A program made the position numbers and the translations under genes. A stretch of 64,000 nt of DNA from IMG/VR virus record IMGVR_UViG_3300009709_000001, positions 128,001 through 192,000 of that record; one strand, written 5' to 3'. Under the pieces are notes generated by a model, which worked only from the letters and a program-made list of their open reading frames with translations, was not told where the DNA came from and ran no database searches. Positions within the stretch are counted from its first letter, which is position 1; each line of letters starts with the position of its first letter. Shown in pieces: positions 1-64,000 of this stretch. This stretch comes from a virus. Taxonomy: Duplodnaviria > Heunggongvirae > Uroviricota > Caudoviricetes.

Positions 1-2
1 CA

Positions 3-212
3 GAAATCATTTGCGATAGATCTCTTGTTCCGAAATTTTGGTACGGTAAAAAGAAATATTATCCAGATATCTATATACCGAAAGATAATCTTATTATCGA
101 GGTCAAATCTAAATGGACTTATAATGGTAAACCGGAATGGTTAGAATCAAACCTTCTTAAACAGCAGGCATGTTTAGATGCCGGATATAACTTTAAATTT
201 ATGATTTACTGA
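3..212 (+). CDS. C-terminal part of a PD-(D/E)XK-type endonuclease (5' partial)
   Basis: Frame from nt 3 reads ...YYPDIYIPKDNLIIEVKSKW...FMIY*, containing a PD...EVK nuclease motif. Confidence 0.6.
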   Translation, partial: EIICDRSLVPKFWYGKKKYYPDIYIPKDNLIIEVKSKWTYNGKPEWLESNLLKQQACLDAGYNFKFMIY

Positions 213-415
213 ATATAATCTATATTTTTTGTAGATAATCGAGTAACATCCCCACCGTCTGGTTTTGCAGAATAGATCGATTTTCCAGATTTTCTTTCCT
301 GAATTATCCAATAAAGAATAGTAAGTGCTTCTGCATTCACTGCTACTGCATTTACACCAAGGGCCGATGTCATCTCGCAGATTTTGGTATCATCGATTTC
401 TATACGAAGTTCCAT
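206..415 (-). CDS. hypothetical protein
   Basis: 69-aa ORF with AAGGA SD upstream. Confidence 0.5.
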   Translation of the reverse strand: MELRIEIDDTKICEMTSALGVNAVAVNAEALTILYWIIQERKSGKSIYSAKPDGGDVTRLSTKNIDYIQ

Positions 416-428
416 ATATTTTCCTTAT

Positions 429-547
429 CAGAATCATTTTTTATTGCCGGTTGCTCTGCCAACTGAGCTACGTCACCGAAGCGACGGCAGGACTCGAACC
501 TGCGACCCACTGGTTGTTTCAATTTTTATTGCGGAACTGATTCTTTA
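429..547 (-). ncRNA. scaffold RNA with circularly permuted tRNA core (T arm, UUCG-closed acceptor, D arm); YrlA/Y-RNA-like
   Basis: TAAAGAATCAGTTCCGCAA...GCAGG-TTCGAGT-CCTGC CGTCGC-TTCG-GTGACG TA GCTC-AGTTGGCA-GAGC...TGATTCTG. Confidence 0.75.
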
Positions 548-608
548 CACATTAGTCGGCCAGCCGCTCGTTAACGGGTCTAGTTATCGGCATAATGCGA
601 AAATCAAT

Positions 609-715
609 CAGATTAGGTTTTGGCGAGTTTTTGCTTTCCCCACCAGAAAGGTTCTTTGTTGGCCCGAAGGCTTTCCAAGTTGCATAATTTTAAGGTATGC
701 TGAACCTAATCTTTA
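609..715 (-). ncRNA. CAGCA-scaffold RNA
   Basis: TAAAGATTAGGTTCAGCA...AACCTAATCTG terminal stem. Confidence 0.6.
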
Positions 716-743
716 CAATCGTTCTATTTTACGTGTTTTCCAA

Positions 744-1106
744 TTAAATGTCAATGGACTCAACAGTGTGATTATACGTGTCAGCTCCAACAGCTGGATC
801 TACTAAGATGTCGCAATCGATATTCATCGACACAGCATCAAAATCCTGGATATTCAGTGTTACCGTATATCCACCAGTGGAATAACATGCAAATCTCTCT
901 AGAATCTGTCTACCAAGACGGATATCCCGAATTGCATCCTTTGCCATTTCCTCGGCATGACGCATCATGAATTGCTTAATATGAATTCTAACTTCTTCTG
1001 AATCGCTAACAGTCGGAATCCAACGAGGAACCCATTTGTTTTCTTTCCATATAAAATCGGCAGCGGTGTCGAGTTGGAAACCGCTGTAATTCACATTAAT
1101 TTTCAT
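744..1106 (-). CDS. hypothetical protein
   Basis: ORF; start moved to MKINV because the upstream part overlaps a structured RNA. Confidence 0.55.
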   Translation of the reverse strand: MKINVNYSGFQLDTAADFIWKENKWVPRWIPTVSDSEEVRIHIKQFMMRHAEEMAKDAIRDIRLGRQILERFACYSTGGYTVTLNIQDFDAVSMNIDCDILVDPAVGADTYNHTVESIDI

Positions 1107-1121
1107 TATGGTCGGTAAGAA

Positions 1122-1337
1122 CAGAGTGATGCAAGGGACACATCGGAATCTAGTTCCTCTGCGCAATAGAGCCTTGCCTCCAGTTCGAACTTTTTACATC
1201 GTCCTAAGATGTTTGGTTGTCTGCATATTGCCGCCCTTTCGGATTTTTATGGCAATAGCTACCCTATCCGAAGATAGGTCTTTATCCAACCTGCTCATTA
1301 CCTTTCGGTATAAGTTGTTTGCTGAACTCACTCTTTT
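1122..1337 (-). ncRNA. large CAGCAA-scaffold RNA with several tetraloop hairpins
   Basis: AAAGAGTGAGTTCAGCAA...TCACTCTG; internal TACC-GAAA-GGTA and CCTATC-TTCG-GATAGG; sigma70 promoter directly upstream. Confidence 0.6.
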
Positions 1338-1353
1338 GTAAATTTGTACACCA

Positions 1354-1383
1354 ATTATAGTGTATGTTTAGTTATGCCGTCAA
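1354..1383 (-). promoter_or_regulatory. sigma70-type promoter
   Basis: TTGACG-17nt-TATAAT. Confidence 0.7.
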
Positions 1384-1417
1384 GTAAAAACCACATGGTT
1401 AATGGTTCAAAAAGACG

Positions 1418-2149
1418 TCATTTTCTTTGACTAGCCTTGTAGGCAAGCTCTTTGTCAATAAAATCCACCGCACGACTCATCAAGCGTTTATAATCCTTGG
1501 ATTTTTCCTTTTCGGGGAACAAGGACGAAACTTTCTTAGCTTTCATGAATCTATCCAAATCTGCATAGGCTTGCTTCTTGATCTGGTTAGGATCAGATAT
1601 TTCCTTTACAAGCTTTTGAATGGACAAAACCATTAGGCTCATTACTTCGGCAAATCTTGCATTAATTTCTGCAGGGCTCGCCAAGTATCGCTGATGACTG
1701 TCAGCATTGCGATATTCCTTATTTTTCGGCGTATCGTAGCGCTTACTCTTACCTGCACGGAAGTTTGACTTGATGTCATCTAATGCGTGCCTAAATTCGT
1801 GGGTCAGAATTCTAAGTAAGGATTGATCAGCCTTTTTCAAGACGCGATCGCTTACATGGACAGTTGTCGTGGATGGATCCCATACTCCATCAACTACAGT
1901 ACCGGTTTGGTTCTTAGTTGCGGGGTCGTCTAGAAGCTCGTCTTGAGGATTGATGACAATGCTAATGTCGCCGAGTGCTTCAAGCGGAGTATTCAGATAA
2001 TCCGAAACCTTTCCTAGGTCAACAGATTCATCTGGTGCAGTACCCGGTGGATATTTCTGCCTAATCATTTTACTGACGGCGCCGGCCAATGAAACAATGG
2101 CCCTATCCTCATTCGCAGTTTCTGACAAAAATATCTCTCTTAAAAACAT
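1418..2149 (-). CDS. zincin-like metallopeptidase domain protein, probably late/virion-associated
   Basis: HEFRH (HExxH) motif; GATAAATA motif upstream. Confidence 0.55.
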   Translation of the reverse strand: MFLREIFLSETANEDRAIVSLAGAVSKMIRQKYPPGTAPDESVDLGKVSDYLNTPLEALGDISIVINPQDELLDDPATKNQTGTVVDGVWDPSTTTVHVSDRVLKKADQSLLRILTHEFRHALDDIKSNFRAGKSKRYDTPKNKEYRNADSHQRYLASPAEINARFAEVMSLMVLSIQKLVKEISDPNQIKKQAYADLDRFMKAKKVSSLFPEKEKSKDYKRLMSRAVDFIDKELAYKASQRK

Positions 2150-2182
2150 CGTGCATCCTTAGATGCACTATTTATCAAGAAA

Positions 2183-3262
2183 TCAATCCTCTTGCTTCAG
2201 AAGAAATTTATTACTGATAACCTTGAAGCTGAAATCACCATCCATTCTCTTCCAAACTTCGCCTTCGCGAATAGGATGAATAATAGATGGGCCATCGGCG
2301 TGGGCCAATAGCGAATTGATATTGGTAATACCCAATTCCTCAAGTGTTGCATTCATGTGCAGAACCGGTACATGCTGTACCATATCTCTGTCCAGGCCAC
2401 GCGCATACATTTCTTCAAGAATAGCATGACGTTCTGTCGGAGGAAGATATTTGCCGGTAACGATATTAAAAATATCGAACACAAAGAGCTTAACCTTCTT
2501 TAGCTGTTCACGGTTTTGTGGGAAGCCCGGCCCCATAATTTCACCCTGAACTGCGAAGTTGCGATCGAAGCTCAGCATTACATCCTTCAGCTTGCTATCC
2601 ACGAATAGACGAACAAGCTTATTATCAATGTTAACTGGATCATCGATATCAAAGTCCCAGTTTCTTCCGCAAACACTTGCGATACTGTCCTTGGTATAAC
2701 CAGTAAAGGATGCGCCATCCATTTTCATGCTGACTTCATAACGAGCATCGGCATTATCAGTAAAGATCTTTCGAACAATGTTCTGACAACGCTGCTGGTA
2801 AGTCTTCGGAATGTCGCCTGGGAAATTACCACGAACTTGTCCAGCCATTTCGTCCGGAATAGGCAGTTCGTATTTGATCACACCGAGCATATCGGTCACA
2901 TCCATGCCATCCTGTGGCGGCATGTAATCATTCGGACCAGTGCAGTTACCGATTGTATCACGGAGACTCTGCATTATAGGCAAGGCAAGGCCTTGGCTTA
3001 ACTGACCACGAAGCTTAATGGTCTTGATGCGAATACCTTCTTTGTCACCAAGGCGCTTAAAGGCACGGGCACGCAGATGCTCAACTTCGGGCATCATTGG
3101 AATCAGACTATCGATTTCAAAGTAGACGCATTGATCGCCTTCCTTGAATTCGCTCTTCAAGACAACGCATTGCCAGCCGTCAATAATGGCCAGCATAATA
3201 GAATCGGCTCCCTCAATAGGAAGCAATTTATCAATTCTACGGATGGTTGCTAGTTGTCTCAT
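2183..3262 (-). CDS. ATP-dependent RNA ligase, DRB0094/Rnl5 family
   Basis: N-terminal OB-like domain (IEGADSI...GWQCVV...YFEIDS), KMDG motif I, QGE, EGEV and FKVIS motifs. Confidence 0.85.
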   Translation of the reverse strand: MRQLATIRRIDKLLPIEGADSIMLAIIDGWQCVVLKSEFKEGDQCVYFEIDSLIPMMPEVEHLRARAFKRLGDKEGIRIKTIKLRGQLSQGLALPIMQSLRDTIGNCTGPNDYMPPQDGMDVTDMLGVIKYELPIPDEMAGQVRGNFPGDIPKTYQQRCQNIVRKIFTDNADARYEVSMKMDGASFTGYTKDSIASVCGRNWDFDIDDPVNIDNKLVRLFVDSKLKDVMLSFDRNFAVQGEIMGPGFPQNREQLKKVKLFVFDIFNIVTGKYLPPTERHAILEEMYARGLDRDMVQHVPVLHMNATLEELGITNINSLLAHADGPSIIHPIREGEVWKRMDGDFSFKVISNKFLLKQED

Positions 3263-3277
3263 GATATGAAATTAAAA

Positions 3278-3472
3278 CAGGATAGTTGGTAGCGCGGTTT
3301 TTTTATTTTCTGGTGGGTTACATGAAACTACCTACCACCCTATTACAGTATTCTTCTGTAAACTATCTGCTGGGTTCTTCGCAGAGCATATCTAGTTCTC
3401 TAGAATATCTATTCCGTGGAGCAAGCTCGTCAATAGAATTTGGCTGGTTTTTGATGCAGTATCTATCCTAAA
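3278..3472 (-). ncRNA. large scaffold RNA (CTGCA variant) directly upstream of the RNA ligase
   Basis: TTAGGATAGATACTGCAT...AACTATCCTG terminal stem enclosing several hairpins. Confidence 0.5.
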
Positions 3473-3476
3473 ACCT

Positions 3477-3560
3477 TGGTACCCCAGACCGGACTCGAAC
3501 CGGTACGCCTCTCAGCGGCGGATTTTGAGTCCGCTTTGTCTACCATTCCAACACCAGGGC
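3477..3560 (-). tRNA. tRNA-Leu(CAA)
   Basis: Cloverleaf, loop CTCAAAA, long variable arm, CCA. Confidence 0.9.
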
Positions 3561-3566
3561 AAATTC

Positions 3567-3800
3567 TTATTTATTCTGGGTGTATTCCTCGTACCATTTT
3601 TTCCATACTGCTTCGGCGTGGAAATAACCTATCACTAACCATGCAAATACAACCAGTGCATAGATCGGTAGTAAATATGGCCATGTAACCGCAGTCAAAA
3701 AGGCACCCATAAGCATCGTCATGAAGAAAGTCACAAAGAATTGATCGGGCTTCATAAGCTCGTGCATCTTCTCTAGAATAATCCATCTCAGAAAATTCAT
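3567..3800 (-). CDS. small membrane protein
   Basis: Two hydrophobic segments. Confidence 0.55.
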   Translation of the reverse strand: MNFLRWIILEKMHELMKPDQFFVTFFMTMLMGAFLTAVTWPYLLPIYALVVFAWLVIGYFHAEAVWKKWYEEYTQNK

Positions 3801-3810
3801 GATGTGTCTT

Positions 3811-4209
3811 TCAAAAAAGCGGCAAATGACCGGTAATTTCGTTTATCTTTGCTTCGTCGTTAGGACCAACCCCAACTGCCGTAAGTGTAGCAACTCCTCC
3901 AAACTCTGTCAAGCCTGCATCTTTGATTAATGAAGCAGGCAATCCAGCAGCGAGGGCTTTCTTATAAATGTCCACTAATTCTTCGTCAGTGGTAACATAA
4001 ACGGCTACCTTCTTGAAATTCCCAACTACCCATTGCTTAATGAAAGGATCAGTTAAGGGAATCTCAAATTTTGTTTCGTCGGCATTCATACTGCCAATAC
4101 CTAGCAACGCACCGGTTGCTGCATGTGCGCCTTGCGCCACATATTTCCCGGTACGCATGTTGCGATCCTTCGGGAATTTCTTCATCACTAAAACTTGCTT
4201 CGAACCCAT
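3811..4209 (-). CDS. pth2: peptidyl-tRNA hydrolase 2
   Basis: KQVLV, GKYVAQGAHA, DAGLTEF and TAVGVGP motifs. Confidence 0.9.
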   Translation of the reverse strand: MGSKQVLVMKKFPKDRNMRTGKYVAQGAHAATGALLGIGSMNADETKFEIPLTDPFIKQWVVGNFKKVAVYVTTDEELVDIYKKALAAGLPASLIKDAGLTEFGGVATLTAVGVGPNDEAKINEITGHLPLF

Positions 4210-4433
4210 TATCCCATCCATTTTAGTTTGAACACCATTAAATCTTCTTCTGTATCAAACCATACACCCGAAGAATCACTGGCAAAGGTGCCGTTGTATT
4301 CCTTCATAACTCTTTCGAGATGAACCCAACCATATATTCCTTCAGGTGCTTCTCTCATTGTTTGCCGTGCGAAAGACCGCCACCATTGGGGGCAGTCTTC
4401 CATTTCTTCAGGTAATGGGAGTTTTACTCCCAC
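4209..4433 (-). CDS. hypothetical protein
   Basis: ORF coupled to pth2 by TAATG. Confidence 0.55.
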   Translation of the reverse strand: MGVKLPLPEEMEDCPQWWRSFARQTMREAPEGIYGWVHLERVMKEYNGTFASDSSGVWFDTEEDLMVFKLKWMG

Positions 4434-4438
4434 TCCTA

Positions 4439-5047
4439 TTACGCCTTGTCTTCGGCTGGCGTCAGAGCCTCAACAGCCGAGCTGTAGATCTTGTGGTAGA
4501 TGCCACGGAAGACCTTCGTCACCAGGGACTGGATCATGTTGATGAGGTCACCTGCAATGTTTTCAATCATCGAGAAGGGCCAAATCAGGATCCATGCAGT
4601 GATGATCGAGAGCATAGCCTTCGGATGAAGGTCGCGAATGACACGACGACGCTGCATTTCATCGGCTTCGCGGTTCTCGACGACAGTCTTGTCAACGTGT
4701 CGCTTGTAACGCCACCAGCTCCAAACGAGGCCGACTGCGACGTAGATCGAAGCACCAACCAAAATCGTCATCAGCGGGACGGCGAAGAAGAAGTACGACG
4801 TTGCTGCCAGGCCGAGCATCATCGTGACTGCCCAACCGCGTGCGCCATTGTGTTCGAACAAGATACCCAACAGGGCCAAGCCGATCAATGCGGGCCAGGT
4901 CATTGCAAGACCGGCGAAGAAGCCGAGTGTTGCAACAATCAGGCCCGGGGAGGCCGAAGCTGCTGCGGCCGAAGCTGCTGCGGTGGGTGCGCTTGCGGCG
5001 CTTGCTGCTGATGCGGCAACTGCTGCCGCGACAATGGTACCAGCCAT
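4439..5047 (-). CDS. membrane protein
   Basis: Ala-rich N-terminus and several TM segments; promoter TTGACA-17-TAAACT at about 5097-5125. Confidence 0.6.
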   Translation of the reverse strand: MAGTIVAAAVAASAASAASAPTAAASAAAASASPGLIVATLGFFAGLAMTWPALIGLALLGILFEHNGARGWAVTMMLGLAATSYFFFAVPLMTILVGASIYVAVGLVWSWWRYKRHVDKTVVENREADEMQRRRVIRDLHPKAMLSIITAWILIWPFSMIENIAGDLINMIQSLVTKVFRGIYHKIYSSAVEALTPAEDKA

Positions 5048-5128
5048 GTTTACCTTTCTGTGTGCGCTTCTTGCGCGTTAAGTAACTGAGCCTGTAGTTT
5101 ACCTGAGACAGTAATTTATGTCAACTGG

Positions 5129-5494
5129 TTAAAACGTGCCACTTTTGTAAATGGCATTCGACATCGACCACTGACGCTTCCACGACCATTCGTCAAGAAC
5201 GAGTTGATTGAAAACGTCTTCTTCAACTTCAATCACATCGTCAACCGAAAGTTCAAGCATGCGAACTGCTTTCTTGTATTCAGCTTCATAAGTGACAGGA
5301 GGAGCGGGAAGAGTCTTGACCTTAGCAAGTTCGCTAAGATCACCAGTCTTTGCCAACTTGAGGTTGGCCTGCACGATTTGCAGCGCGAGCTTTTTATAGT
5401 CCTCGACGGATTCTAAATAGTCGGCAATGTGCTTTGCGAGATTTTCACGAACGACTTGAAGCAACTGTTCGCGCTTCATGTTGATTGAATTCAT
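5129..5494 (-). CDS. hypothetical protein
   Basis: ORF. Confidence 0.6.
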   Translation of the reverse strand: MNSINMKREQLLQVVRENLAKHIADYLESVEDYKKLALQIVQANLKLAKTGDLSELAKVKTLPAPPVTYEAEYKKAVRMLELSVDDVIEVEEDVFNQLVLDEWSWKRQWSMSNAIYKSGTF

Positions 5495-5529
5495 AACATT
5501 CCTTCTGGGGTTTCTCATTATTATTCCTA

Positions 5530-5620
5530 TGGAGGATGAGTGCGGGATCGAACCGCAACCAGTTCATCACTGATCGACTACCTTTCCAGGGTAGCTCAGG
5601 CCCAGCCTGAATACTCATCC
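5530..5620 (-). tRNA. tRNA-Ser(GGA) with extended D stem
   Basis: Loop CTGGAAA, long variable arm, D stem TTCAGG/CCTGAG, CCA. Confidence 0.8.
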
Positions 5621-5654
5621 AATTAGCAATTATAATGTAATGCTATGCTTGTCG

Positions 5655-5903
5655 TCAACCTATCAAAGCAGCAACAAGAAGAAATTCCTCTACTGTTTGA
5701 ATGTCGTTGTTTATCTTTTCCAATAATTCTTCAGCTTTGAGTTTCTTACCACGGCGTGCTTCAACTTCGGCACGTGAAAGTAATTTAACTTCTTCTTGAA
5801 TGTTTCGAATCATCTTCCTTACTTCAAGTCCGTGAGCAAGCCCCACGGTTTTACGCATAAGAGAAACTTCAACATTGGCCCATTCAAGGCTGGTTTTAAT
5901 CAT
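5655..5903 (-). CDS. hypothetical protein
   Basis: ORF. Confidence 0.6.
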   Translation of the reverse strand: MIKTSLEWANVEVSLMRKTVGLAHGLEVRKMIRNIQEEVKLLSRAEVEARRGKKLKAEELLEKINNDIQTVEEFLLVAALIG

Positions 5904-6559
5904 CGGAAATCTTTTTCGTAGATGCTTGTAGACAAAGTTTTAGCTAAATTACGAATTTGGTCAACGTCTTCAGCTGTTGGTTGTCTATTAACATAGATAA
6001 TCACTGAACCTGTAAATCTGCCATAATATGGCGGAATTCCCACGGCACAAGCGGTGTGTATATATTTACCGGCCTCAGGGGCATACTTGGACACAAGTGA
6101 TTCTGAAAACGGATAGCAGATAAATTCACCATTAATCAAATCAACAATATGCCTGTTGTTCACCACATCTGTAGTGAATAACGGTGCATCAGAAATAGAA
6201 GTCTTCACATACTGTTCGTATATGGATGCCAGCACCGGATCCGGTGTTGTTGTATAAATTGGTGTTCTTGTGTTTTTCTGAAAATCGACTACTACAACTT
6301 GAATACCTATAATGATGCTAGATTTCTTAGCAGCATTATCGACATTCTCAATCGATTTCTTAGAAAGTTTCTCAACAGGCGGGCCAACACGACTTAATCG
6401 TGTCTGATTTGCGTAGTTGTAGATAGACTCTCGAAGTTCATATGTAACCAATGCTAATGAAATTACGAACAGAAAGAGTCCGAGCTGGAGGATTTTCTTC
6501 CAGGTAAGAATATTCAGGAACTTCTGAATATTTGTCAAATTGTCGTTTAGTCCAGCCAT
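5900..6559 (-). CDS. putative T4-type holin (single TM plus periplasmic GAF-like domain)
   Basis: 219 aa, one N-proximal TM, two Cys, IPPYYGRFTG; late motif upstream. Confidence 0.45.
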   Translation of the reverse strand: MAGLNDNLTNIQKFLNILTWKKILQLGLFLFVISLALVTYELRESIYNYANQTRLSRVGPPVEKLSKKSIENVDNAAKKSSIIIGIQVVVVDFQKNTRTPIYTTTPDPVLASIYEQYVKTSISDAPLFTTDVVNNRHIVDLINGEFICYPFSESLVSKYAPEAGKYIHTACAVGIPPYYGRFTGSVIIYVNRQPTAEDVDQIRNLAKTLSTSIYEKDFR

Positions 6560-6642
6560 ACTGTCCCTAATAAAATACCTTGCACCTGTTTAGTGCAAAA
6601 TATTTATCGGGTACTACTGGAAAAGGACTCTTGGGTTTTATC

Positions 6643-7362
6643 TCACCGAAAATCTTCGCGTCTTAATGCACGAGTAACCGGCTTCTCATTACCTGACTTT
6701 TCATGTAATATATCATTGATATATATTTGATTGGACAGTTCTGTCGCCAATTGCCTCAGCATCTCAATCTCAATTCCATCTGGTTTATGCTTGATATAGA
6801 TATTCAAATATCCACTAAACTTACCATAATGCGGTGGAATGCTAACTGAACAAATGTGTGTTACGACCGAAGATGCTTTTGCATAGGTTTTTACAGCAAC
6901 CGTATCACTATACGGTGTACAAATAAATTTACCATTGATTAAGGATACTACGCGTCGATTATTTGTTTGGTTATCATTAAAGATAGGTGTATCAGCAATT
7001 GAAGAATTTTGAAAATCATCAATTGCCTGTTTCAACAATGGTTCGGAAATAAATGAATATGATGCTGTCCGAGTATTCTTCTTGAAGTTTATATTCACTA
7101 CCTGAATACCGGCAATCATAGTCGGAAATTTACTAACAGTCTCGGTAATCTTTATCTTCGTTTCGGAAGTTAATTCAATTACAATGACATAATCAGTTTC
7201 TGTCAAGGCGCCCATCTTGATGCTTGCATAGGCACTTTCTCGAAATTGATATCCTATATAGAAAACGAATAACATGAAAAGTAGTACGGCGATCTGGGCC
7301 AATTTTTCCCAAGTCAATGCTTTTAGAAAGCTTGCAGCTACTTTGAAATCTACACCCATCAT
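6643..7362 (-). CDS. paralog of the adjacent putative holin
   Basis: Shares LTW, F.KNTRT, LING.FIC.P and IPP.YG.F.G with 5900..6559. Confidence 0.45.
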   Translation of the reverse strand: MMGVDFKVAASFLKALTWEKLAQIAVLLFMLFVFYIGYQFRESAYASIKMGALTETDYVIVIELTSETKIKITETVSKFPTMIAGIQVVNINFKKNTRTASYSFISEPLLKQAIDDFQNSSIADTPIFNDNQTNNRRVVSLINGKFICTPYSDTVAVKTYAKASSVVTHICSVSIPPHYGKFSGYLNIYIKHKPDGIEIEMLRQLATELSNQIYINDILHEKSGNEKPVTRALRREDFR

Positions 7363-7401
7363 ACTACCTTCTATACTCGACTAAAGTATATTTATCAGAA
7401 G

Positions 7402-7432
7402 AATAGGCGTAGTATTTCTACTACGCCTATTC
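7402..7432. terminator. hairpin, possible terminator
   Basis: AATAGGCGTAGTA-TTTC-TACTACGCCTATT. Confidence 0.5.
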
Positions 7433-7438
7433 TAGGTA

Positions 7439-7523
7439 TGGTGCGACCGACTGGACTCGAACCAGCACAGATTTCTCCACAAGCACCTCAAGCTTGCGCG
7501 GCTACCAATTACGCCACGGTCGC
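7439..7523 (-). tRNA. tRNA-Leu(GAG)
   Basis: Loop TTGAGGT, long variable arm, CCA. Confidence 0.9.
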
Positions 7524-7531
7524 ATTATCTA

Positions 7532-7762
7532 TTAACTCATATCTTCGAGTGTGGTTTCACGAAGGTGGTTCATCTTCATCCAACCGTCGATGTCGAATCC
7601 TTCCGGAAAGACAAGTTTGCGAACTTGCAAACCATCACCGCTTGCATAAGTCTCGTCGCCGTCATCGGCACGTTCTTGCATCTTTTCAAGAACAGCTTCG
7701 TCACGAACCCAACGAATGCTATTGCTACCATCACCGGAATTTGTAATAACGAATTTAATCAT
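7532..7762 (-). CDS. hypothetical protein
   Basis: ORF. Confidence 0.55.
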   Translation of the reverse strand: MIKFVITNSGDGSNSIRWVRDEAVLEKMQERADDGDETYASGDGLQVRKLVFPEGFDIDGWMKMNHLRETTLEDMS

Positions 7763-7905
7763 ATCTCTGTGTATTGAATTAGTCGGAACTGCCCATTAGC
7801 GGAGGGTCCCGCGATCACCGGAGTACAGTCTCCGTAAACGGTTAAGTTCCCAAGTAGGAGTTCTGTACCCTCGCCTATTACGACTAAGGACTCCCACAAT
7901 GAAAA

Positions 7906-7983
7906 TGGTTGCGAACGATTGGATTTGAACCAATGACCTCTGGGTTATGAGCCCAGCGCGCTACCGGGCTGCGCCACGCCGCG
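7906..7983 (-). tRNA. initiator tRNA-Met(CAT)
   Basis: C1:A72 mismatch, GGG/CCC anticodon stem, loop CTCATAA. Confidence 0.85.
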
Positions 7984-8167
7984 TCTGAAAATGTCCGGTT
8001 TATTTCCATGCACAACAAACCGGGAGTCATGCATAGAGTACGCTCACTATCGTACCAGGCGCCGATCCCTTAGGAAGTGTGTGACACACCGAATAATGTT
8101 ATCATTCGGACGGCATATAAGTGGTAGATCGTATACCAACGGGCGATTGCGCCATCATAAAATAATC

Positions 8168-8253
8168 TGGTTGCGGAGGGTGGAATCGAACCACCGGGGA
8201 CAATGTCTTTGGGTTATGAGCCCAACGCGCTACCGACTACGCTCTACCCCGCC
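8168..8253 (-). tRNA. initiator-like tRNA-Met(CAT) with extended variable arm
   Basis: 1:72 mismatch, GGG/CCC, loop CTCATAA, variable region AGACATTGTCCC. Confidence 0.8.
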
Positions 8254-8462
8254 AGTATTCTTGCACTGAGAACTCGAATAAGAGCTGATGTAATTTCACA
8301 TTCAACTATTGTACCAATCCTCAAATTTTCAAACTCTAAATCTGGTGTATGTGGAAACAGATGATAAACGTTACCGTTCTCAACTTTCACATATGCTGTT
8401 CGATAAGGTATAGAAATGTCTACAACCTTACCTTCTATAAAATACGGAATCTCACCAGGCAT
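8244..8462 (-). CDS. hypothetical protein; stop codon lies inside tRNA-Met
   Basis: TAG at tRNA positions 8-10. Confidence 0.55.
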   Translation of the reverse strand: MPGEIPYFIEGKVVDISIPYRTAYVKVENGNVYHLFPHTPDLEFENLRIGTIVECEITSALIRVLSARILAG

Positions 8463-8481
8463 TCCATATTTATCGATTTCG

Positions 8482-8555
8482 TGGTGCTCCCAACAGGAAT
8501 CGAACCTGTGACCCTATCGTACCAAGATAAGATTTTACCACTAGACTATAGGAGC
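8482..8555 (-). tRNA. tRNA-Thr(GGT)
   Basis: Loop TTGGTAC, CCA. Confidence 0.9.
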
Positions 8556-8734
8556 AATCGGATAAGCTATATATCATTCTCTGCATAATATACGCATGGT
8601 TACGGTAGCATCAAACGACATTCCGTAACATATCCTTTAAAGAACAAATTGGTGAAGCGCAGTAATCAAAAATTATAAGTATTTGAAGTGATCCGACTAT
8701 TACGGGTCGAATATACTGCTAACTTTACCGTGCC

Positions 8735-8947
8735 TTAGACCGAGCTGTCGTTGTCGGTATTCGATACAGACTTGGACTTATGGTCTTTGGACTTCAAAGC
8801 AGCTCGGCGGGCTGCTTCGTCATGAAGTTGTGCCTGAATTAGCATATCCTTCATATGAGCTCTGTCTTCTTTAGAACCCTTCATCAGGGCGAGAATACCC
8901 TTCGATGATTTCTTCATTCTAAAGTTTTTATCCGGAATCATTCTCAT
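8735..8947 (-). CDS. hypothetical protein
   Basis: ORF. Confidence 0.55.
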   Translation of the reverse strand: MRMIPDKNFRMKKSSKGILALMKGSKEDRAHMKDMLIQAQLHDEAARRAALKSKDHKSKSVSNTDNDSSV

Positions 8948-9310
8948 TTATCTATTATCCTGCTGCGGCTTTGGTTTCGGAATCGCATTTATTTTTGTTC
9001 TGACTGAAACCAATTGTTCGTTAAGGGTTCTAGCTTTTTTCTCACTGTCCCCTTGGCGTTTATTTAAGTCTATAATAGCACGTTGCATCTCGTTAAGTCT
9101 ACCTGATACGTCATTGGGTGCAGATTCTATTTTTCTAATTTTCGGAACGGCTAAAACAACAGAAATAACCGAAGTAGATAAATCCCAGATTACATCTTTA
9201 ACTTCGTAGTATTCATCCTCAAGTTGTACGGTATCACCTTTTCTCGGAATAAACTGAGTATCCCCTTTGAAAATTTGTTCTTCGTATTCGTTGATGTATG
9301 ATACTAACAT
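8948..9310 (-). CDS. hypothetical protein
   Basis: ORF. Confidence 0.6.
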   Translation of the reverse strand: MLVSYINEYEEQIFKGDTQFIPRKGDTVQLEDEYYEVKDVIWDLSTSVISVVLAVPKIRKIESAPNDVSGRLNEMQRAIIDLNKRQGDSEKKARTLNEQLVSVRTKINAIPKPKPQQDNR

Positions 9311-9322
9311 TCTTTCTTATTT

Positions 9323-9398
9323 TGGCTCCGGAGGTAGGGATCGAACCTACGACACGCGGATTAACAGTCCGCTGCAACTACCTCTGTGCTACTCCGGA
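9323..9398 (-). tRNA. tRNA-Asn(GTT)
   Basis: Loop CTGTTAA, GCCA. Confidence 0.9.
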
Positions 9399-9407
9399 AT
9401 AGTTGTA

Positions 9408-9483
9408 TGGTGGAGGTGACAGGACTCGAACCCGCTACCTACTGAATGCAAATCAGTCGCTCTCCCTGGTGAGCTACACCCCC
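9408..9483 (-). tRNA. tRNA-Ala(TGC)
   Basis: G3:U70, loop TTTGCAT. Confidence 0.9.
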
Positions 9484-9502
9484 ATGAAACTTTATTTATC
9501 TC

Positions 9503-9898
9503 TCAATATGAATCAAGAAGACTTTTCTTTCTTTGTTCTTCTGCAACTCGAGCCTTTTCTTCGGCGGCAGCCCGAGCACTTTCCTTATCGTTCTTTTCTT
9601 TAATTTTCTGGCAAACCAGAACCTCAAAATCTTCCTGCCATTTACCAGTATGCAACCAACCATAAGTTTCGGTCCAGCCTGGTTGACCACCAGTTATTCC
9701 ATAGATCTGAACTGCTTTACTAAGTTCCGGTGCCTGTGTGACATGCAAGTCTCCAGGTCGAATCGAAGCTACAGTATGATCTGCAGGCAATAACCAAATT
9801 TCGAAAGTACGACCACGGGCATGACTGCCAGAACGAATCCAAAATCTTCCGTATTGTCCTGTTTCGAACAATTCAGCGTAACCTCTTGCACCCTGCAT
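9503..9898 (-). CDS. hypothetical protein
   Basis: ORF from MQGARG. Confidence 0.55.
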   Translation of the reverse strand: MQGARGYAELFETGQYGRFWIRSGSHARGRTFEIWLLPADHTVASIRPGDLHVTQAPELSKAVQIYGITGGQPGWTETYGWLHTGKWQEDFEVLVCQKIKEKNDKESARAAAEEKARVAEEQRKKSLLDSY

Positions 9899-10167
9899 AA
9901 TCGACTTTCTTGAATTAGTGCTATGTTGGTAAGACGGTTTTATAGGACCCAACCAAACCATAACTGATCATGACTCCTGTTATGGGCATACCGATCAAAC
10001 TGCGTTCACAAAGCGATGAACGTCGAATTCTTCACGTAATTCGAATAAGAACCCCTAGGGGAACACAACGTGGTTTGCCTAGAAACCATAACCAGACATC
10101 GTGCCGGATGTCAACGGATAGGGGTGTCTGTTAAGACCAACCATCCCCGAGTTCTTTAATCACGACC

Positions 10168-10427
10168 CTAGCGACCGCGATGATGTCCATGTGGAACTCC
10201 GTGAGTTCTGTAGGCCAGCCACATGGCATGTAACGCACTTCGTGACGAGGACCGTAGAAGAAATAGAGATTTGCTCTCGAATCCCAGTAATAATCTCTTT
10301 CGTATTGCGGATAGGCAACTACCTCGACCGCAACTTCGGGACGAACTCTGTATTCGCCACGCACCGGTGCAACAACACATCCGGCTAACAACATTGCTGC
10401 ACCGAGTGCAGTTAGAATTGCTTTCAT
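10168..10427 (-). pseudogene. small lipoprotein with apparent frameshift near 10215
   Basis: Lipobox LLAGC; the C-terminus YRTHGVPHGHHRGR* continues in another frame. Confidence 0.5.
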
Positions 10428-10443
10428 ATCAATTCTCCTAAAA

Positions 10444-10520
10444 TGGTCGGAGTACAAGGATTCGAACCTTGGACCTCTTGCTCCCAAAGCAAGCGCACTA
10501 CCAGGCTGTGCTACACTCCG
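10444..10520 (-). tRNA. tRNA-Pro(TGG)
   Basis: Loop TTTGGGA, CCA. Confidence 0.9.
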
Positions 10521-10828
10521 ATATTCATATAGTGTAGAAGTTTGGTTAGATTCTTATAATTTTCTAAACCACCTACTACGGTATTACATCTATTACACAA
10601 TATTCCTCGAACTTTTCCGGTAGAATGATCGTGATCGATAAATCCACCTTTATGTCCGACAAACATTTCTATTTCATTTTCGCACAGGCAGCATTTCTTA
10701 TCTTGACTTTCGTACAACCTTATTTGGTCATTTCTAGTCAATCCATACCTGTGCTTGCCGTCTTTGCAAACTCTGCAAGCATAACCCGGTAAGTTATGTT
10801 CCTCTCCACAATACTTGCATGCCTTCAT
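10511..10828 (-). CDS. endonuclease VII-type HNH endonuclease; stop inside tRNA-Pro
   Basis: CxxC...DHDHSTGKVRGILCNRCN. Confidence 0.8.
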   Translation of the reverse strand: MKACKYCGEEHNLPGYACRVCKDGKHRYGLTRNDQIRLYESQDKKCCLCENEIEMFVGHKGGFIDHDHSTGKVRGILCNRCNTVVGGLENYKNLTKLLHYMNIGV

Positions 10829-10871
10829 GCAAGTATTTATGAATTAGCGCTTGATCACAGCGCTTTTTCAT

Positions 10872-11120
10872 TTAACGCTTCATGAATTGGAGGCCGGTGT
10901 AAACCAAGCATCCAACAGTGACTAGCGACCACAGAGCCGCAGCCGAAATACCGGTGACAAAAGCCACACCAGTTACAAACAACCATGCAACCAAGAAAAA
11001 GATCACGAAGGATGCAATAGTCCCGATAATTTCACCGGTCTCGGTACCTTGCGTGCCAGTCAGATTGGTAATCTGATTTGCCAGCTTGTTAATCCATGTC
11101 ATCAACATCATCTTCTCCAA
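10872..11120 (-). CDS. small membrane protein
   Basis: Hydrophobic C-terminal half. Confidence 0.5.
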   Translation of the reverse strand: MEKMMLMTWINKLANQITNLTGTQGTETGEIIGTIASFVIFFLVAWLFVTGVAFVTGISAAALWSLVTVGCLVYTGLQFMKR

Positions 11121-11127
11121 AAAATTA

Positions 11128-11622
11128 GTGCTTCGCGGTATACCTAATCCAATTGATACTTTTGCTAACGCTTCAGCTCGCGGTTTAGAACATTGCAGAA
11201 GTCGCGGAAGAACCCAACTTCCACCCTTGCATGACGGCCAGGTGATAATTTAACGTGTCTACCCCAGAATAACTCCATGATTCTGGCATTATCGAACGAC
11301 GTTTTCCCTTCAAAATGAAGTGGCACATAATGGCTTTACAGGCTACCAGCGGACTCTTGTAACGACGTATTCCGCAGTTTCCGTGAATTCGTGTTTCATC
11401 TCTTAGCATCCGATTCTAGAGATTAACGCTTCAACTCGCGAAACAGTTTCAAGTCATGTCCAGGACATTTATCTCTCAGGCAATTACCCCACCAAATTCA
11501 GTAAGCAGCATTGGTCGCTCTGCCTAAAATTTTACATCGTTTGGGCGAAGATGCGAATATGGACTGGCTCAAGGTTTATACTCCTTGGTCGTTATCCGCG
11601 CCATCTAAGGCACGCGCCATTG
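11128..11622 (-). ncRNA. ROOL-like large ornate RNA
   Basis: Blocks recalled from ROOL RNAs (GGGGTAATTGCC...ATAAATGTCC, GGAAACTGCGGAATACGTCGTT, TATCACCTGGCCGTC, GCAAAAGTATCAATTGGATTAGGTATACC); ends approximate; recognised from memory, not searched. Confidence 0.6.
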
Positions 11623-11625
11623 ATT

Positions 11626-11701
11626 TGGTGAGTCCTACCGGTCTCGAACCGATGACATTCTGCGTGTAAGGCAGATGCTCTACCAACTGAGCTAAAGACC
11701 C
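11626..11701 (-). tRNA. tRNA-Val(TAC)
   Basis: Loop CTTACAC, CCA. Confidence 0.9.
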
Positions 11702-11892
11702 GAATTCTTATAAAATATCCATGTTTCCCTAATATCAAACCACTGAGCATAAACCGATTGTCTTAATCGCCATCCGGCAATTTTCAATATAAGCTTATCT
11801 TCAGGTGTCGGAAGGTATCACACAAATTGAACTATGGCGATCATCTTCGTATCTGTGTGATACCTTCCGACCAATAACGGCAGCTCAATCAT
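11692..11892 (-). CDS. small ORF with in-frame TGA (11818-11820); terminal stop inside tRNA-Val
   Basis: MIELPLLVGRYHTDTKMIAIVQFV*YLPTPEDKLILKIAGW...KNSGL*. Confidence 0.35.
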
Positions 11893-11895
11893 TGC

Positions 11896-12168
11896 TTAAC
11901 TGTTGTCTATTTTGCCTTTTAATACTGCGATTGTCAATACTTCCGGGTCTATCTTTCCTTTAATTAGTCTGACTGATGTAACCAATTCAGTCATTTCATC
12001 AAGTTCCCATTCGCATCCAGCCCATTCAAAGGTGGATGAAAAGTATTCACAAAATCCAGTCGACCTGCCCCATTTAACCTGACCATTGTCAATAGCTGTT
12101 TTCAACGTATAAAGATACGCTTTTGGAAAATTGCAATCGACATGATCTAAATTATCTGGCCAAGCCAT
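11896..12168 (-). CDS. hypothetical protein
   Basis: ORF. Confidence 0.55.
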   Translation of the reverse strand: MAWPDNLDHVDCNFPKAYLYTLKTAIDNGQVKWGRSTGFCEYFSSTFEWAGCEWELDEMTELVTSVRLIKGKIDPEVLTIAVLKGKIDNS

Positions 12169-12363
12169 AAAATACCTTTTTGCTACGAATGTCGAGACTC
12201 CCAGGCCGTGTATTCCCCTCGAGTGGGTTAAAGGACTTGCACCTAGACCGATATACGAATTTCGTAGTGACCATTGCTCCTGCCGAGTAGCTTGCCGACA
12301 TTACATCTGCAAACATCGTAGCAAAAAAGCACTTCATAATTGTATGACATTTTTAACGGTTTG

Positions 12364-12849
12364 TCAAAACCCTTCTGCATTGCAAAATTCAATAACTTCC
12401 TCGATAGGAACCTGTCCAAAAAAGGACATGGTAAAAATAATCCTATCAGTTTCGAGATTGAGTACAGAATGGAATTTCTTCACATTCAGTAATGTCATTT
12501 CATTTGGGCGGTATACCAATTCCTCAATATTGCACATCGCACTTAAGGATGTTGCCTCTGTGAAAATAGTATGAGATTTGTATGTCCCCAAAGACATATT
12601 CAAGGCACAAGCTCTTTGAGCATCTTGGTGCCAATGGTAAAACGTATTTGCCCGTTGCCGAACAAGAAAAGGATCTACCGAAAACTTTTCCTTCAATCTT
12701 TTCAACACGGGATCTGTATCGAGCATCTCAAGTGGAATACTCGATAAATCAGCATCTTTCCGTATCGACCAGACTAAATCATTCCTTCTGGAATATTCAG
12801 TAAGTTCATCAGTAATTACCGACTTAGTCGGCAATGTATAGAACAACAT
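12364..12849 (-). CDS. 2OG-Fe(II) oxygenase/cupin-like protein
   Basis: HxD (WHQD), distal H (FHSV) and R. Confidence 0.6.
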   Translation of the reverse strand: MLFYTLPTKSVITDELTEYSRRNDLVWSIRKDADLSSIPLEMLDTDPVLKRLKEKFSVDPFLVRQRANTFYHWHQDAQRACALNMSLGTYKSHTIFTEATSLSAMCNIEELVYRPNEMTLLNVKKFHSVLNLETDRIIFTMSFFGQVPIEEVIEFCNAEGF

Positions 12850-13241
12850 TTGAATAACTATTCCGCTTTATCACCAAATCGACAGTACCATAGGACGCAG
12901 TTTTAAAGAATTAGTGATGTACGCACAATTCCAACCTACGGCATAGGGGCCAATTATTCCCCCAATCCACATGCCAGCTTTACGCACAGAAAACCAGCAA
13001 ACACATGGGCATCCATACACTCCTGACCTCGGTCGACAACCGATATAGGTTAGGGACAAAAATGCACAGATGGTCTTGGTATCGGACGGGCCGTACCGGT
13101 TACTCAAAAACTTAGAGGCTGCAACAATACCGCGGCTTTAACATACCTACTTTCGTACAACCGTCTATACGCGAATTCGCATAAACAGCAGGTCTACCAG
13201 TCCAGGCGACAAATGTCGCGCGTTGCTTTTCTGCATAACCT

Positions 13242-13326
13242 TGGTGCGGGTAAAGGGACTCGAACCCCCACGCCTTGCGGCGCCAGAACCTAAATCTGGT
13301 GCGTCTACCAATTTCGCCACACCCGC
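13242..13326 (-). tRNA. tRNA-Leu(TAG)
   Basis: Loop TTTAGGT, long variable arm. Confidence 0.9.
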
Positions 13327-13369
13327 ATAACTCAACTAATTATTGCAAATCTACAAGAAAAATGCAAGT

Positions 13370-14764
13370 TTACCTTAGTTGATAAGAAACATACTTATCA
13401 ACAAAAGCCTTAGTTCTCACTTTCATTGAATCCCAATCGTGTTCGTCACGTCTGAGTTTCATAATATCTTCAAATGAATCACCAAGTGCAGTCATTTCTG
13501 TAAGCAACCATCCAGCAGGACGACTTCTACCCATTGCAACTTGATTGAGATCTTTTGCGAAAATTGATGCTTCGTATGCATTCCATTTATCATTATACCA
13601 CATAAAGGTATTCTGTGGATCTGGAAATGTATATCCGTATTCTTCGCAATTTACCTCAAATTCACTTTTCCAAACTTTGTCAGGTATCCTATTTATGCTT
13701 AGTCCGAAATAACCCCAGGCATACATATCGTTATCGACACACCATTTTTCAGTGTCAAGGATATCTTCTCTTGATTCGCCAGGCAGGCCGATAATCAACG
13801 ACATATACCAGTTAATTTCATCTCCCCAGAAATCTTTCAGATAAAGGAGATAATCTTTAGCATACTTTCCATTCCAACCCTTACCTACGGCGCGACTTGC
13901 ATCCTCATGAAAACTTTCAATTCCAAAGTGTGCAGATCGCATTCCACTATCTTTCAAGCGTTGTGCCATTTCAGGATTGGTACCGATAAGATCCAATCTA
14001 TTATAACCGATCCACTGCAACCTGAATGGCAATGATTGCGCAATATCGGCAATCATATCAACCTTTTCCATGCTTTCGTTTACGGTATCATCCTGGAAAT
14101 AGTATTTTGTGGTTCCCCACTTTTCGTAATTCCGTAGCATCTCTTCTTTAATAAGATGCGGAGCACGCATATAGGTGCCGGGTTTCTTTCCGATCAATGG
14201 ATAACTACAGAATTTACACTTGAATTTACAACCACGAGTTAGCTCAATTGTGAGTGGTTCTGTGGATTGTATAAAATCATCATCGTGCCTAGAATGTTCT
14301 AAACAGGTAATATCGAACAGTGTTCTTCTTACCAATTTACTACTATTCTGATCCATCCATTGTAGAATTGCATCTTCTGCAAATCCATGGAATTTTACCC
14401 AATGAAATTTGTATGGTTCTCGATAGGATTTTGATCCACCAAGTATCCAAAAGACATCGTGTTTCGATTCTAATTTTTCACGTGCATCAATTACCCATTG
14501 TGGTTCCAGGAAACCTGTGAGTAATTTATCGTGCTTGAAATACAGGTCCCAAAAAGTCGAACTTACTCCAATTGCTAGAGTATCGGCGCCTATGTGCTTT
14601 TCGGTAATTGCAACTAATTCATCTGTCGACATGATGTGACAGAAATCAATTACCTTTACCGTGTATCCGTGCTGTCTAAGCCAAGATGCAATCTGAGTTG
14701 CACCACCTGTTCTTACAGGGGCGTATTCGACTGCAACATTTGACCAGAGTATTAAATTTGCCAT
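13370..14764 (-). CDS. B12-binding-domain radical SAM protein
   Basis: RGCKFKCKFC; N-terminal IASWLRQHGYTVKVID; GIES and IIGLPGES. Confidence 0.85.
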   Translation of the reverse strand: MANLILWSNVAVEYAPVRTGGATQIASWLRQHGYTVKVIDFCHIMSTDELVAITEKHIGADTLAIGVSSTFWDLYFKHDKLLTGFLEPQWVIDAREKLESKHDVFWILGGSKSYREPYKFHWVKFHGFAEDAILQWMDQNSSKLVRRTLFDITCLEHSRHDDDFIQSTEPLTIELTRGCKFKCKFCSYPLIGKKPGTYMRAPHLIKEEMLRNYEKWGTTKYYFQDDTVNESMEKVDMIADIAQSLPFRLQWIGYNRLDLIGTNPEMAQRLKDSGMRSAHFGIESFHEDASRAVGKGWNGKYAKDYLLYLKDFWGDEINWYMSLIIGLPGESREDILDTEKWCVDNDMYAWGYFGLSINRIPDKVWKSEFEVNCEEYGYTFPDPQNTFMWYNDKWNAYEASIFAKDLNQVAMGRSRPAGWLLTEMTALGDSFEDIMKLRRDEHDWDSMKVRTKAFVDKYVSYQLR

Positions 14765-14784
14765 GCCAATATTTATTGGTGGCG

Positions 14785-15177
14785 TTATCTCTTTAGGATT
14801 TTGTTAGGTTTTGACTGTTTCCGTGCATAACGAACAGTCATCCAAGTTCCACTACGAACAATCTCTTTATCCTGCTTAGGAGTTGCGATAAGATAATCTG
14901 TTTGATTTACGATGTTCTTATCTCTTGGTGTATAAGCCATCAACTCACGCATGATGTTGCCAGTGCGAAACGCACGCTGCTTATCACTCAATGGCGGGTG
15001 TACCACAATAATTGTATCCGGGCAAAGAGCACGAACAATATCGTGTGCTTCAGCATCTGCACCAACACAATCACCGTGATGAAATTCTACTGGATTGAGT
15101 CTCATAATTTCAAGGGCAAAAGCCTCTTTCTGTTGCGCACTCATTCCTTCTCTTGTTCCTGTAAATCCTACTTTCAT
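14785..15177 (-). CDS. SLOG/DprA-like nucleotide-binding protein
   Basis: GFTGTR, HHGDCVGAD and SGTWMT motifs. Confidence 0.65.
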   Translation of the reverse strand: MKVGFTGTREGMSAQQKEAFALEIMRLNPVEFHHGDCVGADAEAHDIVRALCPDTIIVVHPPLSDKQRAFRTGNIMRELMAYTPRDKNIVNQTDYLIATPKQDKEIVRSGTWMTVRYARKQSKPNKILKR

Positions 15178-15446
15178 CCAAACCTCAACCTGAAGGCTAC
15201 AGCATCGGCTTCATTCTTGAATGCATGAGCAATCTTGAATTGTGCAAAACGACCAATTTCGGGTCCACTGTAGACAACTTCTTTGCCAATAACCACATGA
15301 CGTTCGCTATACGGATGAAGCCATTCACCAACTTCTGGCGAAAATGCTTCCCGAGTATAACGATAAACAATAAAAGGATATAGAGCTTTGACAGCTTCTA
15401 TATCCTCATGATATTTAGCAGTGGTTAATCGCTCAATATTCATCAC
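15174..15446 (-). CDS. hypothetical protein
   Basis: ORF. Confidence 0.55.
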   Translation of the reverse strand: MMNIERLTTAKYHEDIEAVKALYPFIVYRYTREAFSPEVGEWLHPYSERHVVIGKEVVYSGPEIGRFAQFKIAHAFKNEADAVAFRLRFG

Positions 15447-15886
15447 ACAAGATCTTTGAGTTCAAGATACATTGCATGATACTTTTCGAGACGTGTAATA
15501 TCCTTCGGCGTAATACCCTTGAGGCGACGAATGTCGCTGTTATGGCGCAGGTCGGCAAGCTTAACACGAATTGCATCCGGATTTGCCTTGATGCGTGCCA
15601 GGTATTCTTCGTTGGTTTCACCGGGCACTTTTGTCATAGCACGAATGCCAGCAATGATACGCTCTGTAAACCCCATTTCACGCAGGCGAGCGTAGGTGAC
15701 AGTCTTACGATCTTCGACCAGATCATGCCCGAGTGCAATACATTGAAGTTCTTCATCTTCAGACTTCAGATAATGCATCACCTTCAGGCAATGGAGAATA
15801 TAGGGCACGCCCTGCTTATCGTAAATGCCATCAAACTCGGTCGTAGCAAGAACGAGCATTTTATTGAGTTGTTCGCCGGGCTTCAT
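15443..15886 (-). CDS. HD-domain small alarmone hydrolase-like protein (Mesh1/SpoT type)
   Basis: PYILH, HDLVED and VKLADLRHN motifs. Confidence 0.8.
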   Translation of the reverse strand: MKPGEQLNKMLVLATTEFDGIYDKQGVPYILHCLKVMHYLKSEDEELQCIALGHDLVEDRKTVTYARLREMGFTERIIAGIRAMTKVPGETNEEYLARIKANPDAIRVKLADLRHNSDIRRLKGITPKDITRLEKYHAMYLELKDLV

Positions 15887-15896
15887 ACTCTTCTCC

Positions 15897-16175
15897 TTAG
15901 GTAAACGATTCGCCCCATTGGAGCACAAACATTGTCGCATCACTTTCACATCGGAAAAAGATCTCCGCAAAATAGAAAGACTCGATCTGTTTGAATTTGC
16001 ACCCCGACTTAAAATGTTCAGAAAGCCAGGCCTTGATTTCATCTAAACGTTCTGGTTTGTTTACCAATGTAAACTTAATTTCAAACGGCGATTTCACCGA
16101 CGACTGATTCAGCGTGGTGATCCAATATTTGTCTGTCGACGGCTCAATGGGTTCAACTGGGTTCGAAAAGCTCAT
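15897..16175 (-). CDS. hypothetical protein
   Basis: ORF. Confidence 0.5.
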   Translation of the reverse strand: MSFSNPVEPIEPSTDKYWITTLNQSSVKSPFEIKFTLVNKPERLDEIKAWLSEHFKSGCKFKQIESFYFAEIFFRCESDATMFVLQWGESFT

Positions 16176-16191
16176 AAGATCTCTTGTAAGA

Positions 16192-16306
16192 ATTGTGATC
16201 CCGGATCCGCCCCGGGTCTTCCAGCTTCTAGCCCACTTTACGAGCAGACTAATGAGATATCCTTTTAAAGGATAGTAGGTATGCTTCTAAGTACACTAAT
16301 CACAAA
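16192..16306 (-). ncRNA. aberrant tRNA-like RNA with expanded central region and no CCA
   Basis: TGTGAT/ATCACA acceptor-like stem, D-like TAGTGTACTTAGAAGCAT, T-like CCCGG-GGCGGAT-CCGGG. Confidence 0.4.
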
Positions 16307-16386
16307 TTTTGTATACCGCTAACGGAATTGAACCGAAAAGTTGAATATGCCATAGCAGTGATTTCACCCTCCAGGACGGTATTATT

Positions 16387-16463
16387 TGGTGCGCCTTGTG
16401 GGATTCGAACCCACGGTCACGGATTTAGAGTCCGCTGCTTTAGGCCGGCTAAGCTAAAAGCGC
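16387..16463 (-). tRNA. amber suppressor tRNA (anticodon CTA)
   Basis: GCGGA-CTCTAAA-TCCGT, intact cloverleaf and CCA; own promoter TTGACA-17-TAAAAT at about 16477-16505. Confidence 0.9.
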
Positions 16464-16511
16464 ATGTCTTAAGCACATTTTATTAGAATGTGCTAGATCT
16501 GTCAACTGAGT

Positions 16512-16820
16512 TTAGAACCTGAATAATTTCCATTTACGGAAAAAATTACGAGATTCCAAATCCGAGATCGGCTGAGTACAGATTGCGCTGTAACCCATTC
16601 CGTTATCGGGTTCATAAAACATATAGAACTCGATACCTTTTCCATCAAGCTTCATAGCGATATCTTCCAGATCCTCTTGGTCTCTGGCCGATAGCAAGAT
16701 GAGTGATGAAATCTCTCGATCAGTTGTTCGTTTTCCGGCTTCGTGACATGCATGTCCAATCTGAACAATTTTCTGTTCAGGGGAAATGTCTTCACGAATA
16801 AAGGTATAGATGTAACTCAT
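16512..16820 (-). CDS. Pth2-like fold protein
   Basis: Y.FIREDI, VQIGHA, FYEPD and AICTQP pattern. Confidence 0.6.
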   Translation of the reverse strand: MSYIYTFIREDISPEQKIVQIGHACHEAGKRTTDREISSLILLSARDQEDLEDIAMKLDGKGIEFYMFYEPDNGMGYSAICTQPISDLESRNFFRKWKLFRF

Positions 16821-17170
16821 TCGATTTTCATCCTCGAAATTTCGGTGGCTAGATTTTGAAGCAAGACTTTGTCCTCCTCATCCAACCAAGAATAAACTTC
16901 CGAGTATTTGGCAAGTCGTAACGAGGTCATCAAGCATCCGTAAGGTTCTGCACCATTGGATAACTTAACCTGATTGGTTATTGGTTTAAACGACTTGAGA
17001 AGTCGATGAATTGCACCCTCTTTACCATAACCTTGCGTTATGGCAGTTCTCAACGTATCCACATCGGGAGTCTTGAGAAGTGCTCGGTAGACGCAAAGCG
17101 CGGCTACATCTTTAGGGGTGATTTTATGTGCGGCAGCGAGTGCCTTCCATTGTTGGCGAATATCTTTCAT
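16817..17170 (-). CDS. hypothetical protein
   Basis: ORF. Confidence 0.55.
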   Translation of the reverse strand: MKDIRQQWKALAAAHKITPKDVAALCVYRALLKTPDVDTLRTAITQGYGKEGAIHRLLKSFKPITNQVKLSNGAEPYGCLMTSLRLAKYSEVYSWLDEEDKVLLQNLATEISRMKIE

Positions 17171-17292
17171 TTGTTTCTTCCTATAAAAATTAAGTGGTTT
17201 ATTTCGGGGTGTTTAACAGTGAAATAAACATTTAGGAAGAATTAAAGTAAACCTACATCATAGTAGTTTCTCCGTAGTTGAACAGTTATTTA

Positions 17293-17613
17293 TTATTCGT
17301 CGTTGCGAAGAAGGATATTTTCCCATTTTTGGGACTTGAGTTCGAGCTGAGTTTTAAGCAACTCGAAAACTTCTTCTTCGGTTTTATCTGCGTGAACACG
17401 CCGAAGTACATCGATTGCAGTAATGATCACATCTGCAACTTCACCCTCAACAGGTTCTTTCAATTCCTTGTGCGGAAGAAGGCCTTCGTGTTTGTTGACT
17501 GCTTCAGCCAATTCGCCACATTCTTCCGTAAGCTTGATCATCCTGTTTGCAAGAGGCCAGCGGTGACGCGTGCTTTGATTAAGGATAATACCGATTAGTT
17601 TTTTAAGTTTCAT
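17293..17613 (-). CDS. MazG-like NTP pyrophosphohydrolase
   Basis: KLTEECGELAEAV...EVADV. Confidence 0.8.
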   Translation of the reverse strand: MKLKKLIGIILNQSTRHRWPLANRMIKLTEECGELAEAVNKHEGLLPHKELKEPVEGEVADVIITAIDVLRRVHADKTEEEVFELLKTQLELKSQKWENILLRNDE

Positions 17614-17626
17614 ATTCTATAAAGTT

Positions 17627-17677
17627 TGGTAGATCCGCCCGTTTCAAAGACGGGAATGCTCATACACCATGGATCGA
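17627..17677 (-). tRNA. T-arm-less tRNA-Gln(TTG)-like RNA
   Basis: GATCC...CCCGT-CTTTGAA-ACGGG C GGATC TACCA. Confidence 0.5.
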
Positions 17678-17701
17678 TATATCTTGTATATCGATATACC
17701 A

Positions 17702-17795
17702 AATCTGTGTTTATGAATTTAGGTAGTCCTACTTTCAGCGCGTCCGCCTAGTCGTGTGCCGCACACTGTTATACCTAAATTCATAAACACAGATT
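17702..17795. repeat. perfect 24-bp inverted repeat with 46-nt spacer
   Basis: AATCTGTGTTTATGAATTTAGGTA ... TACCTAAATTCATAAACACAGATT. Confidence 0.9.
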
Positions 17796-17883
17796 AGAGC
17801 ACAAGGGGGAATCGAACCCATTCTTGCGAACACCAGTTTCTTAAGCACTGGGCCGGCGGCCATACCGGTTCCTTTTATACGTG
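17796..17883 (-). pseudogene. degenerate tRNA-Leu(TAA)-like sequence
   Basis: Loop CTTAAGA, variable arm and T loop present; acceptor poorly paired, no CCA. Confidence 0.4.
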
Positions 17884-17896
17884 TTTATGGAAAAAA

Positions 17897-18015
17897 GTTA
17901 GTTAAGAAAAGATAGTTGGACTCGAACCAACAACCCGATAAATCGTCCCTGTTCATTCAAGAACTCAGGCCGTCATCCCGCCTCTTTCCAATTGGGCTAC
18001 ACCTATTAACTAACT
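17897..18015 (-). ncRNA. tRNA-like RNA with enlarged anticodon region inside a 10-bp closing stem
   Basis: AGTTAGTTAA...D arm TAGCCCAATTGGAAAGAGG...GTTGG-TTCGAGT-CCAAC...TTAACTAACT. Confidence 0.45.
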
Positions 18016-18028
18016 CTCAACAATTGCA

Positions 18029-18604
18029 TTATAGCAACTCTAATAACTTTTTGCAATATGAGTTTTGTGACATCTTCTCAATAAATTGATGACCATACGG
18101 CGAGGAATCAGCAGCAAAGAATAATGTTAGTGAACCGACTAGAATAACTATCGACCATCTAAGGAATTTTAGAAGTCTTATCATTCCGTGGAAAATTCCA
18201 GAGAACAGCTTTCTAATTAATTTCCAGAGATCCTTGTCTCCAAATTCTTCCACTTGCTCTTCAATGGTTTTCTTTGGTTTCAGGGACTCTCTATATCGAA
18301 TTAACTCCTTGACAAATTTCCAACCAGCATCAGTGAGTGTTAGAGTCGGAATATTGTAAATCTGATTACCGACTCCGTTACTGATTGTAGATCCCGAACC
18401 AAAAATATTAATTCGTTCAATTTTAAAATCAATTAATAACTTCGAATCATAGGATGCTTTTTGCAAAATAGAATAATACATTGCAATCTTCCCAATAAAT
18501 CTCTGATATTCGATTTCACTATCGACTGAACATGCTAACTGAATAATGCCGCCATTATTGTAAATGTCGATAATCACATCTTGAATATCCACTCGATAAT
18601 ACAT
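18029..18604 (-). CDS. hypothetical membrane-anchored protein
   Basis: ORF with C-proximal TM. Confidence 0.5.
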   Translation of the reverse strand: MYYRVDIQDVIIDIYNNGGIIQLACSVDSEIEYQRFIGKIAMYYSILQKASYDSKLLIDFKIERINIFGSGSTISNGVGNQIYNIPTLTLTDAGWKFVKELIRYRESLKPKKTIEEQVEEFGDKDLWKLIRKLFSGIFHGMIRLLKFLRWSIVILVGSLTLFFAADSSPYGHQFIEKMSQNSYCKKLLELL

Positions 18605-18673
18605 TTTGTGATTTTAAAGAAGATAGAAAATTATCATCAAAGTTCATGATTGCCCTGTTGGTAAATAAAAATT

Positions 18674-19198
18674 ATGAATTATGCCAAACATTATAGTATC
18701 TTGATTGAAAGAGCAAGAACTCGTGATCTCGAAAGCCATCACATAATTCCACGTTGCATGGGTGGCAGCAATGACTTATCCAATTTGGTAGAACTTACAC
18801 CCGAAGAACATTATGTTGCTCATCAATTATTATCTAGAATGTATCCAGAAAATTTATCATTGTTGCATGCCGCATTTATGATGGCCTCAACAAGAAAGGG
18901 TAATAAGATTTATGGTTGGCTCAGAAAAAGATTTGTGAAAGAAAAAAGTAAATCAATGATGGGTAATAAAAATGGTGTCAATAGTCCCGGAAATACCGGC
19001 ATGAAACATTCCACCGAAACTAGGCAAAAAATTGCTAATGCTAATATCGGTAAAAAACACACCGAAGAAACAAAGAAACTCTTATCAGAAAAGAAAAAGG
19101 GCATCCCGAAAATTAAATCCGAATGCCCCCATTGCAATCGCCTGTTTAGCCCCACCAATATGGCAAGGTATCACGGCGATAAATGTAAATCAAAGTAA
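18674..19198 (+). CDS. HNH homing endonuclease with NUMOD3 repeats
   Basis: HHIIPRCMGGSN...NLVELTPEEHYVAH; KHSTETRQKI and KKHTEETKK. Confidence 0.85.
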   Translation: MNYAKHYSILIERARTRDLESHHIIPRCMGGSNDLSNLVELTPEEHYVAHQLLSRMYPENLSLLHAAFMMASTRKGNKIYGWLRKRFVKEKSKSMMGNKNGVNSPGNTGMKHSTETRQKIANANIGKKHTEETKKLLSEKKKGIPKIKSECPHCNRLFSPTNMARYHGDKCKSK

Positions 19199-20047
19199 TT
19201 CAAGCGCTGTTCCGCAATCTGAACAGTATTTGGCTGTAGCCTTGTTCATGTGACCACAAGTTTCGCATTTCTGCTTCGCTTTAACAGTTACCGGAGCAAC
19301 AACTTGCACTTCACCGGATACGCCAGAAAGGCGAAGAACAATTACATGCGATTGTGCTTCCGGCTTAAAGCCATAAACAGGTGTGAATTTCTGGTCAACC
19401 TTGGATCCTGGTACAGTAATACCGACATCATTTACGGGTGCCGATTGTGCAACTGCTGCACCTTCCGATGCAACATGACTTGTGTAGTCTGCGGCAATAC
19501 CTGCATTCGCTGTTGATGCAGTAATTCCCTTCGATGCACTCTTAGTTACACGGGCAGAACCGGTGCTATACGAAGCATCCAATGATCCGGTGACACTACC
19601 GAGCCATCCGTCTGATCCCATCCTTCTGCTATACGGATAAGATCTGTCCCACCAAATATCACGGTGATAAGTTGTGGTGTAAACTGGAGCTTCTTCTTCG
19701 AACGTAAATTCAACACGGACAACACCGTCATCTACCTTAATGCCGCGTGGACCATCTTCAATCGCAGCAGTACGTTCGATAAATTTAAAGGCATTACCTT
19801 CATTCATGTTACCATTTCGAATGAAGCGCTTCATTTCAACTTCGGAATTTGCATCGACGATAATATCTGTACCGTCTAATACGTTGGTGCCATCAATGTG
19901 CAGACTGAATTTTGCTCGTCTGCTATTGAGGTTTTTGACTAGAACACTAAATTCAGAACCGAACGGTAGCTGAACAATGTCTTTTGTTTCTCTGAGGACC
20001 TTGCCGTTTGCCTTGATCGCGACGACAAATTTGTTTTGATACATCAT
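19190..20047 (-). CDS. hypothetical protein with C-terminal zinc ribbon
   Basis: CETCG...YCSDCG. Confidence 0.7.
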   Translation of the reverse strand: MMYQNKFVVAIKANGKVLRETKDIVQLPFGSEFSVLVKNLNSRRAKFSLHIDGTNVLDGTDIIVDANSEVEMKRFIRNGNMNEGNAFKFIERTAAIEDGPRGIKVDDGVVRVEFTFEEEAPVYTTTYHRDIWWDRSYPYSRRMGSDGWLGSVTGSLDASYSTGSARVTKSASKGITASTANAGIAADYTSHVASEGAAVAQSAPVNDVGITVPGSKVDQKFTPVYGFKPEAQSHVIVLRLSGVSGEVQVVAPVTVKAKQKCETCGHMNKATAKYCSDCGTALELL

Positions 20048-20188
20048 ATTTCCTTCCTTATACCGGCTACCAGTAGGCCGTAAATTTAAAACTGGTTGGC
20101 GTCCACCCGTTGGACTAAAGTATTTATCTCATCCCGAGATCGTACTCAGCAGAAAAGGGCCCGGAGGCCCAATTCAAGTTGCGTTTGA

Positions 20189-20635
20189 TTAGAACGCAAC
20201 TTTTACGCCAGCCGAAACGGTATTGCCGTTATAAGCATTGACACGTGCCTGACCCTTCTGGTAAGCATAGTCACCAACAAGGGCAACATTCTTGGCGAGT
20301 GGGTACGAAACACCAACACCAAACAAACCAGCATAGCCGTCTGCACCCTTCGAAGGATCGATGTAAGCACCGCCGACTTTAACCGCTACGGTTGCACCAG
20401 CAACCTTGGCCACGTCATAAGAACCGACGAGGCTATAACGATTAGTATTCAGCTTGCCATCTGTGGAACGATCGAATGCAGCTTCTGCACCAAGGGCACC
20501 AAACTTTTCACCGACGGTAACGCCAGCGCTGTTCTTGTTGGTTCCGCCATTGTAGCCAACGCGGGCACCAAAGTCAGCAGCGGAGGCCATGCCAGCGGCA
20601 AGAGCCAGGGTTGCGATTAGAGCAATTTTCTTCAT
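20189..20635 (-). CDS. small outer-membrane beta-barrel protein
   Basis: Signal peptide, alternating beta-strand pattern, C-terminal Phe; promoter TTGACA-17-TATAAT at about 20676-20704. Confidence 0.75.
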   Translation of the reverse strand: MKKIALIATLALAAGMASAADFGARVGYNGGTNKNSAGVTVGEKFGALGAEAAFDRSTDGKLNTNRYSLVGSYDVAKVAGATVAVKVGGAYIDPSKGADGYAGLFGVGVSYPLAKNVALVGDYAYQKGQARVNAYNGNTVSAGVKVAF

Positions 20636-20722
20636 TTATTTTCCTTTTTAATTTGCCTTTCTGAGGCAGCTTACGATTATATGCAAAACTTAAACAATTG
20701 TCAAGTTTGGCAGTATTCAAAA

Positions 20723-21067
20723 TTAAATATCGAATTTTCTACCTTTTGCCAAATTTTCTTTTGAAGGCAAATATTGCAAATTTTCTATGACATGAAGACC
20801 ACTTACAAATTCGCCATTTAGTGGAATAATGTGATCGACATGATATCCGATTGGGCAAGATAGATAAAATCTCTCAATTGTATCTAAATCTGACCATGGC
20901 GGTATTCTTTTTAACTTCGCTGCTCGTTCCTTTGCTGACTTGAGTTTAACCTTTTCAGGATATTTCTCTCGCCATTTTCTGTGGCGATCTTTATTTATCT
21001 TCAGATCATTTAATCGTTTTGCAACGATAGCTTCTTCGGGAGTGTGATACTTTCTTGGTCTCGGCAT
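20723..21067 (-). CDS. HNH endonuclease
   Basis: YHVDHIIPLNGEFVSGLHVIENLQ...EN. Confidence 0.8.
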   Translation of the reverse strand: MPRPRKYHTPEEAIVAKRLNDLKINKDRHRKWREKYPEKVKLKSAKERAAKLKRIPPWSDLDTIERFYLSCPIGYHVDHIIPLNGEFVSGLHVIENLQYLPSKENLAKGRKFDI

Positions 21068-21098
21068 AGGTAAAAGAATGGGAGCCGAAACTCCCATT

Positions 21099-21385
21099 GC
21101 TATTTTGGGTAACAAGGCATAACTGCCCCGGAGTGCTGTTAGGCGAATGCGACTTCGGCGTCTGCGAAAGCAGAGAGGTCGAAAGAAGCAAACTCGGTAG
21201 AAACGTTATTTGCGTTTACTTGGTTTGACGATTAACGATCGTTATTCGTGTTGTCTGCCTTGATACTTGCTACACTGTCGATTTCCGGAGGTCCCCCATC
21301 AAAAACACACAGAATGCGCTTTTGGTGGAGGACAGGGGATTCGAACCCCTTTCCAGCCCAGTTTTCTCTAAGCTTCATACAACAA
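21099..21385 (-). ncRNA. ssrA: two-piece (circularly permuted) tmRNA; tag ANNVSTEFASFDLSAFADAEVAFA at 21139-21213
   Basis: Acceptor piece ...GGGGTTCGAATCCCCTGTCCTCCACCA precedes GGGGGAC...TCGAC coding piece; TAAAC|GCA resume site; terminator at 21076-21097. Confidence 0.85.
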
Positions 21386-21425
21386 TAAAATTCAGGCGTT
21401 TGCCTTAGTCCCTATTATGCACTAC

Positions 21426-22094
21426 TTACCACATGATGTCAAAATTCCCACGCATAACCTGCTTAACACTGCCGGATTTGCCTGTAATGTGGTCTTTTAC
21501 AACATCATCTTGGAAACGATAGGTGCGAATTTTATCGCCCCTCATTCCCGAACCAACTTGCGATTTCCTCTCAACAGCGAGGCTAGCTTTCTTGTCTAAA
21601 TAATTTCCTTTTGTTAACTGTTCGATTAACGCCGCTTTAGCCTCTTCTAAACTGTTAACTCTAGACCTATGTTGAGCTGTGGCAATCTGTCCGGTTGGTA
21701 TATAAGTTATTCTACAAGAATTCTGATGCTTATTGCGATGTTGACCACCTGCACCAGTTCCGCTATACCATTCAATCTTAAAATCTTCATCCCTAAGCGT
21801 TAGTGTCGGAATTTCTGGATCGATAATTGCAACGGTTACGGTACTTGTATGAACTCTACCTTTTCTTTCTGTCGGTGGAATTCGTTGTATACGATGCCCA
21901 CCTGCTTCATTTTCAAGCATAGACAAATCATCGCCGATAACTTCTACAAAAACTTCACCGGCTACAGATTTAACTATGCGATTGATTCAGCCTACTCGAT
22001 CGCAATGCTTTTGATATGCAATTGCAAGATCAGATGCAAACAACTTGCTATCTTCTCCGCCTTCGGCTCCACGAATTTCAATTACTCTTTTCAT
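21426..22094 (-). CDS. RF1-like peptide chain release factor lacking domain 1, with in-frame TGA at codon 36 (21987-21989)
   Basis: MKRVIEIRGAEGGEDS...RVG*INR...EAGGHRIQRIPPTERKGRVHTS...GAGGQ...KIRTY; AAGGA SD before ATG 22094. Confidence 0.85.
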
Positions 22095-22677
22095 GATTTT
22101 TCCTTTCTTCAACTAGCCATGGTGCGAGTTTATCTAAACACGCATTCCACGATGGCATACTACCTTTCTCAAATCGTACTGTCAGGGCCCACCTGTCAGT
22201 ATCAGACAAATTTATCGAATGATGAAATACAGTACCGATATTAACTAATATCGGCCCTTTATCCTTTGTTTCATCAATAACGATAGCATCATCTTTCTCC
22301 AATTTAAGAAATGGGGTACTTTTTAGTTCACCATGAACGTGTGCGTCTTTCGGTGTAGTAGGAAATTCTATGCCATCGCGTGGTTTATACCAACGCATGA
22401 CATAATCATCACAAAAAATCCAGTTAATCGCTGCTCGAAATTCACCTACAGCACCATCTGTATGGATAGGCTGCACATCGACATAAGGAGCATGATGGAA
22501 AATCGAAGCACGAACTGGATTTAAATTTATGCTTCGAAAAAAATTTATTAGGGACGGATTTAAAATCTCGTCGGCACTATATTGAAATATTGACTGCTGA
22601 CAATCGCCACGAGGCATTACAAAATCATCTCGAAGCGGTGAAACAGGAATATCTAACAGTGCGTAGTGATCGGACAT
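22078..22677 (-). CDS. 2OG-Fe(II) oxygenase-like protein
   Basis: IHTDG, FHHS and DRW motifs. Confidence 0.6.
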   Translation of the reverse strand: MSDHYALLDIPVSPLRDDFVMPRGDCQQSIFQYSADEILNPSLINFFRSINLNPVRASIFHHAPYVDVQPIHTDGAVGEFRAAINWIFCDDYVMRWYKPRDGIEFPTTPKDAHVHGELKSTPFLKLEKDDAIVIDETKDKGPILVNIGTVFHHSINLSDTDRWALTVRFEKGSMPSWNACLDKLAPWLVEERKNHEKSN

Positions 22678-22829
22678 TGTCCTATTTATGCCATTAAAGA
22701 TGGCATTGCCGGAAGATGACAAATCTTCCTACACGTATTCGAATTTGCGATGCAGCGCAAACCCATGGAAGTGCTAATAACCCCTATCTGTAGTCTGCAA
22801 TGCCAGTTACAGTGTAACAGGTTGCATTT

Positions 22830-23099
22830 TTACTTGCAAGAGAGCAATGCTGCCAAAAGTTCTCGTTCGTAACCGTCTCTTAATTGTGAATCTGCTACAT
22901 AGGCCTTTGCCTTGTCGTAGACTGTATCAGTTGTTTTCAAATTAGGTACATTAAGTGCAGGACGAGATGGAACTTCGGTTTTGCATGCAACTGGGACCGG
23001 TATTTTGACTTCGCGTGTCTCGACACGAATTAATGGTTCTGTGGTTCCACAAGCAGTAAGAAGAAATGTTAGACCAATGATTAGAATATTACGGAGCAT
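22830..23099 (-). CDS. o-spanin (Rz1-like lipoprotein)
   Basis: Lipobox LTAC, Pro-rich, overlaps the i-spanin. Confidence 0.75.
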   Translation of the reverse strand: MLRNILIIGLTFLLTACGTTEPLIRVETREVKIPVPVACKTEVPSRPALNVPNLKTTDTVYDKAKAYVADSQLRDGYERELLAALLSCK

Positions 23100-23496
23100 C
23101 TTTCTTTATCGCCTCATCAAACAATTGGTTAGTTGCAATACAGATAGGAACGCCGTCTGGAGCTTTCTTATTCATGACGTCTTCCGCCTTCTTTTTATAG
23201 GAGACTGCATCCTGTTTTGCTTTAGTCAGTAGTTGTTGATTTTTTGCCAGACGCAAATCGGCATCTTGCTTAAAGGCATCGATTGCTAAATTCTGATGAA
23301 GTATGTCCTCGGACAATTTCTTTACATTTGCCTGGGACGATTGTAGCTGAAAGGTCAGCCCCTTATTTTCTGTTGTTAGTTCAGATTTTTGAAGCTTGAG
23401 AACTTCGGTATGGGCAACTAGTCCAGCCAAGGCCAGCACTAAAAGACCGATTGCGACAGTCCTCCAATTAGCTATCAAAGTCGCGATGATACCCAT
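23089..23496 (-). CDS. i-spanin (Rz-like)
   Basis: N-terminal TM, coiled coil, C-terminal Cys; late motif upstream. Confidence 0.75.
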   Translation of the reverse strand: MGIIATLIANWRTVAIGLLVLALAGLVAHTEVLKLQKSELTTENKGLTFQLQSSQANVKKLSEDILHQNLAIDAFKQDADLRLAKNQQLLTKAKQDAVSYKKKAEDVMNKKAPDGVPICIATNQLFDEAIKKDAP

Positions 23497-23526
23497 AATC
23501 TACTCCTCTGTGTCGTCCATTATTTA

Positions 23527-24099
23527 TCATAAGATGGCGGTAAATAGATGCTGTTCACAGAAGTTTACCGTATGTACACCACAATATTCAAATTTCGACA
23601 TATTCTCTAGAGCAATAGCCTTGATACTATTCGGTGCATGATTATATTTTAGGTATCTTTTCTTGACAAGTTCGGCTAAGCCGTCGCGTGCTTCCACATT
23701 CATGGTAAACGAACATTCTTTGTATCCCATTTTCCTAGCCAATTCCATCTGTAATCGAAGTATATAGGCAGTATGAATTGGTTTCTTCACTTTTTCGATC
23801 TTCGAAAATAGTCTAACCAGTACAAGAAACATACCTGTGTCTTCGGCTACCCTTGTTGATAGGAAAAACTGAAATTCATTATCTAAATATCCAAAATAGA
23901 TCGAAGTTAAACGATTGTTACGCAGAAGATATCCTAGACTTGCAGGATTATCATCCATTGCATAGTTTTCTTTATAGGTTTCTCTTGCATTCTGTTCGAC
24001 ATATTTTCCAACACGGTCGATAACTTCAGCACTATAGGGTGGAAAGTGTTCCTCCACCCTAACAACACCATATTCTGTATCGTAGATATATTCAATCAT
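23527..24099 (-). CDS. hypothetical protein, possibly GNAT-like
   Basis: ORF with ARKMGYK segment. Confidence 0.45.
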   Translation of the reverse strand: MIEYIYDTEYGVVRVEEHFPPYSAEVIDRVGKYVEQNARETYKENYAMDDNPASLGYLLRNNRLTSIYFGYLDNEFQFFLSTRVAEDTGMFLVLVRLFSKIEKVKKPIHTAYILRLQMELARKMGYKECSFTMNVEARDGLAELVKKRYLKYNHAPNSIKAIALENMSKFEYCGVHTVNFCEQHLFTAIL

Positions 24100-24595
24100 G
24101 CCAAAAATTGATTAATCGAGCAGCAATATCCTTCACTTCGTATGAATGAATCACTTTGCTCGGATAAAGAGTATATTTGTCAATAACTTCCGGTAGTTCA
24201 AATATGATATTTCCAGCAGAATCATGCAATCGAAGTATACTTCCACAACCGGTAAGATTTACAATGGTAGTCTTCTGACTACGCTTAGGTGAATTATCTG
24301 TATGTGGGTGTATCATTGAGTTAGGTGCAATATAGAATGCATTTGCATTATCGAACTCAAAGTCAACACATTCTCTAATCTGTGTTAATTCCGATTCAGT
24401 GAAATCAAAGATACAACCAACGTAGTGTTCTTCATCGTAATAATTCTGATACGAAGTTATGTCACTTGCATTAACTCGAAATCTGTAATGCAATTGGTTT
24501 GGTACTTTTTCGAGCCATCCATGCACAGGAACACCATTCAATTGTGTTCTTTCCATTGCTTCGTCGAAGATTTTAAGCAATGCCGAGATGTTCAT
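24092..24595 (-). CDS. 2OG-Fe(II) oxygenase-like protein
   Basis: PHTD, IHS and R. Confidence 0.6.
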   Translation of the reverse strand: MNISALLKIFDEAMERTQLNGVPVHGWLEKVPNQLHYRFRVNASDITSYQNYYDEEHYVGCIFDFTESELTQIRECVDFEFDNANAFYIAPNSMIHPHTDNSPKRSQKTTIVNLTGCGSILRLHDSAGNIIFELPEVIDKYTLYPSKVIHSYEVKDIAARLINFWHD

Positions 24596-25133
24596 AAACT
24601 ATTTTCTTCCATTCGTCCTGTAAATCCGAGCAAGTTAATACAATCCTCGGGGAATTATTGGACATATTCATTACTGTGTGCCATTGTTCGACATTATAGT
24701 AGACTGGTGAATCATCAATGACTGTATGTCTATCCAATTCTACACAATTATCATCATAGAACCCAACATAGGATAACTTCGGCAGATACTTGATTGGAAA
24801 ATTAAGTGCAATCGCTCGTGACTCCCTATGGATATAAACTCGGGTCAGTGGATTTGTCTTAAATAACCATGCCGACTCGGATTTAATTCCAGCAAGTTCC
24901 ATTTCTGCAGGATTTAACCGATATGCATACACAACCTTCGCAAGATATTCTCTAACTCGTGTCGGGTCAGTATCCTCGGCAGCATCTATTGCGTTGAATT
25001 CGAAGCCAAACTTATCTCTTTTCTTTAGTACTCGAATACTTTCCCACAATCTCTCTTTAATGACATAATCAGCCAAGCCGTTAACATAATCCTTGTTAAT
25101 AGATATTTCGGGAAACTCTTTATAAAACATCAC
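24573..25133 (-). CDS. 2OG-Fe(II) oxygenase-like protein
   Basis: IHRE, WHTV and PR. Confidence 0.55.
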   Translation of the reverse strand: MMFYKEFPEISINKDYVNGLADYVIKERLWESIRVLKKRDKFGFEFNAIDAAEDTDPTRVREYLAKVVYAYRLNPAEMELAGIKSESAWLFKTNPLTRVYIHRESRAIALNFPIKYLPKLSYVGFYDDNCVELDRHTVIDDSPVYYNVEQWHTVMNMSNNSPRIVLTCSDLQDEWKKIVYEHLGIA

Positions 25134-25897
25134 AACTCCTCGAATTCTGAATCAAAGCTTTCATAGAGCTTATCTAACTTAATCTTACCGTCAATATAAA
25201 TCACGCCACGTAAGAATCCAGTCTCTAATACTCCGTGTCGCATATCAATTTCATTGATACAGAACATCTTGTTACCGGCACCGTACTTCACAATCTCATT
25301 ATTGTCAAATTTGAAATACGAGTTACCGTTATTCATATCGATTGTTGTAATCGGAATCTTACAGGCATAGTATTCCTGTGCCTTATGCATATTCACATCA
25401 ATCGATTCTTCAAACGGACCCAGCTCAAGTGGCTTGCGCTGGAAATAATGCCCTGGTACGATTACTTTGTTGTAGGTATTACCATACATCCATTCCCTAT
25501 GAAAAGGAACAATGGAACCTACATTAGTGACCAATACAGTTACTCGGGTAATATACTCGTAAATGTCCGAAAGCTTCTCTACTTCTGGTCTAACTAAGGC
25601 GGCTAATGGATTATCAATCCAATACCAATTTAGATTCGGGTTAGCACGGTTGATATAGATAAAATCATCGTAGTCATGTTCATCAAACCCATTCTTAACT
25701 GGTGCATCTTTCTGGTATGCATTAGGATCATTCATATCAAACGTCCTTAAATGAAGTAGCTTCATACATGCAGGCTGATCGGGGCCATGTATCAATGGGT
25801 GATCTTCACCCTCATACCGCATACCATCGATAATCGCACATTGCGTTTCGAAGCTTATGGTCTGCTTCAATTTAAATCCGTATTTTCTATCAATCAT
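25130..25897 (-). CDS. 2OG-Fe(II) oxygenase-like protein
   Basis: PFHRE, RHGV and R. Confidence 0.55.
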   Translation of the reverse strand: MIDRKYGFKLKQTISFETQCAIIDGMRYEGEDHPLIHGPDQPACMKLLHLRTFDMNDPNAYQKDAPVKNGFDEHDYDDFIYINRANPNLNWYWIDNPLAALVRPEVEKLSDIYEYITRVTVLVTNVGSIVPFHREWMYGNTYNKVIVPGHYFQRKPLELGPFEESIDVNMHKAQEYYACKIPITTIDMNNGNSYFKFDNNEIVKYGAGNKMFCINEIDMRHGVLETGFLRGVIYIDGKIKLDKLYESFDSEFEEL

Positions 25898-26672
25898 TTT
25901 TCTTTAAGACCAGGTAATAGTAAGGTGCAAAGTCAAAATTGACCATACACATTACCGAATTTGCATATCCATCGGAAATAAATCGAAGTTTACCATGTAT
26001 TTCCTTTTCTACTGTAGATAATGCATCGTAGTTAGGTTTTCCGAACCCAAGCCATCCGAATTTACGCACAATGGTAAAGCCATGTTGTGACAATTTCTCT
26101 GTAATCTCCGAAATGGTGTATTCGTGATCGTGATAATCTTCTAAAATCTTACCAGTTGTAGGATTCGGGGCCGAAACAATCAACATTCCATTATCCTTCA
26201 ACACTTCGTGAGTATAATCTAAAAGATAATCGAGTGCAGACTCGTCGATATGTTCAATAAACTGTTGCATAAGGACAACGTCAGGATCACAGGGTAAATC
26301 CAGCATACGAACGTCGTGGTTATTTGCGTCAAAATGGCGGATTTTGTGCCCTTTGCGTGAGCCAGCGTCTACGTAGGCGTCTGTAATTTCCAGACCCGTG
26401 TAATCTAGTGTTTTTTTGCCTGGGAGATAATAATTGGTATCCCAGGCTGCTTTAAAAGATGCACAACCACAACCAAAATCTAGAACTACCGGCTCAGTAG
26501 CGGGGCAATGAAACTGAATTAGATTACAGGTAAGCATATAACGCATAATCGATGCATTAACAAACCCGCTATTGGCAGTCAACATCGATTGTTCTAGTCT
26601 TTCAAACACTTCTTTCGATCCATCGATCTGATAAGAAGGGTTAGAAGTACCTGTTGGTGTGAATTTATCCAT
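25890..26672 (-). CDS. class I SAM-dependent methyltransferase
   Basis: VLDFGCG, FIEH and LKDNGMLIVSAP. Confidence 0.8.
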   Translation of the reverse strand: MDKFTPTGTSNPSYQIDGSKEVFERLEQSMLTANSGFVNASIMRYMLTCNLIQFHCPATEPVVLDFGCGCASFKAAWDTNYYLPGKKTLDYTGLEITDAYVDAGSRKGHKIRHFDANNHDVRMLDLPCDPDVVLMQQFIEHIDESALDYLLDYTHEVLKDNGMLIVSAPNPTTGKILEDYHDHEYTISEITEKLSQHGFTIVRKFGWLGFGKPNYDALSTVEKEIHGKLRFISDGYANSVMCMVNFDFAPYYYLVLKKND

Positions 26673-27240
26673 AATAATCGTAGATTACCTTACAACCATA
26701 GAAGTCCCTGACTTCTTCTAAACTAACATCGTTGCAATGTTCCAAGACAATGAAAAGCCATATACTCTGATCAGTATCTGGAACAATGATCTCGTGTGGA
26801 AGGGTGCAAGAATCGAAACGCAACACAAAGTCTTCAGATAAGCTAATGTTCGGCGGTGCGGTACGACGATAAAAATTGAAGGTTACATCATCTTTGCCCA
26901 AAAATACCTTCTTACCGATTGTAATTGTAGGTAAAGCCGTCTTTGGTAGATGGATATGCTTCCGTAAACCATATGTCTTGCTATTCTCCGAGAAGATACA
27001 AGTACCGATCTTATACTCAAGTCCGGGCATCACCGGAATACTATAGGTTGAAAGATCCTTTGTGGTCGATCGAATAGAGAATTTCTCTATTACAGAATGA
27101 ATTGCTTCGGTAGTAATGAAATCGTCGGTCTTAAAATGAGATAGAAATACATCTTCCCTAGGAATATAAGTTTGCAGTGTATCTATATCAGCAAATGCTT
27201 CGGCTTTTGTGTCATAGGTAGGTATTTCTAATCTTTTCAT
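26665..27240 (-). CDS. cupin-like hypothetical protein
   Basis: HIH and FDS..PH pattern. Confidence 0.45.
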   Translation of the reverse strand: MKRLEIPTYDTKAEAFADIDTLQTYIPREDVFLSHFKTDDFITTEAIHSVIEKFSIRSTTKDLSTYSIPVMPGLEYKIGTCIFSENSKTYGLRKHIHLPKTALPTITIGKKVFLGKDDVTFNFYRRTAPPNISLSEDFVLRFDSCTLPHEIIVPDTDQSIWLFIVLEHCNDVSLEEVRDFYGCKVIYDYYG

Positions 27241-27970
27241 ATATAAGGTCTTTCAAAATTGCGTGTCCATCTTCGAGGATGTGTCCAGTCTTGCCTTTTT
27301 TCAGGTGTGACATGCTATCCACGGCATTGAACTCGTCAAACACAATCCATTTACTGGTATCTATCTCGCTTAGCCTGTTTAGATATTTAGTGAAGTGCTT
27401 GATCGTGTTTTCTTTATCAGTATATCCCGTCTCATCTATAAGATTAGGGATTAAAGGAGCCATTTGTACGAAGATATACTTAGCATTCTTCGATTTTAGG
27501 AAGTCCTGTAGTTCAATTACCTCTTCCTGGAAGTCATTGAGTGCTCGTTCCATAGTTAAACCATCTCTGTAGTCAAGATATGCCCATCTCTGAAACTCAG
27601 TATCGTAAATCGTTGGTACTCCGTCTTCCTTTAATTGTAAAACCGACTTAGGAAAATAGAATTCCTTCTGCATTAGGTTAATAAACCTCTTCTTTGTCGG
27701 GTCCCACACCTCTCTCAGGGTTGCTTGAGGTATTCCTACCACAACTAAGTCAGGTTGTATCTCGTCATACTCTAATTTGATGCGCCTGATCATAGTTTGA
27801 AGTGAGCTCATTGGATAAGAACTGTTTACAACCTCTAGACCTAATGCTTTTCCGAGCAACCCTGCGAAATTATACGTCTCACGGTGCTCTCTCATGCTCA
27901 GACCGGACCCATTAGGAACCAAATCCATACCATAGCAGGTAGATTGGCCGATAACATACAGGGTTTTCAT
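27212..27970 (-). CDS. SGNH-hydrolase-like protein
   Basis: GQSTCYG, PDLVVV and GHILEDGH. Confidence 0.55.
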   Translation of the reverse strand: MKTLYVIGQSTCYGMDLVPNGSGLSMREHRETYNFAGLLGKALGLEVVNSSYPMSSLQTMIRRIKLEYDEIQPDLVVVGIPQATLREVWDPTKKRFINLMQKEFYFPKSVLQLKEDGVPTIYDTEFQRWAYLDYRDGLTMERALNDFQEEVIELQDFLKSKNAKYIFVQMAPLIPNLIDETGYTDKENTIKHFTKYLNRLSEIDTSKWIVFDEFNAVDSMSHLKKGKTGHILEDGHAILKDLIYEKIRNTYL

Positions 27971-28716
27971 CTATTTGCCATCCTTCTTAGGGTAGGTGGA
28001 CCGATCATCTTACCATCTATGCTGGAAACACCATTAAAGGTAGTAACATCGACAGGGGCAACTGTATAAATCTCATTGATCGTATCCAAATGTGTCGGAT
28101 GAATGCAGAATGCCGCCTTAAACCCCAGTGACTTGGAGCGCAGGCAGTTCTTTCGTAGCCCCTCAATGGACAAATCTGTAAAGTCACTGGCGTATCCAAT
28201 ACAATAGGTCTTTAACATGGCACAACCAAGCACTGCCTGTGATGCATACGCCAACATCGCCTCCTCGGTGGGCATAATTCCGAGCTCTGCACTTAGATCT
28301 TCAGCTCCGAAGATGATTCCACAGATGTTTTTAATCTTCGAGAATGCTTCGTGCATGTAGTATAGACCGGAAGGTGTCTCAACAATCGGAATAATGTTCA
28401 TCTCTTCGAGTTGACCCGGTGATAACTTATGATCATTATCAAATTTTGGATACATAATGTTCTTGATCCCGAGTTCAAGGATGACTGCCATGTCATCATA
28501 GTATCCAGAATCGGAATTGATACGAACAAAGACATGCGGATGGTCTTTATAAATCTCAATCGCGGCTGCAAGATTTGCTCTTGCTTCGGGCTTGAGTACA
28601 TCCGGGACTGCATCTTCCAGGTCGAGGACTAGGGCATCCGCCTTGTGCATAACCTTCTTGTAGACGGGACGGTCATACTTGTTCATTGGAATGAATAAAA
28701 CTGATCTGAATCTCAT
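27967..28716 (-). CDS. CitE/HpcH-HpaI family (citrate lyase beta-like) protein
   Basis: RSVLFIP, LDLEDAV, VRIN, IVET, FGAEDL and CIHP. Confidence 0.85.
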   Translation of the reverse strand: MRFRSVLFIPMNKYDRPVYKKVMHKADALVLDLEDAVPDVLKPEARANLAAAIEIYKDHPHVFVRINSDSGYYDDMAVILELGIKNIMYPKFDNDHKLSPGQLEEMNIIPIVETPSGLYYMHEAFSKIKNICGIIFGAEDLSAELGIMPTEEAMLAYASQAVLGCAMLKTYCIGYASDFTDLSIEGLRKNCLRSKSLGFKAAFCIHPTHLDTINEIYTVAPVDVTTFNGVSSIDGKMIGPPTLRRMANR

Positions 28717-28723
28717 AATCTTC

Positions 28724-30010
28724 TTAAATGTAAGTGTCGAATACTAAATGATATCTATCCTCTGGTGACGAATTGACTGCTGTATGAAGATCAGTTGTCT
28801 TAACTCGATACAGTGCTCCTAGGTCAGTCAGTGTAAACAATTTGCCACCAACGATGAAAAAACTTCCTTCCTTGGCATGCAACGGGATATGAAAACGATA
28901 CTTATCGGGATCTCGATGGTAAGTGTAGCAAGATCTGACAGGCATTCTAAGAACTCGAACCCGTCCCATCTTCATTTTGTTCACTTCAATAATCCTTTTG
29001 ACTTCGTTGACCACTTCCTCTATGTAAGTTCCTTTGAACTGTTCATGAATCTCGTTCGATGGTTCTATGGTTTGCATCATCTGGCGCTGAGAATCTTTAC
29101 TGCCGACATAAGTCGACTTGTAATGAGAGGAATCTGTCGGTGCAACAGTCACAAAGAGTTGGTTACTCTCTAATAAATCGGAGTCGTCGACAGTTGCAAT
29201 GACACTCAGGATTCGATTATTATCAAATCGATTACCAAGTTGTACCACACCCGGTTCATCATCTTCAAATATTCTTATCTTTGAGTTAACATACTCCTCG
29301 AGTTGAAGGATATGATTCCTTGTTTCGTCGTCCAATGCCTCAAAAGCTGATTCCTTGTTCTGCAATTTTGGCATGTCGTCGCTAACATATTGGTCGAAGT
29401 TGATCGAGTCGTAGTCGATAATTTCTCCCTTGCTCTTATCGAGAGTATGCCAAACTAAAATTCGATAAGCAATGTTATCAAGAACTCGCTTATCGACATT
29501 TATATTCTTAATCGGAACATAATCTTCTGTGAAACTGATAAACTGTTTGGTTGCAAACGAGATACCGTAACTTGAGAGTTGGTCCTTGATACTCTTACGG
29601 TGTAGATAAATATTCCTATCGGCTAGTTTGCAAAGTTCTTTGTAGATATCTTCATTAATGGGCGAGACATGATTCGATAATATCATAACATGACCTTTGT
29701 TAACCTTTCGGACTAGACTGATACGATGCATCTCTTCGTCAATTGGAGAGCGTGTCCTCTCTTCGTAGACTCTTGTCTCGATTAATCCATCATTCGTATC
29801 TAGACTGTATTCATTATAGAAACAACCAGGACCGTAATCTTTCAGGAAATAAATCTTGCCACCTTCATCCTTGTAGTAGTAGGTGTAGATATTTTTATTG
29901 AACAACTCACTGATGGAGTATGCTCGTGTGATGTTTTCGTGATCCTTGACAAGTTTTCTTGCATACCAGTTGCTACCTGTTCTAGGAGTGCTCCAAAGAT
30001 TTATCAACAT
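28724..30010 (-). CDS. sulfotransferase-like domain fused to an Asp/Asn beta-hydroxylase-like oxygenase domain
   Basis: STPRTGSNW at N-terminus; YHRD...HTAVN...RYHLV at C-terminus. Confidence 0.65.
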   Translation of the reverse strand: MLINLWSTPRTGSNWYARKLVKDHENITRAYSISELFNKNIYTYYYKDEGGKIYFLKDYGPGCFYNEYSLDTNDGLIETRVYEERTRSPIDEEMHRISLVRKVNKGHVMILSNHVSPINEDIYKELCKLADRNIYLHRKSIKDQLSSYGISFATKQFISFTEDYVPIKNINVDKRVLDNIAYRILVWHTLDKSKGEIIDYDSINFDQYVSDDMPKLQNKESAFEALDDETRNHILQLEEYVNSKIRIFEDDEPGVVQLGNRFDNNRILSVIATVDDSDLLESNQLFVTVAPTDSSHYKSTYVGSKDSQRQMMQTIEPSNEIHEQFKGTYIEEVVNEVKRIIEVNKMKMGRVRVLRMPVRSCYTYHRDPDKYRFHIPLHAKEGSFFIVGGKLFTLTDLGALYRVKTTDLHTAVNSSPEDRYHLVFDTYI

Positions 30011-30085
30011 GCTTCATCCCATACGTCTGTCGCAATATTTATATCACCCAAAGGTGGTAAATAGTAAAACACCGAAAGAGATTCT

Positions 30086-30370
30086 ATGCAAGTCAAATAC
30101 ACTATCGTCAGACCAAACACAATTATCCCGTTCACTGACCCAACGCTTCCTGGTTTTGAGGATTATCTTGAAGCTATTGCCACTGCTGGGTTCGAACATC
30201 ACGAAACTATGACAATGGATAGTCTAACACTTGTCTCTGTCTATACCTTGTCACCAGACGAGTTCGTGGCCTATAACGAGTTACTTGAACAATTCAAGGA
30301 TGTCCGTGCTGCCGATCGTAAACGAAGAGAAAGCCTTGGCATCACTGCTGTCAAAGAAATTATCGAATAA
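30086..30370 (+). CDS. hypothetical protein
   Basis: ORF with TAAATA upstream and a terminator downstream. Confidence 0.6.
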   Translation: MQVKYTIVRPNTIIPFTDPTLPGFEDYLEAIATAGFEHHETMTMDSLTLVSVYTLSPDEFVAYNELLEQFKDVRAADRKRRESLGITAVKEIIE

Positions 30371-30382
30371 ATTTCCGGCCAT

Positions 30383-30418
30383 AAAAAAAGCTCCTAGCCA
30401 TTGAGACTAGGAGCTTTT
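30383..30418. terminator. bidirectional intrinsic terminator
   Basis: AAAAAAAGCTCCTAG...CTAGGAGCTTTT. Confidence 0.75.
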
Positions 30419-30431
30419 CCTTTTATTAAAT

Positions 30432-30524
30432 CAGAATTCTTGTATCAGCGTCGCAGCCGAAGCCTAACACCGACAGGGATCGAACCTGCTATATCCAAAG
30501 GATGTTGCTGGAAGAATTCTTTAG
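30432..30524 (-). ncRNA. CAGCAA-scaffold RNA carrying T arm plus loop-closed acceptor stem
   Basis: TAAAGAATTCTTCCAGCAA...GCAGG-TTCGATC-CCTGT CGGTGTT..TTCG..GACGCTG...AAGAATTCTG. Confidence 0.7.
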
Positions 30525-30533
30525 AAAATAAAT

Positions 30534-30863
30534 TAACTGTCCTGTAAGCGGAGTTCTGTGCCCTTGCGGGTGACAATCATTCATCTACAGTTACCTGTCC
30601 TCCCCGGCTTCGCTTCCGGATCATAGGTGCCACAACCCGTTCCCTCGGCGAGCAGCGTCAGCGAGAACTGTTTGTGTTGCTGCGGAGTCGTTGTGGTGCG
30701 AACGTGGTATGAACGTATAGTCTAGGGTGACACGCACCTGGGACCATTATATCCTTTTTCTTAAGGCGCTCTATAGCGTATACCACTCCCACAGAGCGAC
30801 AAGCCCTGCTCTGTGCAGCCCCGACTTTCCTCTAGCTTGCGCCAGCGATTGTCCGGACAATTA
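30534..30863 (-). ncRNA. rnpB: RNase P RNA
   Basis: GAGGAAAGTCGGGGC near the 5' end; TAGATGAATGATTGTC and ACAGAACTCCGCTTA near the 3' end; terminal P1 pairing. Confidence 0.9.
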
Positions 30864-30867
30864 AACC

Positions 30868-30944
30868 TGGTACCCCGAGTCGGATTCGAACCGACAACCA
30901 ACGGATTTTAAATCCATCCGCACTACCGATTAGCGTATAGGGGC
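30868..30944 (-). tRNA. tRNA-Leu(TAA), short variable loop
   Basis: Loop TTTAAAA, CCA. Confidence 0.8.
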
Positions 30945-31091
30945 TTCGTCTTTGTTATCGTCTTCCCTCATATCAGGATGAGTCGGCTCGTCTTTCTTCT
31001 TACCGAAAATCTTTTCCCAACCTTCTCGGTACTTATCATTATTGGATTTCGATTTTAATTCGTCACCCGTTACATCATTTCTGCTTGTCAT
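30930..31091 (-). CDS. small phage protein; stop inside tRNA-Leu
   Basis: MTSRNDVTGDELKSKSNNDKYREGWEKIFGKKK...EAPIR*. Confidence 0.55.
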   Translation of the reverse strand: MTSRNDVTGDELKSKSNNDKYREGWEKIFGKKKDEPTHPDMREDDNKDEAPIR

Positions 31092-31303
31092 AGTTCTAAA
31101 TTAGATCGATATGCTATCAACTTAACCCCTCTAATAAGTGCCCTAGGATAGTTGGCGTGGGACGAGAAGAGAGTCAATATGTCGAGTGACTCTATACATT
31201 TCCTGTTGATACACGGTTTCGTTTGACGGCGACTACTAAAACTTCGTCTCGAACATATCGAATGTCAAATTTCAATACCATCATCTAAGATGATACAGAA
31301 TAG

Positions 31304-31395
31304 TGGAGGCCAGGGATGGATTCGAACCACCGATGAATACTAAGTAGATAATTGCTTTGCAGGCAAGTGCCTTCGACCGCTTGGACTACCTGGCC
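31304..31395 (-). tRNA. tRNA-Cys(GCA) with long variable region
   Basis: Loop CTGCAAA, U73. Confidence 0.8.
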
Positions 31396-31457
31396 AATGT
31401 TAAAACGGCGTAGCAATCAACCGCGTCAGGAGCTACGATATACGCCATATATTAAAT

Positions 31458-31529
31458 CAGAATGCGTTTCTTTATGGTCAAATTGGAAGTTTGATTTTCT
31501 TGATTATTTTTGCTGAATACATTCTTTAG
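31458..31529 (-). ncRNA. CAGCAA-scaffold RNA displaying a Gly(TCC) anticodon stem-loop
   Basis: TAAAGAATGTATTCAGCAA...TCAAA-CTTCCAA-TTTGA...CGCATTCTG. Confidence 0.7.
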
Positions 31530-31535
31530 AAACTC

Positions 31536-31621
31536 TGGTGGGCATGGAAGGATTCGAACCTACTCACCCCGAGGGAACGGATTTACAGTCCGCCGCCGTT
31601 CACCGACTCGACAGCATGCCC
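31536..31621 (-). tRNA. tRNA-Tyr(GTA)
   Basis: Loop CTGTAAA, long variable arm. Confidence 0.9.
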
Positions 31622-31942
31622 AGTGTTCAATATTTATAGACTTTTGCTTTCACCCCTGCGAGCTTTGCGACAGTGGCTGCTTCCTTGCATTTCTTGGCCT
31701 TGCAGTAATATTCGTACTTGTCAAGATCAAGGACAGAAAAAAGATATGTTCTGCAGTTACGGCAATGGATATCAACTGTTCTACTAGTCATCGTTTTCTT
31801 CTAGTTGTTCTAACTTTTCTGCAGCCCACTTGGCACCTGCCACAAAAATACTTTTCAATGTCTCATAATCGACATCATATACTTCCATGGAAACGTATAA
31901 GGCTGCTGCGGTGTCTAACTCTTCTTCGTCCATGATGTCTCC

Positions 31943-32017
31943 TGGTAGGAGCACGGGGAATCGAACCCTCGACCATCTGGGTAAAAGCCAGAGACGCTAC
32001 CACTACGTCATACTCCC
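31943..32017 (-). tRNA. tRNA-Lys(TTT)
   Basis: Loop CTTTTAC. Confidence 0.9.
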
Positions 32018-32142
32018 GGTGTTTGTTGAAAATATACGAAACTTTACCTTAGGCTGGTTAGTGCCTAATTATCACTGTGCGACCAGCATCATTAACCAAA
32101 TGACGAGGTACGTTTGTGCGTCGGATGTATATTTTCGAACTC

Positions 32143-32217
32143 TGGTGGGGGCACAGGGATTCGAACCCTGGACCATCGGATTAAAAGTCCGGTGCTCTAC
32201 CACTGAGCTATACCCCC
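32143..32217 (-). tRNA. tRNA-Lys(TTT)
   Basis: Loop CTTTTAA. Confidence 0.9.
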
Positions 32218-32223
32218 GAATTT

Positions 32224-32502
32224 TTACAGCTTGGAAAGACCTAAAGCAATCTTATCAGCTTCAGTCAATTTCGCAAGTGCTGCTTCTTTTGCATTCTCGG
32301 TGCAAAGAGCTTTGTATTCGTCGAATGAATCGACAATTACATATTGCAGAGAAATTTCTCTTGCATATCGCGGCCAGCTTCTCGACTCTGCTACGATTGC
32401 ATCAGCAACGGTTTTGGAACCTGCATATGCAACGTGTTCGTCGTGCATGCCGCCACCATCAGGTGCGGAAACTTCCCAGCACTTAATTTCGATTTTTCGC
32501 AT
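32224..32502 (-). CDS. hypothetical protein
   Basis: ORF from MRKIE. Confidence 0.55.
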   Translation of the reverse strand: MRKIEIKCWEVSAPDGGGMHDEHVAYAGSKTVADAIVAESRSWPRYAREISLQYVIVDSFDEYKALCTENAKEAALAKLTEADKIALGLSKL

Positions 32503-32713
32503 TTTGACGTTTCTCCAACGTATCATTTAAATCCTTGACTCCACCAGCCTGTGAACCTTCTAACCAGTGCACCAAGTTGGGAATCAAATACGATGTCAGC
32601 TTCCTGTTCAGATCGCTATCGCCTTCGGCTTCGAACACTTCTGCTTGCAAGGCCTTGGCTTGCTGCAGGGCGAGAAACAGATTATTACTAATACGGTCTA
32701 CTTTTTCTTGCAT
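32483..32713 (-). CDS. hypothetical protein
   Basis: ORF from MQEKV. Confidence 0.55.
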   Translation of the reverse strand: MQEKVDRISNNLFLALQQAKALQAEVFEAEGDSDLNRKLTSYLIPNLVHWLEGSQAGGVKDLNDTLEKRQNAKNRN

Positions 32714-32811
32714 TTTAATCTTTCGGTAAAACCATATCAAAACATACCAAATATATAAACTAGGCTTCGGGAATCCATCACCGTAGCATATAAGATACGT
32801 TTTGATATAGT

Positions 32812-33645
32812 GGATGGCTGAGATTACACCATTACCTATCAACGCTCCGAGCATTATCAGCAAACCTTGCGAGTAAGCCTTCTCTCGACATCCACTATAG
32901 CCCTTTCGGTACTATAGTCCGTTGACAGCATCGCCGTTTTAAGTCAGGCAGTAGACTTGACATCATATGCTATTCTACGCTTTCTATCCCACTAGCCTTG
33001 CGAGCTATTCATCTCCGCTAAGAGATTATGAAACTTCTTGCATAAACAGATTTCACCGTGCGAGCTACGTCCGACATGGTTAGCCTGCGCCCCATGTATT
33101 AGATGCTTTTCACATATGACCGAAGTAGTCTTTGCGTTTTTATTTGATTAAACCTATCAAGTTTGCTAATCTACTGTGATGTGCTACTTCCGTTGCTGAA
33201 TAACCTTTTGGGCTACCCAATACAACACACCACGTACCTTTTGCCTGCCGGCTACTCAGTGGTCTTTCTCGATTAATGTCATTAACTGCCAAAAACCGAT
33301 CATACTGCATACAAGCCCTAGAATGCGAGTCTCGGACAAATACACTACCCTTTCTCATACCAATTAACAAGTTTGGTATGTAGTGAAGATGGTACCACCC
33401 ACCTTTTCATCGACACGAGTTCCCCTTACGGGCTCGGCTGCCAACATTCTTTCCACTACACTTGCGTCCTTGCTACTTCACCCGGTGTTACCTCAGATAA
33501 AGCTCCCTTTCGGGAGTGAGCAGGCTTGCTTAAACGGACTATCTCTAGCGATGGTATGTAGACATTCCATCTTTGGGCGTCTCACGACGCTTACCCTTCT
33601 GATAGGCTGGGCGAACCATACCTATCAAGGAAATTAAGCTTCCCT
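32812..33645 (-). ncRNA. GOLLD-like giant ornate RNA
   Basis: About 830 nt without a credible ORF, many tetraloop hairpins, blocks GGTGTGTTGTATT and GCAAAGACTACTTCGGTC, 3' end TAATCTCAGCC; recognised from memory, ends approximate. Confidence 0.6.
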
Positions 33646-33705
33646 GAATCCTTTACATTGCCAAAAACACCTAGTGCGCTTGGCAATGTAAAGCAAATTT
33701 ACCTT

Positions 33706-33776
33706 ACATTTTTAAAGAACGTTTGTTGTTATTAACAACATGCCTCTAGTTTAACTGTTTGTTAGCGGCATGTCAA
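33706..33776 (-). promoter_or_regulatory. sigma70 promoter followed by a boxB-like hairpin and a boxA-like element
   Basis: TTGACA-17-TAAACT; TGTTGTT-AAT-AACAACA; CGTTCTTTAAAAA. Confidence 0.65.
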
Positions 33777-33782
33777 CAATTT

Positions 33783-34715
33783 TTAGTTTGGCTTTGATAT
33801 CCAGGCAGCATCGTGGCTAACCTTAGTATCATAGACCGAAAACTCAACAATCTTCTTCTCAAGTTCAAAACCAGCTGAGGCTAAGTCTTGAATAAAACTA
33901 TCGACTGTTGCGTCAAACTCGTCATACAGACCACTGTACCAACGAAGTGTCATCATCTGAACGAAGTTATCCTTGTCCAATACCTTGAACACATTCTTCG
34001 ACATATGTGCACCGTGAATTTCTGCGAGTTCATTTAAATCACTACGCCTTGCTTCCGATGTACGGACTGCAACGTGCGATTCGAAATAACAATCTTGCGG
34101 CATTAGGTCACCTTTTATCGATGGTGCTGCCGGATGCCATGGCACTGTTTCAATTTTTACTCTCACCACCTCAAACAGGTTTGCGGTAAGAAAGTTTTTA
34201 ATCCTCTGTGATTCTTCGTATGCCGAAGAATTATCGCCAAGATGAACAGACGATGTCATAACATCCTGCATCACGTTCTTGGACTGCAAATCTTGGAGAT
34301 CAAGTACAATCGGTTTAACACCGATGTGTTCACATGCATCACGGAAATCATTAATGTCATTTGTTTTCACTGTGACATGAATTTCATATGGAACAGGCTT
34401 ACCCTTTGTCTTTTCTTCCTTAGTTAGAATCTTATTCCACTTCAGAAGTTTTTCCTTGAACATTGCTTCCACTTCTTCATCAGTGAATCCCATGTGATAC
34501 GCAATCGAATAAGATACTAGAAGTGTGTCAATGACTTCTTCGAGCACTTGCTTCTTTTCGACAAAGCGGTGTCTTGTAGAACTTACATTCTCGTAAGGTG
34601 CGACAACTTTTGCAAGTTCGCCACCTTCCTCAAATAGCTTCATGACACGTTCACTAACCGTCTTTGTATCAAGGCCGGTTAGTAACTTAATATGCTCGAG
34701 TGTTGATTTTTCCAT
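33783..34715 (-). CDS. MazG-like N-terminal domain fused to an uncharacterised domain
   Basis: KLFEEGGELAK...LEEVID; YEIHVTV and YFESHV. Confidence 0.6.
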   Translation of the reverse strand: MEKSTLEHIKLLTGLDTKTVSERVMKLFEEGGELAKVVAPYENVSSTRHRFVEKKQVLEEVIDTLLVSYSIAYHMGFTDEEVEAMFKEKLLKWNKILTKEEKTKGKPVPYEIHVTVKTNDINDFRDACEHIGVKPIVLDLQDLQSKNVMQDVMTSSVHLGDNSSAYEESQRIKNFLTANLFEVVRVKIETVPWHPAAPSIKGDLMPQDCYFESHVAVRTSEARRSDLNELAEIHGAHMSKNVFKVLDKDNFVQMMTLRWYSGLYDEFDATVDSFIQDLASAGFELEKKIVEFSVYDTKVSHDAAWISKPN

Positions 34716-35074
34716 TAGGGTGAAAAGCCTTTATTTTTATTCTTCACTTTATTGTCGATATCCCATTTAATGGCTGCTCCGCTAGCGAATTTTTCACCTT
34801 TGCGAAATCTTGCACCATTAACGATAAACTCTTTCAACACTGAATCACCATTCCACCAGCCACGCTGAATATGGATATATCCTTCGGCGCCAAGTTTCTC
34901 TCTCAATGCTTTGAATTCGGGATGATCATCTGATGATATCGATGACCAATAACCCTTACCTTGTAAGACCTTGACGAGATCTTCCTCGGTTGGATTTTCC
35001 TTATCCGTGTAGCAATTCCCGGACTTACGAATAGTCACGCTTGTTAGGGATTCTGGGTTTATGGTAAAGTTCAT
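34715..35074 (-). CDS. hypothetical protein
   Basis: ORF. Confidence 0.6.
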   Translation of the reverse strand: MNFTINPESLTSVTIRKSGNCYTDKENPTEEDLVKVLQGKGYWSSISSDDHPEFKALREKLGAEGYIHIQRGWWNGDSVLKEFIVNGARFRKGEKFASGAAIKWDIDNKVKNKNKGFSP

Positions 35075-35078
35075 AATA

Positions 35079-35168
35079 TGGCGGATAGTATAGGATTTGA
35101 ACCTATGTGCCCCGAAGGACCCACTCCTTAGCAGGGAGGGACGATTAGCCGGACTCTGTCAACTATCC
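35079..35168 (-). tRNA. tRNA-Ser(GCT)
   Basis: Loop CTGCTAA, long variable arm, G73. Confidence 0.9.
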
Positions 35169-35247
35169 ATGAATTTAGCGGCAATAGGAAGCTAGGGTTC
35201 GCTTTCGGGAATCACCTAACTTGTTCCCCTATTGCCGGGCCCAACAA

Positions 35248-35568
35248 TTATACTTTGTCAGGGTATTGACTGTCAATAAAGTCAATTGCAAGATGTGGAC
35301 TTGTACCTACATCGAGCATCTTGATGTTCTTGAAGCCATTTTCTTCTGTAATGAGTGATTCGTCCGCGCGAATACCACCCTTATACTTGCCGTCACCTTT
35401 CTTGTGCATCAGATTACCTGTTGCGGGATCAATAGAACCCCATTTAGGTGTATGTGCACCTTCGATCGGTTCGACAAAATATGTCTTGCCGGTACGTTGA
35501 GAATATACGATGAAACGACCTGTCTCGTCTGTGTTCGTTAAGAACTTACTGCGAATGTCATTGCTCAT
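35248..35568 (-). CDS. hypothetical protein
   Basis: ORF. Confidence 0.65.
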   Translation of the reverse strand: MSNDIRSKFLTNTDETGRFIVYSQRTGKTYFVEPIEGAHTPKWGSIDPATGNLMHKKGDGKYKGGIRADESLITEENGFKNIKMLDVGTSPHLAIDFIDSQYPDKV

Positions 35569-35594
35569 ATAGCCCCCATGGTTAAAATGTTGTT

Positions 35595-35671
35595 TGGCAA
35601 GCCGTTGGGGACTCGAACCCCAGCCCTTCTGACTCAGAATCAGACCACACTGCCCCTTATGCTACCGGCCA
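35595..35671 (-). tRNA. tRNA-Gln(CTG)
   Basis: Loop TTCTGAG, GCCA. Confidence 0.85.
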
Positions 35672-35675
35672 CTTG

Positions 35676-36098
35676 TTAATTTAATTTCTGAGATTTCACG
35701 ATACGACGCATTTCATTCTCAATATCGCGTTTCTTCTCAGATTCTCTCTTATCGTATTCCTTCTTACCCTTTGCAAGTCCAATCTTCAATTTGAACTTAC
35801 CACGCAATGGATAAATCTTCAACGGTATAAGAGTTAGTCCGCGTTCTTGAGTTCTACCCATAACGCGGTTAATTTCTTTCTTGTTCAAAAGCAGTTTTCG
35901 TGTGCGAAGTTGATCATTATCAGCACTTCCCATCGAAGCACCGACTAGATATACTTCACCGTTACGGATGACACAATGTGTGCCGGCAATCGAACACACG
36001 TCCGATGCAATGGCCTTTGCTTCCCATCCTTGCAAAACCATTCCGCTCTCAAATTCTTCAAGAATTTCGTAATCGTGATAAGCTTTCTTATTTTGCAT
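35676..36098 (-). CDS. smpB: SsrA-binding protein SmpB
   Basis: NKKAYHDY, ESGMVLQGWEAK, RTRKLLL and GLAKGKKEYDKR. Confidence 0.95.
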   Translation of the reverse strand: MQNKKAYHDYEILEEFESGMVLQGWEAKAIASDVCSIAGTHCVIRNGEVYLVGASMGSADNDQLRTRKLLLNKKEINRVMGRTQERGLTLIPLKIYPLRGKFKLKIGLAKGKKEYDKRESEKKRDIENEMRRIVKSQKLN

Positions 36099-36116
36099 TT
36101 CAAAACTCGCTATGTT

Positions 36117-36191
36117 TGGCAAGGGTGGTGAGAATCGAACTCACTAACCGTGGGTCAAAGCCACGTATGCATACCATTGCATATCACCCCA
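36117..36191 (-). tRNA. tRNA-Gln(TTG)
   Basis: Loop CTTTGAC. Confidence 0.85.
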
Positions 36192-36319
36192 ATTGTAGAT
36201 CTAAACGTATGGCGATCCCCGTGTCACAGGCCGATGCTTTCGCATCGGCCCGGAAGGATTGATTACCTTCATCAGTTCTTACAAACAGAGTTGACGACTC
36301 TCTTCGTACATGCTTATTC

Positions 36320-36394
36320 TGGACCCCCTGCAAGGAATCAAACCTTGACCTGAACGTTCGTAGCGTTCTGTTCTATTCATTGAACTACAGGGAG
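36320..36394 (-). tRNA. tRNA-Arg(ACG)
   Basis: Loop CTACGAA. Confidence 0.85.
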
Positions 36395-36843
36395 TTATTC
36401 TTAATCAATATTTTGGATTTTTCTACCATCTCATCTGTGATTGCAATTTTACCGCCATGAATTTTTCTATGACAATTAGAGCAAACCACAATACATTTTT
36501 CAACTTCTTTTAGAATAGTATCTAACGGATATTTTGCAATCATCCCCGAAATATCATATTCTTTACTTTCCGGTTCAAGATGATGAAATTCAATACACTT
36601 TATGTAATCCTCGCCACATACTATGCATGATAGTGTCGATTTCCATCTTAACGCCGATTCTTTATAATTGCGATTTCTTTCACCGACTGCACTAACAATT
36701 TTTTCTCTGTGTAAGCGATAAGAATTTTTAGATGTCTCTCGCCTACAATCATTGCATTGTCCGTGCAGTTGATTTTTAGACCTAGATCTCCATGCATATT
36801 GGTCTAGGTCTTTAGTACACCTACATTTCGAACATACTTTCAT
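36385..36843 (-). CDS. HNH endonuclease; stop inside tRNA-Arg
   Basis: CIVCG...EFHH...KCIVVCSNCHRKIH. Confidence 0.8.
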   Translation of the reverse strand: MKVCSKCRCTKDLDQYAWRSRSKNQLHGQCNDCRRETSKNSYRLHREKIVSAVGERNRNYKESALRWKSTLSCIVCGEDYIKCIEFHHLEPESKEYDISGMIAKYPLDTILKEVEKCIVVCSNCHRKIHGGKIAITDEMVEKSKILIKNNSL

Positions 36844-36893
36844 ATTTATTCCTGCTACGAAGTATATTATATTCGTAGCAAAAATACAGTATT

Positions 36894-36969
36894 TGGTGGA
36901 GCATAGTGGAGTCGAACCACTCTAACCTACCTTATGAGAGTAGTGCATCAGCCGCTCTGCCAATGCTCC
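36894..36969 (-). tRNA. tRNA-Met or Ile2 (CAT)
   Basis: Loop CTCATAA. Confidence 0.85.
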
Positions 36970-36987
36970 ATAAATTTTATTCTGATG

Positions 36988-37479
36988 CTAGATTAAACCT
37001 TGCACCTTAGAAAAGTCCGGAATAAACCAATCCGGCATATCTCTATTTTTCCATCCAGCAATATGTTGCTTATGGACGTTGTAATAATTTCTGTAAGATT
37101 GAATGGGATCATCAACCTTAACATCATCAGGCATTGCCAGGCGGAATGGAGTAATACCCTTGCTTTCAATATTCGGATAAGGTAGATTACGAATCACATC
37201 GTAAGCTTTATGATTTACCGAATGCTCATACCTATACATCCATTCGTAATTGAGCGCTTCAGCAAGATCTCTCAACCAAAGCCAATTATCGAGTGACTCA
37301 CGTATCCAAATTGCACTTGGACGATTAACGTGTGTCAGTTTATAGCCTGCATCAATGCCACTAACTCGAACTGCACTACTCAATAGTTGTGCATATTCGG
37401 TAACCATCTTAACCACATGGCGATCAACGTGATATTTAGCGTTGGTCTCGTGATCAGAATCGAGATAAAAAATGTTCAT
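36988..37479 (-). CDS. pyrimidine-dimer DNA glycosylase (DenV-like family)
   Basis: MNIFYLD...DRHVVKM..EYAQLLS...LAMPD...YRNYY. Confidence 0.7.
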   Translation of the reverse strand: MNIFYLDSDHETNAKYHVDRHVVKMVTEYAQLLSSAVRVSGIDAGYKLTHVNRPSAIWIRESLDNWLWLRDLAEALNYEWMYRYEHSVNHKAYDVIRNLPYPNIESKGITPFRLAMPDDVKVDDPIQSYRNYYNVHKQHIAGWKNRDMPDWFIPDFSKVQGLI

Positions 37480-37622
37480 GTGCAATTATAACTTACAGAC
37501 TATTTTTTTGCAATTGAATTTGATTGTACCGCCCTAATGCAATATACCGAAGTAGTAACATATACGTTGACCATAACCTACGGCAGTATCTTAGTTATGA
37601 TGCACTATTTGCAATCGAAACT

Positions 37623-37696
37623 TGGTGCGGGCTAAGGGAATCGAACCCTTGATCTCTCGTTGGCAACGAAAAGTTTTACCATTAAACTAAGCACGC
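37623..37696 (-). tRNA. tRNA-Gly(GCC)
   Basis: Loop TTGCCAA. Confidence 0.85.
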
Positions 37697-37795
37697 GAAT
37701 ATGAATTAAGATAGTTGAAATAGCAAGGACGGAATCGAACCGCAACTACACCATGGCTTGATTATACCCGCTTCAATCAGGCGCTATCTTAAACT

Positions 37796-37886
37796 TGGCG
37801 GAAGTGGACGGATTCGAACCCTCTAACCCATTTCTGAATCAAACAGTTTTCAAGACTGTGCCGCTCTCCTAGACGGTAGCACTTCC
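37796..37886 (-). tRNA. tRNA-Ser(TGA)
   Basis: Loop CTTGAAA, long variable arm, G73. Confidence 0.85.
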
Positions 37887-37891
37887 ATATT

Positions 37892-37970
37892 TGGTGCCCG
37901 GATAGAGAATCGAACTCTACACTTTTCCACTTGTAAGGAGGATGGCTTCACCAGCTGCAACTCTCCGGGC
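37892..37970 (-). tRNA. tRNA-Val(TAC), atypical D arm
   Basis: Loop CTTACAA, CCA. Confidence 0.7.
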
Positions 37971-38082
37971 AATAATTCTATCTCACCTCATGTGGGCCCC
38001 GATCCGACGACCCCTATCCTATCGAATAGTGCTCTACCTCTGAGCTAATGTGATGATTTTATGAAACTTTCGTTTCAGTGAT

Positions 38083-38189
38083 TGGTGGAATCTACGGGGT
38101 TCGAACCCGCCACAGGCGCCGCCTGCTACTCCAGATACTCAGTTCAATATGAAATTGTGCACCCAGGATTGAACTTTTCAACAGATCCC
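38083..38189 (-). ncRNA. tRNA-like RNA with Ala-type acceptor and non-cloverleaf core
   Basis: GGGATCT/AGATTCC-ACCA (G3:U70) and T arm GCGGG-TTCGAAC-CCCGT. Confidence 0.55.
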
Positions 38190-38195
38190 ATAATA

Positions 38196-38270
38196 TGGTG
38201 GACCGCTCAGGTCGCGAACCTGATGTAAGACTGACCGTGACGTTTTAAGCCACATAGCATTTAGCAGCCC
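38196..38270 (-). ncRNA. D-arm-less tRNA-like RNA with Ala-type acceptor
   Basis: GGGCTGC/GCGGTCC-ACCA (G3:U70), GTGGC-TTAAAAC-GTCAC, T arm. Confidence 0.55.
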
Positions 38271-38274
38271 GAAT

Positions 38275-38745
38275 TCAAAAAGTAGGAATAAACCAATCCG
38301 GCATATTCCTGTTTGTCCATTTTGCAAGATGTTGCTTGTGAACATTGTAATACTTTCGGTATGCCTGTACAGGATCTTCGTCCCTTACATCATCTGGCAT
38401 AGCCAATCTAAACGGTGTAATACCTTTAGATTCAATATTCGGTACAGGTAGAGACTGTATCACATTAAAAGCCTTATGATTTTCGCTGTGATCATATCTA
38501 TACATATATTCGTAGTTGAGTTCTGTTGCCAGCTCTCTCAACCACAACCAATTATCTTGTGACTCCCTTGTCCAAATTGCACAAGGATGATTCTGATGCG
38601 TAATTTTATAGCCTGCATCAACGCCTGTCAATCTCACCGCTGTACTCAAAAGTTGAGCATATTCGGTAACCATTTTGACCACATGCCTGTCGACATGGGC
38701 CTTGGCGCATTCGTGTAAATCGTTATCTAGATAAAAGATATTCAT
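38275..38745 (-). CDS. second DenV-like glycosylase paralog
   Basis: Highly similar to 36988..37479. Confidence 0.7.
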   Translation of the reverse strand: MNIFYLDNDLHECAKAHVDRHVVKMVTEYAQLLSTAVRLTGVDAGYKITHQNHPCAIWTRESQDNWLWLRELATELNYEYMYRYDHSENHKAFNVIQSLPVPNIESKGITPFRLAMPDDVRDEDPVQAYRKYYNVHKQHLAKWTNRNMPDWFIPTF

Positions 38746-38757
38746 TTTTCTTATTAT

Positions 38758-38835
38758 TGGTGCCCCGGGAGGGATTCGAACCCACACTGTACGGTTTCTA
38801 AAACCGGTGCCTCCTACCTATTGCGCTACCTGGGC
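38758..38835 (-). tRNA. tRNA-Leu(TAG), short variable loop
   Basis: Loop TTTAGAA. Confidence 0.8.
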
Positions 38836-38836
38836 A

Positions 38837-39280
38837 TTATTTCTTGACTGCAACCATAATTACGGCACAGCCTGATGTATTGTCTTCAAGGACCATGGAA
38901 TGAATTTTCTTATGGTTAAATTCATAAACGTGATTTAGTGATACTACTGCTTCTTCATCTTCGGCAGTAATGATGCTTGTACCCTTCGGTAGTACCACGG
39001 GTATCACAAAAGTGCGCGGTTCAAACACATTGGGATCTAATAAGTCCGTATGTGGCTCAGCACCCTTGCACACGCTAAAATATACAAAATCCAGGCGGTT
39101 TTTGTCAACTCCCACAACGGTTGCGATCCGATCCATCAAAAGTGAATCGGCGCTGCTGACAGCATGGACCTGGAATTTCTTCGGTGTATTTGTTTTGTAA
39201 CTCTGGAGCTTAATGCTTTCGGCATTAATCGCAATTTGTTCCGGGACATCAATAATACCGTGACAAACAATCTTATCCAT
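38837..39280 (-). CDS. 2OG-Fe(II) oxygenase/cupin-like protein
   Basis: PHTD and IHS. Confidence 0.55.
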   Translation of the reverse strand: MDKIVCHGIIDVPEQIAINAESIKLQSYKTNTPKKFQVHAVSSADSLLMDRIATVVGVDKNRLDFVYFSVCKGAEPHTDLLDPNVFEPRTFVIPVVLPKGTSIITAEDEEAVVSLNHVYEFNHKKIHSMVLEDNTSGCAVIMVAVKK

Positions 39281-39295
39281 AGATTACTTTCATTT

Positions 39296-39372
39296 TGGAG
39301 ACTCTGGTGAGAATCGAACTCACTCTTTGAACTGTTTTGCAGACAGTTGCCTTCCCAATCGACCACAGAGCC
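39296..39372 (-). tRNA. tRNA-Cys(GCA)
   Basis: Loop CTGCAAA, U73. Confidence 0.85.
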
Positions 39373-39383
39373 ATTGAATTTGA

Positions 39384-39457
39384 TGGGTTGAACCGGGGAA
39401 TCGAACCCTCGCCTACTGTTTCACAGACAGTCTTGCTACCACTACACTAGGAACAAC
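39384..39457 (-). tRNA. tRNA-His(GTG)
   Basis: Loop CTGTGAA, C73. Confidence 0.85.
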
Positions 39458-39471
39458 ATCGAAATTAAAAA

Positions 39472-39592
39472 CAGGTTCGCAATTTATATCCTACCATTAG
39501 ACGACAGTAGCGACCAACTCTACCGCTGGGATTCGAACCCAGATCTTCTTTTTTACAGAAAGATTATTATTTATTGCTGAAACGAACCTAAA
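39472..39592 (-). ncRNA. CAGCAA-scaffold RNA containing a complete circularly permuted tRNA (anticodon GTA)
   Basis: AGGTTCGTTTCAGCAA...TCTTT-CTGTAAA-AAAGA AGAT CTGGG-TTCGAAT-CCCAG CGGTAG-loop-CTACTG TCGTCTAATGGTAGGAT...CGAACCTG. Confidence 0.75.
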
Positions 39593-39604
39593 GTCGAAAT
39601 AAGT

Positions 39605-39711
39605 CAGGATGGGTGACTGATGGCCGGGAGTCGAACCCTATGTCACTGGCCCCAATGGCCTGGCCCGCAAAGTTTTGGCTGCGTGAATTGCTTGCTGCAA
39701 TCATCCTTTAG
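39605..39711 (-). ncRNA. CAGCAA-scaffold RNA with a T-loop hairpin
   Basis: TAAAGGATGATTGCAGCAA...GGG-TTCGACT-CCC...CATCCTG. Confidence 0.65.
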
Positions 39712-39716
39712 AAATT

Positions 39717-39793
39717 TGGTTCCCATGGTCGGATTCGAACCGACACTGAACAGTGTTTGAAACTGCTGACTCTACCGATTGGCCTACATGGGC
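39717..39793 (-). tRNA. tRNA-Leu(CAA), short variable loop
   Basis: Loop TTCAAAC. Confidence 0.8.
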
Positions 39794-39802
39794 ATCGAAT
39801 AC

Positions 39803-40006
39803 TTACTTGGCTGGTGCATCCGGAATGTTATCGCAAACACCAGTCTGAGTGCATCTATAATCGACACATTCTCTCAACTTTGGATCGGCCTGGCACTTCT
39901 TATCAAATTCGGCCTTTTCGACCTGAGCTGGCGTTGGTTCGCCGCAAGCTGTTAACCCTGCAATAAAACCAAGTGATAGAAGAACTGTAAAAATTACCTT
40001 TGTCAT
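39803..40006 (-). CDS. small lipoprotein
   Basis: Lipobox LTAC, Cys-rich. Confidence 0.6.
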   Translation of the reverse strand: MTKVIFTVLLSLGFIAGLTACGEPTPAQVEKAEFDKKCQADPKLRECVDYRCTQTGVCDNIPDAPAK

Positions 40007-40092
40007 AATTATCTCCGTTGTGTAGTTTGTCTATTGGACAAACTATTTATGATGCTTTTCTTACTATTTTGAAAAATAGTAAAATCTAATAT

Positions 40093-40168
40093 TGGCCGGC
40101 TAGGAACGACTCGAACGCTCAACCTTTGGTTTTGGAGACCACTGCGCTGCCAATTGCGCTACTAACCG
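40093..40168 (-). tRNA. tRNA-Trp(CCA) with 4-bp anticodon stem
   Basis: GTGGT-CTCCAAA-ACCAA, G27:A43 mismatch. Confidence 0.85.
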
Positions 40169-40176
40169 AAATTATA

Positions 40177-40253
40177 GGTGCCGAGACTGGACTTAAAGAT
40201 TACAGAAAGGGCCAGTCCGTCCGGCGGTTGCTGAAGTGCAGTAACCTTTCTTA
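40177..40253 (-). ncRNA. scaffold RNA variant with possible 3' pseudoknot
   Basis: TAAGAAAGGTTACTGCA...CCTTTCTG; inner GCCG..GACTGG can pair with downstream CCAGTC-TCGGC. Confidence 0.5.
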
Positions 40254-40261
40254 CTAAATTA

Positions 40262-40338
40262 TGGCAGGGCGGGAGAGATTCGAACTCTCAACGTGCAATT
40301 TTGGAGACTGCTGTTTTACCAATTGAAACTACCGACCT
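40262..40338 (-). tRNA. tRNA-Trp(CCA) with U11-A24
   Basis: D stem GTTT/AAAC, loop CTCCAAA. Confidence 0.85.
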
Positions 40339-40347
40339 ATCGAAATT

Positions 40348-40423
40348 TGGCTCCGTGTGAACGATTCGAACGCTCCTCACCTGGTTAACAGCCAGGGGTA
40401 CTCACCAAGAATACGAACACGGA
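40348..40423 (-). tRNA. tRNA-Asn(GTT)
   Basis: Loop CTGTTAA. Confidence 0.85.
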
Positions 40424-40437
40424 ATTATTTTATATTA

Positions 40438-40516
40438 TGGAGCGGGCAGGGAGAATCGAACTCCGCGAGCTACGGTGTGGAAGACCGTTGTGCGCCCTTT
40501 GCACTAGTCAACCCGC
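40438..40516 (-). tRNA. tRNA-Gly(TCC)
   Basis: Loop CTTCCAC, U73. Confidence 0.8.
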
Positions 40517-40913
40517 CTTTAATTAATGCACCTCTTCCTCGGCCCTTATTCTTAGAGCCGTAGAATTCGGTTTGTGTATGGCAATTTGGACATAGAAGAG
40601 TTAAATTATCTTCGTTATTATTCCGGCTATTACCGTCAATATGTTCCAATTGTAATGTCAGGGATTTACCATTCCAGGTATTGCCTTGTCTACATGACTG
40701 GCAAGTGTCATTAAACTTTTCAAGAATATATCGCCTAATAAACGAACTAGTCTGTGTCTCACCCTTTAGGCCATTTTCTAATCCGTTTTTCCAACGATCT
40801 ATATATTCATTATATTGATGTGTATGTTGGCACAGATGCCCACAGAATTTATTCTTCTTGTTGGAGGCTTTCTTTACACCAATTCCACAACAAAGGCAAA
40901 CATAAATAGACAT
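40470..40913 (-). CDS. HNH endonuclease reading into tRNA-Gly
   Basis: LQLEHIDGNSRNNNEDNLTLLCPNCH. Confidence 0.85.
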   Translation of the reverse strand: MSIYVCLCCGIGVKKASNKKNKFCGHLCQHTHQYNEYIDRWKNGLENGLKGETQTSSFIRRYILEKFNDTCQSCRQGNTWNGKSLTLQLEHIDGNSRNNNEDNLTLLCPNCHTQTEFYGSKNKGRGRGALIKGGLTSAKGAQRSSTP

Positions 40914-41088
40914 AACGCGATCTCCTGTTATGATTATTTATGATCGCGTGGTTATTCGTGCCACGCATTTATGAATCGGCGTCTGACTTCCGATACTTAA
41001 AGATAGCACCGGCATTTCATCCGGTTTGCATGATCAAGGCCTGGCTATCTATGTTATGTTCTTGCGGGGGCCGTAGCCCCCGGCTTGT

Positions 41089-42120
41089 TTAGACCGTTGC
41101 AGCGGACCAGATCATCAGGTTCGTACCTTCGGTCAGCTTGCGGTTGACGGAAGTCGACTGGACGAAGATGTCGTACTGGCCATGTGCACCAGGAGCAACC
41201 TTGCAGTCACCCACATGCGGGAGGCCGAGCATGTCACGAGCAGAGAAACCACTGTAGACAGAACCGGACTTCTTGTCACGGATTGCGATCTGCTTGTAGT
41301 CCTGGACCGTTTCGGTCTTGGCCAGCTGATAGAAAGCGCAACCCTTCGTGAACGTCACACCTTGTGCTTGCACGAAATCGCGAATTTGCACGCCGTCGTT
41401 CACAGCGTCGACGCGATACACGTCAACTTCCTGCGAAATGTCCACCAGTGCAGCCTTGACTTCTGCCACCGAAACCTTGCTCAGGTCGGTGTAGAACTTG
41501 TCAGTAGAGCCAACACCTGCGGAACGTGCAGCATAGAAGCCCTTGAACGCAGCCTTGGTAGACGCAGTCGAAGCAGCCATGCCGCGCTGGGTTTGCTCCC
41601 ATTCCTGGATGTTGCCTGCGGGGATACCGTAGCGCACCAGTGTGGCTGCATCACCCTTCGGGACACGGAACACGAATGTCCAACGGTCGGTGGCTTGCAG
41701 TTGCTTGATCATTGCGCCGATCTGCGGACCGGAATACTTCACGCTGGCGTTCTCGCCACCGTCGGTAGTCACAAAGACCAGGAACGAAACTTCGGGATCA
41801 GCACCGTCCGGTGCAGCCTGCAGTTGCTCGATCAGGGAGCCAACAGCGTCGAACAGCGGCGTACCGCGGCCTTCTGCTGTGTAATCAGCCTCGGCAATGG
41901 GGGCCAGGGCGATGATCGAAGAATTCGAAACCACAGTACGAACATCGCTGGTGCGACCGTAACCGAGTTCAACAACCGACACGATAGTGTCGATGCCGTA
42001 TGCCACGGCTTCTTCCTTGATAGCTGCGATGCTGTCGTTGTAATCACGTGCGGCGTGACGAGCAATACCGCTCATCGAGCCGGAGTGATCTCGGGCAAAG
42101 CCGAAGTAATTCTTCTTCAT
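41089..42120 (-). CDS. von Willebrand factor A domain protein
   Basis: DHSGSM (MIDAS), GTPLFDA and TDGGEN; own sigma70 promoter at about 42166-42194. Confidence 0.8.
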   Translation of the reverse strand: MKKNYFGFARDHSGSMSGIARHAARDYNDSIAAIKEEAVAYGIDTIVSVVELGYGRTSDVRTVVSNSSIIALAPIAEADYTAEGRGTPLFDAVGSLIEQLQAAPDGADPEVSFLVFVTTDGGENASVKYSGPQIGAMIKQLQATDRWTFVFRVPKGDAATLVRYGIPAGNIQEWEQTQRGMAASTASTKAAFKGFYAARSAGVGSTDKFYTDLSKVSVAEVKAALVDISQEVDVYRVDAVNDGVQIRDFVQAQGVTFTKGCAFYQLAKTETVQDYKQIAIRDKKSGSVYSGFSARDMLGLPHVGDCKVAPGAHGQYDIFVQSTSVNRKLTEGTNLMIWSAATV

Positions 42121-42218
42121 AAATGCCTTTCTGTGTGTACGTCACAATTAACGTTTACAGGACTAACTATATAAGTATGTCAAATTTTTGTCAACTGATT
42201 TTTATCAATTGATTTTTA

Positions 42219-42340
42219 TGGTTCCGCCCCAGGGAATCGAACCCCGTCTACTTCCTTATCATGGAATTTGAATTTATTGCTGAACGTATCCTTGGCAGGA
42301 TCACCTCGTTTAAGCATGCTACCGTTACATCAAAGCGGAA
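42219..42340 (-). tRNA. tRNA(GAT)-like gene interrupted by a 47-nt CAGCAA-scaffold insert
   Basis: TCCGCTT-TGATGTAACGGTAGCATGCTT[insert 42265-42311]CC-ATGATAA-GGAAG...T arm...GGGCGGA-ACCA. Confidence 0.65.
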
Positions 42341-42511
42341 TTGTTGGTGCCAGAATTAGATATACCGATAGCGATCGTCTTTCCAGCATAGAAAATGGAG
42401 CAAGATACGTGATATAATCTAGTGATTCGTACCCGGCACTGAATGGCGCCACGTCTAATCCAACGTATACGGCTATAAGACCAGTTAGTTACGCAGGGAC
42501 ACGGCATTGAT

Positions 42512-42587
42512 TGGTGGGTTCGCCCAGCATCGAACTGGGATCTCGCTGCTTAAGAGGCAGGACTCTAGCCAATTGAGTTACAAACCC
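42512..42587 (-). tRNA. tRNA-Lys(CTT)
   Basis: Loop CTCTTAA. Confidence 0.9.
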
Positions 42588-43429
42588 GTAACTTGTGATT
42601 TTGTTTCTATTCCTAATGCGGCAAATTGTGCCCTTATCTCGGTATTCACCATCGAATAATACTTTTTGGTATTGATTAAATGGCGGAGAAGCATGTGTCC
42701 GTCAATCTCTGGCGGTGTTTCATGATCCTCGATAGAAACGTTTGCGTAATGTTTCAACGCATTTGCATTGTTTCGGAACAGTAAATCAGTTCCAATTATG
42801 TCTGTCGACCAATGCATATTCAATTGCACTGATGGATTCTGGACATAATCATCTAGAAAATCTATAACATTGAAGTAAGACTTCATGTGTCCCACATTAT
42901 CATGGGCATAGATACAATGCTTTCTTGATAGCCAGTTCGTAAACTGACTAACATCAAATTCGTGTTCTCCACCAATTACCTTCAAATAAGGTGTAGTTAG
43001 GTTCAGAGAATGATAGGGTACATCAGCAGATGTAAGGATTGCAGGAATAGATCCGCCCGAATCAGCGAATACAACAGTTTTCTTTGTTGTACCATTGGTA
43101 TATAACTTCTCGTTCAGTATGTTTGCAATACCGAAGAAGGAATCACATACACCCATAATTCCGAGATAATTTGCAATGTAGACACCATGGTCTCTATTTG
43201 CATCTCTAATTGAAACTACGTTTACATGCTGACCTAGTTTATTGAAAAAGTGCTTCTTCCAAAAAACAAGAGTTCTTGCAATGCTCGAAGTAGTTGGGCC
43301 ACCTAGGCCATTAAACTGAATAAAAGTGACAGGCGATCTATCGCTAAAGTCAAATCCTATTCCATTTTCATGAATAAAAACTTGATCTGTTGATCTTCCG
43401 TAATTAATAGTTTCCGATGTATATGACAT
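42578..43429 (-). CDS. alpha/beta-hydrolase-like protein; stop inside tRNA-Lys
   Basis: ADSGG nucleophile-elbow-like motif and distal GH. Confidence 0.5.
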   Translation of the reverse strand: MSYTSETINYGRSTDQVFIHENGIGFDFSDRSPVTFIQFNGLGGPTTSSIARTLVFWKKHFFNKLGQHVNVVSIRDANRDHGVYIANYLGIMGVCDSFFGIANILNEKLYTNGTTKKTVVFADSGGSIPAILTSADVPYHSLNLTTPYLKVIGGEHEFDVSQFTNWLSRKHCIYAHDNVGHMKSYFNVIDFLDDYVQNPSVQLNMHWSTDIIGTDLLFRNNANALKHYANVSIEDHETPPEIDGHMLLRHLINTKKYYSMVNTEIRAQFAALGIETKSQVTGL

Positions 43430-43436
43430 CGACTAT

Positions 43437-43727
43437 TTAGTACGGAAATTCATACCCGTATTCAGAAAGGTATCTTCGTGCCTTTCTCATAACTTCCTCA
43501 CTAGGCTGAACTTTCTTAAATCCAGTCCTTAGAATATAGAAATCTTCGCAATCGTTGTCAAATAACTCTATGTAATATAAATCGCCGCTGGTTAAACCTG
43601 CATGCGAATTACATACAAATAATGCCTTCTTGGCATTCGATGCGATGCGTACAACTTCTTCGCATTCGCCCGAAAGCGACCAGTCATATCGATAATTATC
43701 AGATACGTCGATAAAAAAAGGTTTCAT
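43437..43727 (-). CDS. hypothetical protein
   Basis: ORF. Confidence 0.5.
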   Translation of the reverse strand: MKPFFIDVSDNYRYDWSLSGECEEVVRIASNAKKALFVCNSHAGLTSGDLYYIELFDNDCEDFYILRTGFKKVQPSEEVMRKARRYLSEYGYEFPY

Positions 43728-43731
43728 ATCT

Positions 43732-43806
43732 TGGTACCCCTGACGGGATTCGAACCCGCCTGAGTAGGTTGAAAGCCTACGGACCTCACCAGAAGTCGAC
43801 AGGGGC
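43732..43806 (-). tRNA. tRNA-Glu(TTC)
   Basis: Loop CTTTCAA. Confidence 0.85.
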
Positions 43807-43812
43807 AGTGTT

Positions 43813-43898
43813 TGGTACCCTGTGGGGGATTCGAACCCCAGCCCTTTTGGGCATCACCTTGAAAGGGTGAGGACCGTTGCCAGCAGTCGACACAGGAT
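43813..43898 (-). tRNA. tRNA-Glu(TTC) with long variable arm
   Basis: Loop CTTTCAA, variable arm GCCC-AAAA-GGGC. Confidence 0.8.
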
Positions 43899-43899
43899 A

Positions 43900-43973
43900 T
43901 GGTAGCTCCAACAAGAATCGAACTTGTGAGACCCGGTTATCGGCCGAGGATTATACCACTTAATTATGGAGCC
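43900..43973 (-). tRNA. tRNA-Ile(GAT)
   Basis: Loop CCGATAA. Confidence 0.8.
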
Positions 43974-44185
43974 ATTGATTGTTCGTATTGAATTAATTCC
44001 TGAATTATTTCGTCTCTATCAAAACTTCTTATGAAGTATGCATCTTCTGGGCTTATAGTACCCGGTTGATAATATCCGAATTTAATCAGAAAATCCATAG
44101 GAAGATGCCTAATCCTAAAATAGATATTATCTGTTCTAGGGATGTTATATTTCAGAGAGACATATAATTCGTCAATTTCATTCAT
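43964..44185 (-). CDS. hypothetical protein; stop inside tRNA-Ile
   Basis: Ends ...QSMAP*, TAA at tRNA nt 8-10. Confidence 0.5.
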   Translation of the reverse strand: MNEIDELYVSLKYNIPRTDNIYFRIRHLPMDFLIKFGYYQPGTISPEDAYFIRSFDRDEIIQELIQYEQSMAP

Positions 44186-44191
44186 AATATT

Positions 44192-44266
44192 TGGTTGCCA
44201 CGGTCAGGATCGAACTGACGACTCTTGCCTTATCAAGACACTACTCTACCACTGAGTTACGCGGCA
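44192..44266 (-). tRNA. tRNA-Ile(GAT)
   Basis: Loop TTGATAA. Confidence 0.85.
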
Positions 44267-44370
44267 ATAAATTCAAACGTGTTGCAGCTCATCTGCAATA
44301 CGGACAGCTATTGTAGTCACTGTCAAAACTAGATTGATAAAAATAAGTTCCATTTTATTTCTTTGTTAGT

Positions 44371-44449
44371 TGGTCGGGGATGCAGGATTCGAACCTGCGA
44401 CCTCTCACTTCCAAGGCGAGCCGTCTGACCTGACTGACAATAATCCCCG
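44371..44449 (-). tRNA. tRNA-Pro(TGG)
   Basis: Loop CTTGGAA. Confidence 0.85.
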
Positions 44450-44512
44450 ATATTAGATAGTGCTGCCGGCTTCCATAACCGGTGGAATCTCATTCCCTAT
44501 ATCTAACGTTTT

Positions 44513-44588
44513 TGGTGCCGGCTAGAGGAATCGAACCCCTGACCTTCTGACTACAAAACAGTTGCTCTACCTACTGAGCTAAACCGGC
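44513..44588 (-). tRNA. tRNA-Thr(TGT)
   Basis: Loop TTTGTAG. Confidence 0.85.
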
Positions 44589-44598
44589 ATAATAAATT

Positions 44599-44657
44599 CA
44601 GAGTACGCTTTTTTCACCAATTGAAAGTAGTTTAAATTTGCTGAATGTACTCTTTAG
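44599..44657 (-). ncRNA. CAGCAA-scaffold RNA with a Glu(TTC)-like loop
   Basis: TAAAGAGTACATTCAGCAA...ACTA-CTTTCAAT-TGGT...GTACTCTG. Confidence 0.65.
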
Positions 44658-44663
44658 AAAGCA

Positions 44664-44738
44664 TGGCGCCTCGTAGGGGAATCGAACCCCTTTGATCCGT
44701 TAGACAGACGGGCATAATAACCAGTATATGAACGAGGC
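44664..44738 (-). tRNA. tRNA-Asp(GTC)
   Basis: Loop CTGTCTA, G73. Confidence 0.85.
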
Positions 44739-44745
44739 AAAGATT

Positions 44746-44943
44746 TTAGTAATCGCTATAGATAATGTACCAGGATTCCTCTAATGGAGAAATTTCAATA
44801 CGAATAAGCTGAGATCGCATTACACCAGAATAGCGAAAGATGTAATCTTTCTCGTATTGTGGCATGTATCCAGAAGCAGCTTCAATACTAAAGTTCTGTG
44901 CTTCTTTTCTAAATTCAGCTGACCAAGGTACTTTTCGTTCCAT
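44746..44943 (-). CDS. hypothetical protein
   Basis: ORF. Confidence 0.45.
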   Translation of the reverse strand: MERKVPWSAEFRKEAQNFSIEAASGYMPQYEKDYIFRYSGVMRSQLIRIEISPLEESWYIIYSDY

Positions 44944-44962
44944 AGCTTTATTTTGATTTAAT

Positions 44963-45020
44963 CAGTGTTCTTATTTTCAATTACAAGTTGAATTTTTAAT
45001 TTGCTGAACGAACACTTTAG
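44963..45020 (-). ncRNA. CAGCAA-scaffold RNA displaying a Thr(TGT) anticodon stem-loop
   Basis: TAAAGTGTTCGTTCAGCAA...TTCAA-CTTGTAA-TTGAA...GAACACTG. Confidence 0.7.
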
Positions 45021-45023
45021 AAT

Positions 45024-45283
45024 TGGATTTAATGAGAAGACTCGAACTTCCACTGCCGGCTTAAATCGCGTATGCTGGGTACCGGAGTGCTACCTAGAAA
45101 AACTTCGAGTAATAATTCTTGATATGTCTAGTTTACCTTTTCTTGCTCTCGACCTGTTCCGCACTTCCCGGACTCACAGTGTTTGGTTTTAAAGCCTACG
45201 CGATTGTTATCGATTACATTACTTGGATACGTTCAATACCTGTCCTTAAGACCGTACTAATTTTTCCATTACACTACATTAAA
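45024..45283 (-). ncRNA. tRNA-like gene with an insertion of about 185 nt in the anticodon loop
   Basis: TTTAATG-TAGTGTAATGG...CGGT-CTTAAG[...]TTAA-GCCG...GGAAG-TTCGAGT-CTTCT-CATTAAA-TCCA. Confidence 0.55.
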
Positions 45284-45285
45284 AC

Positions 45286-45361
45286 TGGTGCCAAGGACTG
45301 GATTCGAACCAGTGACGCATAACTTTTCAGGCTACCGCTCTACCGCTGGAGCTACCCTGGC
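45286..45361 (-). tRNA. tRNA-Phe(GAA)
   Basis: Loop CTGAAAA. Confidence 0.85.
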
Positions 45362-45371
45362 ATGAAATTAT

Positions 45372-45446
45372 TGGTGGACCGTAGCGGAGTCGAACCGCTT
45401 TCATCGACGTGCAAGGCCGAGGTAATATCCCGTATACGAACAGCCC
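45372..45446 (-). tRNA. tRNA-Ala(TGC)
   Basis: G3:U70, loop CTTGCAC. Confidence 0.85.
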
Positions 45447-45618
45447 AATAATTTTGGTGGACAATGCAAGAATCGAACTTGCACCTTGCCCCTATGCTAT
45501 TAGGGACTTTCAAATCAGCTGCAGATCATATCCCCAGCTTGTCCAAATTGTCCAAATTGTTGTCCACCGACCGTCGGTGTGGACTCTAGAATGCTCTTGT
45601 GACTGCATTTCCAGGATT

Positions 45619-45695
45619 TGGTGGACACATTGGGGAATCGAACCCCAGACATCCTACTTGCAAGGCAGGCGTTCTCCCAACTGAACTAATGGCCC
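45619..45695 (-). tRNA. tRNA-Ala(TGC)
   Basis: G3:U70, loop CTTGCAA. Confidence 0.85.
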
Positions 45696-45907
45696 ATGAA
45701 ATTGGAGATAAGTGTGGCATATCGGTCGTTCCACAAGCTTTCGCATTACCCCTGCCTCTACTATCATCACCGGCGTGACTACCCTACTGGATGTAATGCA
45801 CTTTACTTACTCCGCTACCTGCTTCCGCGGTAGCATATAACTATTTGCAGTTGCAATTTTGACATAACTATTTAGCTTTGTCAACTGGCTTTGCAACTAC
45901 TTGAAAA

Positions 45908-45997
45908 TGGTGGACCGTAATAGATTTGAACTACTGAAGCTCCTTGGAGCGCCGTCGTCAAATGACGGTGGGTTTGTCCGCTTCCCCTAACGGGTCC
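45908..45997 (-). tRNA. class II-bodied tRNA with TTG (Gln) anticodon
   Basis: CCGTC-ATTTGAC-GACGG, variable arm GCTCC/GGAGC, A73. Confidence 0.6.
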
Positions 45998-46003
45998 GTA
46001 AAA

Positions 46004-46092
46004 TGGCGGGGCCTGATAGATTTGAACTACCGTGATCTTAAAGATAGTCGATTTTGGAGGTCGACCGGGTTCGCCCGCTTCCCTAAGTCCCC
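46004..46092 (-). tRNA. class II-bodied tRNA with CCA (Trp) anticodon in an enlarged loop
   Basis: GTCGA-CCTCCAAAA-TCGAC, long variable arm, G73. Confidence 0.6.
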
Positions 46093-46098
46093 ATTGAT

Positions 46099-46186
46099 TG
46101 GTGTGTACTGAAGGAATCGAACCTCTTGCCTACCTCCCACCTTATTTAGGCCACTGTTTTACAGACAGCGAGCGGGGACAGCACAC
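46099..46186 (-). tRNA. D-arm-less tRNA-Tyr(GTA)
   Basis: GCTGT-CTGTAAA-ACAGT, no D stem, very long variable region, CCA. Confidence 0.65.
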
Positions 46187-46409
46187 ATATATTCATTGTA
46201 AGCACTTCTTACGAAATGCCTATGGTAAAGAACACAAAAATTATCACTTTTATGCTCTTTACCATCCGGTTCTGACTCTCCACGTTATCGCCGCAGATTT
46301 TATACCCCGAACACGCCCTTTTGCCGGATGTTTTTTACAGTGCCCGACGAGGAACTCGTTTCCTCATATTTCACACTTTCCAAACGTTGCCTCTATTACC
46401 AAGGTCAAC

Positions 46410-46438
46410 AAAAAAGCCGCTTAGTTTCCTAGCGGCTT
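46410..46438 (-). terminator. intrinsic terminator (attenuator) at the head of the tRNA array
   Basis: AAGCCGCT-AGGAAACTA-AGCGGC-TTTTTT. Confidence 0.8.
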
Positions 46439-46464
46439 CCTCTTGTAAAAATTCTGGATACTTT

Positions 46465-46620
46465 TTATTTGTGTCCAGACTCCTTATAACAGGAAGCCAT
46501 CCTAATCGGATCTTGGTCGAGATTACTCGCATTAAATCCGAACCAATAACCGGCGCAGATGCGTTCAGCGGTGTTCAACACCTCTGTATGCATTGTCGAT
46601 TTAATGGACGAATTAAACAT
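46465..46620 (-). CDS. putative attenuator leader peptide containing all 20 amino acids
   Basis: MFNSSIKSTMHTEVLNTAERICAGYWFGFNASNLDQDPIRMASCYKESGHK*; its last codons form the 5' arm of an antiterminator hairpin. Confidence 0.65.
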   Translation of the reverse strand: MFNSSIKSTMHTEVLNTAERICAGYWFGFNASNLDQDPIRMASCYKESGHK

Positions 46621-46699
46621 TTCGTAATCCAAAAATTAAGGTTAAGCTACTTTGCACGACACCAATTGTCATACAAGTTTATTTATCATCTAAGCCGCA

Positions 46700-46897
46700 A
46701 GTTTAACAGTTTATAGTTAATCTGTCAAGTAATCAAGTTATCTTCTGAAAACAGATATATCACTTGCGTACATTTATTTATCTTCTGCAAGTTTAACACT
46801 ATTTCAAAACGGTGTCAATCTTGGCAGTTTTTGCAAGATTTGCGTTTAGCAACTCTGCATGTGACTAATTGTATGCTAATTTAGTTAAGGTGTCAAG
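46700..46897 (-). promoter_or_regulatory. three tandem sigma70-type promoters
   Basis: TTGACA-17-TAAACT (about 46700-46728 and 46790-46818) and TTGACA-17-TACAAT (about 46869-46897). Confidence 0.75.
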
Positions 46898-47098
46898 CCC
46901 CAATCTTTTATGCTTGAATGTAAAGTTTTCTTCTGTCATCACCATAAACAGCACACGAAATTATTTATCAGGGAGACCGTATAGACCGGGGCGTATCGTC
47001 GTCGCAGTTGGCACTACGAAACTTTATCTATTGTTAACCCATATAGGCCTGTGATGGTTCTAATTTTGCGCTATATTTATATTAGTTGTCAAATGCAC

Positions 47099-47890
47099 TC
47101 AAACGAGTGATCCGCCAAAAGTTGGAACTGTTTGTGTCGGATGATTTCGTTGCTGAATCGCCGATGTATAAGTTCCAGTGTAGGTATCAGGTATAACGCC
47201 TGCCGTTACTATATTGAGTGTTATTGTAATTGTCAAGACGGTAGCACTACCCGCAGCAGCATTCGCTACCATACTGATTGAATATGTACTTGCCGAGTAA
47301 ACTCCACCGTCATTGGCTGTGAATAATGATACCGAACCTGTACCAATATTCGAGCCGCCAGTGCCCGGATTATTCACAGTACCACCTGATCCTGTTCTGA
47401 AATGACCCTGATCGTAAATGACAATTGTTCCAATGTTAGAAAACATTGTAGCCAAGGTATTATCTGCAACTGTACCGGCACTCTGACTTGGAGAAATTTG
47501 GATACGACCACCATAGAAGAAATAATTCGTCAATGCGGCTGCACTAGCGAAACTCACGGTTAAGGTGTGCGTCCATGTTCTAGGAGAAGTCCAACCAGTA
47601 GTAGATTTTGTTCCACCTGCAGGAGTTGTCAGCGAATACTGGCCTGCATTTCCACAGAAGATTGCAGCCAAATCAGTATTTGGGCTCCATGCAATAGCCG
47701 ATGTCAACAAACTTGTATTCGGTATTCTCGAACCAAGATTCTGTTGGGCAGGGTTTGCTAATGGATCATACCGTGTTTGCAAATCCACACCTGCAACTCG
47801 ATAATTAACAAGGCCGGCAGCATTGTTAGTCACATGCGGTGCAAAAAGGGTATCAAGATCGACACCCCCGGATTGAATATTGGCTGCCAT
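47099..47890 (-). CDS. virion structural or tail-fibre-associated protein
   Basis: Gly/Thr/Ser-rich beta protein next to a tail fibre gene. Confidence 0.6.
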   Translation of the reverse strand: MAANIQSGGVDLDTLFAPHVTNNAAGLVNYRVAGVDLQTRYDPLANPAQQNLGSRIPNTSLLTSAIAWSPNTDLAAIFCGNAGQYSLTTPAGGTKSTTGWTSPRTWTHTLTVSFASAAALTNYFFYGGRIQISPSQSAGTVADNTLATMFSNIGTIVIYDQGHFRTGSGGTVNNPGTGGSNIGTGSVSLFTANDGGVYSASTYSISMVANAAAGSATVLTITITLNIVTAGVIPDTYTGTYTSAIQQRNHPTQTVPTFGGSLV

Positions 47891-49615
47891 TTATTTCGAG
47901 CCTTTGATTAATGCCATGACTTGCTTCATTTGATTTTGCAAGTCTTCGATAACTTTCTGTTGTTCCTGAACTTTCGCCGTTAGAATTGTTGCTAGCTTGC
48001 CGTAATCGATACCAGAAGCTTTACCTTCCGCATCTTTCCCAACAACTTCTGGATATACCTGTTCCATTTCTTCTGCTACGAATCCAAATTCATGAGCCTG
48101 ATAATCTGTACGGTCGTATTCGCGTGGCTTCAAATCTGCAAATTTTGCAAGATAAGGTTTTCCGAGATTTTTAATCTTCTTCTTAACTCTCTTTGTGGAA
48201 GTTGAGTTAAATGTACCGGCAGTCATTGTTCCACTGATTGTCACAGAAGATGGCAATGACAAGGTAATAGCACCTGTACTTGCTGAAGATGTAATCTGAT
48301 TGGCTGTTCCAGCTACCGAAAGAACACCCGTATTACCGATTGTTACATTTCCAGTTGCTCCCGAGACAGAAATTCCCGAACCAGCGATATTACTAAGGAC
48401 TCCAGTATTCGAAATTGATGTTCCCGCAATATTGATACCGGTACCTGCTGTATAGGTTGCAGGACCGCCAAATTGAGAGAATACAATTGAAGTTACACCT
48501 ACAGTAATTGTACCGGTTGTAGTTTGAACCCATTGAGTTCCAGCAAGAGTACCTTGCTGAACATAGACTGCATCACCTGCCTGAATTTCAGTCGAAGGGG
48601 AACCGTTGAAGTCCGTAGCACGAGTCATCACCCAGTTTGCTGTTGCCTGAGTAACGGTATAAATTCCGTTTTGAAGTTGTGTGGTTTGATCCTTAACCAA
48701 TACACGATTGCCGATAACAGGAGTAATGCCACCAATAGATGGAATTGCACCAGTACCAGTTAATGTCGCACCGACTCCGCCGGAACCGTTGTTATAGGTT
48801 GCAGAAAGATTAGAACCATTTGTCGAAGTAACACATGCAGCATGGATTGTTAAACCAGATGCAATATCATCGACATATTGCTTAGTTACTGCACCGAGTG
48901 AATTTACAGGTGCAGCATTCAATATCAGATAACCAAGCATTGTATCACCGGCAACATTTACTGGTGTATATCCTAATGCGGTTGTGATATCAGGGTTTGT
49001 AACCGCAGAAGTTGCTGTTGTCAGCCCTTTTCCGTTAACTGTAATCCGTCTAAATGTGTCTGTTTGTGGCGAAACATTAACAGTTGCCAGCGTTATTGGG
49101 TTTGTGACGTTTGCCGATCCGTCAAAAGTGACAGACCATGTTGCATCACTAGTTGCAGAAATTGTTCTTGTGGTTTTAAGCGCAGATGCGGTTGTTGCAT
49201 TACCCGAGAAATTACCAATAAAGATAGGCGAAGTTACCGATGTGGTAAAGATACCTGCATCGGCATTTACACTTCCAGAAATTACAGCAGTCGCACCATT
49301 TAATGAACCCGACGCTGTTACTGACGACGCGCTAAGGCTTCCTGAAAAAGAACCAGTTGCACCGGTTAACGGTGCAGTAATTGTTGCCGGACCATTAACG
49401 GTCAACGGACCCGAAACTGTTGTGGGGCCGAATTTAGCGTTACCATTAACTTCGAGTGTTGCTGTCGGTGTTAATGTCCCGATGCCTACATTTCCAGAAA
49501 TCCTGGTATTGTTCCTAACATGCAATGTGCCGTCGATGTAGAAATCCATGTCGACTGCAGAATCTACGTTCTGATAAACGACAATACCGTCTTGTATCTT
49601 AATTCTTTGTGCCAT
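47891..49615 (-). CDS. tail fibre with C-terminal intramolecular chaperone (peptidase S74-like)
   Basis: ITVNGKG, AVTKQYVD, RVLVKDQ...QNGIY; STKRVKKKI...GFVAEE...IDYGKL plus coiled coil. Confidence 0.8.
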   Translation of the reverse strand: MAQRIKIQDGIVVYQNVDSAVDMDFYIDGTLHVRNNTRISGNVGIGTLTPTATLEVNGNAKFGPTTVSGPLTVNGPATITAPLTGATGSFSGSLSASSVTASGSLNGATAVISGSVNADAGIFTTSVTSPIFIGNFSGNATTASALKTTRTISATSDATWSVTFDGSANVTNPITLATVNVSPQTDTFRRITVNGKGLTTATSAVTNPDITTALGYTPVNVAGDTMLGYLILNAAPVNSLGAVTKQYVDDIASGLTIHAACVTSTNGSNLSATYNNGSGGVGATLTGTGAIPSIGGITPVIGNRVLVKDQTTQLQNGIYTVTQATANWVMTRATDFNGSPSTEIQAGDAVYVQQGTLAGTQWVQTTTGTITVGVTSIVFSQFGGPATYTAGTGINIAGTSISNTGVLSNIAGSGISVSGATGNVTIGNTGVLSVAGTANQITSSASTGAITLSLPSSVTISGTMTAGTFNSTSTKRVKKKIKNLGKPYLAKFADLKPREYDRTDYQAHEFGFVAEEMEQVYPEVVGKDAEGKASGIDYGKLATILTAKVQEQQKVIEDLQNQMKQVMALIKGSK

Positions 49616-49675
49616 GTGCGGATTACCCTATTCTTCCTATATTTATCTCAATAATTGGTTTATGATACGGCCATA

Positions 49676-49702
49676 AAAATAGGCTACCGAAGTAGCCTAT
49701 TT
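49676..49702 (-). terminator. intrinsic terminator
   Basis: AAATAGGCTAC-TTCG-GTAGCCTATTTTT. Confidence 0.7.
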
Positions 49703-49721
49703 AATTTTCATTAAACCAGGT

Positions 49722-51043
49722 TTATGCTGGTTCGACAATCATCCAAGCAACAACCGATGTATCAGATGCGCTTGACGATAGAATAGTAAACGAAGTACCT
49801 GCTGTTCTTGCCGAAACAACTAGGAATCCAGCAGTTCCACCAACAGATTGTGTTGTAAGGAAAATACGGCTATTTGCAGTAACCGAAGTATTTGAAACCA
49901 CAACAGTTCCAGCTACCAAAGTCGCTACACCCATCTTAGCATTCGAACCTTCCTTAATACGAAGACCAGTACCAACGCGCTGGATCAATAGGTTACCGGT
50001 TGAATCGATACGAATCGATTCAGTAGTACCTGTCGAAATACCGACGCTGTTTGCAGCTGGAAGATACACACCGTTAGCAGGAGCAGTTGAACCAGTGACG
50101 TTAACAGTGGTTGCATGGAATGTACCAGACTGCGTCATTGCTGTGCCAGTAAATGCAATCGTGTTAACAGTATTGCCAGTACGTGTCATCGAGAATACAG
50201 GTGTAGAGCTGGCAAATGTATCATCGTCAACAGCGATGAAGAATGTACTAGAATTGTTAACACGAGTTTCCCAGACACGGTTATTAGCAGTTGCCGAAGT
50301 ATTGACAATTGTCATTTCCGGGAATGTACCAGTGCCGATGTATGTACCAGACGATAGTGCCAGATTCGATGGAGCGGTACCAATGGTTGTCCAGGTAGGT
50401 GCCGATGTAGCATTCGAACGGAGATACTGACCATTGGTACCAACGTTTGCCGAACCGTTTAACGACCATACACCGTTGTTGTTGATACGGAATCTTTCAT
50501 TACGTGTTGTACCATTGCCAGAAGTGAAGAAAATATCACCACCAGTTGGACCACCAGTTGATGTTCCGTTACCAGCGTTCAAGATTAGGTTACCACCAGT
50601 TCCACCTGCCGAACCTGCTGTCAATGTTAAGTTACCACCAGTCGATCCCGAACCTGCTGTAATGGAAATTGCGCCACCGGCAGCGGTTAATTGACCATTG
50701 GTACCCCGCATTGATATTAACTGCACCAGCGACTGTTGCCGGACCACTGAAGTTATCACCAACGCTACCGGCGTTAATCGTAAGGTTACCACCATTACCT
50801 GTACCGCCTGTCTGTGTACCTGCCGAGATTGTTACTGCACCACCGTTTGCGGTTGTCACCGACACACTTGTTACTGTACCGGTACCTGGCGGAGACGCCC
50901 ATGTACCCGAACTTCTAAATTTTAATGAATTTGCAGTGGTATCAAACCACACATCACCGTTAACAACAGTGTATGATCCTATCCAGTCTTACCTAATTTG
51001 AAATAAGGTACACTCGTACCTTTAGCATTGATTGTTACTGACA
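49722..51043 (-). pseudogene. tail fibre gene broken into three frames
   Basis: Start MSVTINAKGTSVPYFKLGKTG at 51043, with frame breaks near 50980 and 50700; Gly-rich GGNLTLTAG repeats. Confidence 0.55.
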
Positions 51044-51160
51044 TAGCCCTCCTGTTCAGGTGTTACCCTGTCTGATTCCCATCAGTCTAGTGCTTGCTCG
51101 TTATTTATCCAGAAATATGAATGTATCAGTTGATAAATAATAGAAACGAGGATTAGTAGA

Positions 51161-52468
51161 ATGCCAAGAATTTCTCTTTGGAATCCTGTAAAAGGTGATG
51201 ACTTCAATTATATCGACAGAGCTGTGGGCGAAGGCCTTAGAATTGCCGGCGACGGTGTTCTAGTTCATATGTATGAAGGTCCGACCACAGATGCAAATGG
51301 TAATACTGATACAAATCTAACTACAATTCAAGATGTGTTGTTTCTAACAAACAACAATCGAAAATATAATCCTAATGTTATCGAACTACGTGGGCATCAT
51401 GTTCCACAGGACGTGAACTACGACTTATCGCAATTTGGTATTTTTCTAAGTTCTGATATGATTCGCATTCAGTTTCATTTTAACGATATGATGGATGCAC
51501 TTGGTAGAAAACTTATTGCTGGCGATGTTCTCGAATTTCCTAGCATGAGAGATAAGCCAATTTTTGATAATGCTGTCGGAATTAACAAATATTATGTCGT
51601 TCAAGATGCACTCTATGCCGCAGGTGGATACGGACAAAAATGGTTCCCACATATTTGGCTTATTCGTGCAAAACAGATGACTGCATCTGTAGAGTTCCAA
51701 GAAATTATCGATCAAGCTTCTACAGGCCAAACTGCTGGCGGTGTTGGTCAAGGTATTGGTGTTATGCCACCTGGATTTACAGATACGGCAGACAATCAAG
51801 GTAACCCAGGATTAGGATGTAACCCGAATATTAAAAACTCACTCGACCTATTTTGCCAGATTATCAAGATTACTGATGAGATTGTTGCTGAGGCGGAAAA
51901 GAATGCCTTCTTCGATCCTAAGTTCTTCGAAAGTTCTAATCTATACATTTACCTCGATGAAAAAGGCTATCCAATCATCGGTAGTAATTATTTCAGTGGT
52001 GACGGTGCCCCACCAAACTGGTCGCCAGATTTAAATCAGGACTTGACACCAGGTGGTCCACTTGTTGGTGCAGGTGTTGCTTTTCCACCAGATATGCAAG
52101 ATGAAGAATATTACCTTCGCCTGGATTATTATCCGGAACGTTTGTTCCAAAAGCAAGGAAACTGCTACAAACTTATCGAGGTAAATGTTTTGAAAATCTG
52201 GACTGCTTACAACCGTGTTCTCGATACCTTTATCGACAATAATAGAGATACTGTTCTTTCCGACGGCACCGTTCTTCCAGAAAAACAAGCTCTTTCACAA
52301 GTGGTTAAACAGAAAGTTGACCTGTACGCGGAAAGAAAGGCTAAGGTACTTTCTGATGAAGCTGCAAGACAAGCGGTTGCAGATCAACGTGCTGCACTTC
52401 GTGGCAATAGTTCAAATACAGGTTCACCAGGTGTTGGCTCAGGCGGTACAGGTGGCTTACCAGGATAA
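51161..52468 (+). CDS. neck/head-closure protein (T4 gp14-like)
   Basis: DLSQFGIF and GDVLEFP; adjacent to gp15-like gene; GATAAATA upstream. Confidence 0.65.
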   Translation: MPRISLWNPVKGDDFNYIDRAVGEGLRIAGDGVLVHMYEGPTTDANGNTDTNLTTIQDVLFLTNNNRKYNPNVIELRGHHVPQDVNYDLSQFGIFLSSDMIRIQFHFNDMMDALGRKLIAGDVLEFPSMRDKPIFDNAVGINKYYVVQDALYAAGGYGQKWFPHIWLIRAKQMTASVEFQEIIDQASTGQTAGGVGQGIGVMPPGFTDTADNQGNPGLGCNPNIKNSLDLFCQIIKITDEIVAEAEKNAFFDPKFFESSNLYIYLDEKGYPIIGSNYFSGDGAPPNWSPDLNQDLTPGGPLVGAGVAFPPDMQDEEYYLRLDYYPERLFQKQGNCYKLIEVNVLKIWTAYNRVLDTFIDNNRDTVLSDGTVLPEKQALSQVVKQKVDLYAERKAKVLSDEAARQAVADQRAALRGNSSNTGSPGVGSGGTGGLPG

Positions 52469-52471
52469 TAA

Positions 52472-53920
52472 ATGGATTTTTTCTACGACGGCCAAGTAAG
52501 GCGCTACCTAGTGCAATTCATGAGAATCTTTTCTGATATTAAGATCAGAAACGGTCCAGATTCCAACGGCCTATATACCATTCAACGAGTTCCAATTATG
52601 TACGGTGATCCATCGTATATGGTCGCACAACTCATCAAGGGTGCTAGTGAAAACACTATGCTCCCATCGCCTATCTTTAGTGCATACATCGATAATATTA
52701 AGATGGCGCCGAAGCGCAGACAAGATACGCAATATGTTGGTAAGATCTCTACAGTAGAAAGAGAGTTTGATAAACTTACAAGTGAATACGGACATGGCCC
52801 GGGTGTCAGACAAGATGTTGAAAGATACATGCCAGTTCCCTACGACTTGACTTTTAAACTCGATTGCTGGACAACTAATGTGACCACAAAGTTACAGATC
52901 ATGGAACAGATTTGCACAATCTTCAATCCATCGATTCAGCTTCAACAGAATAGTAATATCCTTGACTGGACAAGTATTTTTGAAGTTTGGCTCGAAGATG
53001 TAACTTGGACAAATAGATCTATTCCACAAGGAAGCGATGATGTTCGCGATGTTATATCATTTAAGTTCAAAATTGAAGCATGGATTAATCCGCCTGCGAA
53101 ACTCAAGAGAAGCGGACTTATTGCAGAAATTGTTACAAACGTTTTCAATGTCGCAGACGTAGCCGGTATTGAAAAATCATTGCGTCCTGACGAGTATGAT
53201 CCATTCAGAGAATGTCTTGGCGGCATTCCAATTCAGATTGTTACTACCGAAGGTAATTACAAAATTTCTGTTGCGATGAATGCAGGTGTTCAGGAAATTA
53301 CACTTCTAAATGAATGGGGACAAGTGGATCCAGCACTGAGCTGGGAAAGTCTAATACAGAAATACGGGCAAATAACGCCTGAAATTACAAAGATTCGTTT
53401 AAAGCTTGACCCGAACCTAGACGTTAGCGACAGTGACATTATTGGCGGAATTTTGCAGGATCCCGCACGACAGAACGTATTATTCTTTAACCCTGACGTC
53501 GACACTTTACCGCCAAACACAATGCCACCTATCACCAGCATCATCGATCCTAAGGAAGTTGTACCAGGTGATGGTTTACCTATGCCTATTCCAGGACAAC
53601 GTTATCTTCTTACCTCACACGACAGTGCCGGGGAAGAACCTGCAATCCCACCGGGTGTTCCAACAAGCCCATGGGGTTCATCAATTGTTGCCTATCCCAA
53701 CGATATCATTGAATTTAATGGAATTACCTGGGTCGTTGCTTTCGATTCAAGAAATTCTGTCGGAAACAATTATGTCGTAAATAATGAAAACGGTTCTCAG
53801 TATACCTTCAATGGTGAAGACTGGACATACACATACTTCGGTACCTATGCTCCGGGTTATTGGAGAATCGATAACATTATTCAGGCACCAGATGGAACCA
53901 CAATCAACAACTACGAATAA
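52472..53920 (+). CDS. tail terminator/sheath stabiliser (T4 gp15-like) with C-terminal extension
   Basis: FFYDGQVRRY...F..IFSDI, VPIMYG, PVPYDL and QIMEQI...FNP. Confidence 0.75.
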   Translation: MDFFYDGQVRRYLVQFMRIFSDIKIRNGPDSNGLYTIQRVPIMYGDPSYMVAQLIKGASENTMLPSPIFSAYIDNIKMAPKRRQDTQYVGKISTVEREFDKLTSEYGHGPGVRQDVERYMPVPYDLTFKLDCWTTNVTTKLQIMEQICTIFNPSIQLQQNSNILDWTSIFEVWLEDVTWTNRSIPQGSDDVRDVISFKFKIEAWINPPAKLKRSGLIAEIVTNVFNVADVAGIEKSLRPDEYDPFRECLGGIPIQIVTTEGNYKISVAMNAGVQEITLLNEWGQVDPALSWESLIQKYGQITPEITKIRLKLDPNLDVSDSDIIGGILQDPARQNVLFFNPDVDTLPPNTMPPITSIIDPKEVVPGDGLPMPIPGQRYLLTSHDSAGEEPAIPPGVPTSPWGSSIVAYPNDIIEFNGITWVVAFDSRNSVGNNYVVNNENGSQYTFNGEDWTYTYFGTYAPGYWRIDNIIQAPDGTTINNYE

Positions 53921-54362
53921 TATCCTACCAGACAAAATCGGCGTAGGAACTATTTTCGTATCCACCAAGACCAATAGAGTTCTTTTAAACCTCAGAGCAC
54001 CACATAAGACACACTCGATGTGTTGGTCGCTCTGGGGTGGAATGATGGAAGATGGTGAAAACCCTAAAGAAGCATTACTTCGTGAACTTAGCGAAGAAAT
54101 GGGGTTTGTCCCGGATATTGAAAAAATCTATCCCTTTGATGTATATCAAAGTAAAGATAAGCATTTCAAATACTACAGCTTCGTATCAATTGTAGAAGAA
54201 GAATTTGTTCCTATTCTAAATATAGAGAGCTGTGGTTACTGTTGGATCGACCTTGGGCAATGGCCTAAACCAATGCACCAAGGCGCTAAGATTAGTTTCT
54301 GTAATCTTCGTGCTACAGAAAAAATTAAGATGATATTAACTCAGCATCAAATTAGTGTCTAA
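53892..54362 (+). CDS. NUDIX hydrolase
   Basis: GGMMEDGENPKEALLRELSEEMG Nudix box. Confidence 0.85.
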   Translation: MEPQSTTTNNILPDKIGVGTIFVSTKTNRVLLNLRAPHKTHSMCWSLWGGMMEDGENPKEALLRELSEEMGFVPDIEKIYPFDVYQSKDKHFKYYSFVSIVEEEFVPILNIESCGYCWIDLGQWPKPMHQGAKISFCNLRATEKIKMILTQHQISV

Positions 54363-54968
54363 TTTCAAAGACAACTTCAAAATCCTCACAATCATAGAAC
54401 ATCTGTGGTGTGAGGTTTTTCTTTTCTTAATTAATTCTTCAAAGTTTGAGAAACTTGTGTAATAATCGGGTTCAGCCATTAATGCTGTCCTGACAAGTTC
54501 GACGCAACTTAAAGCATTATCATTTTTCAAATCGAATAGATTATCGTAAGGCTTACCAACTTCTGATTTAGCCTTGACAAGAATTGCTGTCCAGTCATCG
54601 ATCTCCATGTTCTTTGGTTTTAGAAGAACAACAGAATTACAATCGAAAACTTTATCAAACGGTGTGTATTCAACACCAACACCAATGGCTTCAACAATTC
54701 TAAAGTCTGCATCACTTTTTACTTCATCTTCTGCATTCATAAATGCATGAGACCAATAACTCCATTTTCCGGATAATACAAAATTGGCAAAGGAAATCAT
54801 ATATGTCGAAAGATGATTATTACGACGCGAAAGCATAATGTAATAATTTCCTTTGAGCATTGTCCTAATTTCATCTTGTTCACTTGATGTAAGTGTATTC
54901 TTCGGTGCCCAATGAATCTTACCGAGGCCTTCAATAACTTCAATCCAAATTCTTTTAAAGATATTCAT
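54352..54968 (-). CDS. permuted papain-like NlpC/P60 (YiiX/YebB-type) protein; 1-nt frameshift near 54418
   Basis: WSHA, GKPYD and SCVELV; tail NLTPQMFY...EIRH* lies in a shifted frame after an A-run. Confidence 0.65.
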
Positions 54969-54969
54969 T

Positions 54970-55530
54970 TTATTCTCCGTAAATCTTTGGCCAACCACTC
55001 ATTACATCTATACTCATTGGATCTGAACTTGCCAATGCTGCTTGTCTTTTCTGCTCAGCAACTGCGTGAATTGTCACATCGGATGTGACAGCGGCTTGGA
55101 ATACCTGTGCTGCAAGAGTAGGAGTCATATTCACAAAATCACCCGACATTGTTTTCCACATAAGATTGGCTGGTAAATTCTGTCCAATCATAACTAGACC
55201 AATCTGCTGTGTTCTAGAAAATGTGTCAGGGTGGTACCAGTAGTTTCCTACCTTATAACCACCCTCGGTCTTTCTCCTATCACGTTCATTCTTAATTTGT
55301 TCCCACATGAAATCTTTTTGCTCTTGAAGGATCAAGGCTGCATAGGTTTCGGAATCGGGTGTATTAATCTGATTTGTTTCGGTAAAGATCCATTTTGCAG
55401 GACCGATTTCCATTGCAAATTCTTCATTATCGAAAATAGGATCTATAATCCAATTAGAATCATTTACAATATCCGGAAATGAATCAGTGCTGGATCATTC
55501 GAGTGTAATCTTGTTAAATGCTCTACTCAT
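54970..55530 (-). CDS. tail-fibre-assembly-like protein (DUF4376-type); N-terminal extension contains an in-frame TGA (55495-55497)
   Basis: IKNERDRR..GG...WKTMSGDFV; upstream MSRAFNKITLE*SSTDSFPD is in frame and TAATG-coupled. Confidence 0.6.
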
Positions 55531-55676
55531 TAATAGGCCTCTATGGTATGATAGTATTTGGTAACTGTACTTGTGGCACCATTCTGAGTACAGGTGATTA
55601 ATAATGTCTGGGCGGTTGTGCTATTCACTGCCGAGGTGCCAGAAATTGCAGGCCCGGTAGCAATCTTGGTAGAAAT

Positions 55677-55970
55677 TTGCCGCAGGAATGGAAAGATAAC
55701 ATAGGTAAAGGCCAATTAGGCAAACCTAAGAAAAAAGGCAATACAAGTAGTTTCAAAGGAAAATCTCATTCCGAGGAATTTAAGAAAGAAATGAGTAATC
55801 GCAGGAAGGGTGTTGCCGCAAGGACGGGTATCCCTTTTTCAGACGAAACTAAAAAGATGATGTCCGAAAATAGAAAAGGTAAATCTAAACAACCATGGTC
55901 TGAGGAGCGTAAGGAAGCAAGAAGAAGACTCCTATTAGACAAAAAGAATAGTCAAGAAAAAAGCCCCTAA
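55677..55970 (+). pseudogene. NUMOD3-repeat remnant of a homing endonuclease
   Basis: FKGKSHSEEFKKEMS and SDETKKMMSE, with no catalytic domain. Confidence 0.55.
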
Positions 55971-55984
55971 TTTAGGGGCTTTTT
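55958..55984. terminator. bidirectional terminator after the major capsid gene
   Basis: AAAAAGCCCCTAA-T-TTAGGGGCTTTTT. Confidence 0.75.
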
Positions 55985-56030
55985 CATTTTTACGAACTAC
56001 GCTTGTAGCACCATTAAATCTGGAGTCGAT

Positions 56031-57203
56031 TTAATAGAACTTGAGTGTCGAGCTGTCGATACCAACCTTCGAGAGATAGTCGGCCGCGTTACCGAACGAG
56101 TTAGCGGTGTTGGTAAGTTCCAAGTAACCGTAACGTGTCATGAACGAAACAACTGGTTCGAAAGTCTGTGGATCCATAACTGGACCAACGCTCATCAATG
56201 GGATGTATGGGCAGTAATAAGCTGCTGCGTCGGTTTCGGTAGGTCCCTTGTAACCCAAGAGAACTGGATCGCTGTCGCCTGCGTACTGGTTAACGTAGAC
56301 GCGCATTGTGCTGTTCAAAGTACCAACGAACTTGGTGTTAGTTGGAGCTTCGAAAGTACCTTCAGTGGTACGTGCGAACGACGAAGTTGTTGCAGACTGA
56401 AGAATTGTCAACGCTGTTGGCGAAACAACTGCCCAGTTAGCAGCACCACGACGTGTACGTGCAGCGATCAAGTTAGCTTGCTGGTTGATCATAACTGCAA
56501 GAGCAGCCATTTCATCACCAACATAGGTTGCTGTACCAGATACAGCGGCTTGATTAAATGTAGTTGGAGCGACAGGAACCAATGCACCCAACTTGAAGAG
56601 CATTTCCTGGTCGATTTCAACTGTGATTTCTTGTGCAAGAGCTTGCATGATTTCGGCTTCAATGTCGATACCATGGATTGCGTTAGCATCTTGGGCCGCT
56701 TCGAAGGTCCAGCGAGCCGACAACCTACGTGTCTTAGCTTCGACGGTTTCCTTCAAGATCTGGATGCTCATCTTGTTACCTGGAACGCCTTCAAGACGTG
56801 CGGTAGATGCTGCACCTGGATCTGCAACTACTTCGTTACCCGAATATGCTTTCGCAATTTCGAATGGACCAAGAGCTTCAGTACCAGCGGTTACACCAGC
56901 TGCGGTGTTAGCATAGCGAACACGCAAAGTGTGGATTTGGCCGACTGGACCAGTCATTGGCTGAACGCCCATGATTTCGTTAGCGATAACGGTTGGCATA
57001 ACACGTCTGATCAACGGAAGCATTACCTTGTTGAGTACAGCGATGTTACCTGCTTGGGTTGCGCCAGCGGTTGCCGATTCAGCCAAGTAACGGCGTGTAT
57101 TTTCGAACACGACGTCCATTGCTTGACGGCGAGTACCGTTAAGGCCTTCTAGAAGGGCTTCTTTTGTTGCGCCCCAGTTTGATTCAAATAGCTTAGTTGC
57201 CAT
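56031..57203 (-). CDS. major capsid protein (T4 gp23-like)
   Basis: GVQPMTGPVGQI, VEAKTRRLSARWTFEAAQD, YCPYIPL and FMTRYG. Confidence 0.95.
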   Translation of the reverse strand: MATKLFESNWGATKEALLEGLNGTRRQAMDVVFENTRRYLAESATAGATQAGNIAVLNKVMLPLIRRVMPTVIANEIMGVQPMTGPVGQIHTLRVRYANTAAGVTAGTEALGPFEIAKAYSGNEVVADPGAASTARLEGVPGNKMSIQILKETVEAKTRRLSARWTFEAAQDANAIHGIDIEAEIMQALAQEITVEIDQEMLFKLGALVPVAPTTFNQAAVSGTATYVGDEMAALAVMINQQANLIAARTRRGAANWAVVSPTALTILQSATTSSFARTTEGTFEAPTNTKFVGTLNSTMRVYVNQYAGDSDPVLLGYKGPTETDAAAYYCPYIPLMSVGPVMDPQTFEPVVSFMTRYGYLELTNTANSFGNAADYLSKVGIDSSTLKFY

Positions 57204-57217
57204 TGTATTTCTCCTAA

Positions 57218-58336
57218 TTATTTTCTAATTCCGGCTAAGGACAAAATATGTTTCAATTCTGAGGACTCATCAGTTCCCTCAATTTGAGCGACCTTCGCTC
57301 TGTTACCTGTATTGGCTGACAATGTTGCCTCGTTCAACTGTGTCTTGTTAGACGCAGGTTTACGTTCAGCGGCTTCACTGAGAACGCTTGGTAGATACTT
57401 GTTGTATGCACCTTGCAAATTCTTTGTCTGTACCGATTCAAGCAATTCTTTCATTACCTCTTTCTTGTCCTTAGACAATGGAGCAAGTAATTCGTTCATA
57501 ACTTTCTGTCTTTCGACTAGATCTTGAGTTGCTTTCAACTTGGTGTCGAGACCTTCCATCAAGTTCTTGTTCTTCTTAACCGATTCGTTAAGAGTTGCAA
57601 GTTCCTTGTTCTTAGATTCCAATACCTTCTGAAGCTTCTTAAGCTCTGTACCTTCATTGAGATACGAAGTCATGAATTCAGCTGCAACACTTTCAAAGAT
57701 CTTACGACCGAAATCGTTTTCACGGGCAACACGAATGTCTTCCTTGAACTGACCAATTTCAGAACGCAAAGTCTTTTCGATGTTCGACTCGACGATCTGA
57801 GCTGCACGCTTGATAAACTGTGCCTTTGTTTCTTGTAGCTTCTGCTTGCCTTCTGCAACCATTTTGACTTTCTGTTCCACGAGGGACTTCTTGTCTGCAC
57901 GGAACTCGCGAATTTCTTCTGCAAGTTGCTTCAAAAGGAAGTTTTCCAACTTTCTGAAGTTTTCCTTCATTGCGACCTTTTCGTCGCGGAATTCCTTCAT
58001 TTCCTTAGCTACGGCTTCTGTGATGAACTTGTTTAGCATTCCAGTGTGTTCAACGAGCTTGCTTTTGTAAGCAATTCGTTCTGCGACAAGTTTTCTCTTG
58101 TCTTCGGCGAATTCTTCGAGTTCAACGCGGACTTTGTCTGTCAAGAAACGATCCATTGACTCAACAATGACACCCTTGTCGTGTTCGAATCTACGAGCAA
58201 ATTCCTCACGGAGTGTTGCTGCAACTTCTTCACGAGCTTCAGATAGTCTTGCTTCCCACAAACCAACAATCTGGTTACGGGCGTCTTCGGACAGTCCAAC
58301 GCTTTCACTCAAGATCTCATCAATTTTCTTTGCCAT
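57218..58336 (-). CDS. prohead core scaffold protein (gp22-like)
   Basis: Long coiled coil between protease and capsid genes. Confidence 0.8.
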   Translation of the reverse strand: MAKKIDEILSESVGLSEDARNQIVGLWEARLSEAREEVAATLREEFARRFEHDKGVIVESMDRFLTDKVRVELEEFAEDKRKLVAERIAYKSKLVEHTGMLNKFITEAVAKEMKEFRDEKVAMKENFRKLENFLLKQLAEEIREFRADKKSLVEQKVKMVAEGKQKLQETKAQFIKRAAQIVESNIEKTLRSEIGQFKEDIRVARENDFGRKIFESVAAEFMTSYLNEGTELKKLQKVLESKNKELATLNESVKKNKNLMEGLDTKLKATQDLVERQKVMNELLAPLSKDKKEVMKELLESVQTKNLQGAYNKYLPSVLSEAAERKPASNKTQLNEATLSANTGNRAKVAQIEGTDESSELKHILSLAGIRK

Positions 58337-58347
58337 CTTGAGTTCTC

Positions 58348-58980
58348 CTAAATTTTTAACTCTTGAATAAATCTCTGAATGTCTTTCATGAGTTGTTTCT
58401 GAGCTGCTGCTTCAGTCAATGCTTCCCTTGCGGTGGTAATGATTCTGCTGCCGCCCTTCATATTGAAAAGACTTTCATATATCGTTCTAGGGAACGCATT
58501 CGGAGCACTTGGTTGTGCAACAATGTCGACAGTAATAATTTCGAAATCCGAAACAGTACCATCGTCATTTACGTTTCCAGAACCACGGGATGAAACGCCC
58601 AACTTTGCGCCCGATAGCAATAGTGTCTTTACAATATTGCCCACCGGAGTTGGAACGATTTTCAACTTACCGTATCCATCAGCGCCATCCATCCACATTT
58701 CTGTGATTAGATGACTTACGCGGTCAAGGTTAATAGAAAGTTCTTCAGGGTGATCAAGTTCACCCATAACCGACTGACCTACGTTTAATTTTTCGGTAAT
58801 AGAGTTAACAGCCCTGGCAATTTCTCGAACAGGATACACGCGCTGGTTTTGGTTTCTTACGTCACCCTGAATAAAGATACCCTTCATGCAGAGATCTTTA
58901 CCGCCAGTCTTGTTATCCTCTTCGAGCAATTGGACGTGTGCCTTGTCGAACGACAGATACTCGTACAGTTTATTTGCCAT
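58348..58980 (-). CDS. prohead protease (gp21-like)
   Basis: NQNQRVY, GELDHP, GVSSRGSG and DIVAQPSAPNA. Confidence 0.9.
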   Translation of the reverse strand: MANKLYEYLSFDKAHVQLLEEDNKTGGKDLCMKGIFIQGDVRNQNQRVYPVREIARAVNSITEKLNVGQSVMGELDHPEELSINLDRVSHLITEMWMDGADGYGKLKIVPTPVGNIVKTLLLSGAKLGVSSRGSGNVNDDGTVSDFEIITVDIVAQPSAPNAFPRTIYESLFNMKGGSRIITTAREALTEAAAQKQLMKDIQRFIQELKI

Positions 58981-58995
58981 AACTTCTATCTATCC

Positions 58996-60018
58996 TTAAG
59001 ATGGCTTCTTGGTTAGAGGAGACTTAGTGAAACCTGGGCCTGCTGCCTTACCGCCGGTATACTTGGCAGTTGTGTCAGCCTTGATGCCTGATTTCTTTGG
59101 TTCAACCTTAACGTTATCGGTAGGGGTGTCATCTTTAGCAGAGTCACCATTGTACTTGCCGTATTCACCGCCTGTACCACCGTTACCACCAATCTTAGTT
59201 GGCTTTCCACCGTAATCCTTGCGAGCTGGGATATTGGTATAAGGAGACTTGTCTTGTTCAGCACCTAGCGGAGTATTCTTCCCGGTACCAACTAGACCTG
59301 CCTTACCCTTTTGACCGGTATCAGCAACCTTTTGCAAGAATTGGGTTTCTTCATCAACCTTCTTGTCTTTCTTCTTGTCTTTTGCCTGTGGAGCAACTTC
59401 AAGTTTCTTGTCTTTCTTCTTTTCGTGCATGACTGCTACGACTTCACCAACGACTTGTTCTTGTCCACCCATATCAGGTGCACCGCCCATATCGCCCATT
59501 CCGCCGTCGCCGAATTCGTCTTCGATGCCACTCATTTCATCGCCTAGATCAGCGTGTTGTGGTTCCATCATTTCTTCGCCCATAAGTGCGTCGAATTCTG
59601 CACGTAGTTCAGCTAGTTGAGACTCTAGGTCTTCGACGCGATCTTCCACGCTGCCGTCGCCCATACCATCATCTTCGCCGCCGAAAGCGTCATCGCCGCC
59701 TTCTTCATCATCTGCTTCGCCGTCATCTTCGCTATCGTCAGATCCAGCTTCGCCGTCGTTTTCTTCGTCAGCGTCTACTTCGTCTTTATCAGCACCGATT
59801 TCATCAGTAAAGTCTTTATTTGGTTCACCACCAACTTCATCGCTTTCTGTAAGCTCTTCATCGTCATCTTTGACTTCGTCTTCGTCGACGATGCTTTCAT
59901 AGATGGTTCGTGCTTTTTCTACAATGATTTGATGGAGAAGTTCAGCTGCCTGGTCTGAATCTTCGCTAAGTAGCAAATCCAGTACCTTTTCAAGCTTCTG
60001 TTGTTGTGACATGCCCAA
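58996..60018 (-). CDS. acidic prohead core protein
   Basis: Very Asp/Glu-rich; located between portal and protease. Confidence 0.6.
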   Translation of the reverse strand: MGMSQQQKLEKVLDLLLSEDSDQAAELLHQIIVEKARTIYESIVDEDEVKDDDEELTESDEVGGEPNKDFTDEIGADKDEVDADEENDGEAGSDDSEDDGEADDEEGGDDAFGGEDDGMGDGSVEDRVEDLESQLAELRAEFDALMGEEMMEPQHADLGDEMSGIEDEFGDGGMGDMGGAPDMGGQEQVVGEVVAVMHEKKKDKKLEVAPQAKDKKKDKKVDEETQFLQKVADTGQKGKAGLVGTGKNTPLGAEQDKSPYTNIPARKDYGGKPTKIGGNGGTGGEYGKYNGDSAKDDTPTDNVKVEPKKSGIKADTTAKYTGGKAAGPGFTKSPLTKKPS

Positions 60019-60184
60019 TCTCTCCTTGATCAGTTAAAGTTCCAATTACTACTTTAGTAGTATTCTAGGTATTTAACGCGAGAGATGGGATTAGTGGTGG
60101 AAATGGGTCAGAAAGACGCCATTTTGGGATTTTGATCGTTCTAATGATTATTTAGTGACGGCTGAACTGAGATAAAAATCCGCT

Positions 60185-60412
60185 TTATAGGCCGCCAGGT
60201 GCACCAGCTGCAGGTTCTGCAGAAACACCGTACATATCAGGAAGGAAATCAAGATGCTGAGCTTTTTCATATTTTTCGGCATCTCTTGACTTACGAAGTT
60301 TCTGCAAATGTGTCATAGTCAGGCGTGGACGACGGGTGTCATCCATTTTCGCCTGGCCAAGTTTATCGTCGGCTGGATCGTAAAATTCAACTAAGAGGTC
60401 TTTTGCTTTCAT
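60185..60412 (-). CDS. small head-module protein
   Basis: DTRRPRLT...KLRK...MYG. Confidence 0.6.
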   Translation of the reverse strand: MKAKDLLVEFYDPADDKLGQAKMDDTRRPRLTMTHLQKLRKSRDAEKYEKAQHLDFLPDMYGVSAEPAAGAPGGL

Positions 60413-60430
60413 ACCTGTATTTACCTATTA

Positions 60431-62161
60431 CTAGCCGCCAAAGCCGTTGACTTCATCGTCTGATACTTCACCTGGAGTTTCTCCGCCGGGCAATTCTTCA
60501 TCTTCTGGAGACATATTGTCAATGCCAGAACTTGTAATACCGACATCAGAAAGTCCAGTAGGTGCTGATCCACCAACACCTGGTGCTCCACCGCCACCCA
60601 ATCCTGCATCAGGTGCAAAGGTCTTGGTAAGTCTGCTACGCTCTTCCTTCCACATACGCTCGTTCTTTTCAAGCTGTGCTTCTGTCCATCCCAAATATTC
60701 GATAAGAATAAATCTCTTCGAAACATAAGGAACATCCATTAGAGCAGTGAAAGTATTAATTCTTGCAGAATCGAGTTCTAGTTGACGATATTCAGAGAAC
60801 GATTGCGGAGGTGTAAATTCAATGTCGAACAAACTGTTGTCGATAGAAACACCACGATGCTTCAAGAACAACTTGAATTCCATATCCAATGGCTCGATAA
60901 CTTGTTGCTGATAACGAGAAACAACTTTAGCGAAACGGAATTCCTGAATAAATGCCGAACCCACACGACCGTCATTAACGGTTGCTGTTCCGTCTTCCGG
61001 ACCTGTCGGAAGATACGAGCTTGGAACACCAAGCGCACGAAGCATCTTGTTATTGAAATAACGCAAGTCATCAATATCACCAAGATTTTCACCGCCCGGT
61101 AGAACTTCAACTTTGGAACCACGGCCTTCACTGGTTACAGCAAAGAAGTAGTCTTCAAGAATCGACATTGGATTATATGTAGAATCTACAACGTTTGCAC
61201 CGCCGCCAGTTCTGCTAGGAATACGTTTCTGTTGAACTTCATAACGAATACGTTCTAGGTATTGCGATGCCTTGTTAGGTGGCATGGTACCGACGTCAAT
61301 GAAGAAAACACGACGTTCAGGTGCACGGTGAACACGATAGATAAGAATCGCATCTTCTAACAATTCCTTCTGTTTGTAAACCTTATAGATTTGTTCCAGA
61401 ATACTTAGACCAAAAGGCCAAGCTGCATTCATACCATCAGTGAGAGATAGTTGGACAATGTGTTCAGCATCTACTGCCAAGGCGCCACCGTCCTGATAGT
61501 TCGCTGTTCCGGCTCCACCGTAACCACCAGAAATGTAATTCATATTACCTTGCATTGGCGGCGAAAACACGACACTGTTGGATCCAAATGCTTCATTTGA
61601 AACTTTGTTAAGTTGGTTTGTGGCAACCATACTCTTAACATTTAGGTCTACATCCTTAATGAAATAGCTTTCAATTTTCTTACCATCGCTTTCGTTAACG
61701 ATAACCTTTTCGACCTTAGCCGGGTCAACCCAATAAAGTTCGAATGTTTCAGGATCGCGAATGAAAAACTGATCACCGTACTGTAATGTCGATCTAAACA
61801 TTCTCCATAGACGTTTGGTTAGTTTATTCAATCTAACCCATTGTCCTAGAGATTTTTCTAGAATCTGAATTTCAGATGGTGTAGGATCATCATTATATTT
61901 GATAACCAATGGCAATTGAGTTGTTTCGTCGTTTTCTGTTCCAAAGTCGGCAATAGTATCTAACGCCGCGCTGATTTCATGATCGAAATTCATCTGATCA
62001 TAAACAGAATATCTTTGCAGACGATCCGGCGGACCAGAATATACTTCCGGTAGCCAGTTACTATACTTCGCTGTCGAAGCATATGCAGAGGTACTATCAA
62101 CAGTTCTTTGTGCAGCCGGAAGAACTGAGTTTACAGGACGAAACATTTTCTTCCAAGTCAT
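60431..62161 (-). CDS. portal protein (T4 gp20-like)
   Basis: LEDAILIYRVHRAPERRVFFIDVGTMP, EDYFF and LPGGENLG. Confidence 0.95.
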   Translation of the reverse strand: MTWKKMFRPVNSVLPAAQRTVDSTSAYASTAKYSNWLPEVYSGPPDRLQRYSVYDQMNFDHEISAALDTIADFGTENDETTQLPLVIKYNDDPTPSEIQILEKSLGQWVRLNKLTKRLWRMFRSTLQYGDQFFIRDPETFELYWVDPAKVEKVIVNESDGKKIESYFIKDVDLNVKSMVATNQLNKVSNEAFGSNSVVFSPPMQGNMNYISGGYGGAGTANYQDGGALAVDAEHIVQLSLTDGMNAAWPFGLSILEQIYKVYKQKELLEDAILIYRVHRAPERRVFFIDVGTMPPNKASQYLERIRYEVQQKRIPSRTGGGANVVDSTYNPMSILEDYFFAVTSEGRGSKVEVLPGGENLGDIDDLRYFNNKMLRALGVPSSYLPTGPEDGTATVNDGRVGSAFIQEFRFAKVVSRYQQQVIEPLDMEFKLFLKHRGVSIDNSLFDIEFTPPQSFSEYRQLELDSARINTFTALMDVPYVSKRFILIEYLGWTEAQLEKNERMWKEERSRLTKTFAPDAGLGGGGAPGVGGSAPTGLSDVGITSSGIDNMSPEDEELPGGETPGEVSDDEVNGFGG

Positions 62162-62664
62162 TTTACTCTCCTGTTTTGTGCTTCACGTCGAGCAGCCGAC
62201 CACGGCTGACCTTTCTTAGTTTCAGAAATCTTTTGATTTCTTCCATCATCGATTCTTCCCATATTTGCCTTTCTAATATTTTCGGCATGCTCTGCAGACT
62301 TTTTCTTTCTGTAGTTTTTCTTCTGTTCTTCGGTCCTAATCTTGCCAGAATTTCCTTTAGAGATTTTTATTCTAGATTCGATACTTAATTTCTTTCCTAG
62401 CATACCCCTAGGACTCGCATGACCGCCATGTATCTTATTTTCAAGTATTCCAGTTCCATCAATCTTTAAACCATAAAATTCAGTAAGTTCTCGTTCGATA
62501 CAAAGCGCTTCCTGTTCGGTAAGATTAAATTTAATTATTTCAATCTGAGATTTATCTTTAGGAACCCTTTGTCCACGGTGTAAATCATAAGCTCTATTAC
62601 CGTGACCCATACCGATATAATATGGCTGTCCATTTTCCATATATCGATAAACATAATAGCTCAT
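62158..62664 (-). CDS. GIY-YIG homing endonuclease
   Basis: YYVYRY...YYIGMG...RA...E...N, plus NUMOD-like repeats. Confidence 0.75.
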   Translation of the reverse strand: MSYYVYRYMENGQPYYIGMGHGNRAYDLHRGQRVPKDKSQIEIIKFNLTEQEALCIERELTEFYGLKIDGTGILENKIHGGHASPRGMLGKKLSIESRIKISKGNSGKIRTEEQKKNYRKKKSAEHAENIRKANMGRIDDGRNQKISETKKGQPWSAARREAQNRRVK

Positions 62665-64000
62665 TGGTTTCTCGTATATCTCAAAATATCCTTGTTAACG
62701 GCAAGCAAGCCATTAATACCAAGAAGAATTTGTTCCTGTAACAACCCTTGATAATTGAGTAGACTATTTATGTCAGTGTTACGGGCGGCTTTCTCAAGAC
62801 TTGATCCAGGTTGCGACGATGGAATACTTGCAGCCATTTCAGTATTTGTCGAAGGCTGTTCTTCCTTGGGTGCATTTCCTGCCGATGGACTATCGATTGT
62901 AGAACGCATCGGTGTTTTCGGAACTGTAACAACTTTCTCTAGTGTCGACTGTTTTGCCTGAGCAGGAGGTGTTACTACAACCACTGTAGGTTGTTGTGTC
63001 TGAGGTTGTGGTGTAGGTTTTGTATTTTGTTTATCTACTCTTGCCTTACGTTCTTCGTCAGCCTTGGCTTCTTGTTCTTCTAACTTTCTGCGACCCTCAA
63101 TTCGATCTCTCGCATCGGAACCAATTGATCCCGGAATATAGGAAAGAAGTTTATCGATTGCTTGGAAAACAAAATCGAACAATTTTGTTACAAATTCAAA
63201 TTTACTTAGAATTTTATTAAGTTGAGTTCCAATCATGTAACCAATGTCGAAAGCACCCCATAGGGCCCCAAGTACACCAAGGAAACGGCCTGCAAAGCCG
63301 AGAACTTTTCCTAAGAAGGCACCTAGGTCTGCAAGGATAGGTCCAACTCTAGAAAGTAAACCTTCAAACAATGTTCCGATACTTCCAAAGAATTTAGAAA
63401 ACACATTCTTAATCCAGGATCCAGCAGCAACAATACCATCGACGATTGCCGAAAATGCATTCTTAAACCAAGTGCCGATATTAGAACCTATCCCGGTAAT
63501 TGCATTCTTAAGCCATGTACCAGCAGAAACAATTCCATCACCCACTGCTGAAATCTTGGATAGAATATTTGCCCATAGGTTAGTTAGCTTTGTGCCCATT
63601 CCGGAAAACGCAGAAGAAATAAATTCTCCGGCGGCCATAAACGGTCGTTTAATAAATCCAAAAATTGCTTTCGCACCATTTGCAATTCCGGAACCAAGAC
63701 TCTTAAATGCTCGAGTAACTACACCCTTACCATTTAATAATTTCGAAGTAATAGCATCAAATTTTCTAATTGCCAAAGTTACCGATGCAATTAGACCAGT
63801 TGCAATAACACCGACACCAATCCAGCTTCTTGTCTCACCATTAATTTTACCAATGACACCATAGATAGCATCATTGAGTAATTTCATTGCACCGGTTACA
63901 GCGTTAACTTGAGATTCGAGTGGGAAGAATGCTGCTTGAAGACTTGCTGTAAACTTTTCAACCTGAGTTTGCAGGCCGGCAATAGTTGCTTCAGTCTTGG
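62661..64000 (-). CDS. C-terminal part of a tape-measure-like protein (5' partial)
   Basis: Amphipathic helical repeats with periodic W/F; frame open to the window edge. Confidence 0.6.
   Translation of the reverse strand, partial: KTEATIAGLQTQVEKFTASLQAAFFPLESQVNAVTGAMKLLNDAIYGVIGKINGETRSWIGVGVIATGLIASVTLAIRKFDAITSKLLNGKGVVTRAFKSLGSGIANGAKAIFGFIKRPFMAAGEFISSAFSGMGTKLTNLWANILSKISAVGDGIVSAGTWLKNAITGIGSNIGTWFKNAFSAIVDGIVAAGSWIKNVFSKFFGSIGTLFEGLLSRVGPILADLGAFLGKVLGFAGRFLGVLGALWGAFDIGYMIGTQLNKILSKFEFVTKLFDFVFQAIDKLLSYIPGSIGSDARDRIEGRRKLEEQEAKADEERKARVDKQNTKPTPQPQTQQPTVVVVTPPAQAKQSTLEKVVTVPKTPMRSTIDSPSAGNAPKEEQPSTNTEMAASIPSSQPGSSLEKAARNTDINSLLNYQGLLQEQILLGINGLLAVNKDILRYTRNQ

Follow-up and report, generated by a model that had tools for sequence, protein, structure and literature searches.

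Open reading frames ending inside downstream tRNA genes in a phage tRNA island: a pattern matching tight gene packing

Known links between stop codons and tRNA genes

Same-strand overlaps between coding sequences and tRNA or tmRNA genes have been predicted to be sources of non-stop mRNAs, and occurred about once per 15,000 mRNAs in a bacterial survey (Hudson, Lau & Williams 2014, Front Microbiol 5:421; PMC4131195). The geometry is the one described here: a coding sequence upstream of a same-strand tRNA runs past the tRNA 5′ end, so that maturation leaves a non-stop mRNA. The same authors drew the analogy with E. coli arfA that a preliminary description of the present locus also drew (PMC4131195). 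In contrast to that bacterial survey, the overlaps here are concentrated in the tRNA island of a single phage, where about one in four ORF-tRNA junctions is affected, and this phage encodes a tmRNA, SmpB and an RNase P RNA of its own.

In the case of arfA, with its RNase III-generated non-stop mRNA, an endonuclease likewise removes the stop, so that the product depends on tmRNA activity. It differs in having a dedicated conserved hairpin and an active truncated product, whereas here the overlap varies among homologues and no function of a truncation is evident. A Pfam scan of the ORFs gave no ArfA match. In animal mitochondria, tRNA punctuation releases mRNAs from polycistronic transcripts by excising abutting or overlapping tRNAs. 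There, incomplete stops are completed by polyadenylation, whereas here complete stops within tRNAs would be lost, not created.

Among phages, T4 SegB is a homing endonuclease encoded in a tRNA cluster, which targets tRNA genes and spreads with its neighbouring tRNA genes; tRNA processing was proposed to part segB from its stop, lowering its expression (Brok-Volchanskaya et al. 2008, NAR 36:2094; PMC2330249). Like the genes reported here, T4 segB and T5 F-TflI and F-TflII are free-standing endonuclease genes between tRNA genes. In T5 (record AY543070), hegC runs 14 nt and hegD 23 nt into the following tRNA, and the present ORFs too end inside a tRNA; the stop of segB, by contrast, comes 5 nt ahead of tRNA-Arg, outside it (T4 RefSeq record). 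SegB belongs to the GIY-YIG enzymes, whereas those encoded here are HNH/EndoVII and predicted to be homing.

ORFs that end within tRNA genes

The window, i.e., the whole stretch of DNA analysed, has 64,000 nucleotides and belongs to a phage genome of 385 kb. Its tRNAs were confirmed by ARAGORN and Rfam, all on the minus strand. The preliminary description had listed eight ORFs with a stop codon inside the downstream tRNA. Seven of them held, being open from an ATG to the expected stop and ending within the next tRNA or tRNA-like gene (Table 1). The eighth, upstream of tRNA-Val, was rejected: its codon 25 is an in-frame TGA, its codon score is about 0–2.5, and what remains is a 31-codon ORF without ATG.

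Table 1 Features of the tRNA island discussed in the text, with window coordinates.
Feature	Position	Strand	Basis or stop position
tRNA-Met(CAU)	8168..8253	-	86 nt; ARAGORN; Rfam 40.8 bits
Conserved small ORF, 72 aa	8244..8462	-	TAG = nt 8-10 of tRNA-Met(cat) 8168..8253
Endonuclease VII/HNH-type gene, 105 aa	10511..10828	-	TAG = nt 8-10 of tRNA-Pro 10444..10520
Claimed ORF upstream of tRNA-Val	11692..11892	-	not intact
Two-piece (permuted) tmRNA	21048..21415	-	ARAGORN; Rfam RF04321, 81.5 bits
Phage RNase P RNA, class A-like	30529..30864	-	Rfam RF00010
Conserved small ORF, 53 aa	30930..31091	-	last four codons + TAA (nt 13-15) = nt 1-15 of tRNA-Leu(taa) 30868..30944
SmpB	35676..36122	-	PF01668 at 2e-44
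HNH homing-endonuclease gene, 152 aa (putative)	36385..36843	-	TAG = nt 8-10 of tRNA-Arg(acg) 36320..36394; phrog_2255 at 4e-31
Gly(UCC) tRNA-like gene	about 40438..40516	-	atypical
HNH endonuclease gene, 147 aa	40470..40913	-	PF01844; phrog_10822 at 7e-25
Protein of unknown function, 283 aa	42578..43429	-	TAA = nt 8-10 of tRNA-Lys(ctt) 42512..42587
ORF, 73 aa	43964..44185	-	TAA = nt 8-10 of tRNA-Ile(gat) 43900..43973

We judged the seven ORFs to be real genes because they have family matches or conserved homologues (45–79% identity): HNH/EndoVII nucleases in three cases, and genes with conserved homologues in the other four. Their codon scores fall in the top 0–4% of those of spurious ORFs. 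Both observations make it extremely unlikely that these short ORFs are fortuitous open frames closing at the common TAG or TAA of nt 8–10. Chance ORFs ending there are expected, since half of the tRNAs carry the triplet, and the ORF upstream of tRNA-Val, with its internal TGA, low codon score and missing ATG, is one.

The earlier assignment of three ORFs as HNH-type agrees with the family matches in Table 1 and with that of the 105-aa product to PF02945 (1.1e-17, residues 25–102). The 147-aa HNH gene extends 47 nt into the Gly(UCC) tRNA-like gene, its TAG lying just 3′ of the anticodon stem. The preliminary description placed this stop correctly. The tRNA is atypical: it was called by neither ARAGORN nor Rfam (E<0.05), and it has 5 nt between the acceptor and D stems in place of U8-A9. 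It is kept in the relative L014, with compensatory anticodon-stem changes. Beyond the window, the same genome has an HNH gene whose TAG spans nt 1–2 of tRNA-Val(gac), and a 232-aa endonuclease-like gene ending at nt 59 of tRNA-Ser(tga).

The overlap is not kept exactly from one homologue to the next, and within each ORF family conservation is lost in the C-terminal tails. Eight homologues of the 72-aa ORF (60–75% identity) were found, those in relatives carrying their own stops. For the 53-aa ORF, the homologue P0001 (79% identity) has the same end point, and P0002 and P0003 end elsewhere. The 283-aa ORF (codon score 35; homologues 45–64% identical) has its stop at nt 8 in L012 and L013, and at nt 21 in L014 and L015, after a leader indel and with an unrelated tail; in the distant relative L016 it lies upstream of a different tRNA.

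Frames, packing and other phages

We consider it likely that these overlaps result incidentally from the very dense packing of a mosaic phage tRNA island, with no dedicated control device. Island ORFs stop about 10 nt or less before the next tRNA, or continue into it. In about half of the tRNAs the conserved U8-A9-R10 reads as TAA or TAG, so that an ORF arriving in the nt 8–10 frame would not need a separate stop. ORFs in the remaining two frames would terminate shortly before the tRNA, in its A/U-rich 5′ leader. Dense packing plus this triplet had been offered as a caveat in the preliminary description, and turned out to be the best explanation.

The frame counts agree with it. TAA or TAG stands at nt 8–10 in 28 of the phage's 54 tRNAs (52%). 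The frames of the ORFs relative to the tRNAs, as called by our home-made ORF caller, were uniform (10/11/8; binomial p = 1.0), and six ORFs combined a usable frame with a usable triplet, against 5.0 expected. At the 29 ORF-tRNA junctions of the whole genome, 13 stops were located between −11 and −1, five at +8 and one at +13. Leader positions −10 to −1 are rich in A/T and poor in G, with U at −1 in 38 of 56 tRNAs. Upstream of the 21 tRNAs that have the triplet without such an ORF, the frame was open over the last 4 codons in 20 cases, over the last 6 in 17 and over the last 8 in 15.

The preliminary description had given the stops inside tRNAs a purpose: RNase P would make the upstream mRNA non-stop and direct the protein to tmRNA tagging, which would keep toxic homing endonucleases in check or couple ORF expression to how fast the tRNA matures. 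On such a model the mRNA would also decay. We regard this as unlikely. In its favor, the stop-inside-tRNA geometry is real for seven ORFs, and the HNH/tRNA-Arg and 283-aa ORF/tRNA-Lys overlaps are kept in relatives. A similar mechanism was earlier proposed for segB and F-TflI/II (PMC2330249), and arfA, cited in PMC4131195, is an established case of a non-stop mRNA produced by a nuclease. Against it, the usable frame is not in excess, and the overlap rate (7/29) is no higher than that of same-strand gene-gene junctions (33%, by a crude gene caller of our own). Stops 0–8 nt before a tRNA would be lost to 3′ exonucleases almost as readily.

Other phages gave a similar picture. Overlaps were found at 7/29 junctions in the present phage and 4/29 in six other phage loci (p = 0.50), and stops at nt 8 at 5/29 and 1/29 (p = 0.19), a small sample of 29 junctions for a cross-phage comparison. 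In the curated T5 annotation, hegD (F-TflII), hegC (F-TflI), T5.069 and T5.057 all end inside tRNAs, and in Vibrio phage D479 one CDS ends at nt 8–10 of tRNA-Phe. We looked for tmRNA and SmpB in T5 and D479, and found neither in either phage. The overlap frequency is what chance and packing lead to expect, and not above it, an outcome that the preliminary description itself had counted as evidence against purposeful placement.

Some observations count against the packing explanation. Among ORFs entering a tRNA, 7/9 are in the nt 8–10 frame (p = 0.008), which points to some selection on the junctions, at least against long run-ons. The L016 junction ORFs, a small sample, are in that frame in 5/7 cases. 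The overlap upstream of tRNA-Lys is retained across three lineages at 51–64% protein identity, yet one base change could create an upstream stop. L016 bears on the non-stop proposal too: a 4HBT thioesterase, a 2OG-Fe oxygenase and a 647-aa protein, none of them toxic, overlap tRNAs likewise.

Nucleases, cassettes and ribosome rescue

Nucleases account for 5/10 of the ORFs touching a tRNA and 1/about 19 of those that do not. All six tRNA-adjacent nuclease genes abut or overlap their tRNA; the sixth, a PDDEXK_5 gene, has its own TGA abutting the tRNA, against the non-stop proposal. The enrichment fits homing-endonuclease cassettes set against their target tRNA, and is also predicted if toxic nucleases are to be restrained. 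As a second contribution beside packing, free-standing homing-endonuclease genes would adjoin a tRNA and move with their own tRNA allele as a cassette, because of which half of the tRNA-touching ORFs would be nucleases.

The 152-aa HNH gene and its tRNA-Arg are such a candidate. They are in L012 and absent from the near-identical L013, which has in their place an intact, 63% identical tRNA-Arg allele. The two genomes are 94–100% identical up to the tRNA-Met 3′ end and 98–100% again from the tRNA-Arg 3′ end, and differ in between by the HNH gene and the tRNA-Arg allele. Presence and absence in these two metagenomic relatives suggest that gene and allele form one mobile cassette. For the 73-aa ORF, a homologue with an identical 'MAP*' end is in L013 and absent from L012, and co-occurs with a different upstream tRNA-Ile allele.

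Could selection acting on the mobile element have favored the endonuclease overlap itself, with shared bases forcing co-inheritance and clean loss of the endonuclease damaging a useful tRNA? The sharp boundaries of the HNH/tRNA-Arg block, the tRNA-Ile allele, the six of six nuclease genes at tRNAs and the SegB-driven inheritance of neighbouring tRNA genes in T4 (PMC2330249) would fit. We nevertheless find this very improbable. A 10-nt overlap adds little linkage over plain adjacency, non-mobile genes have the same overlap, and cleavage by the HNH enzymes here is putative. Moreover, the HNH-less state has an intact tRNA, so the cassette can evidently be lost or replaced.

Several processing and rescue genes lie in the same island. 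The RNase P RNA match (86 bits; gathering score 100; E 1e-24) is full-length with aligned P4 core motifs, and is directly 3′ of tRNA-Leu(taa); a search for an RnpA protein in the phage gave none. The tmRNA encodes a tag of 24 residues ending AFA. The SmpB gene has its own TAA, which starts at −6 and leaves 3 nt before tRNA-Gln(ctg). A release-factor-like gene is also present. This set can at least be reconciled with a particular demand for ribosome rescue, in line with the non-stop proposal and against packing.

RNase P cuts at tRNA nt 1. The stops are 3′ of this site, so cleaved transcripts would have none, and the premise that processing removes the stops is structurally sound. Cleavage would separate the ORFs from their stop codons, and later ribosomes on the cleaved transcripts would need rescue by host or phage tmRNA-SmpB. 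That the stops were placed to route toxic nucleases to tmRNA is not supported, because the overlap frequency equals chance, T5 and D479 overlap likewise without tmRNA or SmpB, homologues do not keep the exact overlap, and ordinary L016 enzymes overlap tRNAs in this way too. Overall, the original observation was partly confirmed and its interpretation partly supported. The pattern is not a new control system: it matches tight packing, is seen in T5, and the idea is already in print (PMC4131195, PMC2330249). For the phage, stop loss would be a tolerated side effect, with at most a mild damping of the endonucleases, and not the reason for stop placement.

ORFs ending inside tRNA genes

The phage genome is a single record of 385,394 bp with terminal repeats, and the window covers its positions 128001–192000. 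ARAGORN detected 54 tRNAs and one tmRNA genome-wide; the 44 tRNAs that fall within the window are all encoded on the minus strand. Eight ORFs had been proposed in the preliminary description to take their stop codon from inside the downstream tRNA gene. Seven were open and ended as described (Table), while the eighth, 11692..11892, was not an intact ORF, its frame being interrupted by TGA at codon 25 and its codon score near zero. In five of the seven the stop occupied tRNA nt 8–10, as TAG for Met, Pro and Arg and as TAA for Lys and Ile. The other two stops were at nt 13–15 of tRNA-Leu(taa) and, immediately past the anticodon stem, at nt 45–47 of a Gly(UCC) tRNA-like gene. RNase P cleaves at tRNA nt 1, and all seven stops were 3' of this site.

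Three of the ORFs had been described as HNH-type, and Pfam or PHROG matches identified them as HNH/EndoVII nucleases. Four nuclease genes were covered by PF02945, PF01844 and phrog_2255/10822/14736, and two more by phrog_15137 and PF11645. Homologues with 45–79% identity were found for the 283-aa, 72-aa and 53-aa ORFs, and the 73-aa ORF had a clear homologue in L013, a locus of a relative on a metagenomic contig. Judged from family matches (three ORFs) and conserved homologues (four ORFs), with which the codon scores concurred, the seven are real protein-coding genes. Six partner tRNAs were called by ARAGORN and Rfam alike (35–66 bits). With one of the eight ORFs discarded on the one side, and these matches, homologues and codon scores on the other, residual artefact is a highly improbable explanation of the overlaps.

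The Gly(UCC) tRNA-like gene had 5–7 nt where U8-A9 is expected and escaped both ARAGORN and Rfam (E<0.05). The related locus L014 had the same gene, in which changes in the anticodon stem were compensatory, so that a functional, if atypical, RNA is probable.

Table Features of the tRNA island and related genes (window coordinates).
Feature	Position	Strand	Remarks
72-aa ORF	8244..8462	-	ends in tRNA-Met
105-aa EndoVII/HNH ORF	10511..10828	-	ends in tRNA-Pro
53-aa ORF	30930..31091	-	ends in tRNA-Leu
152-aa HNH ORF	36385..36843	-	ends in tRNA-Arg
147-aa HNH ORF	40470..40913	-	ends in Gly(UCC) tRNA-like gene
283-aa ORF	42578..43429	-	ends in tRNA-Lys
73-aa ORF	43964..44185	-	ends in tRNA-Ile
Gly(UCC) tRNA-like gene, atypical	about 40438..40516	-	copy in L014 at about 12340..12420
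Extra tRNA	7910..7982	-	Rfam only, missed by ARAGORN
tRNA with anticodon CUA (amber suppressor)	16387..16463	-	ARAGORN, labelled 'Pyl'
T-arm + acceptor + CCA remnant	46093..46180	-	directly upstream of tRNA-Trp 46004..46092
GOLLD RNA	32815..33233	-	Rfam, 212 bits; within tRNA island
RNase P RNA, class A type, full-length	30529..30864	-	Rfam, 86 bits, E 1e-24; curated cut-off 100
tmRNA, two-piece (permuted)	21048..21415	-	ARAGORN and Rfam; 24-residue tag ending AFA
RF1-like release factor, N-terminally truncated	21426..22094	-	PCRF and RF-1 domains
SmpB	35676..36122	-	
Fourth HNH gene	outside window		TAG spans nt 1–2 of tRNA-Val(gac)
Endonuclease-like 232-aa ORF	outside window		stop at nt 59 of tRNA-Ser(tga)
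PD-(D/E)XK endonuclease gene	outside window		end flush with tRNA-Gly(tcc), no overlap

ARAGORN undercounts the tRNAs in this genome. The extra tRNA found with Rfam resembled the tRNA-Met downstream of the 72-aa ORF homologue in locus L019. Several of the tRNAs for Trp, Gln, Cys, Glu and Met were 86–92 nt long (45908..46092, 31304..31395, 43813..43898 and 8168..8253, all on the minus strand), which is unusual for these isotypes; by eye, the surplus sequence appeared to separate the anticodon arm from the T arm. A sub-threshold match to the YrlA (Y RNA-like) model was present at 450..510 on the minus strand (42 bits, cut-off 69). The GOLLD RNA fits its setting, since GOLLD has been linked to tRNA clusters and HNH genes (PMC6582537).

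The presence of tRNA(CUA) prompted a search for global TAG recoding. This was rejected: the long ORFs were not lengthened by reading through any one stop and carried no trace of an altered genetic code, and TAG terminated 53 of 400 long ORFs (13%). At the local level, tRNA(CUA), if active, would read through the four tRNA-embedded TAG stops. The 53-aa ORF was also considered as an ArfA-like stop-less mini-gene and rejected, as it had no Pfam match, was not basic and had a tail that was not conserved; a protein atlas search with it matched only viral hypothetical clusters.

Overlap frequency and gene packing

To place the overlaps in context, we collected every credible ORF ending near a tRNA 5' end, genome-wide (n = 29). 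The stop was 0–8 nt before the tRNA at 13 of these junctions, at nt 8 in five and at nt 13 in one. G was nearly absent from the A/T-rich tRNA leaders (positions −10 to −1), which carried U at −1 in 38 and A at −2 in 34 of 56 tRNAs; stops are therefore easily found there. The composition held even where the leader codes for an ORF C-terminus (e.g., flanks 3561..3580 and 42588..42607).

Inside the tRNAs, TAA or TAG was present at nt 8–10 in 28 of 54 genes. The ORF frames relative to the tRNA were uniform (10/11/8), and six ORFs combined a triplet-bearing tRNA with the usable frame, i.e., the frame reading nt 8–10 as a stop, against 5.0 expected; five of these six ended at nt 8. Among the 21 triplet-bearing tRNAs without such an ORF, no stop interrupted the usable frame in the final 4 codons in 20 cases, in the final 6 in 17 and in the final 8 in 15. 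An ORF in this frame thus runs on to nt 8 by default. ORF-tRNA overlap (7/29) compared with 33% overlap at same-strand gene-gene junctions of this genome, the latter obtained with a crude home-made caller. The sole non-random signal left was that seven of the nine ORFs entering a tRNA were in frame with the earliest stop (p = 0.008), which suggests that long run-ons into tRNAs are avoided.

Similar junctions were found in other phages. In the curated T5 record, whose layout our pipeline reproduced, hegD (F-TflII) stops 23 nt into a tRNA-Gln pseudogene, hegC (F-TflI) 14 nt into tRNA-Ser, T5.069 24 nt into tRNA-Asn and T5.057 6 nt into tRNA-Met. In Vibrio phage D479, one annotated CDS stops at nt 8–10 of tRNA-Phe. 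Spacers of 0–10 nt and no ORF-tRNA overlap were found in phiWae14, Xanthomonas phage X1 and Erwinia phage Gravdalen. In these small samples, this phage and six other phage loci did not differ significantly, either in overlap (7/29 versus 4/29, Fisher p = 0.50) or in stops at nt 8 (5/29 versus 1/29, Fisher p = 0.19).

The idea that the overlaps are commoner than packing and chance would give was thus not borne out, whether by the frames, by the six ORFs against 5.0 expected or by the comparison with other phages. The caveat attached to it, that dense packing and the U8-A9-R10 triplet could account for some cases, fits the tight junctions, the frequent triplet and the chance-level frames.

Junction drift and a probable homing cassette among relatives

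Close relatives in phage collections were not found by megablast, by tblastn of the 283-aa protein or by a scan of viral contigs. Relatives were drawn instead from a protein cluster database, and through homologues of the 283-aa protein, syntenic tRNA islands were located on metagenomic contigs. Few ORF-tRNA junctions were present in a locus retrieved through SmpB (L006, 41% identity), which added little.

The junctions drifted among these relatives. The overlap of the 283-aa ORF with tRNA-Lys was present in three lineages and differed in form. This phage, L012 and L013 had the stop at nt 8; in L014 and L015, after a small leader indel, it was at nt 21 and the protein tail was different (…TGL versus …RVCNSNG). 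In L016 the ORF had its own stop, 10 nt ahead of a different tRNA. The 72-aa family shared a conserved …RVLSARIL followed by one or two variable residues at the end, and its homologues had their own stop in four relatives, in one case 7 nt before tRNA-Met. For the 53-aa ORF, the overlap was retained in a relative at 79% identity and lost in more distant ones, with family tails that differed.

Hudson et al. 2014 (PMC4131195) reported 250 overlaps with the CDS upstream on the same strand in 2031 bacterial genomes and compared them with arfA, the E. coli gene with a nuclease-made non-stop mRNA. In the 72-aa, 283-aa and 53-aa families, a stop-removing architecture of the arfA type was not kept across homologues. 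Locus L016, from a distant relative (JGI 3300036770), had four further strong overlaps, in a 209-aa protein, a 4HBT thioesterase, a 647-aa protein and a 2OG-Fe oxygenase. The stop was at nt 21 of tRNA-Asp for the 647-aa ORF (L016 7921..7997 and neighbours) and at tRNA nt 8 for the three enzymes, and the nt 8–10 frame was used by five of the seven L016 junction ORFs. With enzymes among the overlapping ORFs, the layout is not specific to toxic genes.

Nucleases were 5 of the 10 ORFs touching a tRNA versus 1 of ~19 not touching one, an enrichment that would be explained by homing endonucleases moving as a cassette with a tRNA allele of their own. The clearest case was the 152-aa HNH gene. L012 and L013, which encode identical 281-aa proteins, were 94–100% identical up to the tRNA-Met 3' end and 98–100% identical again from the tRNA-Arg 3' end. 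Between these points, L012 and this phage carried the HNH gene and, after it, a tRNA-Arg allele beginning CTCCCTGTAG, whereas L013 and L014 were without the HNH gene and had a tRNA-Arg allele only 63% identical, beginning CTCACCTTCG. Since presence of the HNH gene tracks the tRNA-Arg allele, the gene and 'its' tRNA-Arg were gained or lost as one block, and the borrowed HNH stop codon is internal to this mobile block. Presence/absence with co-conversion of flanking markers was found for the 152-aa HNH gene only; the 73-aa ORF had a like presence/absence pattern, tied to a different upstream tRNA-Ile allele.

As far as can be told from sequence comparison, the HNH/tRNA-Arg block matches the intron-less homing shown for T4 SegB, a homing endonuclease encoded in a tRNA cluster; SegB targets a motif in the T arm of tRNAs and drives its own inheritance along with that of the neighbouring tRNA genes (PMC2330249). 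A selfish interlock of endonuclease and companion tRNA could be read from the shared stop codon and the joint inheritance of this block. Set beside the enzyme overlaps of L016 and the intact tRNA-Arg of the HNH-less state, it is a very unlikely account of the layout. The overlaps are probably a by-product of tight packing and homing cassettes.

RNA processing, ribosome rescue and meaning of the overlaps

Selected non-stop control by RNase P cleavage had been put forward as the function of the overlaps. Cleavage at nt 1 would strip the stop from the upstream ORF. For the first ribosomes, close behind the polymerase, normal termination would be probable, since the acceptor stem would be unable to fold with a ribosome on nt 8–10. 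Any ribosome reaching an already cleaved message would run to its 3' end, stall there and depend on tmRNA-SmpB. Genes for such a pathway were found in the phage, which by annotation carries a complete ribosome-rescue kit of tmRNA, SmpB and a truncated release factor. Reading of the RF1-like factor requires that an in-frame TGA be decoded. Relatives also carried SmpB and the PCRF fragment; neither SmpB nor a tmRNA above threshold was found in T5, D479, phiWae14, X1 or Gravdalen. The RNase P RNA started 3 nt downstream of tRNA-Leu(taa), and its P4 core motifs aligned, with a shortened middle. An RnpA protein gene, looked for across the genome, was not found, and our literature search found no published description of a phage-encoded RNase P RNA.

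A similar control has been proposed before. In the proposal of Brok-Volchanskaya et al. 2008 (PMC2330249), processing of tRNA-Arg would cut between the last codon of segB and its stop, lowering expression, and they state that a like proposal had been made for F-TflI/II of T5. In the T4 RefSeq record, by contrast, the segB stop is 5 nt ahead of the tRNA. Taking the position of all seven stops and the rescue kit together with the drift of the junctions and their chance-level frequency, selection for non-stop control is unlikely in this phage. It is more doubtful still that the clade runs a self-contained loop. In such a loop, cleavage of the interleaved ORF-tRNA transcripts would fall to the phage's own RNase P RNA, making the endonuclease and a few other mRNAs non-stop by design, and its own tmRNA (with the unusual 24-residue tag), SmpB and truncated RF1-like factor would decide the fate of the products, so that endonuclease dosage would be tied to the tRNA-maturation load. 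What we describe is a known layout, well populated, in a new jumbo phage, with no new mechanism.

Annotation pipelines in common use, Prokka and PGAP among them, are said to discard by default CDS that overlap tRNAs. If they do drop such CDS, real endonuclease genes would be lost or truncated in phage tRNA islands. The regulatory reading, if true, would link tRNA maturation, ribosome rescue and selfish-nuclease control, an idea already in print. On the favoured reading, a by-product of packing and homing cassettes, the stop-in-tRNA layout would be a generic and largely neutral result of ORFs packed against U8-A9-R10 tRNAs, and the endonuclease with its own tRNA allele, moving as a cassette, helps explain the mosaic tRNA islands of phages.

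Follow-up and report, generated by a model that had tools for sequence, protein, structure and literature searches.

A short RF1-type release factor gene with an in-frame UGA

The window analyzed here, a 64,000-nt stretch from a 385-kb uncultured phage, carries a release factor (RF) gene on its minus strand, and the following features were assigned at this locus:

22101–22105, minus strand: Shine-Dalgarno-like AAGGA, 7 nt ahead of the start codon (read directly)
21990–22094, minus strand: codons 1–35, ATG to GGC, encoding the strand and the alpha-5 helix in domain 2 of the RF (from translation)
21987–21989, minus strand: in-frame TGA at codon 36, the putative recoding gate, in the context GGC-TGA-ATC at the conserved RF1 Trp position
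21429–21986, minus strand: codons 37–222, encoding the remainder of domain 2, the PPT loop, domain 3 with GGQ, and domain 4
21426–21428, minus strand: TAA, the true terminator of the RF gene (read from the sequence)
21048–21415, minus strand: permuted (two-piece) tmRNA gene directly downstream of the RF gene (ARAGORN, Rfam)

The list of open reading frames started this gene at a TTG at 21926, giving a product of 166 aa. A sequence-only reading had proposed that an ATG at 22094–22092, preceded by an AAGGA Shine-Dalgarno sequence, opens the same frame, and direct inspection bore this out, with the AAGGA located at 22105–22101. Translation from this ATG gave 222 codons in which the TGA at codon 36 was the sole break, with 186 further codons after it, up to the TAA at 21428–21426; the terminator was likewise TAA in 75 of 81 loci examined. 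The class-I RF signature described earlier for codons 1–35 was present (IEIRGAEGGEDSKLFA..L..AY, with GGC as the last codon before the TGA), as were the PPT motif (residues 73–75; 21878–21870) and the GGQ motif (residues 116–118; 21749–21741), and codons 1–35 also include the conserved tip of RF domain 2, AEGG(E/D)DSKLF. The neighboring tmRNA scored 81.5 bits against Rfam RF04321 and 77 bits for beta_tmRNA; gene order comparisons showed that it adjoins the RF gene in the closest relatives only.

Pfam searches with the RF protein identified the C-terminal half of PCRF (residues 4–88) and RF-1 (residues 98–202), with scores of 77.6 bits for PF03462 and 66.1 bits for PF00472, both of which exceed the cut-offs. 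The best NCBIfam match was RF1, at 182.8 bits compared with 105 for RF2, and covered model positions 107–333 of 347. Since this match began only at position 107, domain 1 is absent, as had been noted from the sequence, and since the score also fell below the equivalog cut-off of 400, we regard the protein as RF1-like and not as a canonical prfA product. Solved RF1s from the PDB aligned to the phage protein down to E = 3e-39, and in these alignments codon 36 paired with the Trp of “KGW” and “QGW”, which agrees with its earlier assignment to the conserved Trp position. The reading head (H-R-I-Q-R-I-P-P-T-E and R-V-H-T-S-T) corresponds to the RF1 determinants and is intact across the core family: Q70, P73, P74, T75, and H82 were invariant in a 28-sequence alignment, T83 was at least 90% conserved, and GGQ was invariant in the core family. 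From structural knowledge, RF1-type heads exclude G at the second position of the stop codon. Based on these comparisons, the phage factor is predicted to be a domain-1-less, RF1-type class-I release factor with UAA/UAG specificity. In its AlphaFold model (pLDDT 87), residues 2–11 formed a strand and residues 14–34 a helix, each at a pLDDT of about 90 or above, and according to this confident model the product of codons 2–35 would be integral to domain 2.

PrfH (RF-H) and ArfB are likewise short class-I RF relatives that have GGQ and lack domain 1. We rejected PrfH as an identity for the phage protein, because the PrfH model (TIGR03072) gave only 36.7 bits, compared with a cut-off of 166.65, and matched the GGQ domain alone. 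ArfB differs in lacking the codon-reading domains 2 and 4, whereas the phage factor retains a full RF1 reading head.

The UGA at codon 36 is conserved and both sides of it are constrained

We compared the gene with its relatives from IMG/VR and JGI/ENA contigs, all of them independent assemblies at 56% identity or more. All 178 distinct coding sequences of the relatives, which were 56–99% identical to the gene, had TGA at codon 36, well outside what chance would give, even though synonymous divergence among the relatives was near saturation (pS about 0.73). Two-fold A/G third positions varied freely among 161 homologues (at E6, 122 A and 39 G; at K17, 98 A and 62 G), so that in codons 1–35 the amino acids were kept while the third positions were free, and the remaining Trp codons of the RF family were TGG in 338 of 338 cases. 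The possibility, raised from the sequence, that the stop reflects a simple TGG-to-TGA mutation is excluded by this combination of an invariant TGA, otherwise variable A/G third positions, and Trp codons that are all TGG elsewhere; sequencing error is excluded by the invariance of TGA across independently assembled homologues. Among 50,697 phage records, there were no cultured-phage relatives above 40% identity.

The ratio pN/pS was 0.26 for codons 2–35 and 0.31 downstream of the TGA, indicating purifying selection on both sides. What is looked for in read-through genes, namely a conserved in-frame stop with coding constraint on either side, was therefore found here, and the universal TGA together with the constraint ahead of it supports the earlier interpretation of the gene as a stop-codon-gated switch. 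These alignments show that the gate at codon 36 is real, ancient, selected, and site-specific, with the two halves of the gene constrained as a single protein.

We also examined the nucleotide context of the stop, using 77 representatives below 80% nucleotide identity. The base following the codon-36 TGA (+4) was never T in these sequences (59 had A, 12 had G, and 6 had C), while T occupied this position in 58 of the 155 genuine TGA stops of this genome (Fisher p = 9e-13 versus the gate). It has been reported that +4U reduces read-through and that UGA-C is leaky (PMC5289835). Codon choice on both sides of the gate was also skewed: the codon after it was ACT in 36 of 38 cases in which it encoded Thr (background 33%) and GCT in all 12 cases in which it encoded Ala (background 25%), and the codon before it was GGC in 54 of 76 (background 32%). 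These statistics suggest that the codon-36 UGA lies in a leaky stop context that is under selection. A downstream stimulatory RNA structure, which occurs in many viral read-through cases though it is not obligatory, was not found here, as RNAalifold returned 0 kcal for each of the 75-nt windows that surround or follow the stop. Given this lack of conserved RNA structure after the UGA, read-through may be just basal, at a few per cent or less.

Proposed mechanism

We propose that a ribosome starting at the ATG at 22094 would reach the UGA at codon 36, where two fates would compete. If RF2 acted at the UGA, a 35-residue peptide would be released and no factor would be made; if tRNA-Trp decoded it first, Trp, the residue that RF1s carry at this position, would be inserted and the 222-residue factor would be finished. 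A near-cognate CCA tRNA could act as the decoder, whether supplied by the host or by one of the three phage-encoded copies. With two competing fates, the yield of factor would be set by RF2 termination versus UGA decoding, and because the break in the gene is a conserved UGA of the kind read by RF2, synthesis would need failed termination there. We assign a probability of about 0.7 to this reading, in which an RF1-type factor is gated by UGA and the gate is bypassed by Trp insertion competing with RF2; such competition is also the most likely form of bypass.

We infer the insertion of Trp, the dependence on RF2, the physiological purpose, and the quantity that the gate senses from the properties of the gene and its relatives. 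The gate would resemble that of prfB, but would work in trans, on an RF1-type paralogue that is not expected to read UGA; given its RF1-like reading head, the factor could not feed back on its own UGA gate. The most likely use would be to supply extra UAA/UAG termination when RF2 is low relative to decoding, or alternatively when the phage expresses its own tRNA array, with the factor otherwise kept scarce. That a phage would benefit from RF2 cross-regulating an RF1-type factor is an argument that we make on these grounds.

Gates in distant phage RF1 genes and the question of self-regulation

Distant short phage RF1 genes carried one or two TGAs at other codons (range 37–51). In lineages at 33–50% identity, TGA was located at codons 37, 38, 40, 43, 45–47, and 50–51, where ungated homologues have residues other than Trp; the in-frame stops of these lineages comprised 29 TGA and one TAG, and the next base was A or C only. 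Seven distant genes contained two TGAs each, and these would yield very little factor without an efficient decoder, for which a non-exhaustive scan gave no candidate. A few short phage RF1 genes were uninterrupted. When one distant protein (P0129 or P0130) served as the query, scans returned almost no matches; scans with alignments were productive.

At codon 37, some of the distant lineages carried a cassette for +1 frameshifting that resembles that of prfB (GGAGG-N3-CTT-TGA-C; for example, cggAGGtgt-CTT-TGA-C). In three frameshift-type relatives (L374, L375, and L401), CTT-TGA-C was accompanied by a +1 shift of the downstream frame, a fourth (L363) had TAG instead of TGA, and a fifth (LR745208) was assigned to this type by its reading frames alone; an SD-like GGAGG or AGGGG precedes the shift site in relatives of this type. 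TAG replaced TGA in two distant genes in all (L346 and L363). Published phages of 485–735 kb occurred among both the read-through-gated and the frameshift-gated kinds, which have slow UGA termination in common. The presence of a prfB-type CTT-TGA-C cassette at the same place in sister lineages strengthens the link to RF2 that had been drawn from the sequence of the present gene.

The same observations bear on a different explanation, in which the phage factor itself reads UGA, through omnipotent or altered specificity, and the gate provides negative feedback in the manner of prfB. The cassette in the sister lineages mirrors the RF2 autoregulatory site, with an SD-like GGAGG, a 3-nt spacer, and CTT-TGA-C, and feedback through a factor's own stop is the known logic of prfB and of the Mimivirus RF gene (PMC3521657). 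The two genes with TAG would be tolerable to a factor reading all three stops, and the reading heads of distant lineages vary at key residues (Gln to V, I, L, or N, and His to Gln), so that stop specificity is not fixed in the superfamily. In the core family, however, the RF1 determinants are intact, the RF1 profile outscores that of RF2 (183 versus 105 bits), and heads of this type would be expected to exclude the G of UGA. On balance, we consider self-regulation unlikely for the gene studied here.

tRNAs that could read the stop

The window contains four tRNA genes of possible relevance to the gate:

40093–40168, minus strand: tRNA-Trp(CCA), copy 1 (ARAGORN), with a G27.A43 mismatch atop the anticodon stem that leaves a 4-bp stem
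40262–40338, minus strand: tRNA-Trp(CCA), copy 2, with an anticodon stem of 5 bp and with U11 paired to A24
46004–46092, minus strand: tRNA-Trp(CCA), copy 3 (ARAGORN), 89 nt, with a long variable arm and a 3-bp D stem
16387–16463, minus strand: amber-suppressor-type tRNA(CUA) (ARAGORN)

A tRNA-Trp(CCA) whose anticodon stem has 4 bp increased read-through of UGA by a factor of about 2.5 in E. coli (PMC13092985), and copy 1 is a candidate enhanced UGA reader. In copy 2, A24 matches the base found in the Hirsh-type UGA suppressor (the G24A role), although it is also common in natural tRNA-Trp (PMC13092985), and for this reason we treat it only as a lead. Copy 3 displayed a C31.A39 mismatch at the bottom of its anticodon stem. 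The RF gene lies within a tRNA array in most relatives, and about 5 of 12 distinct tRNA-Trp genes flanking the related loci had an unpinned anticodon stem, compared with 8.9% of bacterial tRNA-Trp(CCA) (PMC13092985).

No tRNA(UCA) was present in this phage genome. A 524-kb relative encoded one whose anticodon arm is the same, and no tRNA-Trp(CCA) was detected in the parts of that genome that were scanned; its tRNA(UCA), 77 nt long, forms an ordinary cloverleaf in which the variable loop is short and the discriminator base is G73. BLAST found no orthologues of it in five other genomes, this phage included, and a non-exhaustive pattern scan of the loop and T arm found no tRNA(UCA) in five published huge phages. 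Four complete relatives that have the gate showed only tRNA-Trp(CCA) with 5-bp stems, and no tRNA(UCA), in the tRNA-array regions scanned, and we rejected a universal link between the gate and 4-bp-stem tRNA-Trp on this basis. The connection to phage tRNA-Trp that had been suggested from the sequence thus held in part: a 4-bp-stem tRNA-Trp(CCA) is found in this phage and a tRNA(UCA) in one relative, but such tRNAs are not family-wide.

These tRNAs could be taken to mean that the gate is purely a timer, one that opens only as the phage's own UGA-reading tRNA accumulates (a 4-bp-stem or A24 tRNA-Trp here, tRNA(UCA) in some relatives), with the level of RF2 not being what controls it and the factor being a delayed product of the array. 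The position of the RF gene within tRNA arrays, the three unusual tRNA-Trp(CCA) genes of this phage, the apparent exchange of tRNA-Trp(CCA) for tRNA(UCA) in the 524-kb relative, and the excess of unpinned stems near related loci all fit this idea. It is at odds with the four gated relatives described above and with the sister genes of the frameshift type, which require no tRNA-Trp, and A24 carries little weight given how common it is in nature. We regard a timer driven by tRNA alone as quite unlikely.

Five of six complete genomes with a gated RF gene encoded a tRNA(CUA), which would rival an RF1-type factor at UAG; it belongs to the context of the gene, and its tie to the gate is only putative. 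In a broader and rather unlikely scenario, RF2 activity or phage tRNA-Trp would set the amount of the RF1-type factor, this factor would rival tRNA(CUA) at UAG, and UAG read-through switches at other sites in the genome would be tuned or closed as a result. If this cascade were true, huge phages would have evolved a trans-acting controller of “termination balance” and rebuilt it repeatedly, as read-through gates at various codons and as prfB-like frameshift gates.

Broken gene, selenocysteine, and an altered genetic code

We also considered whether the gene could simply be broken or split, as a pseudogene, an assembly error, or a 35-residue peptide followed by a protein restarted downstream. 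On long contigs, gene callers give only the downstream ORF of 164–186 residues, as a split gene would predict. The invariance of TGA in 178 independent sequences and the purifying selection on both sides are difficult to reconcile with this, and there was no conserved start codon after the TGA in the homologue loci; the first restart candidate in this gene lies 21 codons after the stop, inside the domain 2 sheet, and the downstream part alone would be without the tip that alpha-5 contributes to the stop-codon reading head. We consider a broken or split gene very improbable.

Selenocysteine has next to no likelihood: UGA is the Sec codon and ARAGORN labeled the tRNA(UCA) of the 524-kb relative “SeC”, but that tRNA, with its length, G73, and short variable loop, is no tRNA-Sec, this genome has no tRNA(UCA), the aligned RF1 residue is Trp and not Cys, and no conserved hairpin follows the UGA, the position immediately downstream of which bacterial SECIS elements occupy.

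Genome-wide use of TGA for Trp (genetic code 4) in the phage or its host is equally close to negligible. Its apparent support came from 98 “full-length” database proteins of 222–237 residues with W at position 36, but eight of these matched exactly to loci with a TGA codon, so they represent code-4 calls on short contigs, and we rejected them as TGG variants. Moreover, TGA ends 53 of 159 ORFs of at least 250 codons in this genome, its coding density fits code 11, and the other Trp codons of the RF family are all TGG. A rough screen combined with Pfam for other UGA- or UAG-gated genes in this genome gave nine read-through translations in seven regions, with no domain spanning a stop.

Significance

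Full-text literature searches turned up no account of such gates in the RF1 genes of phages. IMG/VR contains roughly 470 homologues, and hundreds of relatives of this phage also encode a shortened RF1-type factor with an internal-UGA gate. A large, ecologically widespread group of huge phages, including published genomes of 485–735 kb, gates an RF1-type factor with UGA, the one stop that such a factor should not read, and has arrived at this arrangement anew at several codons and through two mechanisms. Should this be confirmed, it would be the first instance of the activity of one termination factor, or a virus-encoded near-cognate tRNA, controlling the synthesis of the other factor; it would also offer a natural, compact sensor of UGA read-through and frameshifting, and a concrete role for the suppressor tRNAs and tRNA-Trp variants that have been puzzling in huge phages. 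Since standard callers either truncate gated RF genes or, on short contigs, silently use code 4, databases carry both wrong forms.

Comparison with known systems

Recoding gates in RF genes are known from bacterial prfB, Mimivirus, and plant eRF1, and in each of them the factor senses its own activity. The phage gene resembles prfB, which encodes RF2, in that a class-I RF gene is broken early by a UGA and its completion needs RF2 failure, and sister lineages of the phage gene carry a nearly identical cassette. It differs from prfB in that the UGA is in frame, with the same frame on both sides, GGC as the preceding codon, and no CUU, so the bypass would be by read-through and not by a shift; across the core family, the 33 nt that precede the TGA contained no conserved purine-rich or SD-like element. 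The phage UGA also lies in domain 2 (codon 36), whereas that of prfB lies in domain 1, and because the product belongs to the RF1 type, regulation would run in trans, from RF2 to an RF1 paralogue, with no self-feedback.

Translation of the class-I RF gene of Mimivirus and Megavirus (R726/mg280) passes through a single frameshift and a single read-through event (Jeudy et al., 2012; PMC3521657). As in the phages, a giant virus encodes its own termination factor behind internal-stop gates, read-through and frameshift both occur, and the RF gene is the only clearly recoded gene of the virus. The Mimivirus/Megavirus factor, however, is of the eukaryotic/archaeal eRF1 type, belongs to an amoeba virus, and reads all stops, and can therefore regulate itself, while the phage genes encode a bacterial RF1-type factor that lacks domain 1, and each of them relies on a single mechanism.

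Programmed UGA read-through by tRNA-Trp is known from the A1 protein of phage Q-beta, and UGA is leaky in E. coli and B. subtilis. In read-through of this type, as proposed for the phage gene, near-cognate tRNA-Trp(CCA) competes with RF2 at UGA and the next base modulates the outcome. There, a complete protein is extended C-terminally; the phage stop, in contrast, interrupts an essential domain close to the N-terminus, and termination at it would leave only a 35-residue peptide.

Genome-wide UGA reassignment has been associated with unpinned-stem tRNA-Trp in organisms that include Zinderia (Fakih et al., 2026; PMC13092985). Copy 1 of the phage tRNA-Trp shares with such tRNAs the unpinned 27:43 pair that defines them, along with A9, G24, and a loop of 7 nt. 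The reassignment in those organisms is genome-wide, whereas the phage would read one codon in one gene, and several phages with the same gate lack the unpinned stem.

According to Al-Shayeb et al. (2020; PMC7162821), the genes of huge phages include those for RF1 or RF2, suppressor tRNAs, and tmRNA; internal stops in RF genes go unmentioned in the passages of that paper on release factors, tmRNA, and stop codons. Release factors and suppressor tRNAs are also described for stop-codon-recoded phages (bioRxiv 10.1101/2021.08.26.457843), which likewise put the meaning of a stop codon to regulatory use; they differ from the present phage, whose genome is on the standard code, with recoding confined to the RF gene.

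An RF1-type gene with an internal TGA

The source virus record is complete at 385,394 bp with terminal repeats; among the genes of this phage are 54 tRNAs and a permuted tmRNA. The short RF1-type release factor (RF) gene contains an internal stop that would need to be bypassed before the full-length factor is made (hereafter a gate). We located the following features in and around the gene:

22078-22722, minus strand: ORF of 214 residues, with a 17-nt overlap with the RF start codon
7 nt ahead of ATG 22094, minus strand: Shine-Dalgarno AAGGA of the RF gene, read from sequence
ATG 22094 to TAA 21428-21426, minus strand: RF gene frame, 222 codons
21989-21987, minus strand: in-frame TGA at codon 36, the sole interruption of this frame
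21048-21415, directly after the RF gene: permuted two-piece tmRNA (Rfam tmRNA_permuted, 81.5 bits)
20189-20635, minus strand: porin-like protein or small outer-membrane beta-barrel, signal peptide present (Pfam Porin_4 at 27.8 bits and a weak OMP_b-brl match)

In Pfam, the read-through product matched RF-1 and the last 90 positions of PCRF. Its best NCBIfam match was RF1, but the match begins at model position 107 of 347, so domain 1 is absent. Solved RF1 structures aligned to the product (E = 3e-39) and placed codon 36 opposite the Trp of "KGW" or "QGW", and both the RF1 reading head (HRIQRIPPTE, RVHTST) and the GGQ motif were retained. The sequence-only reading had described the ATG, Shine-Dalgarno, TGA, PPT and GGQ motifs and the missing domain 1, and these observations proved correct in every detail.

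Conservation of the TGA

We searched IMG/VR and JGI/ENA metagenome contigs and obtained several hundred relatives, all uncultured. At loci with at least 56% amino-acid identity, all 178 distinct coding sequences had a single in-frame stop, which was TGA at codon 36, and the layout was fixed: ATG, 35 codons, TGA, 186-190 codons and a terminator that was usually TAA. Synonymous sites in the family were near saturation (pS ~0.73), with the minor base at 24-39% at two-fold A/G third positions in invariant Glu/Lys codons; the third base of codon 36 was A in 161 of 161 sequences, and the other Trp codons of the family were TGG in 338 of 338. A simple TGG-to-TGA mutation or sequencing error, which the sequence-only reading had offered as its alternative, is refuted by this conservation in 178 of 178 relatives despite near-saturated synonymous sites, and the question it had raised of whether homologues keep the TGA is answered in the affirmative. 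Another genetic code is likewise ruled out by the TGG at other Trp codons, by the coding density of the source genome, which code 11 fits, and by the use of TGA as an ordinary terminator there (53 of the 159 ORFs of at least 250 codons).

Public protein collections contain the gene in two wrong forms, one N-terminally truncated to 164-183 residues (long contigs) and one of 222 residues with W at the TGA (contigs of at most 5.8 kb). We rejected the 98 "full-length" database proteins with W at position 36, all from contigs of the latter size, as TGG variants, since eight match exactly loci whose codon is TGA; these 222-residue forms appear to have arisen where gene finders went over to code 4.

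Coding on both sides of the stop and context of the UGA

The pN/pS ratio was 0.26 for codons 2-35 versus 0.31 for the remainder of the gene, and the family alignment held numerous invariant or near-invariant residues while third positions varied. An AlphaFold model of the factor (pLDDT 87) comprised a strand at residues 2-11 and the alpha-5 helix at 14-34, and because the stop-codon reading head includes the tip of this helix, residues 2-34 are integral to domain 2. No conserved restart codon followed the TGA in the family loci. The two sides of the stop encode a single protein; judged from sequence, the N-terminal piece can only be joined to the remainder by decoding or bypass of the UGA.

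We examined the context of the UGA in 77 representatives (<80% nucleotide identity). T never followed the TGA (A did in 59, G in 12 and C in 6), whereas it followed 58 of 155 genuine TGA stops of the source genome. Directly after the TGA, Thr was encoded by ACT in 36 of 38 cases (background 33%), Ala by GCT in all 12 (background 25%) and Lys by AAG in all 8; the Gly codon ahead of the TGA was GGC in 54 of 76 (background 32%). Read-through is lowered by +4U, and a UGA with C after it is notoriously leaky (PMC5289835). The context is under selection: the direction is clear, with p-values overstated because the 77 representatives are not phylogenetically independent. We found no conserved RNA structure after the TGA in the family, which disfavours a SECIS element or a structure-stimulated mechanism.

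The gate in other lineages

Profile searches placed short PPT-type RF1 genes in a wide superfamily in huge phages. Gate types were counted in the 80 best loci per scan, of ~470 homologues. In these loci, lineages 33-50% identical to the window's gene had one in-frame stop in 16 distinct genes and two in 7, at codons 37, 38, 40, 43, 45-47 or 50-51 (29 TGA and 1 TAG, with only A or C as the next base), while six further genes were uninterrupted. In another six genes the frame of the N-terminal part was offset by -1 from that of the remainder. Four of these, read at the DNA level, had at codon 37 a +1 frameshift cassette built like that of prfB, which corresponds in place to the in-frame TGA of the window's gene. 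The cassettes consist of a Shine-Dalgarno-like GGAGG or AGGGG, a short spacer and CTT-TGA-C, and the joined products are 222-237 residues long.

Frameshift cassettes at codon 37
L375:1144-1260: cggAGGtgt-CTT-TGA-C
L401:1516-1630: cggAGAtgt-CTT-TGA-C
L374:1510-1630: cagAGGGGt-CTT-TGA-C
L363:1510-1640: cggAGGcgt-CTT-TAG-C (TAG, not TGA)

At one of the loci (L263), Trp36 is TGG, yet GGT-TGA-CTC occurs four codons later. Since the gate recurs at several codons and as a frameshift cassette, the selected property, as far as sequence comparison goes, is an early stop requiring bypass and, in nearly every case, a UGA; it is not tied to a single codon.

RF1-type genes in published huge-phage records
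LR756501, 735 kb, the largest: two TGAs (LR756501.1 358471-359127; L419)
LR756502, 642 kb: one TGA (L418)
LR756504, 636 kb: one TGA (L420)
LR745206, 635 kb: two TGAs (LR745206.1 48094-48738; L417)
LR756511, 595 kb: uninterrupted
LR745208, 485 kb: frameshift type, from the frame change alone (LR745208.1 near 64000; L421)

These published genomes fit the same pattern as the lineages above. The 635-735 kb records are unannotated, and a non-exhaustive pattern scan of these four records found no tRNA(UCA). In the 485-kb frameshift-type phage, ARAGORN predicted a tRNA whose anticodon has four bases (ttta; LR745208.1, L431:2005-2079).

Candidate tRNA decoders

Three tRNA-Trp(CCA) genes are present in the source phage. 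In copy 1, a G27.A43 mismatch leaves a 4-bp anticodon stem, and a 4-bp-stem tRNA-Trp(CCA) raised UGA read-through ~2.5-fold in E. coli (PMC13092985). Copy 2 has U11-A24; G24A is a classical UGA-suppressor change, and A24 is common in nature (PMC13092985). Copy 3, unusual at 89 nt, is mismatched at the lowest pair of its anticodon stem.

Censuses of relatives covered tRNA arrays and listed outliers. A 524-kb relative has a tRNA(UCA) (G003:C1:190515-190588; L253:216-292) that folds into a normal cloverleaf, has G73 as its discriminator and leaves C27.A43 unpinned, and whose anticodon arm equals that of copy 1, the anticodon aside; no tRNA-Trp(CCA) was found in its tRNA arrays or the genome parts scanned. 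Four complete relatives that share this gate had, in their tRNA-array regions, only 5-bp-stem tRNA-Trp(CCA), mostly with A24. The proposed link between read-through and phage tRNA-Trp therefore stands in part, in that the tRNA-Trp genes here are unusual, and fails as a universal rule, given those four relatives.

Two 89-nt tRNAs lie next to each other in the window, Trp(CCA) at 46004-46092 (copy 3) and Gln(UUG) at 45908-45996, a length far above that of normal class I tRNAs. ARAGORN drew the former with a long variable arm; its D stem is 3 bp, and a C.A mismatch adjoins its anticodon loop.

Proposed mechanism and function

The simplest reading for the window's gene is that the UGA would be decoded near-cognately by tRNA-Trp(CCA), restoring the Trp that RF1s have there. 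We take the mechanism to be a competition between RF2 and tRNA-Trp at the UGA. Read-through and CTT-TGA-C gates alike would yield product when RF2 is slow to terminate at UGA, and the existence of frameshift lineages favours RF2 activity as the sensed variable, with phage tRNAs as possible modifiers of the gate in some genomes. It is plausible, we infer, that when RF2 is limiting the phage would make its RF1-type factor, which would take over UAA stops (95 of 159 long ORFs of the source phage) and thereby free RF2 for UGA.

Alternatively, the factor itself might read UGA and regulate itself as prfB does. This explanation is kept alive by two TAG-gated relatives and by reading-head residues that differ in distant lineages, yet the factor's head is RF1-like, so that it should not read its own UGA gate.

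The factor would also oppose a phage amber-suppressor-type tRNA(CUA), encoded at 16387-16463 of the window and in four complete relatives (G001, G002, G004:53129 and G005:174394), that is, in 5 of 6 complete genomes carrying the gated gene. TAG still ends 11 of 159 long ORFs of the source genome, and the factor and this tRNA would compete at UAG.

Neighbouring genes and host

The tmRNA also scored 77 bits against beta_tmRNA, just below its 84-bit cut-off, which hints at a betaproteobacterial host; ARAGORN predicted a tag of 24 residues. The porin-like protein points to a Gram-negative host. The 214-residue ORF had no Pfam match, and its overlap with the RF gene suggests that the two may be translationally coupled. 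By eye, an "IHTDG" stretch in this ORF is reminiscent of 2OG-Fe(II) oxygenases.

Comparison with known systems

Our literature search found no description of gated phage RF1 genes; Al-Shayeb et al. name both RF1 and RF2 as genes of huge phages, and their passages on release factors, tmRNA and stop codons make no mention of internal stops (PMC7162821). The phage gene falls outside canonical prfA, being without domain 1 and scoring under the cut-off, and at the sequence level it has the features of programmed read-through. Among the closest systems are ordinary UGA read-through by tRNA-Trp, the eRF1-type gene of Mimivirus and Megavirus, which is translated via one frameshift and one read-through (PMC3521657), and prfB autoregulation, from whose frameshift class the phage gene differs in that its stop is in frame.

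What the first reader, a model, noticed from the sequence alone, without database searches (positions are those of the whole stretch)
31458..45020. Minimal RNAs displaying isolated anticodon stem-loops (Gly TCC, Thr TGT, Glu TTC)
Seen: 58-72-nt scaffold RNAs whose only cargo is a hairpin with a C32-U33-anticodon-A37-A38 loop. These are TCAAA-CTTCCAA-TTTGA (31458-31529), TTCAA-CTTGTAA-TTGAA (44963-45020) and an imperfect CTTTCAA loop (44599-44657). All three have U34. Inference: sacrificial substrates for anticodon nucleases or U34-modifying enzymes, or spare loops for tRNA repair.
Basis: partly seen in the sequence, partly recalled or inferred. Interest (0 to 1): 0.72.

Follow-up and report, generated by a model that had tools for sequence, protein, structure and literature searches.

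The report
Mini Y-RNA-like RNAs in phage tRNA array
The three small RNAs are the smallest members of a family that shares one conserved "handle" and probably partners with a Ro60-like ring protein of this giant phage; two of the three show an imitation tRNA anticodon arm, but what they do is untested.

Summary
The three elements are real. They lie on the minus (tRNA) strand of a 385-kb jumbo phage. They are not isolated oddities. They share a frame, UUUCUAA-[AG+5 nt P1]-N-UUCAGCAA...[P1']-G-AUUU, whose P1 stem pairs in all 24 distinct sequences, with compensatory changes at 5 of 7 pairs. The window holds nine members, with inserts from a bare hairpin to YrlA-like and permuted tRNA-like bodies. 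Across 80 phage loci the frame sits next to, and on the strand of, a DUF2828/DUF7788 gene (135 frames versus 9 opposite). That gene's predicted fold matches only Ro60/Rsr over its full length (Z 8.7-11.9). A frame also lies in that gene's mRNA leader.

Best reading: Y-RNA-like partner RNAs of a divergent phage Ro60. Binding is inferred, not shown.

The anticodon-loop reading holds for 31458-31529 and 44963-45020. Twenty-one distinct relatives keep CU-NNN-AA on covarying stems, and the same hairpin takes the anticodon-arm position in larger members. It fails for 44599-44657, which forms UUUCA-AUUGG-UGAAA. U34 is not general. The decoy idea is untested.

I found no Rfam family or paper for this handle. 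Earlier notes of this scan report the same pairing on other DNA.

The parts
44954..45025 (-). E3, a mini framed RNA. It starts 1 nt after the ...CCA end of the tRNA mimic at 45024-45283. 5' tail UUCUAA 45017-45022. P1 45010-45016 pairs with 44964-44970. Junction motif UUCAGCAA 45001-45008. Hairpin UUCAA-CUUGUAA-UUGAA 44976-44992. 3' G at 44963.
   Evidence: R2 75.4 bits, E 6e-14. Sequence read. P1 covariation.
44590..44662 (-). E2, a mini framed RNA between tRNA-Asp (ends 44664) and tRNA-Thr (starts 44588). Tail UUUCUAA 44654-44660. P1 44647-44653 pairs with 44600-44606. UUCAGCAA 44638-44645.
   Evidence: R2 69.9 bits. tRNAs. The alternative hairpin is kept in E2, L055 and L221.
31449..31534 (-). 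E1, a mini framed RNA 3 nt after tRNA-Tyr (CCA 31536-31538). Tail UUUCUAA 31526-31532. P1 31519-31525 pairs with 31459-31465. UUCAGCAA 31510-31517. Hairpin UCAAA-CUUCCAA-UUUGA 31478-31494. 3' G at 31458.
   Evidence: R2 65.4 bits. Sequence read.
30423..30529 (-). Framed RNA with a three-hairpin insert that includes a T-arm (GCAGG-UUCGAUC-CCUGU). It starts at the 3' end of the RNase P RNA-like gene.
   Evidence: R2 44.5 bits. The homologue G3_d shows T-arm covariation. RNase P hit.
39596..39716 (-). Framed RNA just after tRNA-Leu(CAA). The insert carries a T-arm (GGG-UUCGACU-CCC) and further hairpins.
   Evidence: R2 31.0 bits. The homologue G3_f shows compensatory changes, including AG/CU to GG/CC at the base of P1.
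39463..39594 (-). Framed RNA in tandem with the previous one. The insert is CUUU-CUGUAAA-AAAG (an anticodon-type loop), then T-arm UGGG-UUCGAAU-CCCA and further tRNA-like parts.
   Evidence: R2 28.9 bits, E 0.0012. Sequence read.
600..721 (-). Framed RNA with a third cargo type (GAACCUUUCUGG...GGGGAAAGCAAAAACUCGCC). It has its own sigma-70-type promoter, TTGACA-17-TAAAAT, at 754->726.
   Evidence: R2 29.3 bits. Promoter matches 11 of 12. The same cargo occurs in G002, G005 and G007 next to the Ro-like gene.
420..553 (-). Framed RNA whose insert is a YrlA-type tRNA-like domain: T-arm, acceptor stem capped by UUCG, then D-arm. With 600-721 it forms a tandem pair upstream of the Ro60-like gene, which lies just outside the window at genome 125897-127306 (minus strand).
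   Evidence: Rfam YrlA 41.9 bits, E 4e-8, model positions 24-84 only. R2 28.3 bits. Synteny.
1113..1343 (-). Frame enclosing a structured insert of about 195 nt with GNRA-type loops. Own promoter TTGACG-18-TATAAT at 1383->1354. This is the weakest member by model score.
   Evidence: Frame found by the positional rule. R2 only 14.9 bits, E 1.5. Promoter matches 11 of 12.

Best explanation
The three RNAs are the minimal members of a modular family of small non-coding RNAs built like Y RNAs.

Each RNA has a constant handle. The handle is a 7-bp stem joining the 5' and 3' ends, flanked by ...UAA on the 5' side, N-U-W-CAGCAA just inside the stem, and G-W-UUU on the 3' side. It most likely binds the phage's own Ro60-like ring protein (DUF2828 + DUF7788, 469 aa, encoded 0.7 kb outside the window).

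The variable interior is a tRNA-derived module. It ranges from a whole or permuted tRNA-like body, through a YrlA-type elbow, down to a bare anticodon-arm imitation (E1, E3) or another small hairpin (E2).

The minis are co-transcribed with the tRNA array. They are presumably released by the enzymes that trim the flanking tRNAs. Other members have their own promoters. One copy of the handle sits in the Ro-like mRNA leader, running into the ribosome-binding site, which suggests the protein represses its own translation.

Shown: the family, the stem covariation, the tRNA-like modules, the fold-level Ro60 similarity, and the tight strand-specific linkage of frames to the gene.

Inferred: that the protein binds the handle, that the RNAs accumulate as discrete species, and what the anticodon-arm module is for. 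My guess is that it links the Ro-like ring to, or competes for, a factor that recognises anticodon arms, within a tRNA supply and repair toolkit that includes RtcB.
For: Family and structure:
- P1 is 100% paired in 24 distinct sequences, with 5 of 7 pairs compensatory. AG/CU at the stem base changes to GG/CC in G3_f.
- In 160 distinct frames, positions the finder did not force are conserved: junction U 92%, stem position 5 U 82%.

Cargo:
- The Rfam YrlA model hits the insert at window 553->420 at 41.9 bits, E 4e-8, and similar inserts in distant loci.
- Normal-order and permuted tRNA-like bodies occur inside the same frame.

Protein:
- Pfam DUF2828 1.6e-26 plus DUF7788 9e-51; PHROG 850 'RNA-binding protein' 7e-154.
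- Foldseek top 11 hits are all Ro60/Rsr/TROVE over the full length, probability 1.00, best E 4.9e-6.
- VIA-align top 10 are all Ro60, Z 8.7-11.9 over 224-361 aligned residues (eight of them 332-361); the next unrelated chain scores 7.2.
- Depositors call the mycobacteriophage homologues 'Ro-like RNA binding protein'.

Linkage:
- The order promoter, two framed RNAs, Ro-like gene holds in G000, G002 and G007; G005 has one framed RNA there.
- All 108 model hits in 80 Ro-like loci lie on the gene's strand.
- The positional finder gives 135 versus 9 frames, with 11 in shuffles. Sixty lie within 500 nt upstream, 28 just downstream, and none inside the gene.
- At least 21 of 80 loci have a frame ending 40 nt or less before the start codon. 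In G000 it runs into GAGGAG.
- Five large phage contigs (1.0 Mb) without the gene have no frames.
- Cultured Escherichia phage EC6 has the gene followed by a tRNA array with at least 4 framed RNAs between tRNAs.

Precedent: Thermus phage phiLo has two Y-RNA-like genes upstream of its Ro60, and the protein binds them (PMC12135203).
Against: - No binding, expression or processing data exist. The handle-protein link is genomic association only.
- E1-E3 themselves lie 31-45 kb from the Ro-like gene. Their assignment rests on sharing the handle.
- The handle lacks the GNCGAA/CGAA motif that defines known bacterial and phage Y RNAs (PMC4201824, PMC12135203).
- No member reaches Rfam's YrlA gathering score.
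- The Pfam TROVE model does not hit the protein. Sequence and profile searches of the PDB do not find Ro60.
- The structure model is of middling confidence (pLDDT 70, TM 0.40-0.45).
- The inner hairpins of the minis are weak.
- The single-stranded tails also fit RNase E-type sites (own knowledge), so a processing role is not excluded.
Confidence: 0.72

Rival explanations
1. The elements are tRNA-array processing or insulating cassettes. The structured spacer with AU-rich single-stranded tails marks cleavage sites for host RNase E or RNase P and keeps neighbouring tRNAs from misfolding. The released RNA has no function of its own.
For: Placement is flush. The frame starts 0-3 nt after the encoded CCA and ends 8-12 nt before the next tRNA. 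One also follows the RNase P RNA-like gene. The tails CCA-AG|UUUC and GA|UUUA fit the RN|WUU preference of RNase E (own knowledge).
Against: Three window members have their own near-consensus promoters and no upstream tRNA. Frames occur in tandem arrays and in the mRNA leader beside the Ro-like gene, with no tRNA between them. The internal CAGCAA motif and the elaborate tRNA-like cargoes are not needed for a spacer.
Confidence: 0.1
2. They are free-standing decoys or sponges for anticodon nucleases or anticodon-loop modification enzymes, acting without any Ro-like protein.
For: CU-NNN-AA heptaloops are kept on covarying stems in 21 distinct members. The triplets UUU, GUA and GUU are anticodons of tRNAs known to be hit by anticodon nucleases such as PrrC and colicin E5 (own knowledge). 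The phage carries more than 40 tRNAs and RtcB.
Against: This leaves the conserved handle and its linkage to the Ro-like gene unexplained. More than half of the small members, E2 included, have other loops. Many members have no anticodon arm at all. U34 is not conserved.
Confidence: 0.08
3. They are a self-cleaving ribozyme (theta/HDV-like or a new class) that trims tRNA 3' trailers.
For: They sit next to tRNAs in a phage, as theta ribozymes do (PMC10879173). About 14 conserved unpaired nucleotides surround one stem, with a variable peripheral domain.
Against: No ribozyme family appears even at E<=10 in Rfam. The nested double pseudoknot is absent. The first nucleotide after the tRNA is not a G1 cleavage site within +/-1 nt. 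Members occur with their own promoters or inside an mRNA leader. The candidate UCAG/CUGA pairing is not kept in variants.
Confidence: 0.04
4. They are minimal 'armless' tRNAs that decode: P1 serves as a 7-bp acceptor stem and the hairpin as the anticodon arm.
For: A 7-bp terminal stem plus a 5-bp/7-nt hairpin in E1 and E3 resembles armless mitochondrial tRNAs (own knowledge).
Against: There is no CCA after P1, although every real tRNA examined here encodes CCA. The 5' tail and the CAGCAA motif are conserved. The same frame hosts non-tRNA cargo. ARAGORN and the Rfam tRNA model find nothing.
Confidence: 0.02

Closest known systems
Bacterial and phage Ro60 (Rsr) with Y RNAs YrlA/YrlB (Chen et al. 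2014, PMC4201824; Rfam RF02553)
   Same: The RNA has a terminal stem joining the 5' and 3' ends, a conserved motif on the 5' side just inside the stem, and a variable interior that mimics tRNA (T-arm, capped acceptor, D-arm in window 553->420). The genes lie beside a ring-plus-vWA protein gene. Several RNAs occur per genome. RtcB is in the same genome.
   Different: The motif is (U/A)CAGCAA, not GNCGAA. No member reaches the Rfam threshold. The protein is DUF2828/DUF7788 and resembles Ro60 only at fold level. Up to nine or more RNA genes are scattered through the tRNA array. Some cargoes are reduced to a bare anticodon-arm-like hairpin, which has not been described for Y RNAs.
Thermus phage phiLo phiRo60 with Yrl1 and Yrl2 (PMC12135203; PDB 9KOP, 9L5Y)
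   Same: A phage-encoded Ro60 with two tandem Y-RNA-like genes just upstream. It is the best structural match of the protein here.
   Different: phiLo is a canonical TROVE-type protein and its RNAs carry the CGAA motif. Structure-based identity is about 14-18%. phiLo has no dispersed copies in a tRNA array and no anticodon-arm modules.
Class I RNAs of dictyostelid amoebae (Rfam RF01414; PMC7919456)
   Same: A 42-65 nt RNA with a short covarying stem joining the ends, a conserved motif ending in ...ACAGCAA right after the 5' stem strand, and a variable remainder. The Rfam model aligns over its full length to many phage minis at 24-34 bits.
   Different: All scores are below the gathering score of 41.5. 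Class I RNAs are eukaryotic, have a DUSE promoter, and their known direct binder is the RRM protein Rnp1A. No common descent was shown here.
Theta (minimal HDV-like) ribozymes beside phage tRNAs (PMC10879173)
   Same: A small structured RNA placed directly 3' of phage tRNA genes.
   Different: Theta ribozymes have a nested double pseudoknot and a G1 cleavage site within +/-1 nt of the tRNA end. Neither is present here.
tRNA anticodon stem-loop
   Same: E1, E3 and 19 distinct relatives have a 4-5 bp stem and a 7-nt loop with C32-U33 and A37-A38 equivalents fixed and the middle triplet variable. In larger members the hairpin holds the anticodon-arm position.
   Different: The stems are almost pure A-U and are not copies of the phage's own tRNA anticodon arms. 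The hairpin is not part of a decoding tRNA.

Membership tests
Y RNA (YrlA/YrlB type) | Stem formed by the 5' and 3' ends of the RNA | tested here: met
   P1 is 100% paired in 24 distinct sequences, with 5 of 7 pairs compensatory.
Y RNA (YrlA/YrlB type) | Conserved Ro-binding motif GNCGAAN0-1G / CGAA next to the 5' stem strand (PMC4201824, PMC12135203) | tested here: not met
   The same position carries N-U-W-CAGCAA in 160 frames. No CGAA is present.
Y RNA (YrlA/YrlB type) | Gene lies beside a Ro60 orthologue | tested here: inconclusive
   This is met for the family: 135 versus 9 frames by strand, and 55 of 80 loci have one within 700 nt. The window pair 721->420 is adjacent to the gene. E1-E3 themselves lie 31-45 kb away in the tRNA array.
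Y RNA (YrlA/YrlB type) | tRNA-like domain and the Rfam RF02553 gathering score (69 bits) | tested here: not met
   The best score is 41.9 bits, for the tRNA-like domain only, at window 450-510. E1-E3 have no such domain.
Y RNA (YrlA/YrlB type) | Physical binding to the Ro60 protein | not testable with these tools
   This needs EMSA or RIP.
Ro60 / TROVE protein | Pfam TROVE (PF05731) match | tested here: not met
   No match anywhere in the genome. The protein matches DUF2828 and DUF7788 instead.
Ro60 / TROVE protein | Helical-repeat ring followed by a vWA domain | tested here: met
   Foldseek top 11 and VIA-align top 10 hits are all Ro60/Rsr over both domains, Z up to 11.9. The model has pLDDT 70.
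Theta / HDV-like ribozyme | Nested double pseudoknot with a G1 cleavage site within +/-1 nt of the tRNA 3' end | tested here: not met
   The frame starts with (N0-3)UUUCUAA and has a single closing stem. No HDV-type Rfam hit appears at E<=10.
Dictyostelium Class I RNA (RF01414) | Short terminal stem plus an 11-nt motif next to the 5' stem strand; Rfam gathering score 41.5 | tested here: not met
   The architecture and the ...CAGCAA core are shared, but the best score is 33.7 bits; E2 scores 26.0 and E3 24.1. There is no DUSE promoter context.
tRNA anticodon arm | Stem of about 5 bp with a 7-nt loop, U at loop position 2 and purine at position 6 | tested here: met
   Met for E1 (CUUCCAA) and E3 (CUUGUAA) and 19 distinct relatives. 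Not met for E2 (AUUGG pentaloop).
Canonical tRNA | Cloverleaf with a 3' CCA or discriminator end; detection by ARAGORN or Rfam RF00005 | tested here: not met
   Neither tool calls E1-E3. No CCA follows P1.

The most novel reading that the evidence does not exclude
The phage uses its Ro60-like ring with a library of Y-type RNAs that each show a different piece of tRNA. The anticodon-arm-only minis (UUU, GUA, UGU, GAA, GUU, UCC) would act as adaptors or uncleavable decoys. They would bring the ring to, or block, host factors that recognise anticodon loops, such as anticodon nucleases, and so protect the phage's tRNA supply. A further step would be that the near-identical stem-plus-ACAGCAA design of dictyostelid Class I RNAs reflects the same kind of ribonucleoprotein in eukaryotes.
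Probability: 0.12. Interest if true: 0.85.

Novelty: new variant of a known kind. Interest (0 to 1): 0.66.

Why it matters
Ro60/Y-RNA particles are known from animals, some bacteria and a few phages, but what the tRNA-like part of a Y RNA is for is still open.

Here a very widespread phage protein family turns out to have the Ro60 fold. It has more than 7,600 homologues in metagenomes and occurs in 711 cultured-phage records, including Felix O1-type coliphages. It travels with its own RNA family, which has an undescribed handle and a graded series of tRNA-derived cargoes, down to a lone anticodon arm.

That series amounts to a natural dissection of which tRNA part matters. It also ties the system to phage tRNA arrays and RtcB. 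Because the same layout exists in cultured E. coli phages, the function question becomes testable.

It would also explain many unannotated spacers in phage tRNA clusters.

Tried and rejected
- GOLLD link: the motif match inside GOLLD (33193-33208) falls in a hairpin whose consensus lacks the motif. It is chance.
- Ribozymes: hammerhead, HDV/theta, hatchet, pistol and twister were considered by eye and with a permissive Rfam scan. Nothing came up.
- Alternative pairings: UCAG with CUGA, and loop CUU with tail AAG, are not kept in variants.
- TROVE: the Pfam TROVE search of the genome was negative.
- PDB by sequence: single-sequence and profile searches found only designed repeat proteins.
- DUF2828 literature: plant papers only.
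- Megablast of the window against cultured phages: no match.
- First viral pattern scan: 112 loci, of which 4 were real. Tighter patterns were needed.
- My first automatic P1 caller mis-anchored several members. I replaced it with a positional rule.
- The strict 7/7-pair rule undercounts leader frames that have 6-bp stems.
- Endonuclease_NS downstream of the Ro-like gene is kept in only 5 of 80 loci, so it is not a core partner.
- I looked for a relation between the loop triplet and the neighbouring tRNAs and saw none.


Full report
**Setting**

The window is part of a single 385,394-bp virus contig with direct terminal repeats. On its minus strand it carries 44 tRNA genes and a permuted tmRNA called by ARAGORN, and a GOLLD RNA. 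The three elements of the finding lie on that same strand. E1 (31534->31449) starts 3 nt after tRNA-Tyr. E2 (44662->44590) fills the gap between tRNA-Asp and tRNA-Thr.

**The observation**

More telling is what the three share outside the hairpin:
- UUUCUAA on the 5' side;
- a 7-nt stem strand that begins AG;
- one nucleotide, then UUCAGCAA;
- an A-rich linker, the hairpin, another A-rich linker;
- the complementary stem strand, ending CU;
- G, then AU-rich sequence.

The stem differs between copies but always pairs (AGAAUGU/GCAUUCU, AGAGUAC/GUACUCU, AGUGUUC/GAACACU). The pattern TAAAG-N6-12-CAGCAA occurs 6 times in the window against 0.43 expected.

**A family, not three oddities**

Pattern scans of viral contigs were mostly chance hits. 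Filtering for a closing stem left true relatives. A covariance model built from seven sequences and rebuilt from 31 finds nine members in the window, all on the minus strand. It finds 4-7 in each of several related phage records. In 24 distinct sequences the closing stem is paired in every cell, with compensatory changes at 5 of 7 pairs. Even the AG/CU base of the stem becomes GG/CC in one relative.

Rfam 15 holds no family for this RNA. A permissive scan gave only sub-threshold hits to the Dictyostelium Class I RNA model.

**The interior varies**

The same frame encloses several kinds of insert:
- small hairpins (E1-E3);
- T-arm-bearing inserts (30529->30423 and 39716->39596);
- a tRNA-like body with an anticodon-type loop CUGUAAA followed by a T-arm (39594->39463);
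- a distinct motif (721->600);
- a structured insert of about 195 nt (1343->1113);
- at 553->420, a T-arm, a UUCG-capped acceptor stem and a D-arm. The Rfam YrlA (bacterial Y RNA) model matches this at 41.9 bits, E 4e-8, but only over its tRNA-like domain.

Three members (1343, 721 and, with it, 553) follow near-consensus sigma-70-type promoters. So the frame is not just a tRNA spacer. One member starts at the 3' end of a full-length, sub-threshold RNase P RNA match.

**The protein partner**

The tandem pair 721->420 points at a 469-aa gene just outside the window (genome 127306->125897).
- Pfam finds DUF2828 plus DUF7788, with a faint vWA signal. PHROGs calls it an RNA-binding protein.
- The Pfam TROVE model and sequence searches of the PDB find nothing.
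- An AlphaFold model (pLDDT 70) matches Ro60 proteins and nothing else over its full length. Foldseek's top 11 hits are phage phiLo Ro60, Xenopus and human Ro60 and Deinococcus Rsr, at probability 1.00.
- An independent aligner gives Z 8.7-11.9 over 224-361 residues (eight of the ten at 332-361) for the same ten entries, against 7.2 for the next, single-domain match.
- Depositors already label the mycobacteriophage homologues 'Ro-like RNA binding protein'.

**Linkage**

The order promoter, two framed RNAs, Ro-like gene is kept in G000, G002 and G007. G005 has one framed RNA just upstream of the gene.

I fetched 80 viral loci that encode relatives of the protein: 23 at 74% identity or more, and 57 at about 46-63%.
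- All 108 model matches at E<=1 lie on the gene's strand.
- A simple positional finder gives 135 frames on that strand, 9 on the other, and 11 in shuffled sequence.
- Sixty frames lie within 500 nt upstream, 28 just downstream, and none inside the gene.
- Arrays of up to six occur (L284).
- In at least 21 loci a frame ends within 40 nt of the start codon. In this genome a promoter is followed by UUUUAA-AGAGUUA-AAACAGCAU...UAAUUCU-GAGGAG...AUG, so the handle abuts the ribosome-binding site. That is the layout of an autoregulatory operator.
- Five large phage contigs without the gene (1.0 Mb) have no frame.
- In cultured Escherichia phage EC6 the gene is followed by a 23-tRNA array with at least four framed RNAs between tRNAs.

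**The loop claim**

Among 58 small-insert members, 21 distinct ones carry a 4-5 bp stem and a CU-NNN-AA heptaloop: CUUUUAA 7, CUGUAAA 5, CUUGUAA 4, CUGAAAA 3, CUGUUAA 1 and CUUCCAA 1. That is 21 of the 28 seven-nucleotide loops, on at least eight different stem sequences. Some were re-assigned by eye where the automatic hairpin caller picked an alternative.

The same hairpin sits after a D-arm in L325/L318. It sits before a T-arm, capped acceptor and D-arm in L319, and between D- and T-arms in L284. So it is a true anticodon-arm equivalent.

There are limits. E2 and its two homologues keep a perfect UUUCA-AUUGG-UGAAA hairpin instead. Other classes exist (ACCAUUAUC, UUGG loops). G34-type triplets are common. 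The A-U hairpins are weak by energy alone.

**Interpretation**

The best reading is a Y-RNA-like system. The conserved handle is the probable binding site of a divergent phage Ro60. The interior is a tRNA-derived module of graded completeness, and the finding's RNAs are its smallest form.

Known Y RNAs differ in the motif (GNCGAA/CGAA; PMC4201824, PMC12135203), and no member passes Rfam's YrlA threshold. I therefore file this as working like a Y RNA, not as a member of YrlA.

A processing-cassette role, a ribozyme, free decoys and armless tRNAs are weighed under the rival explanations. Each explains less. What the anticodon-arm module does is unknown. A link to tRNA damage and repair is plausible (RtcB; jumbo-phage review PMC7824862) but untested.

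**Resemblance to Class I RNAs**

The Rfam Class I model aligns over its full length to many phage minis at 24-34 bits, below the gathering score of 41.5. The published definition is a short stem joining the ends, a motif next to the 5' stem strand, and a variable rest (PMC7919456). That matches the architecture here. It is a lead only.

**Prior notes**

After I had reached this reading, the scan's own notes showed that other agents reported the same DUF2828 plus CAGCAA-handle pairing on many other genomes. I found no paper or Rfam family that describes it.

Noticed in passing
window 30529-30864 (-): Full-length match to bacterial RNase P RNA class A (model positions 1-367) at 86 bits, E 2e-25, below Rfam's gathering score of 100. 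This looks like a phage-encoded RNase P RNA inside the tRNA array, directly followed by a framed RNA.
   Followed up: partly
window 1113-1343 (-), promoter 1354-1383: A frame encloses a structured insert of about 195 nt with several GNRA-type loops, under its own TTGACG-18-TATAAT promoter. The cargo was not identified by Rfam.
   Followed up: partly
window 31400-31446 (-): Between E1 and tRNA-Cys lies a stretch of about 45 nt (GGCGUAUAUCGUAGCUCC...UUGCUACGCC) with terminal complementarity. Its nature is unknown.
   Followed up: no
window 40194-40260 (-): Between two tRNA-Trp genes there is a weak match to the frame model (13.2 bits, E 3.5) with ...AAAGGUUACUGCACUUCAGCAA.... It may be a degenerate member.
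   Followed up: no
L245 3889-4713 (+), genome about 127388-128212, overlapping window 1-212: A 274-aa ORF on the opposite strand (DUF7487; weak PHROG hits to homing/HNH endonucleases) sits between the Y-like RNA pair and the Ro-like gene in this genome. The gap is only 134-360 nt in G002, G005 and G007, so it looks like a mobile insertion.
   Followed up: partly
L245 1170-1970 (-), genome 124669-125469, outside the window: A DNA/RNA non-specific endonuclease gene (Endonuclease_NS, 6e-37) lies just downstream of the Ro-like gene. It is kept there in only 5 of 80 related loci.
   Followed up: yes
window 16387-16463, 21048-21415, 32815-33233 (all -): A CUA-anticodon (amber-reading) tRNA, a permuted tmRNA and a GOLLD RNA share the array with the framed RNAs.
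   Followed up: no
L326 (Escherichia phage EC6, NC_027369.1 about 11840-16270): ARAGORN finds 23 tRNA genes downstream of gp023, but none is listed among the record's annotated features for that stretch. The framed RNAs between them are unannotated too.
   Followed up: partly
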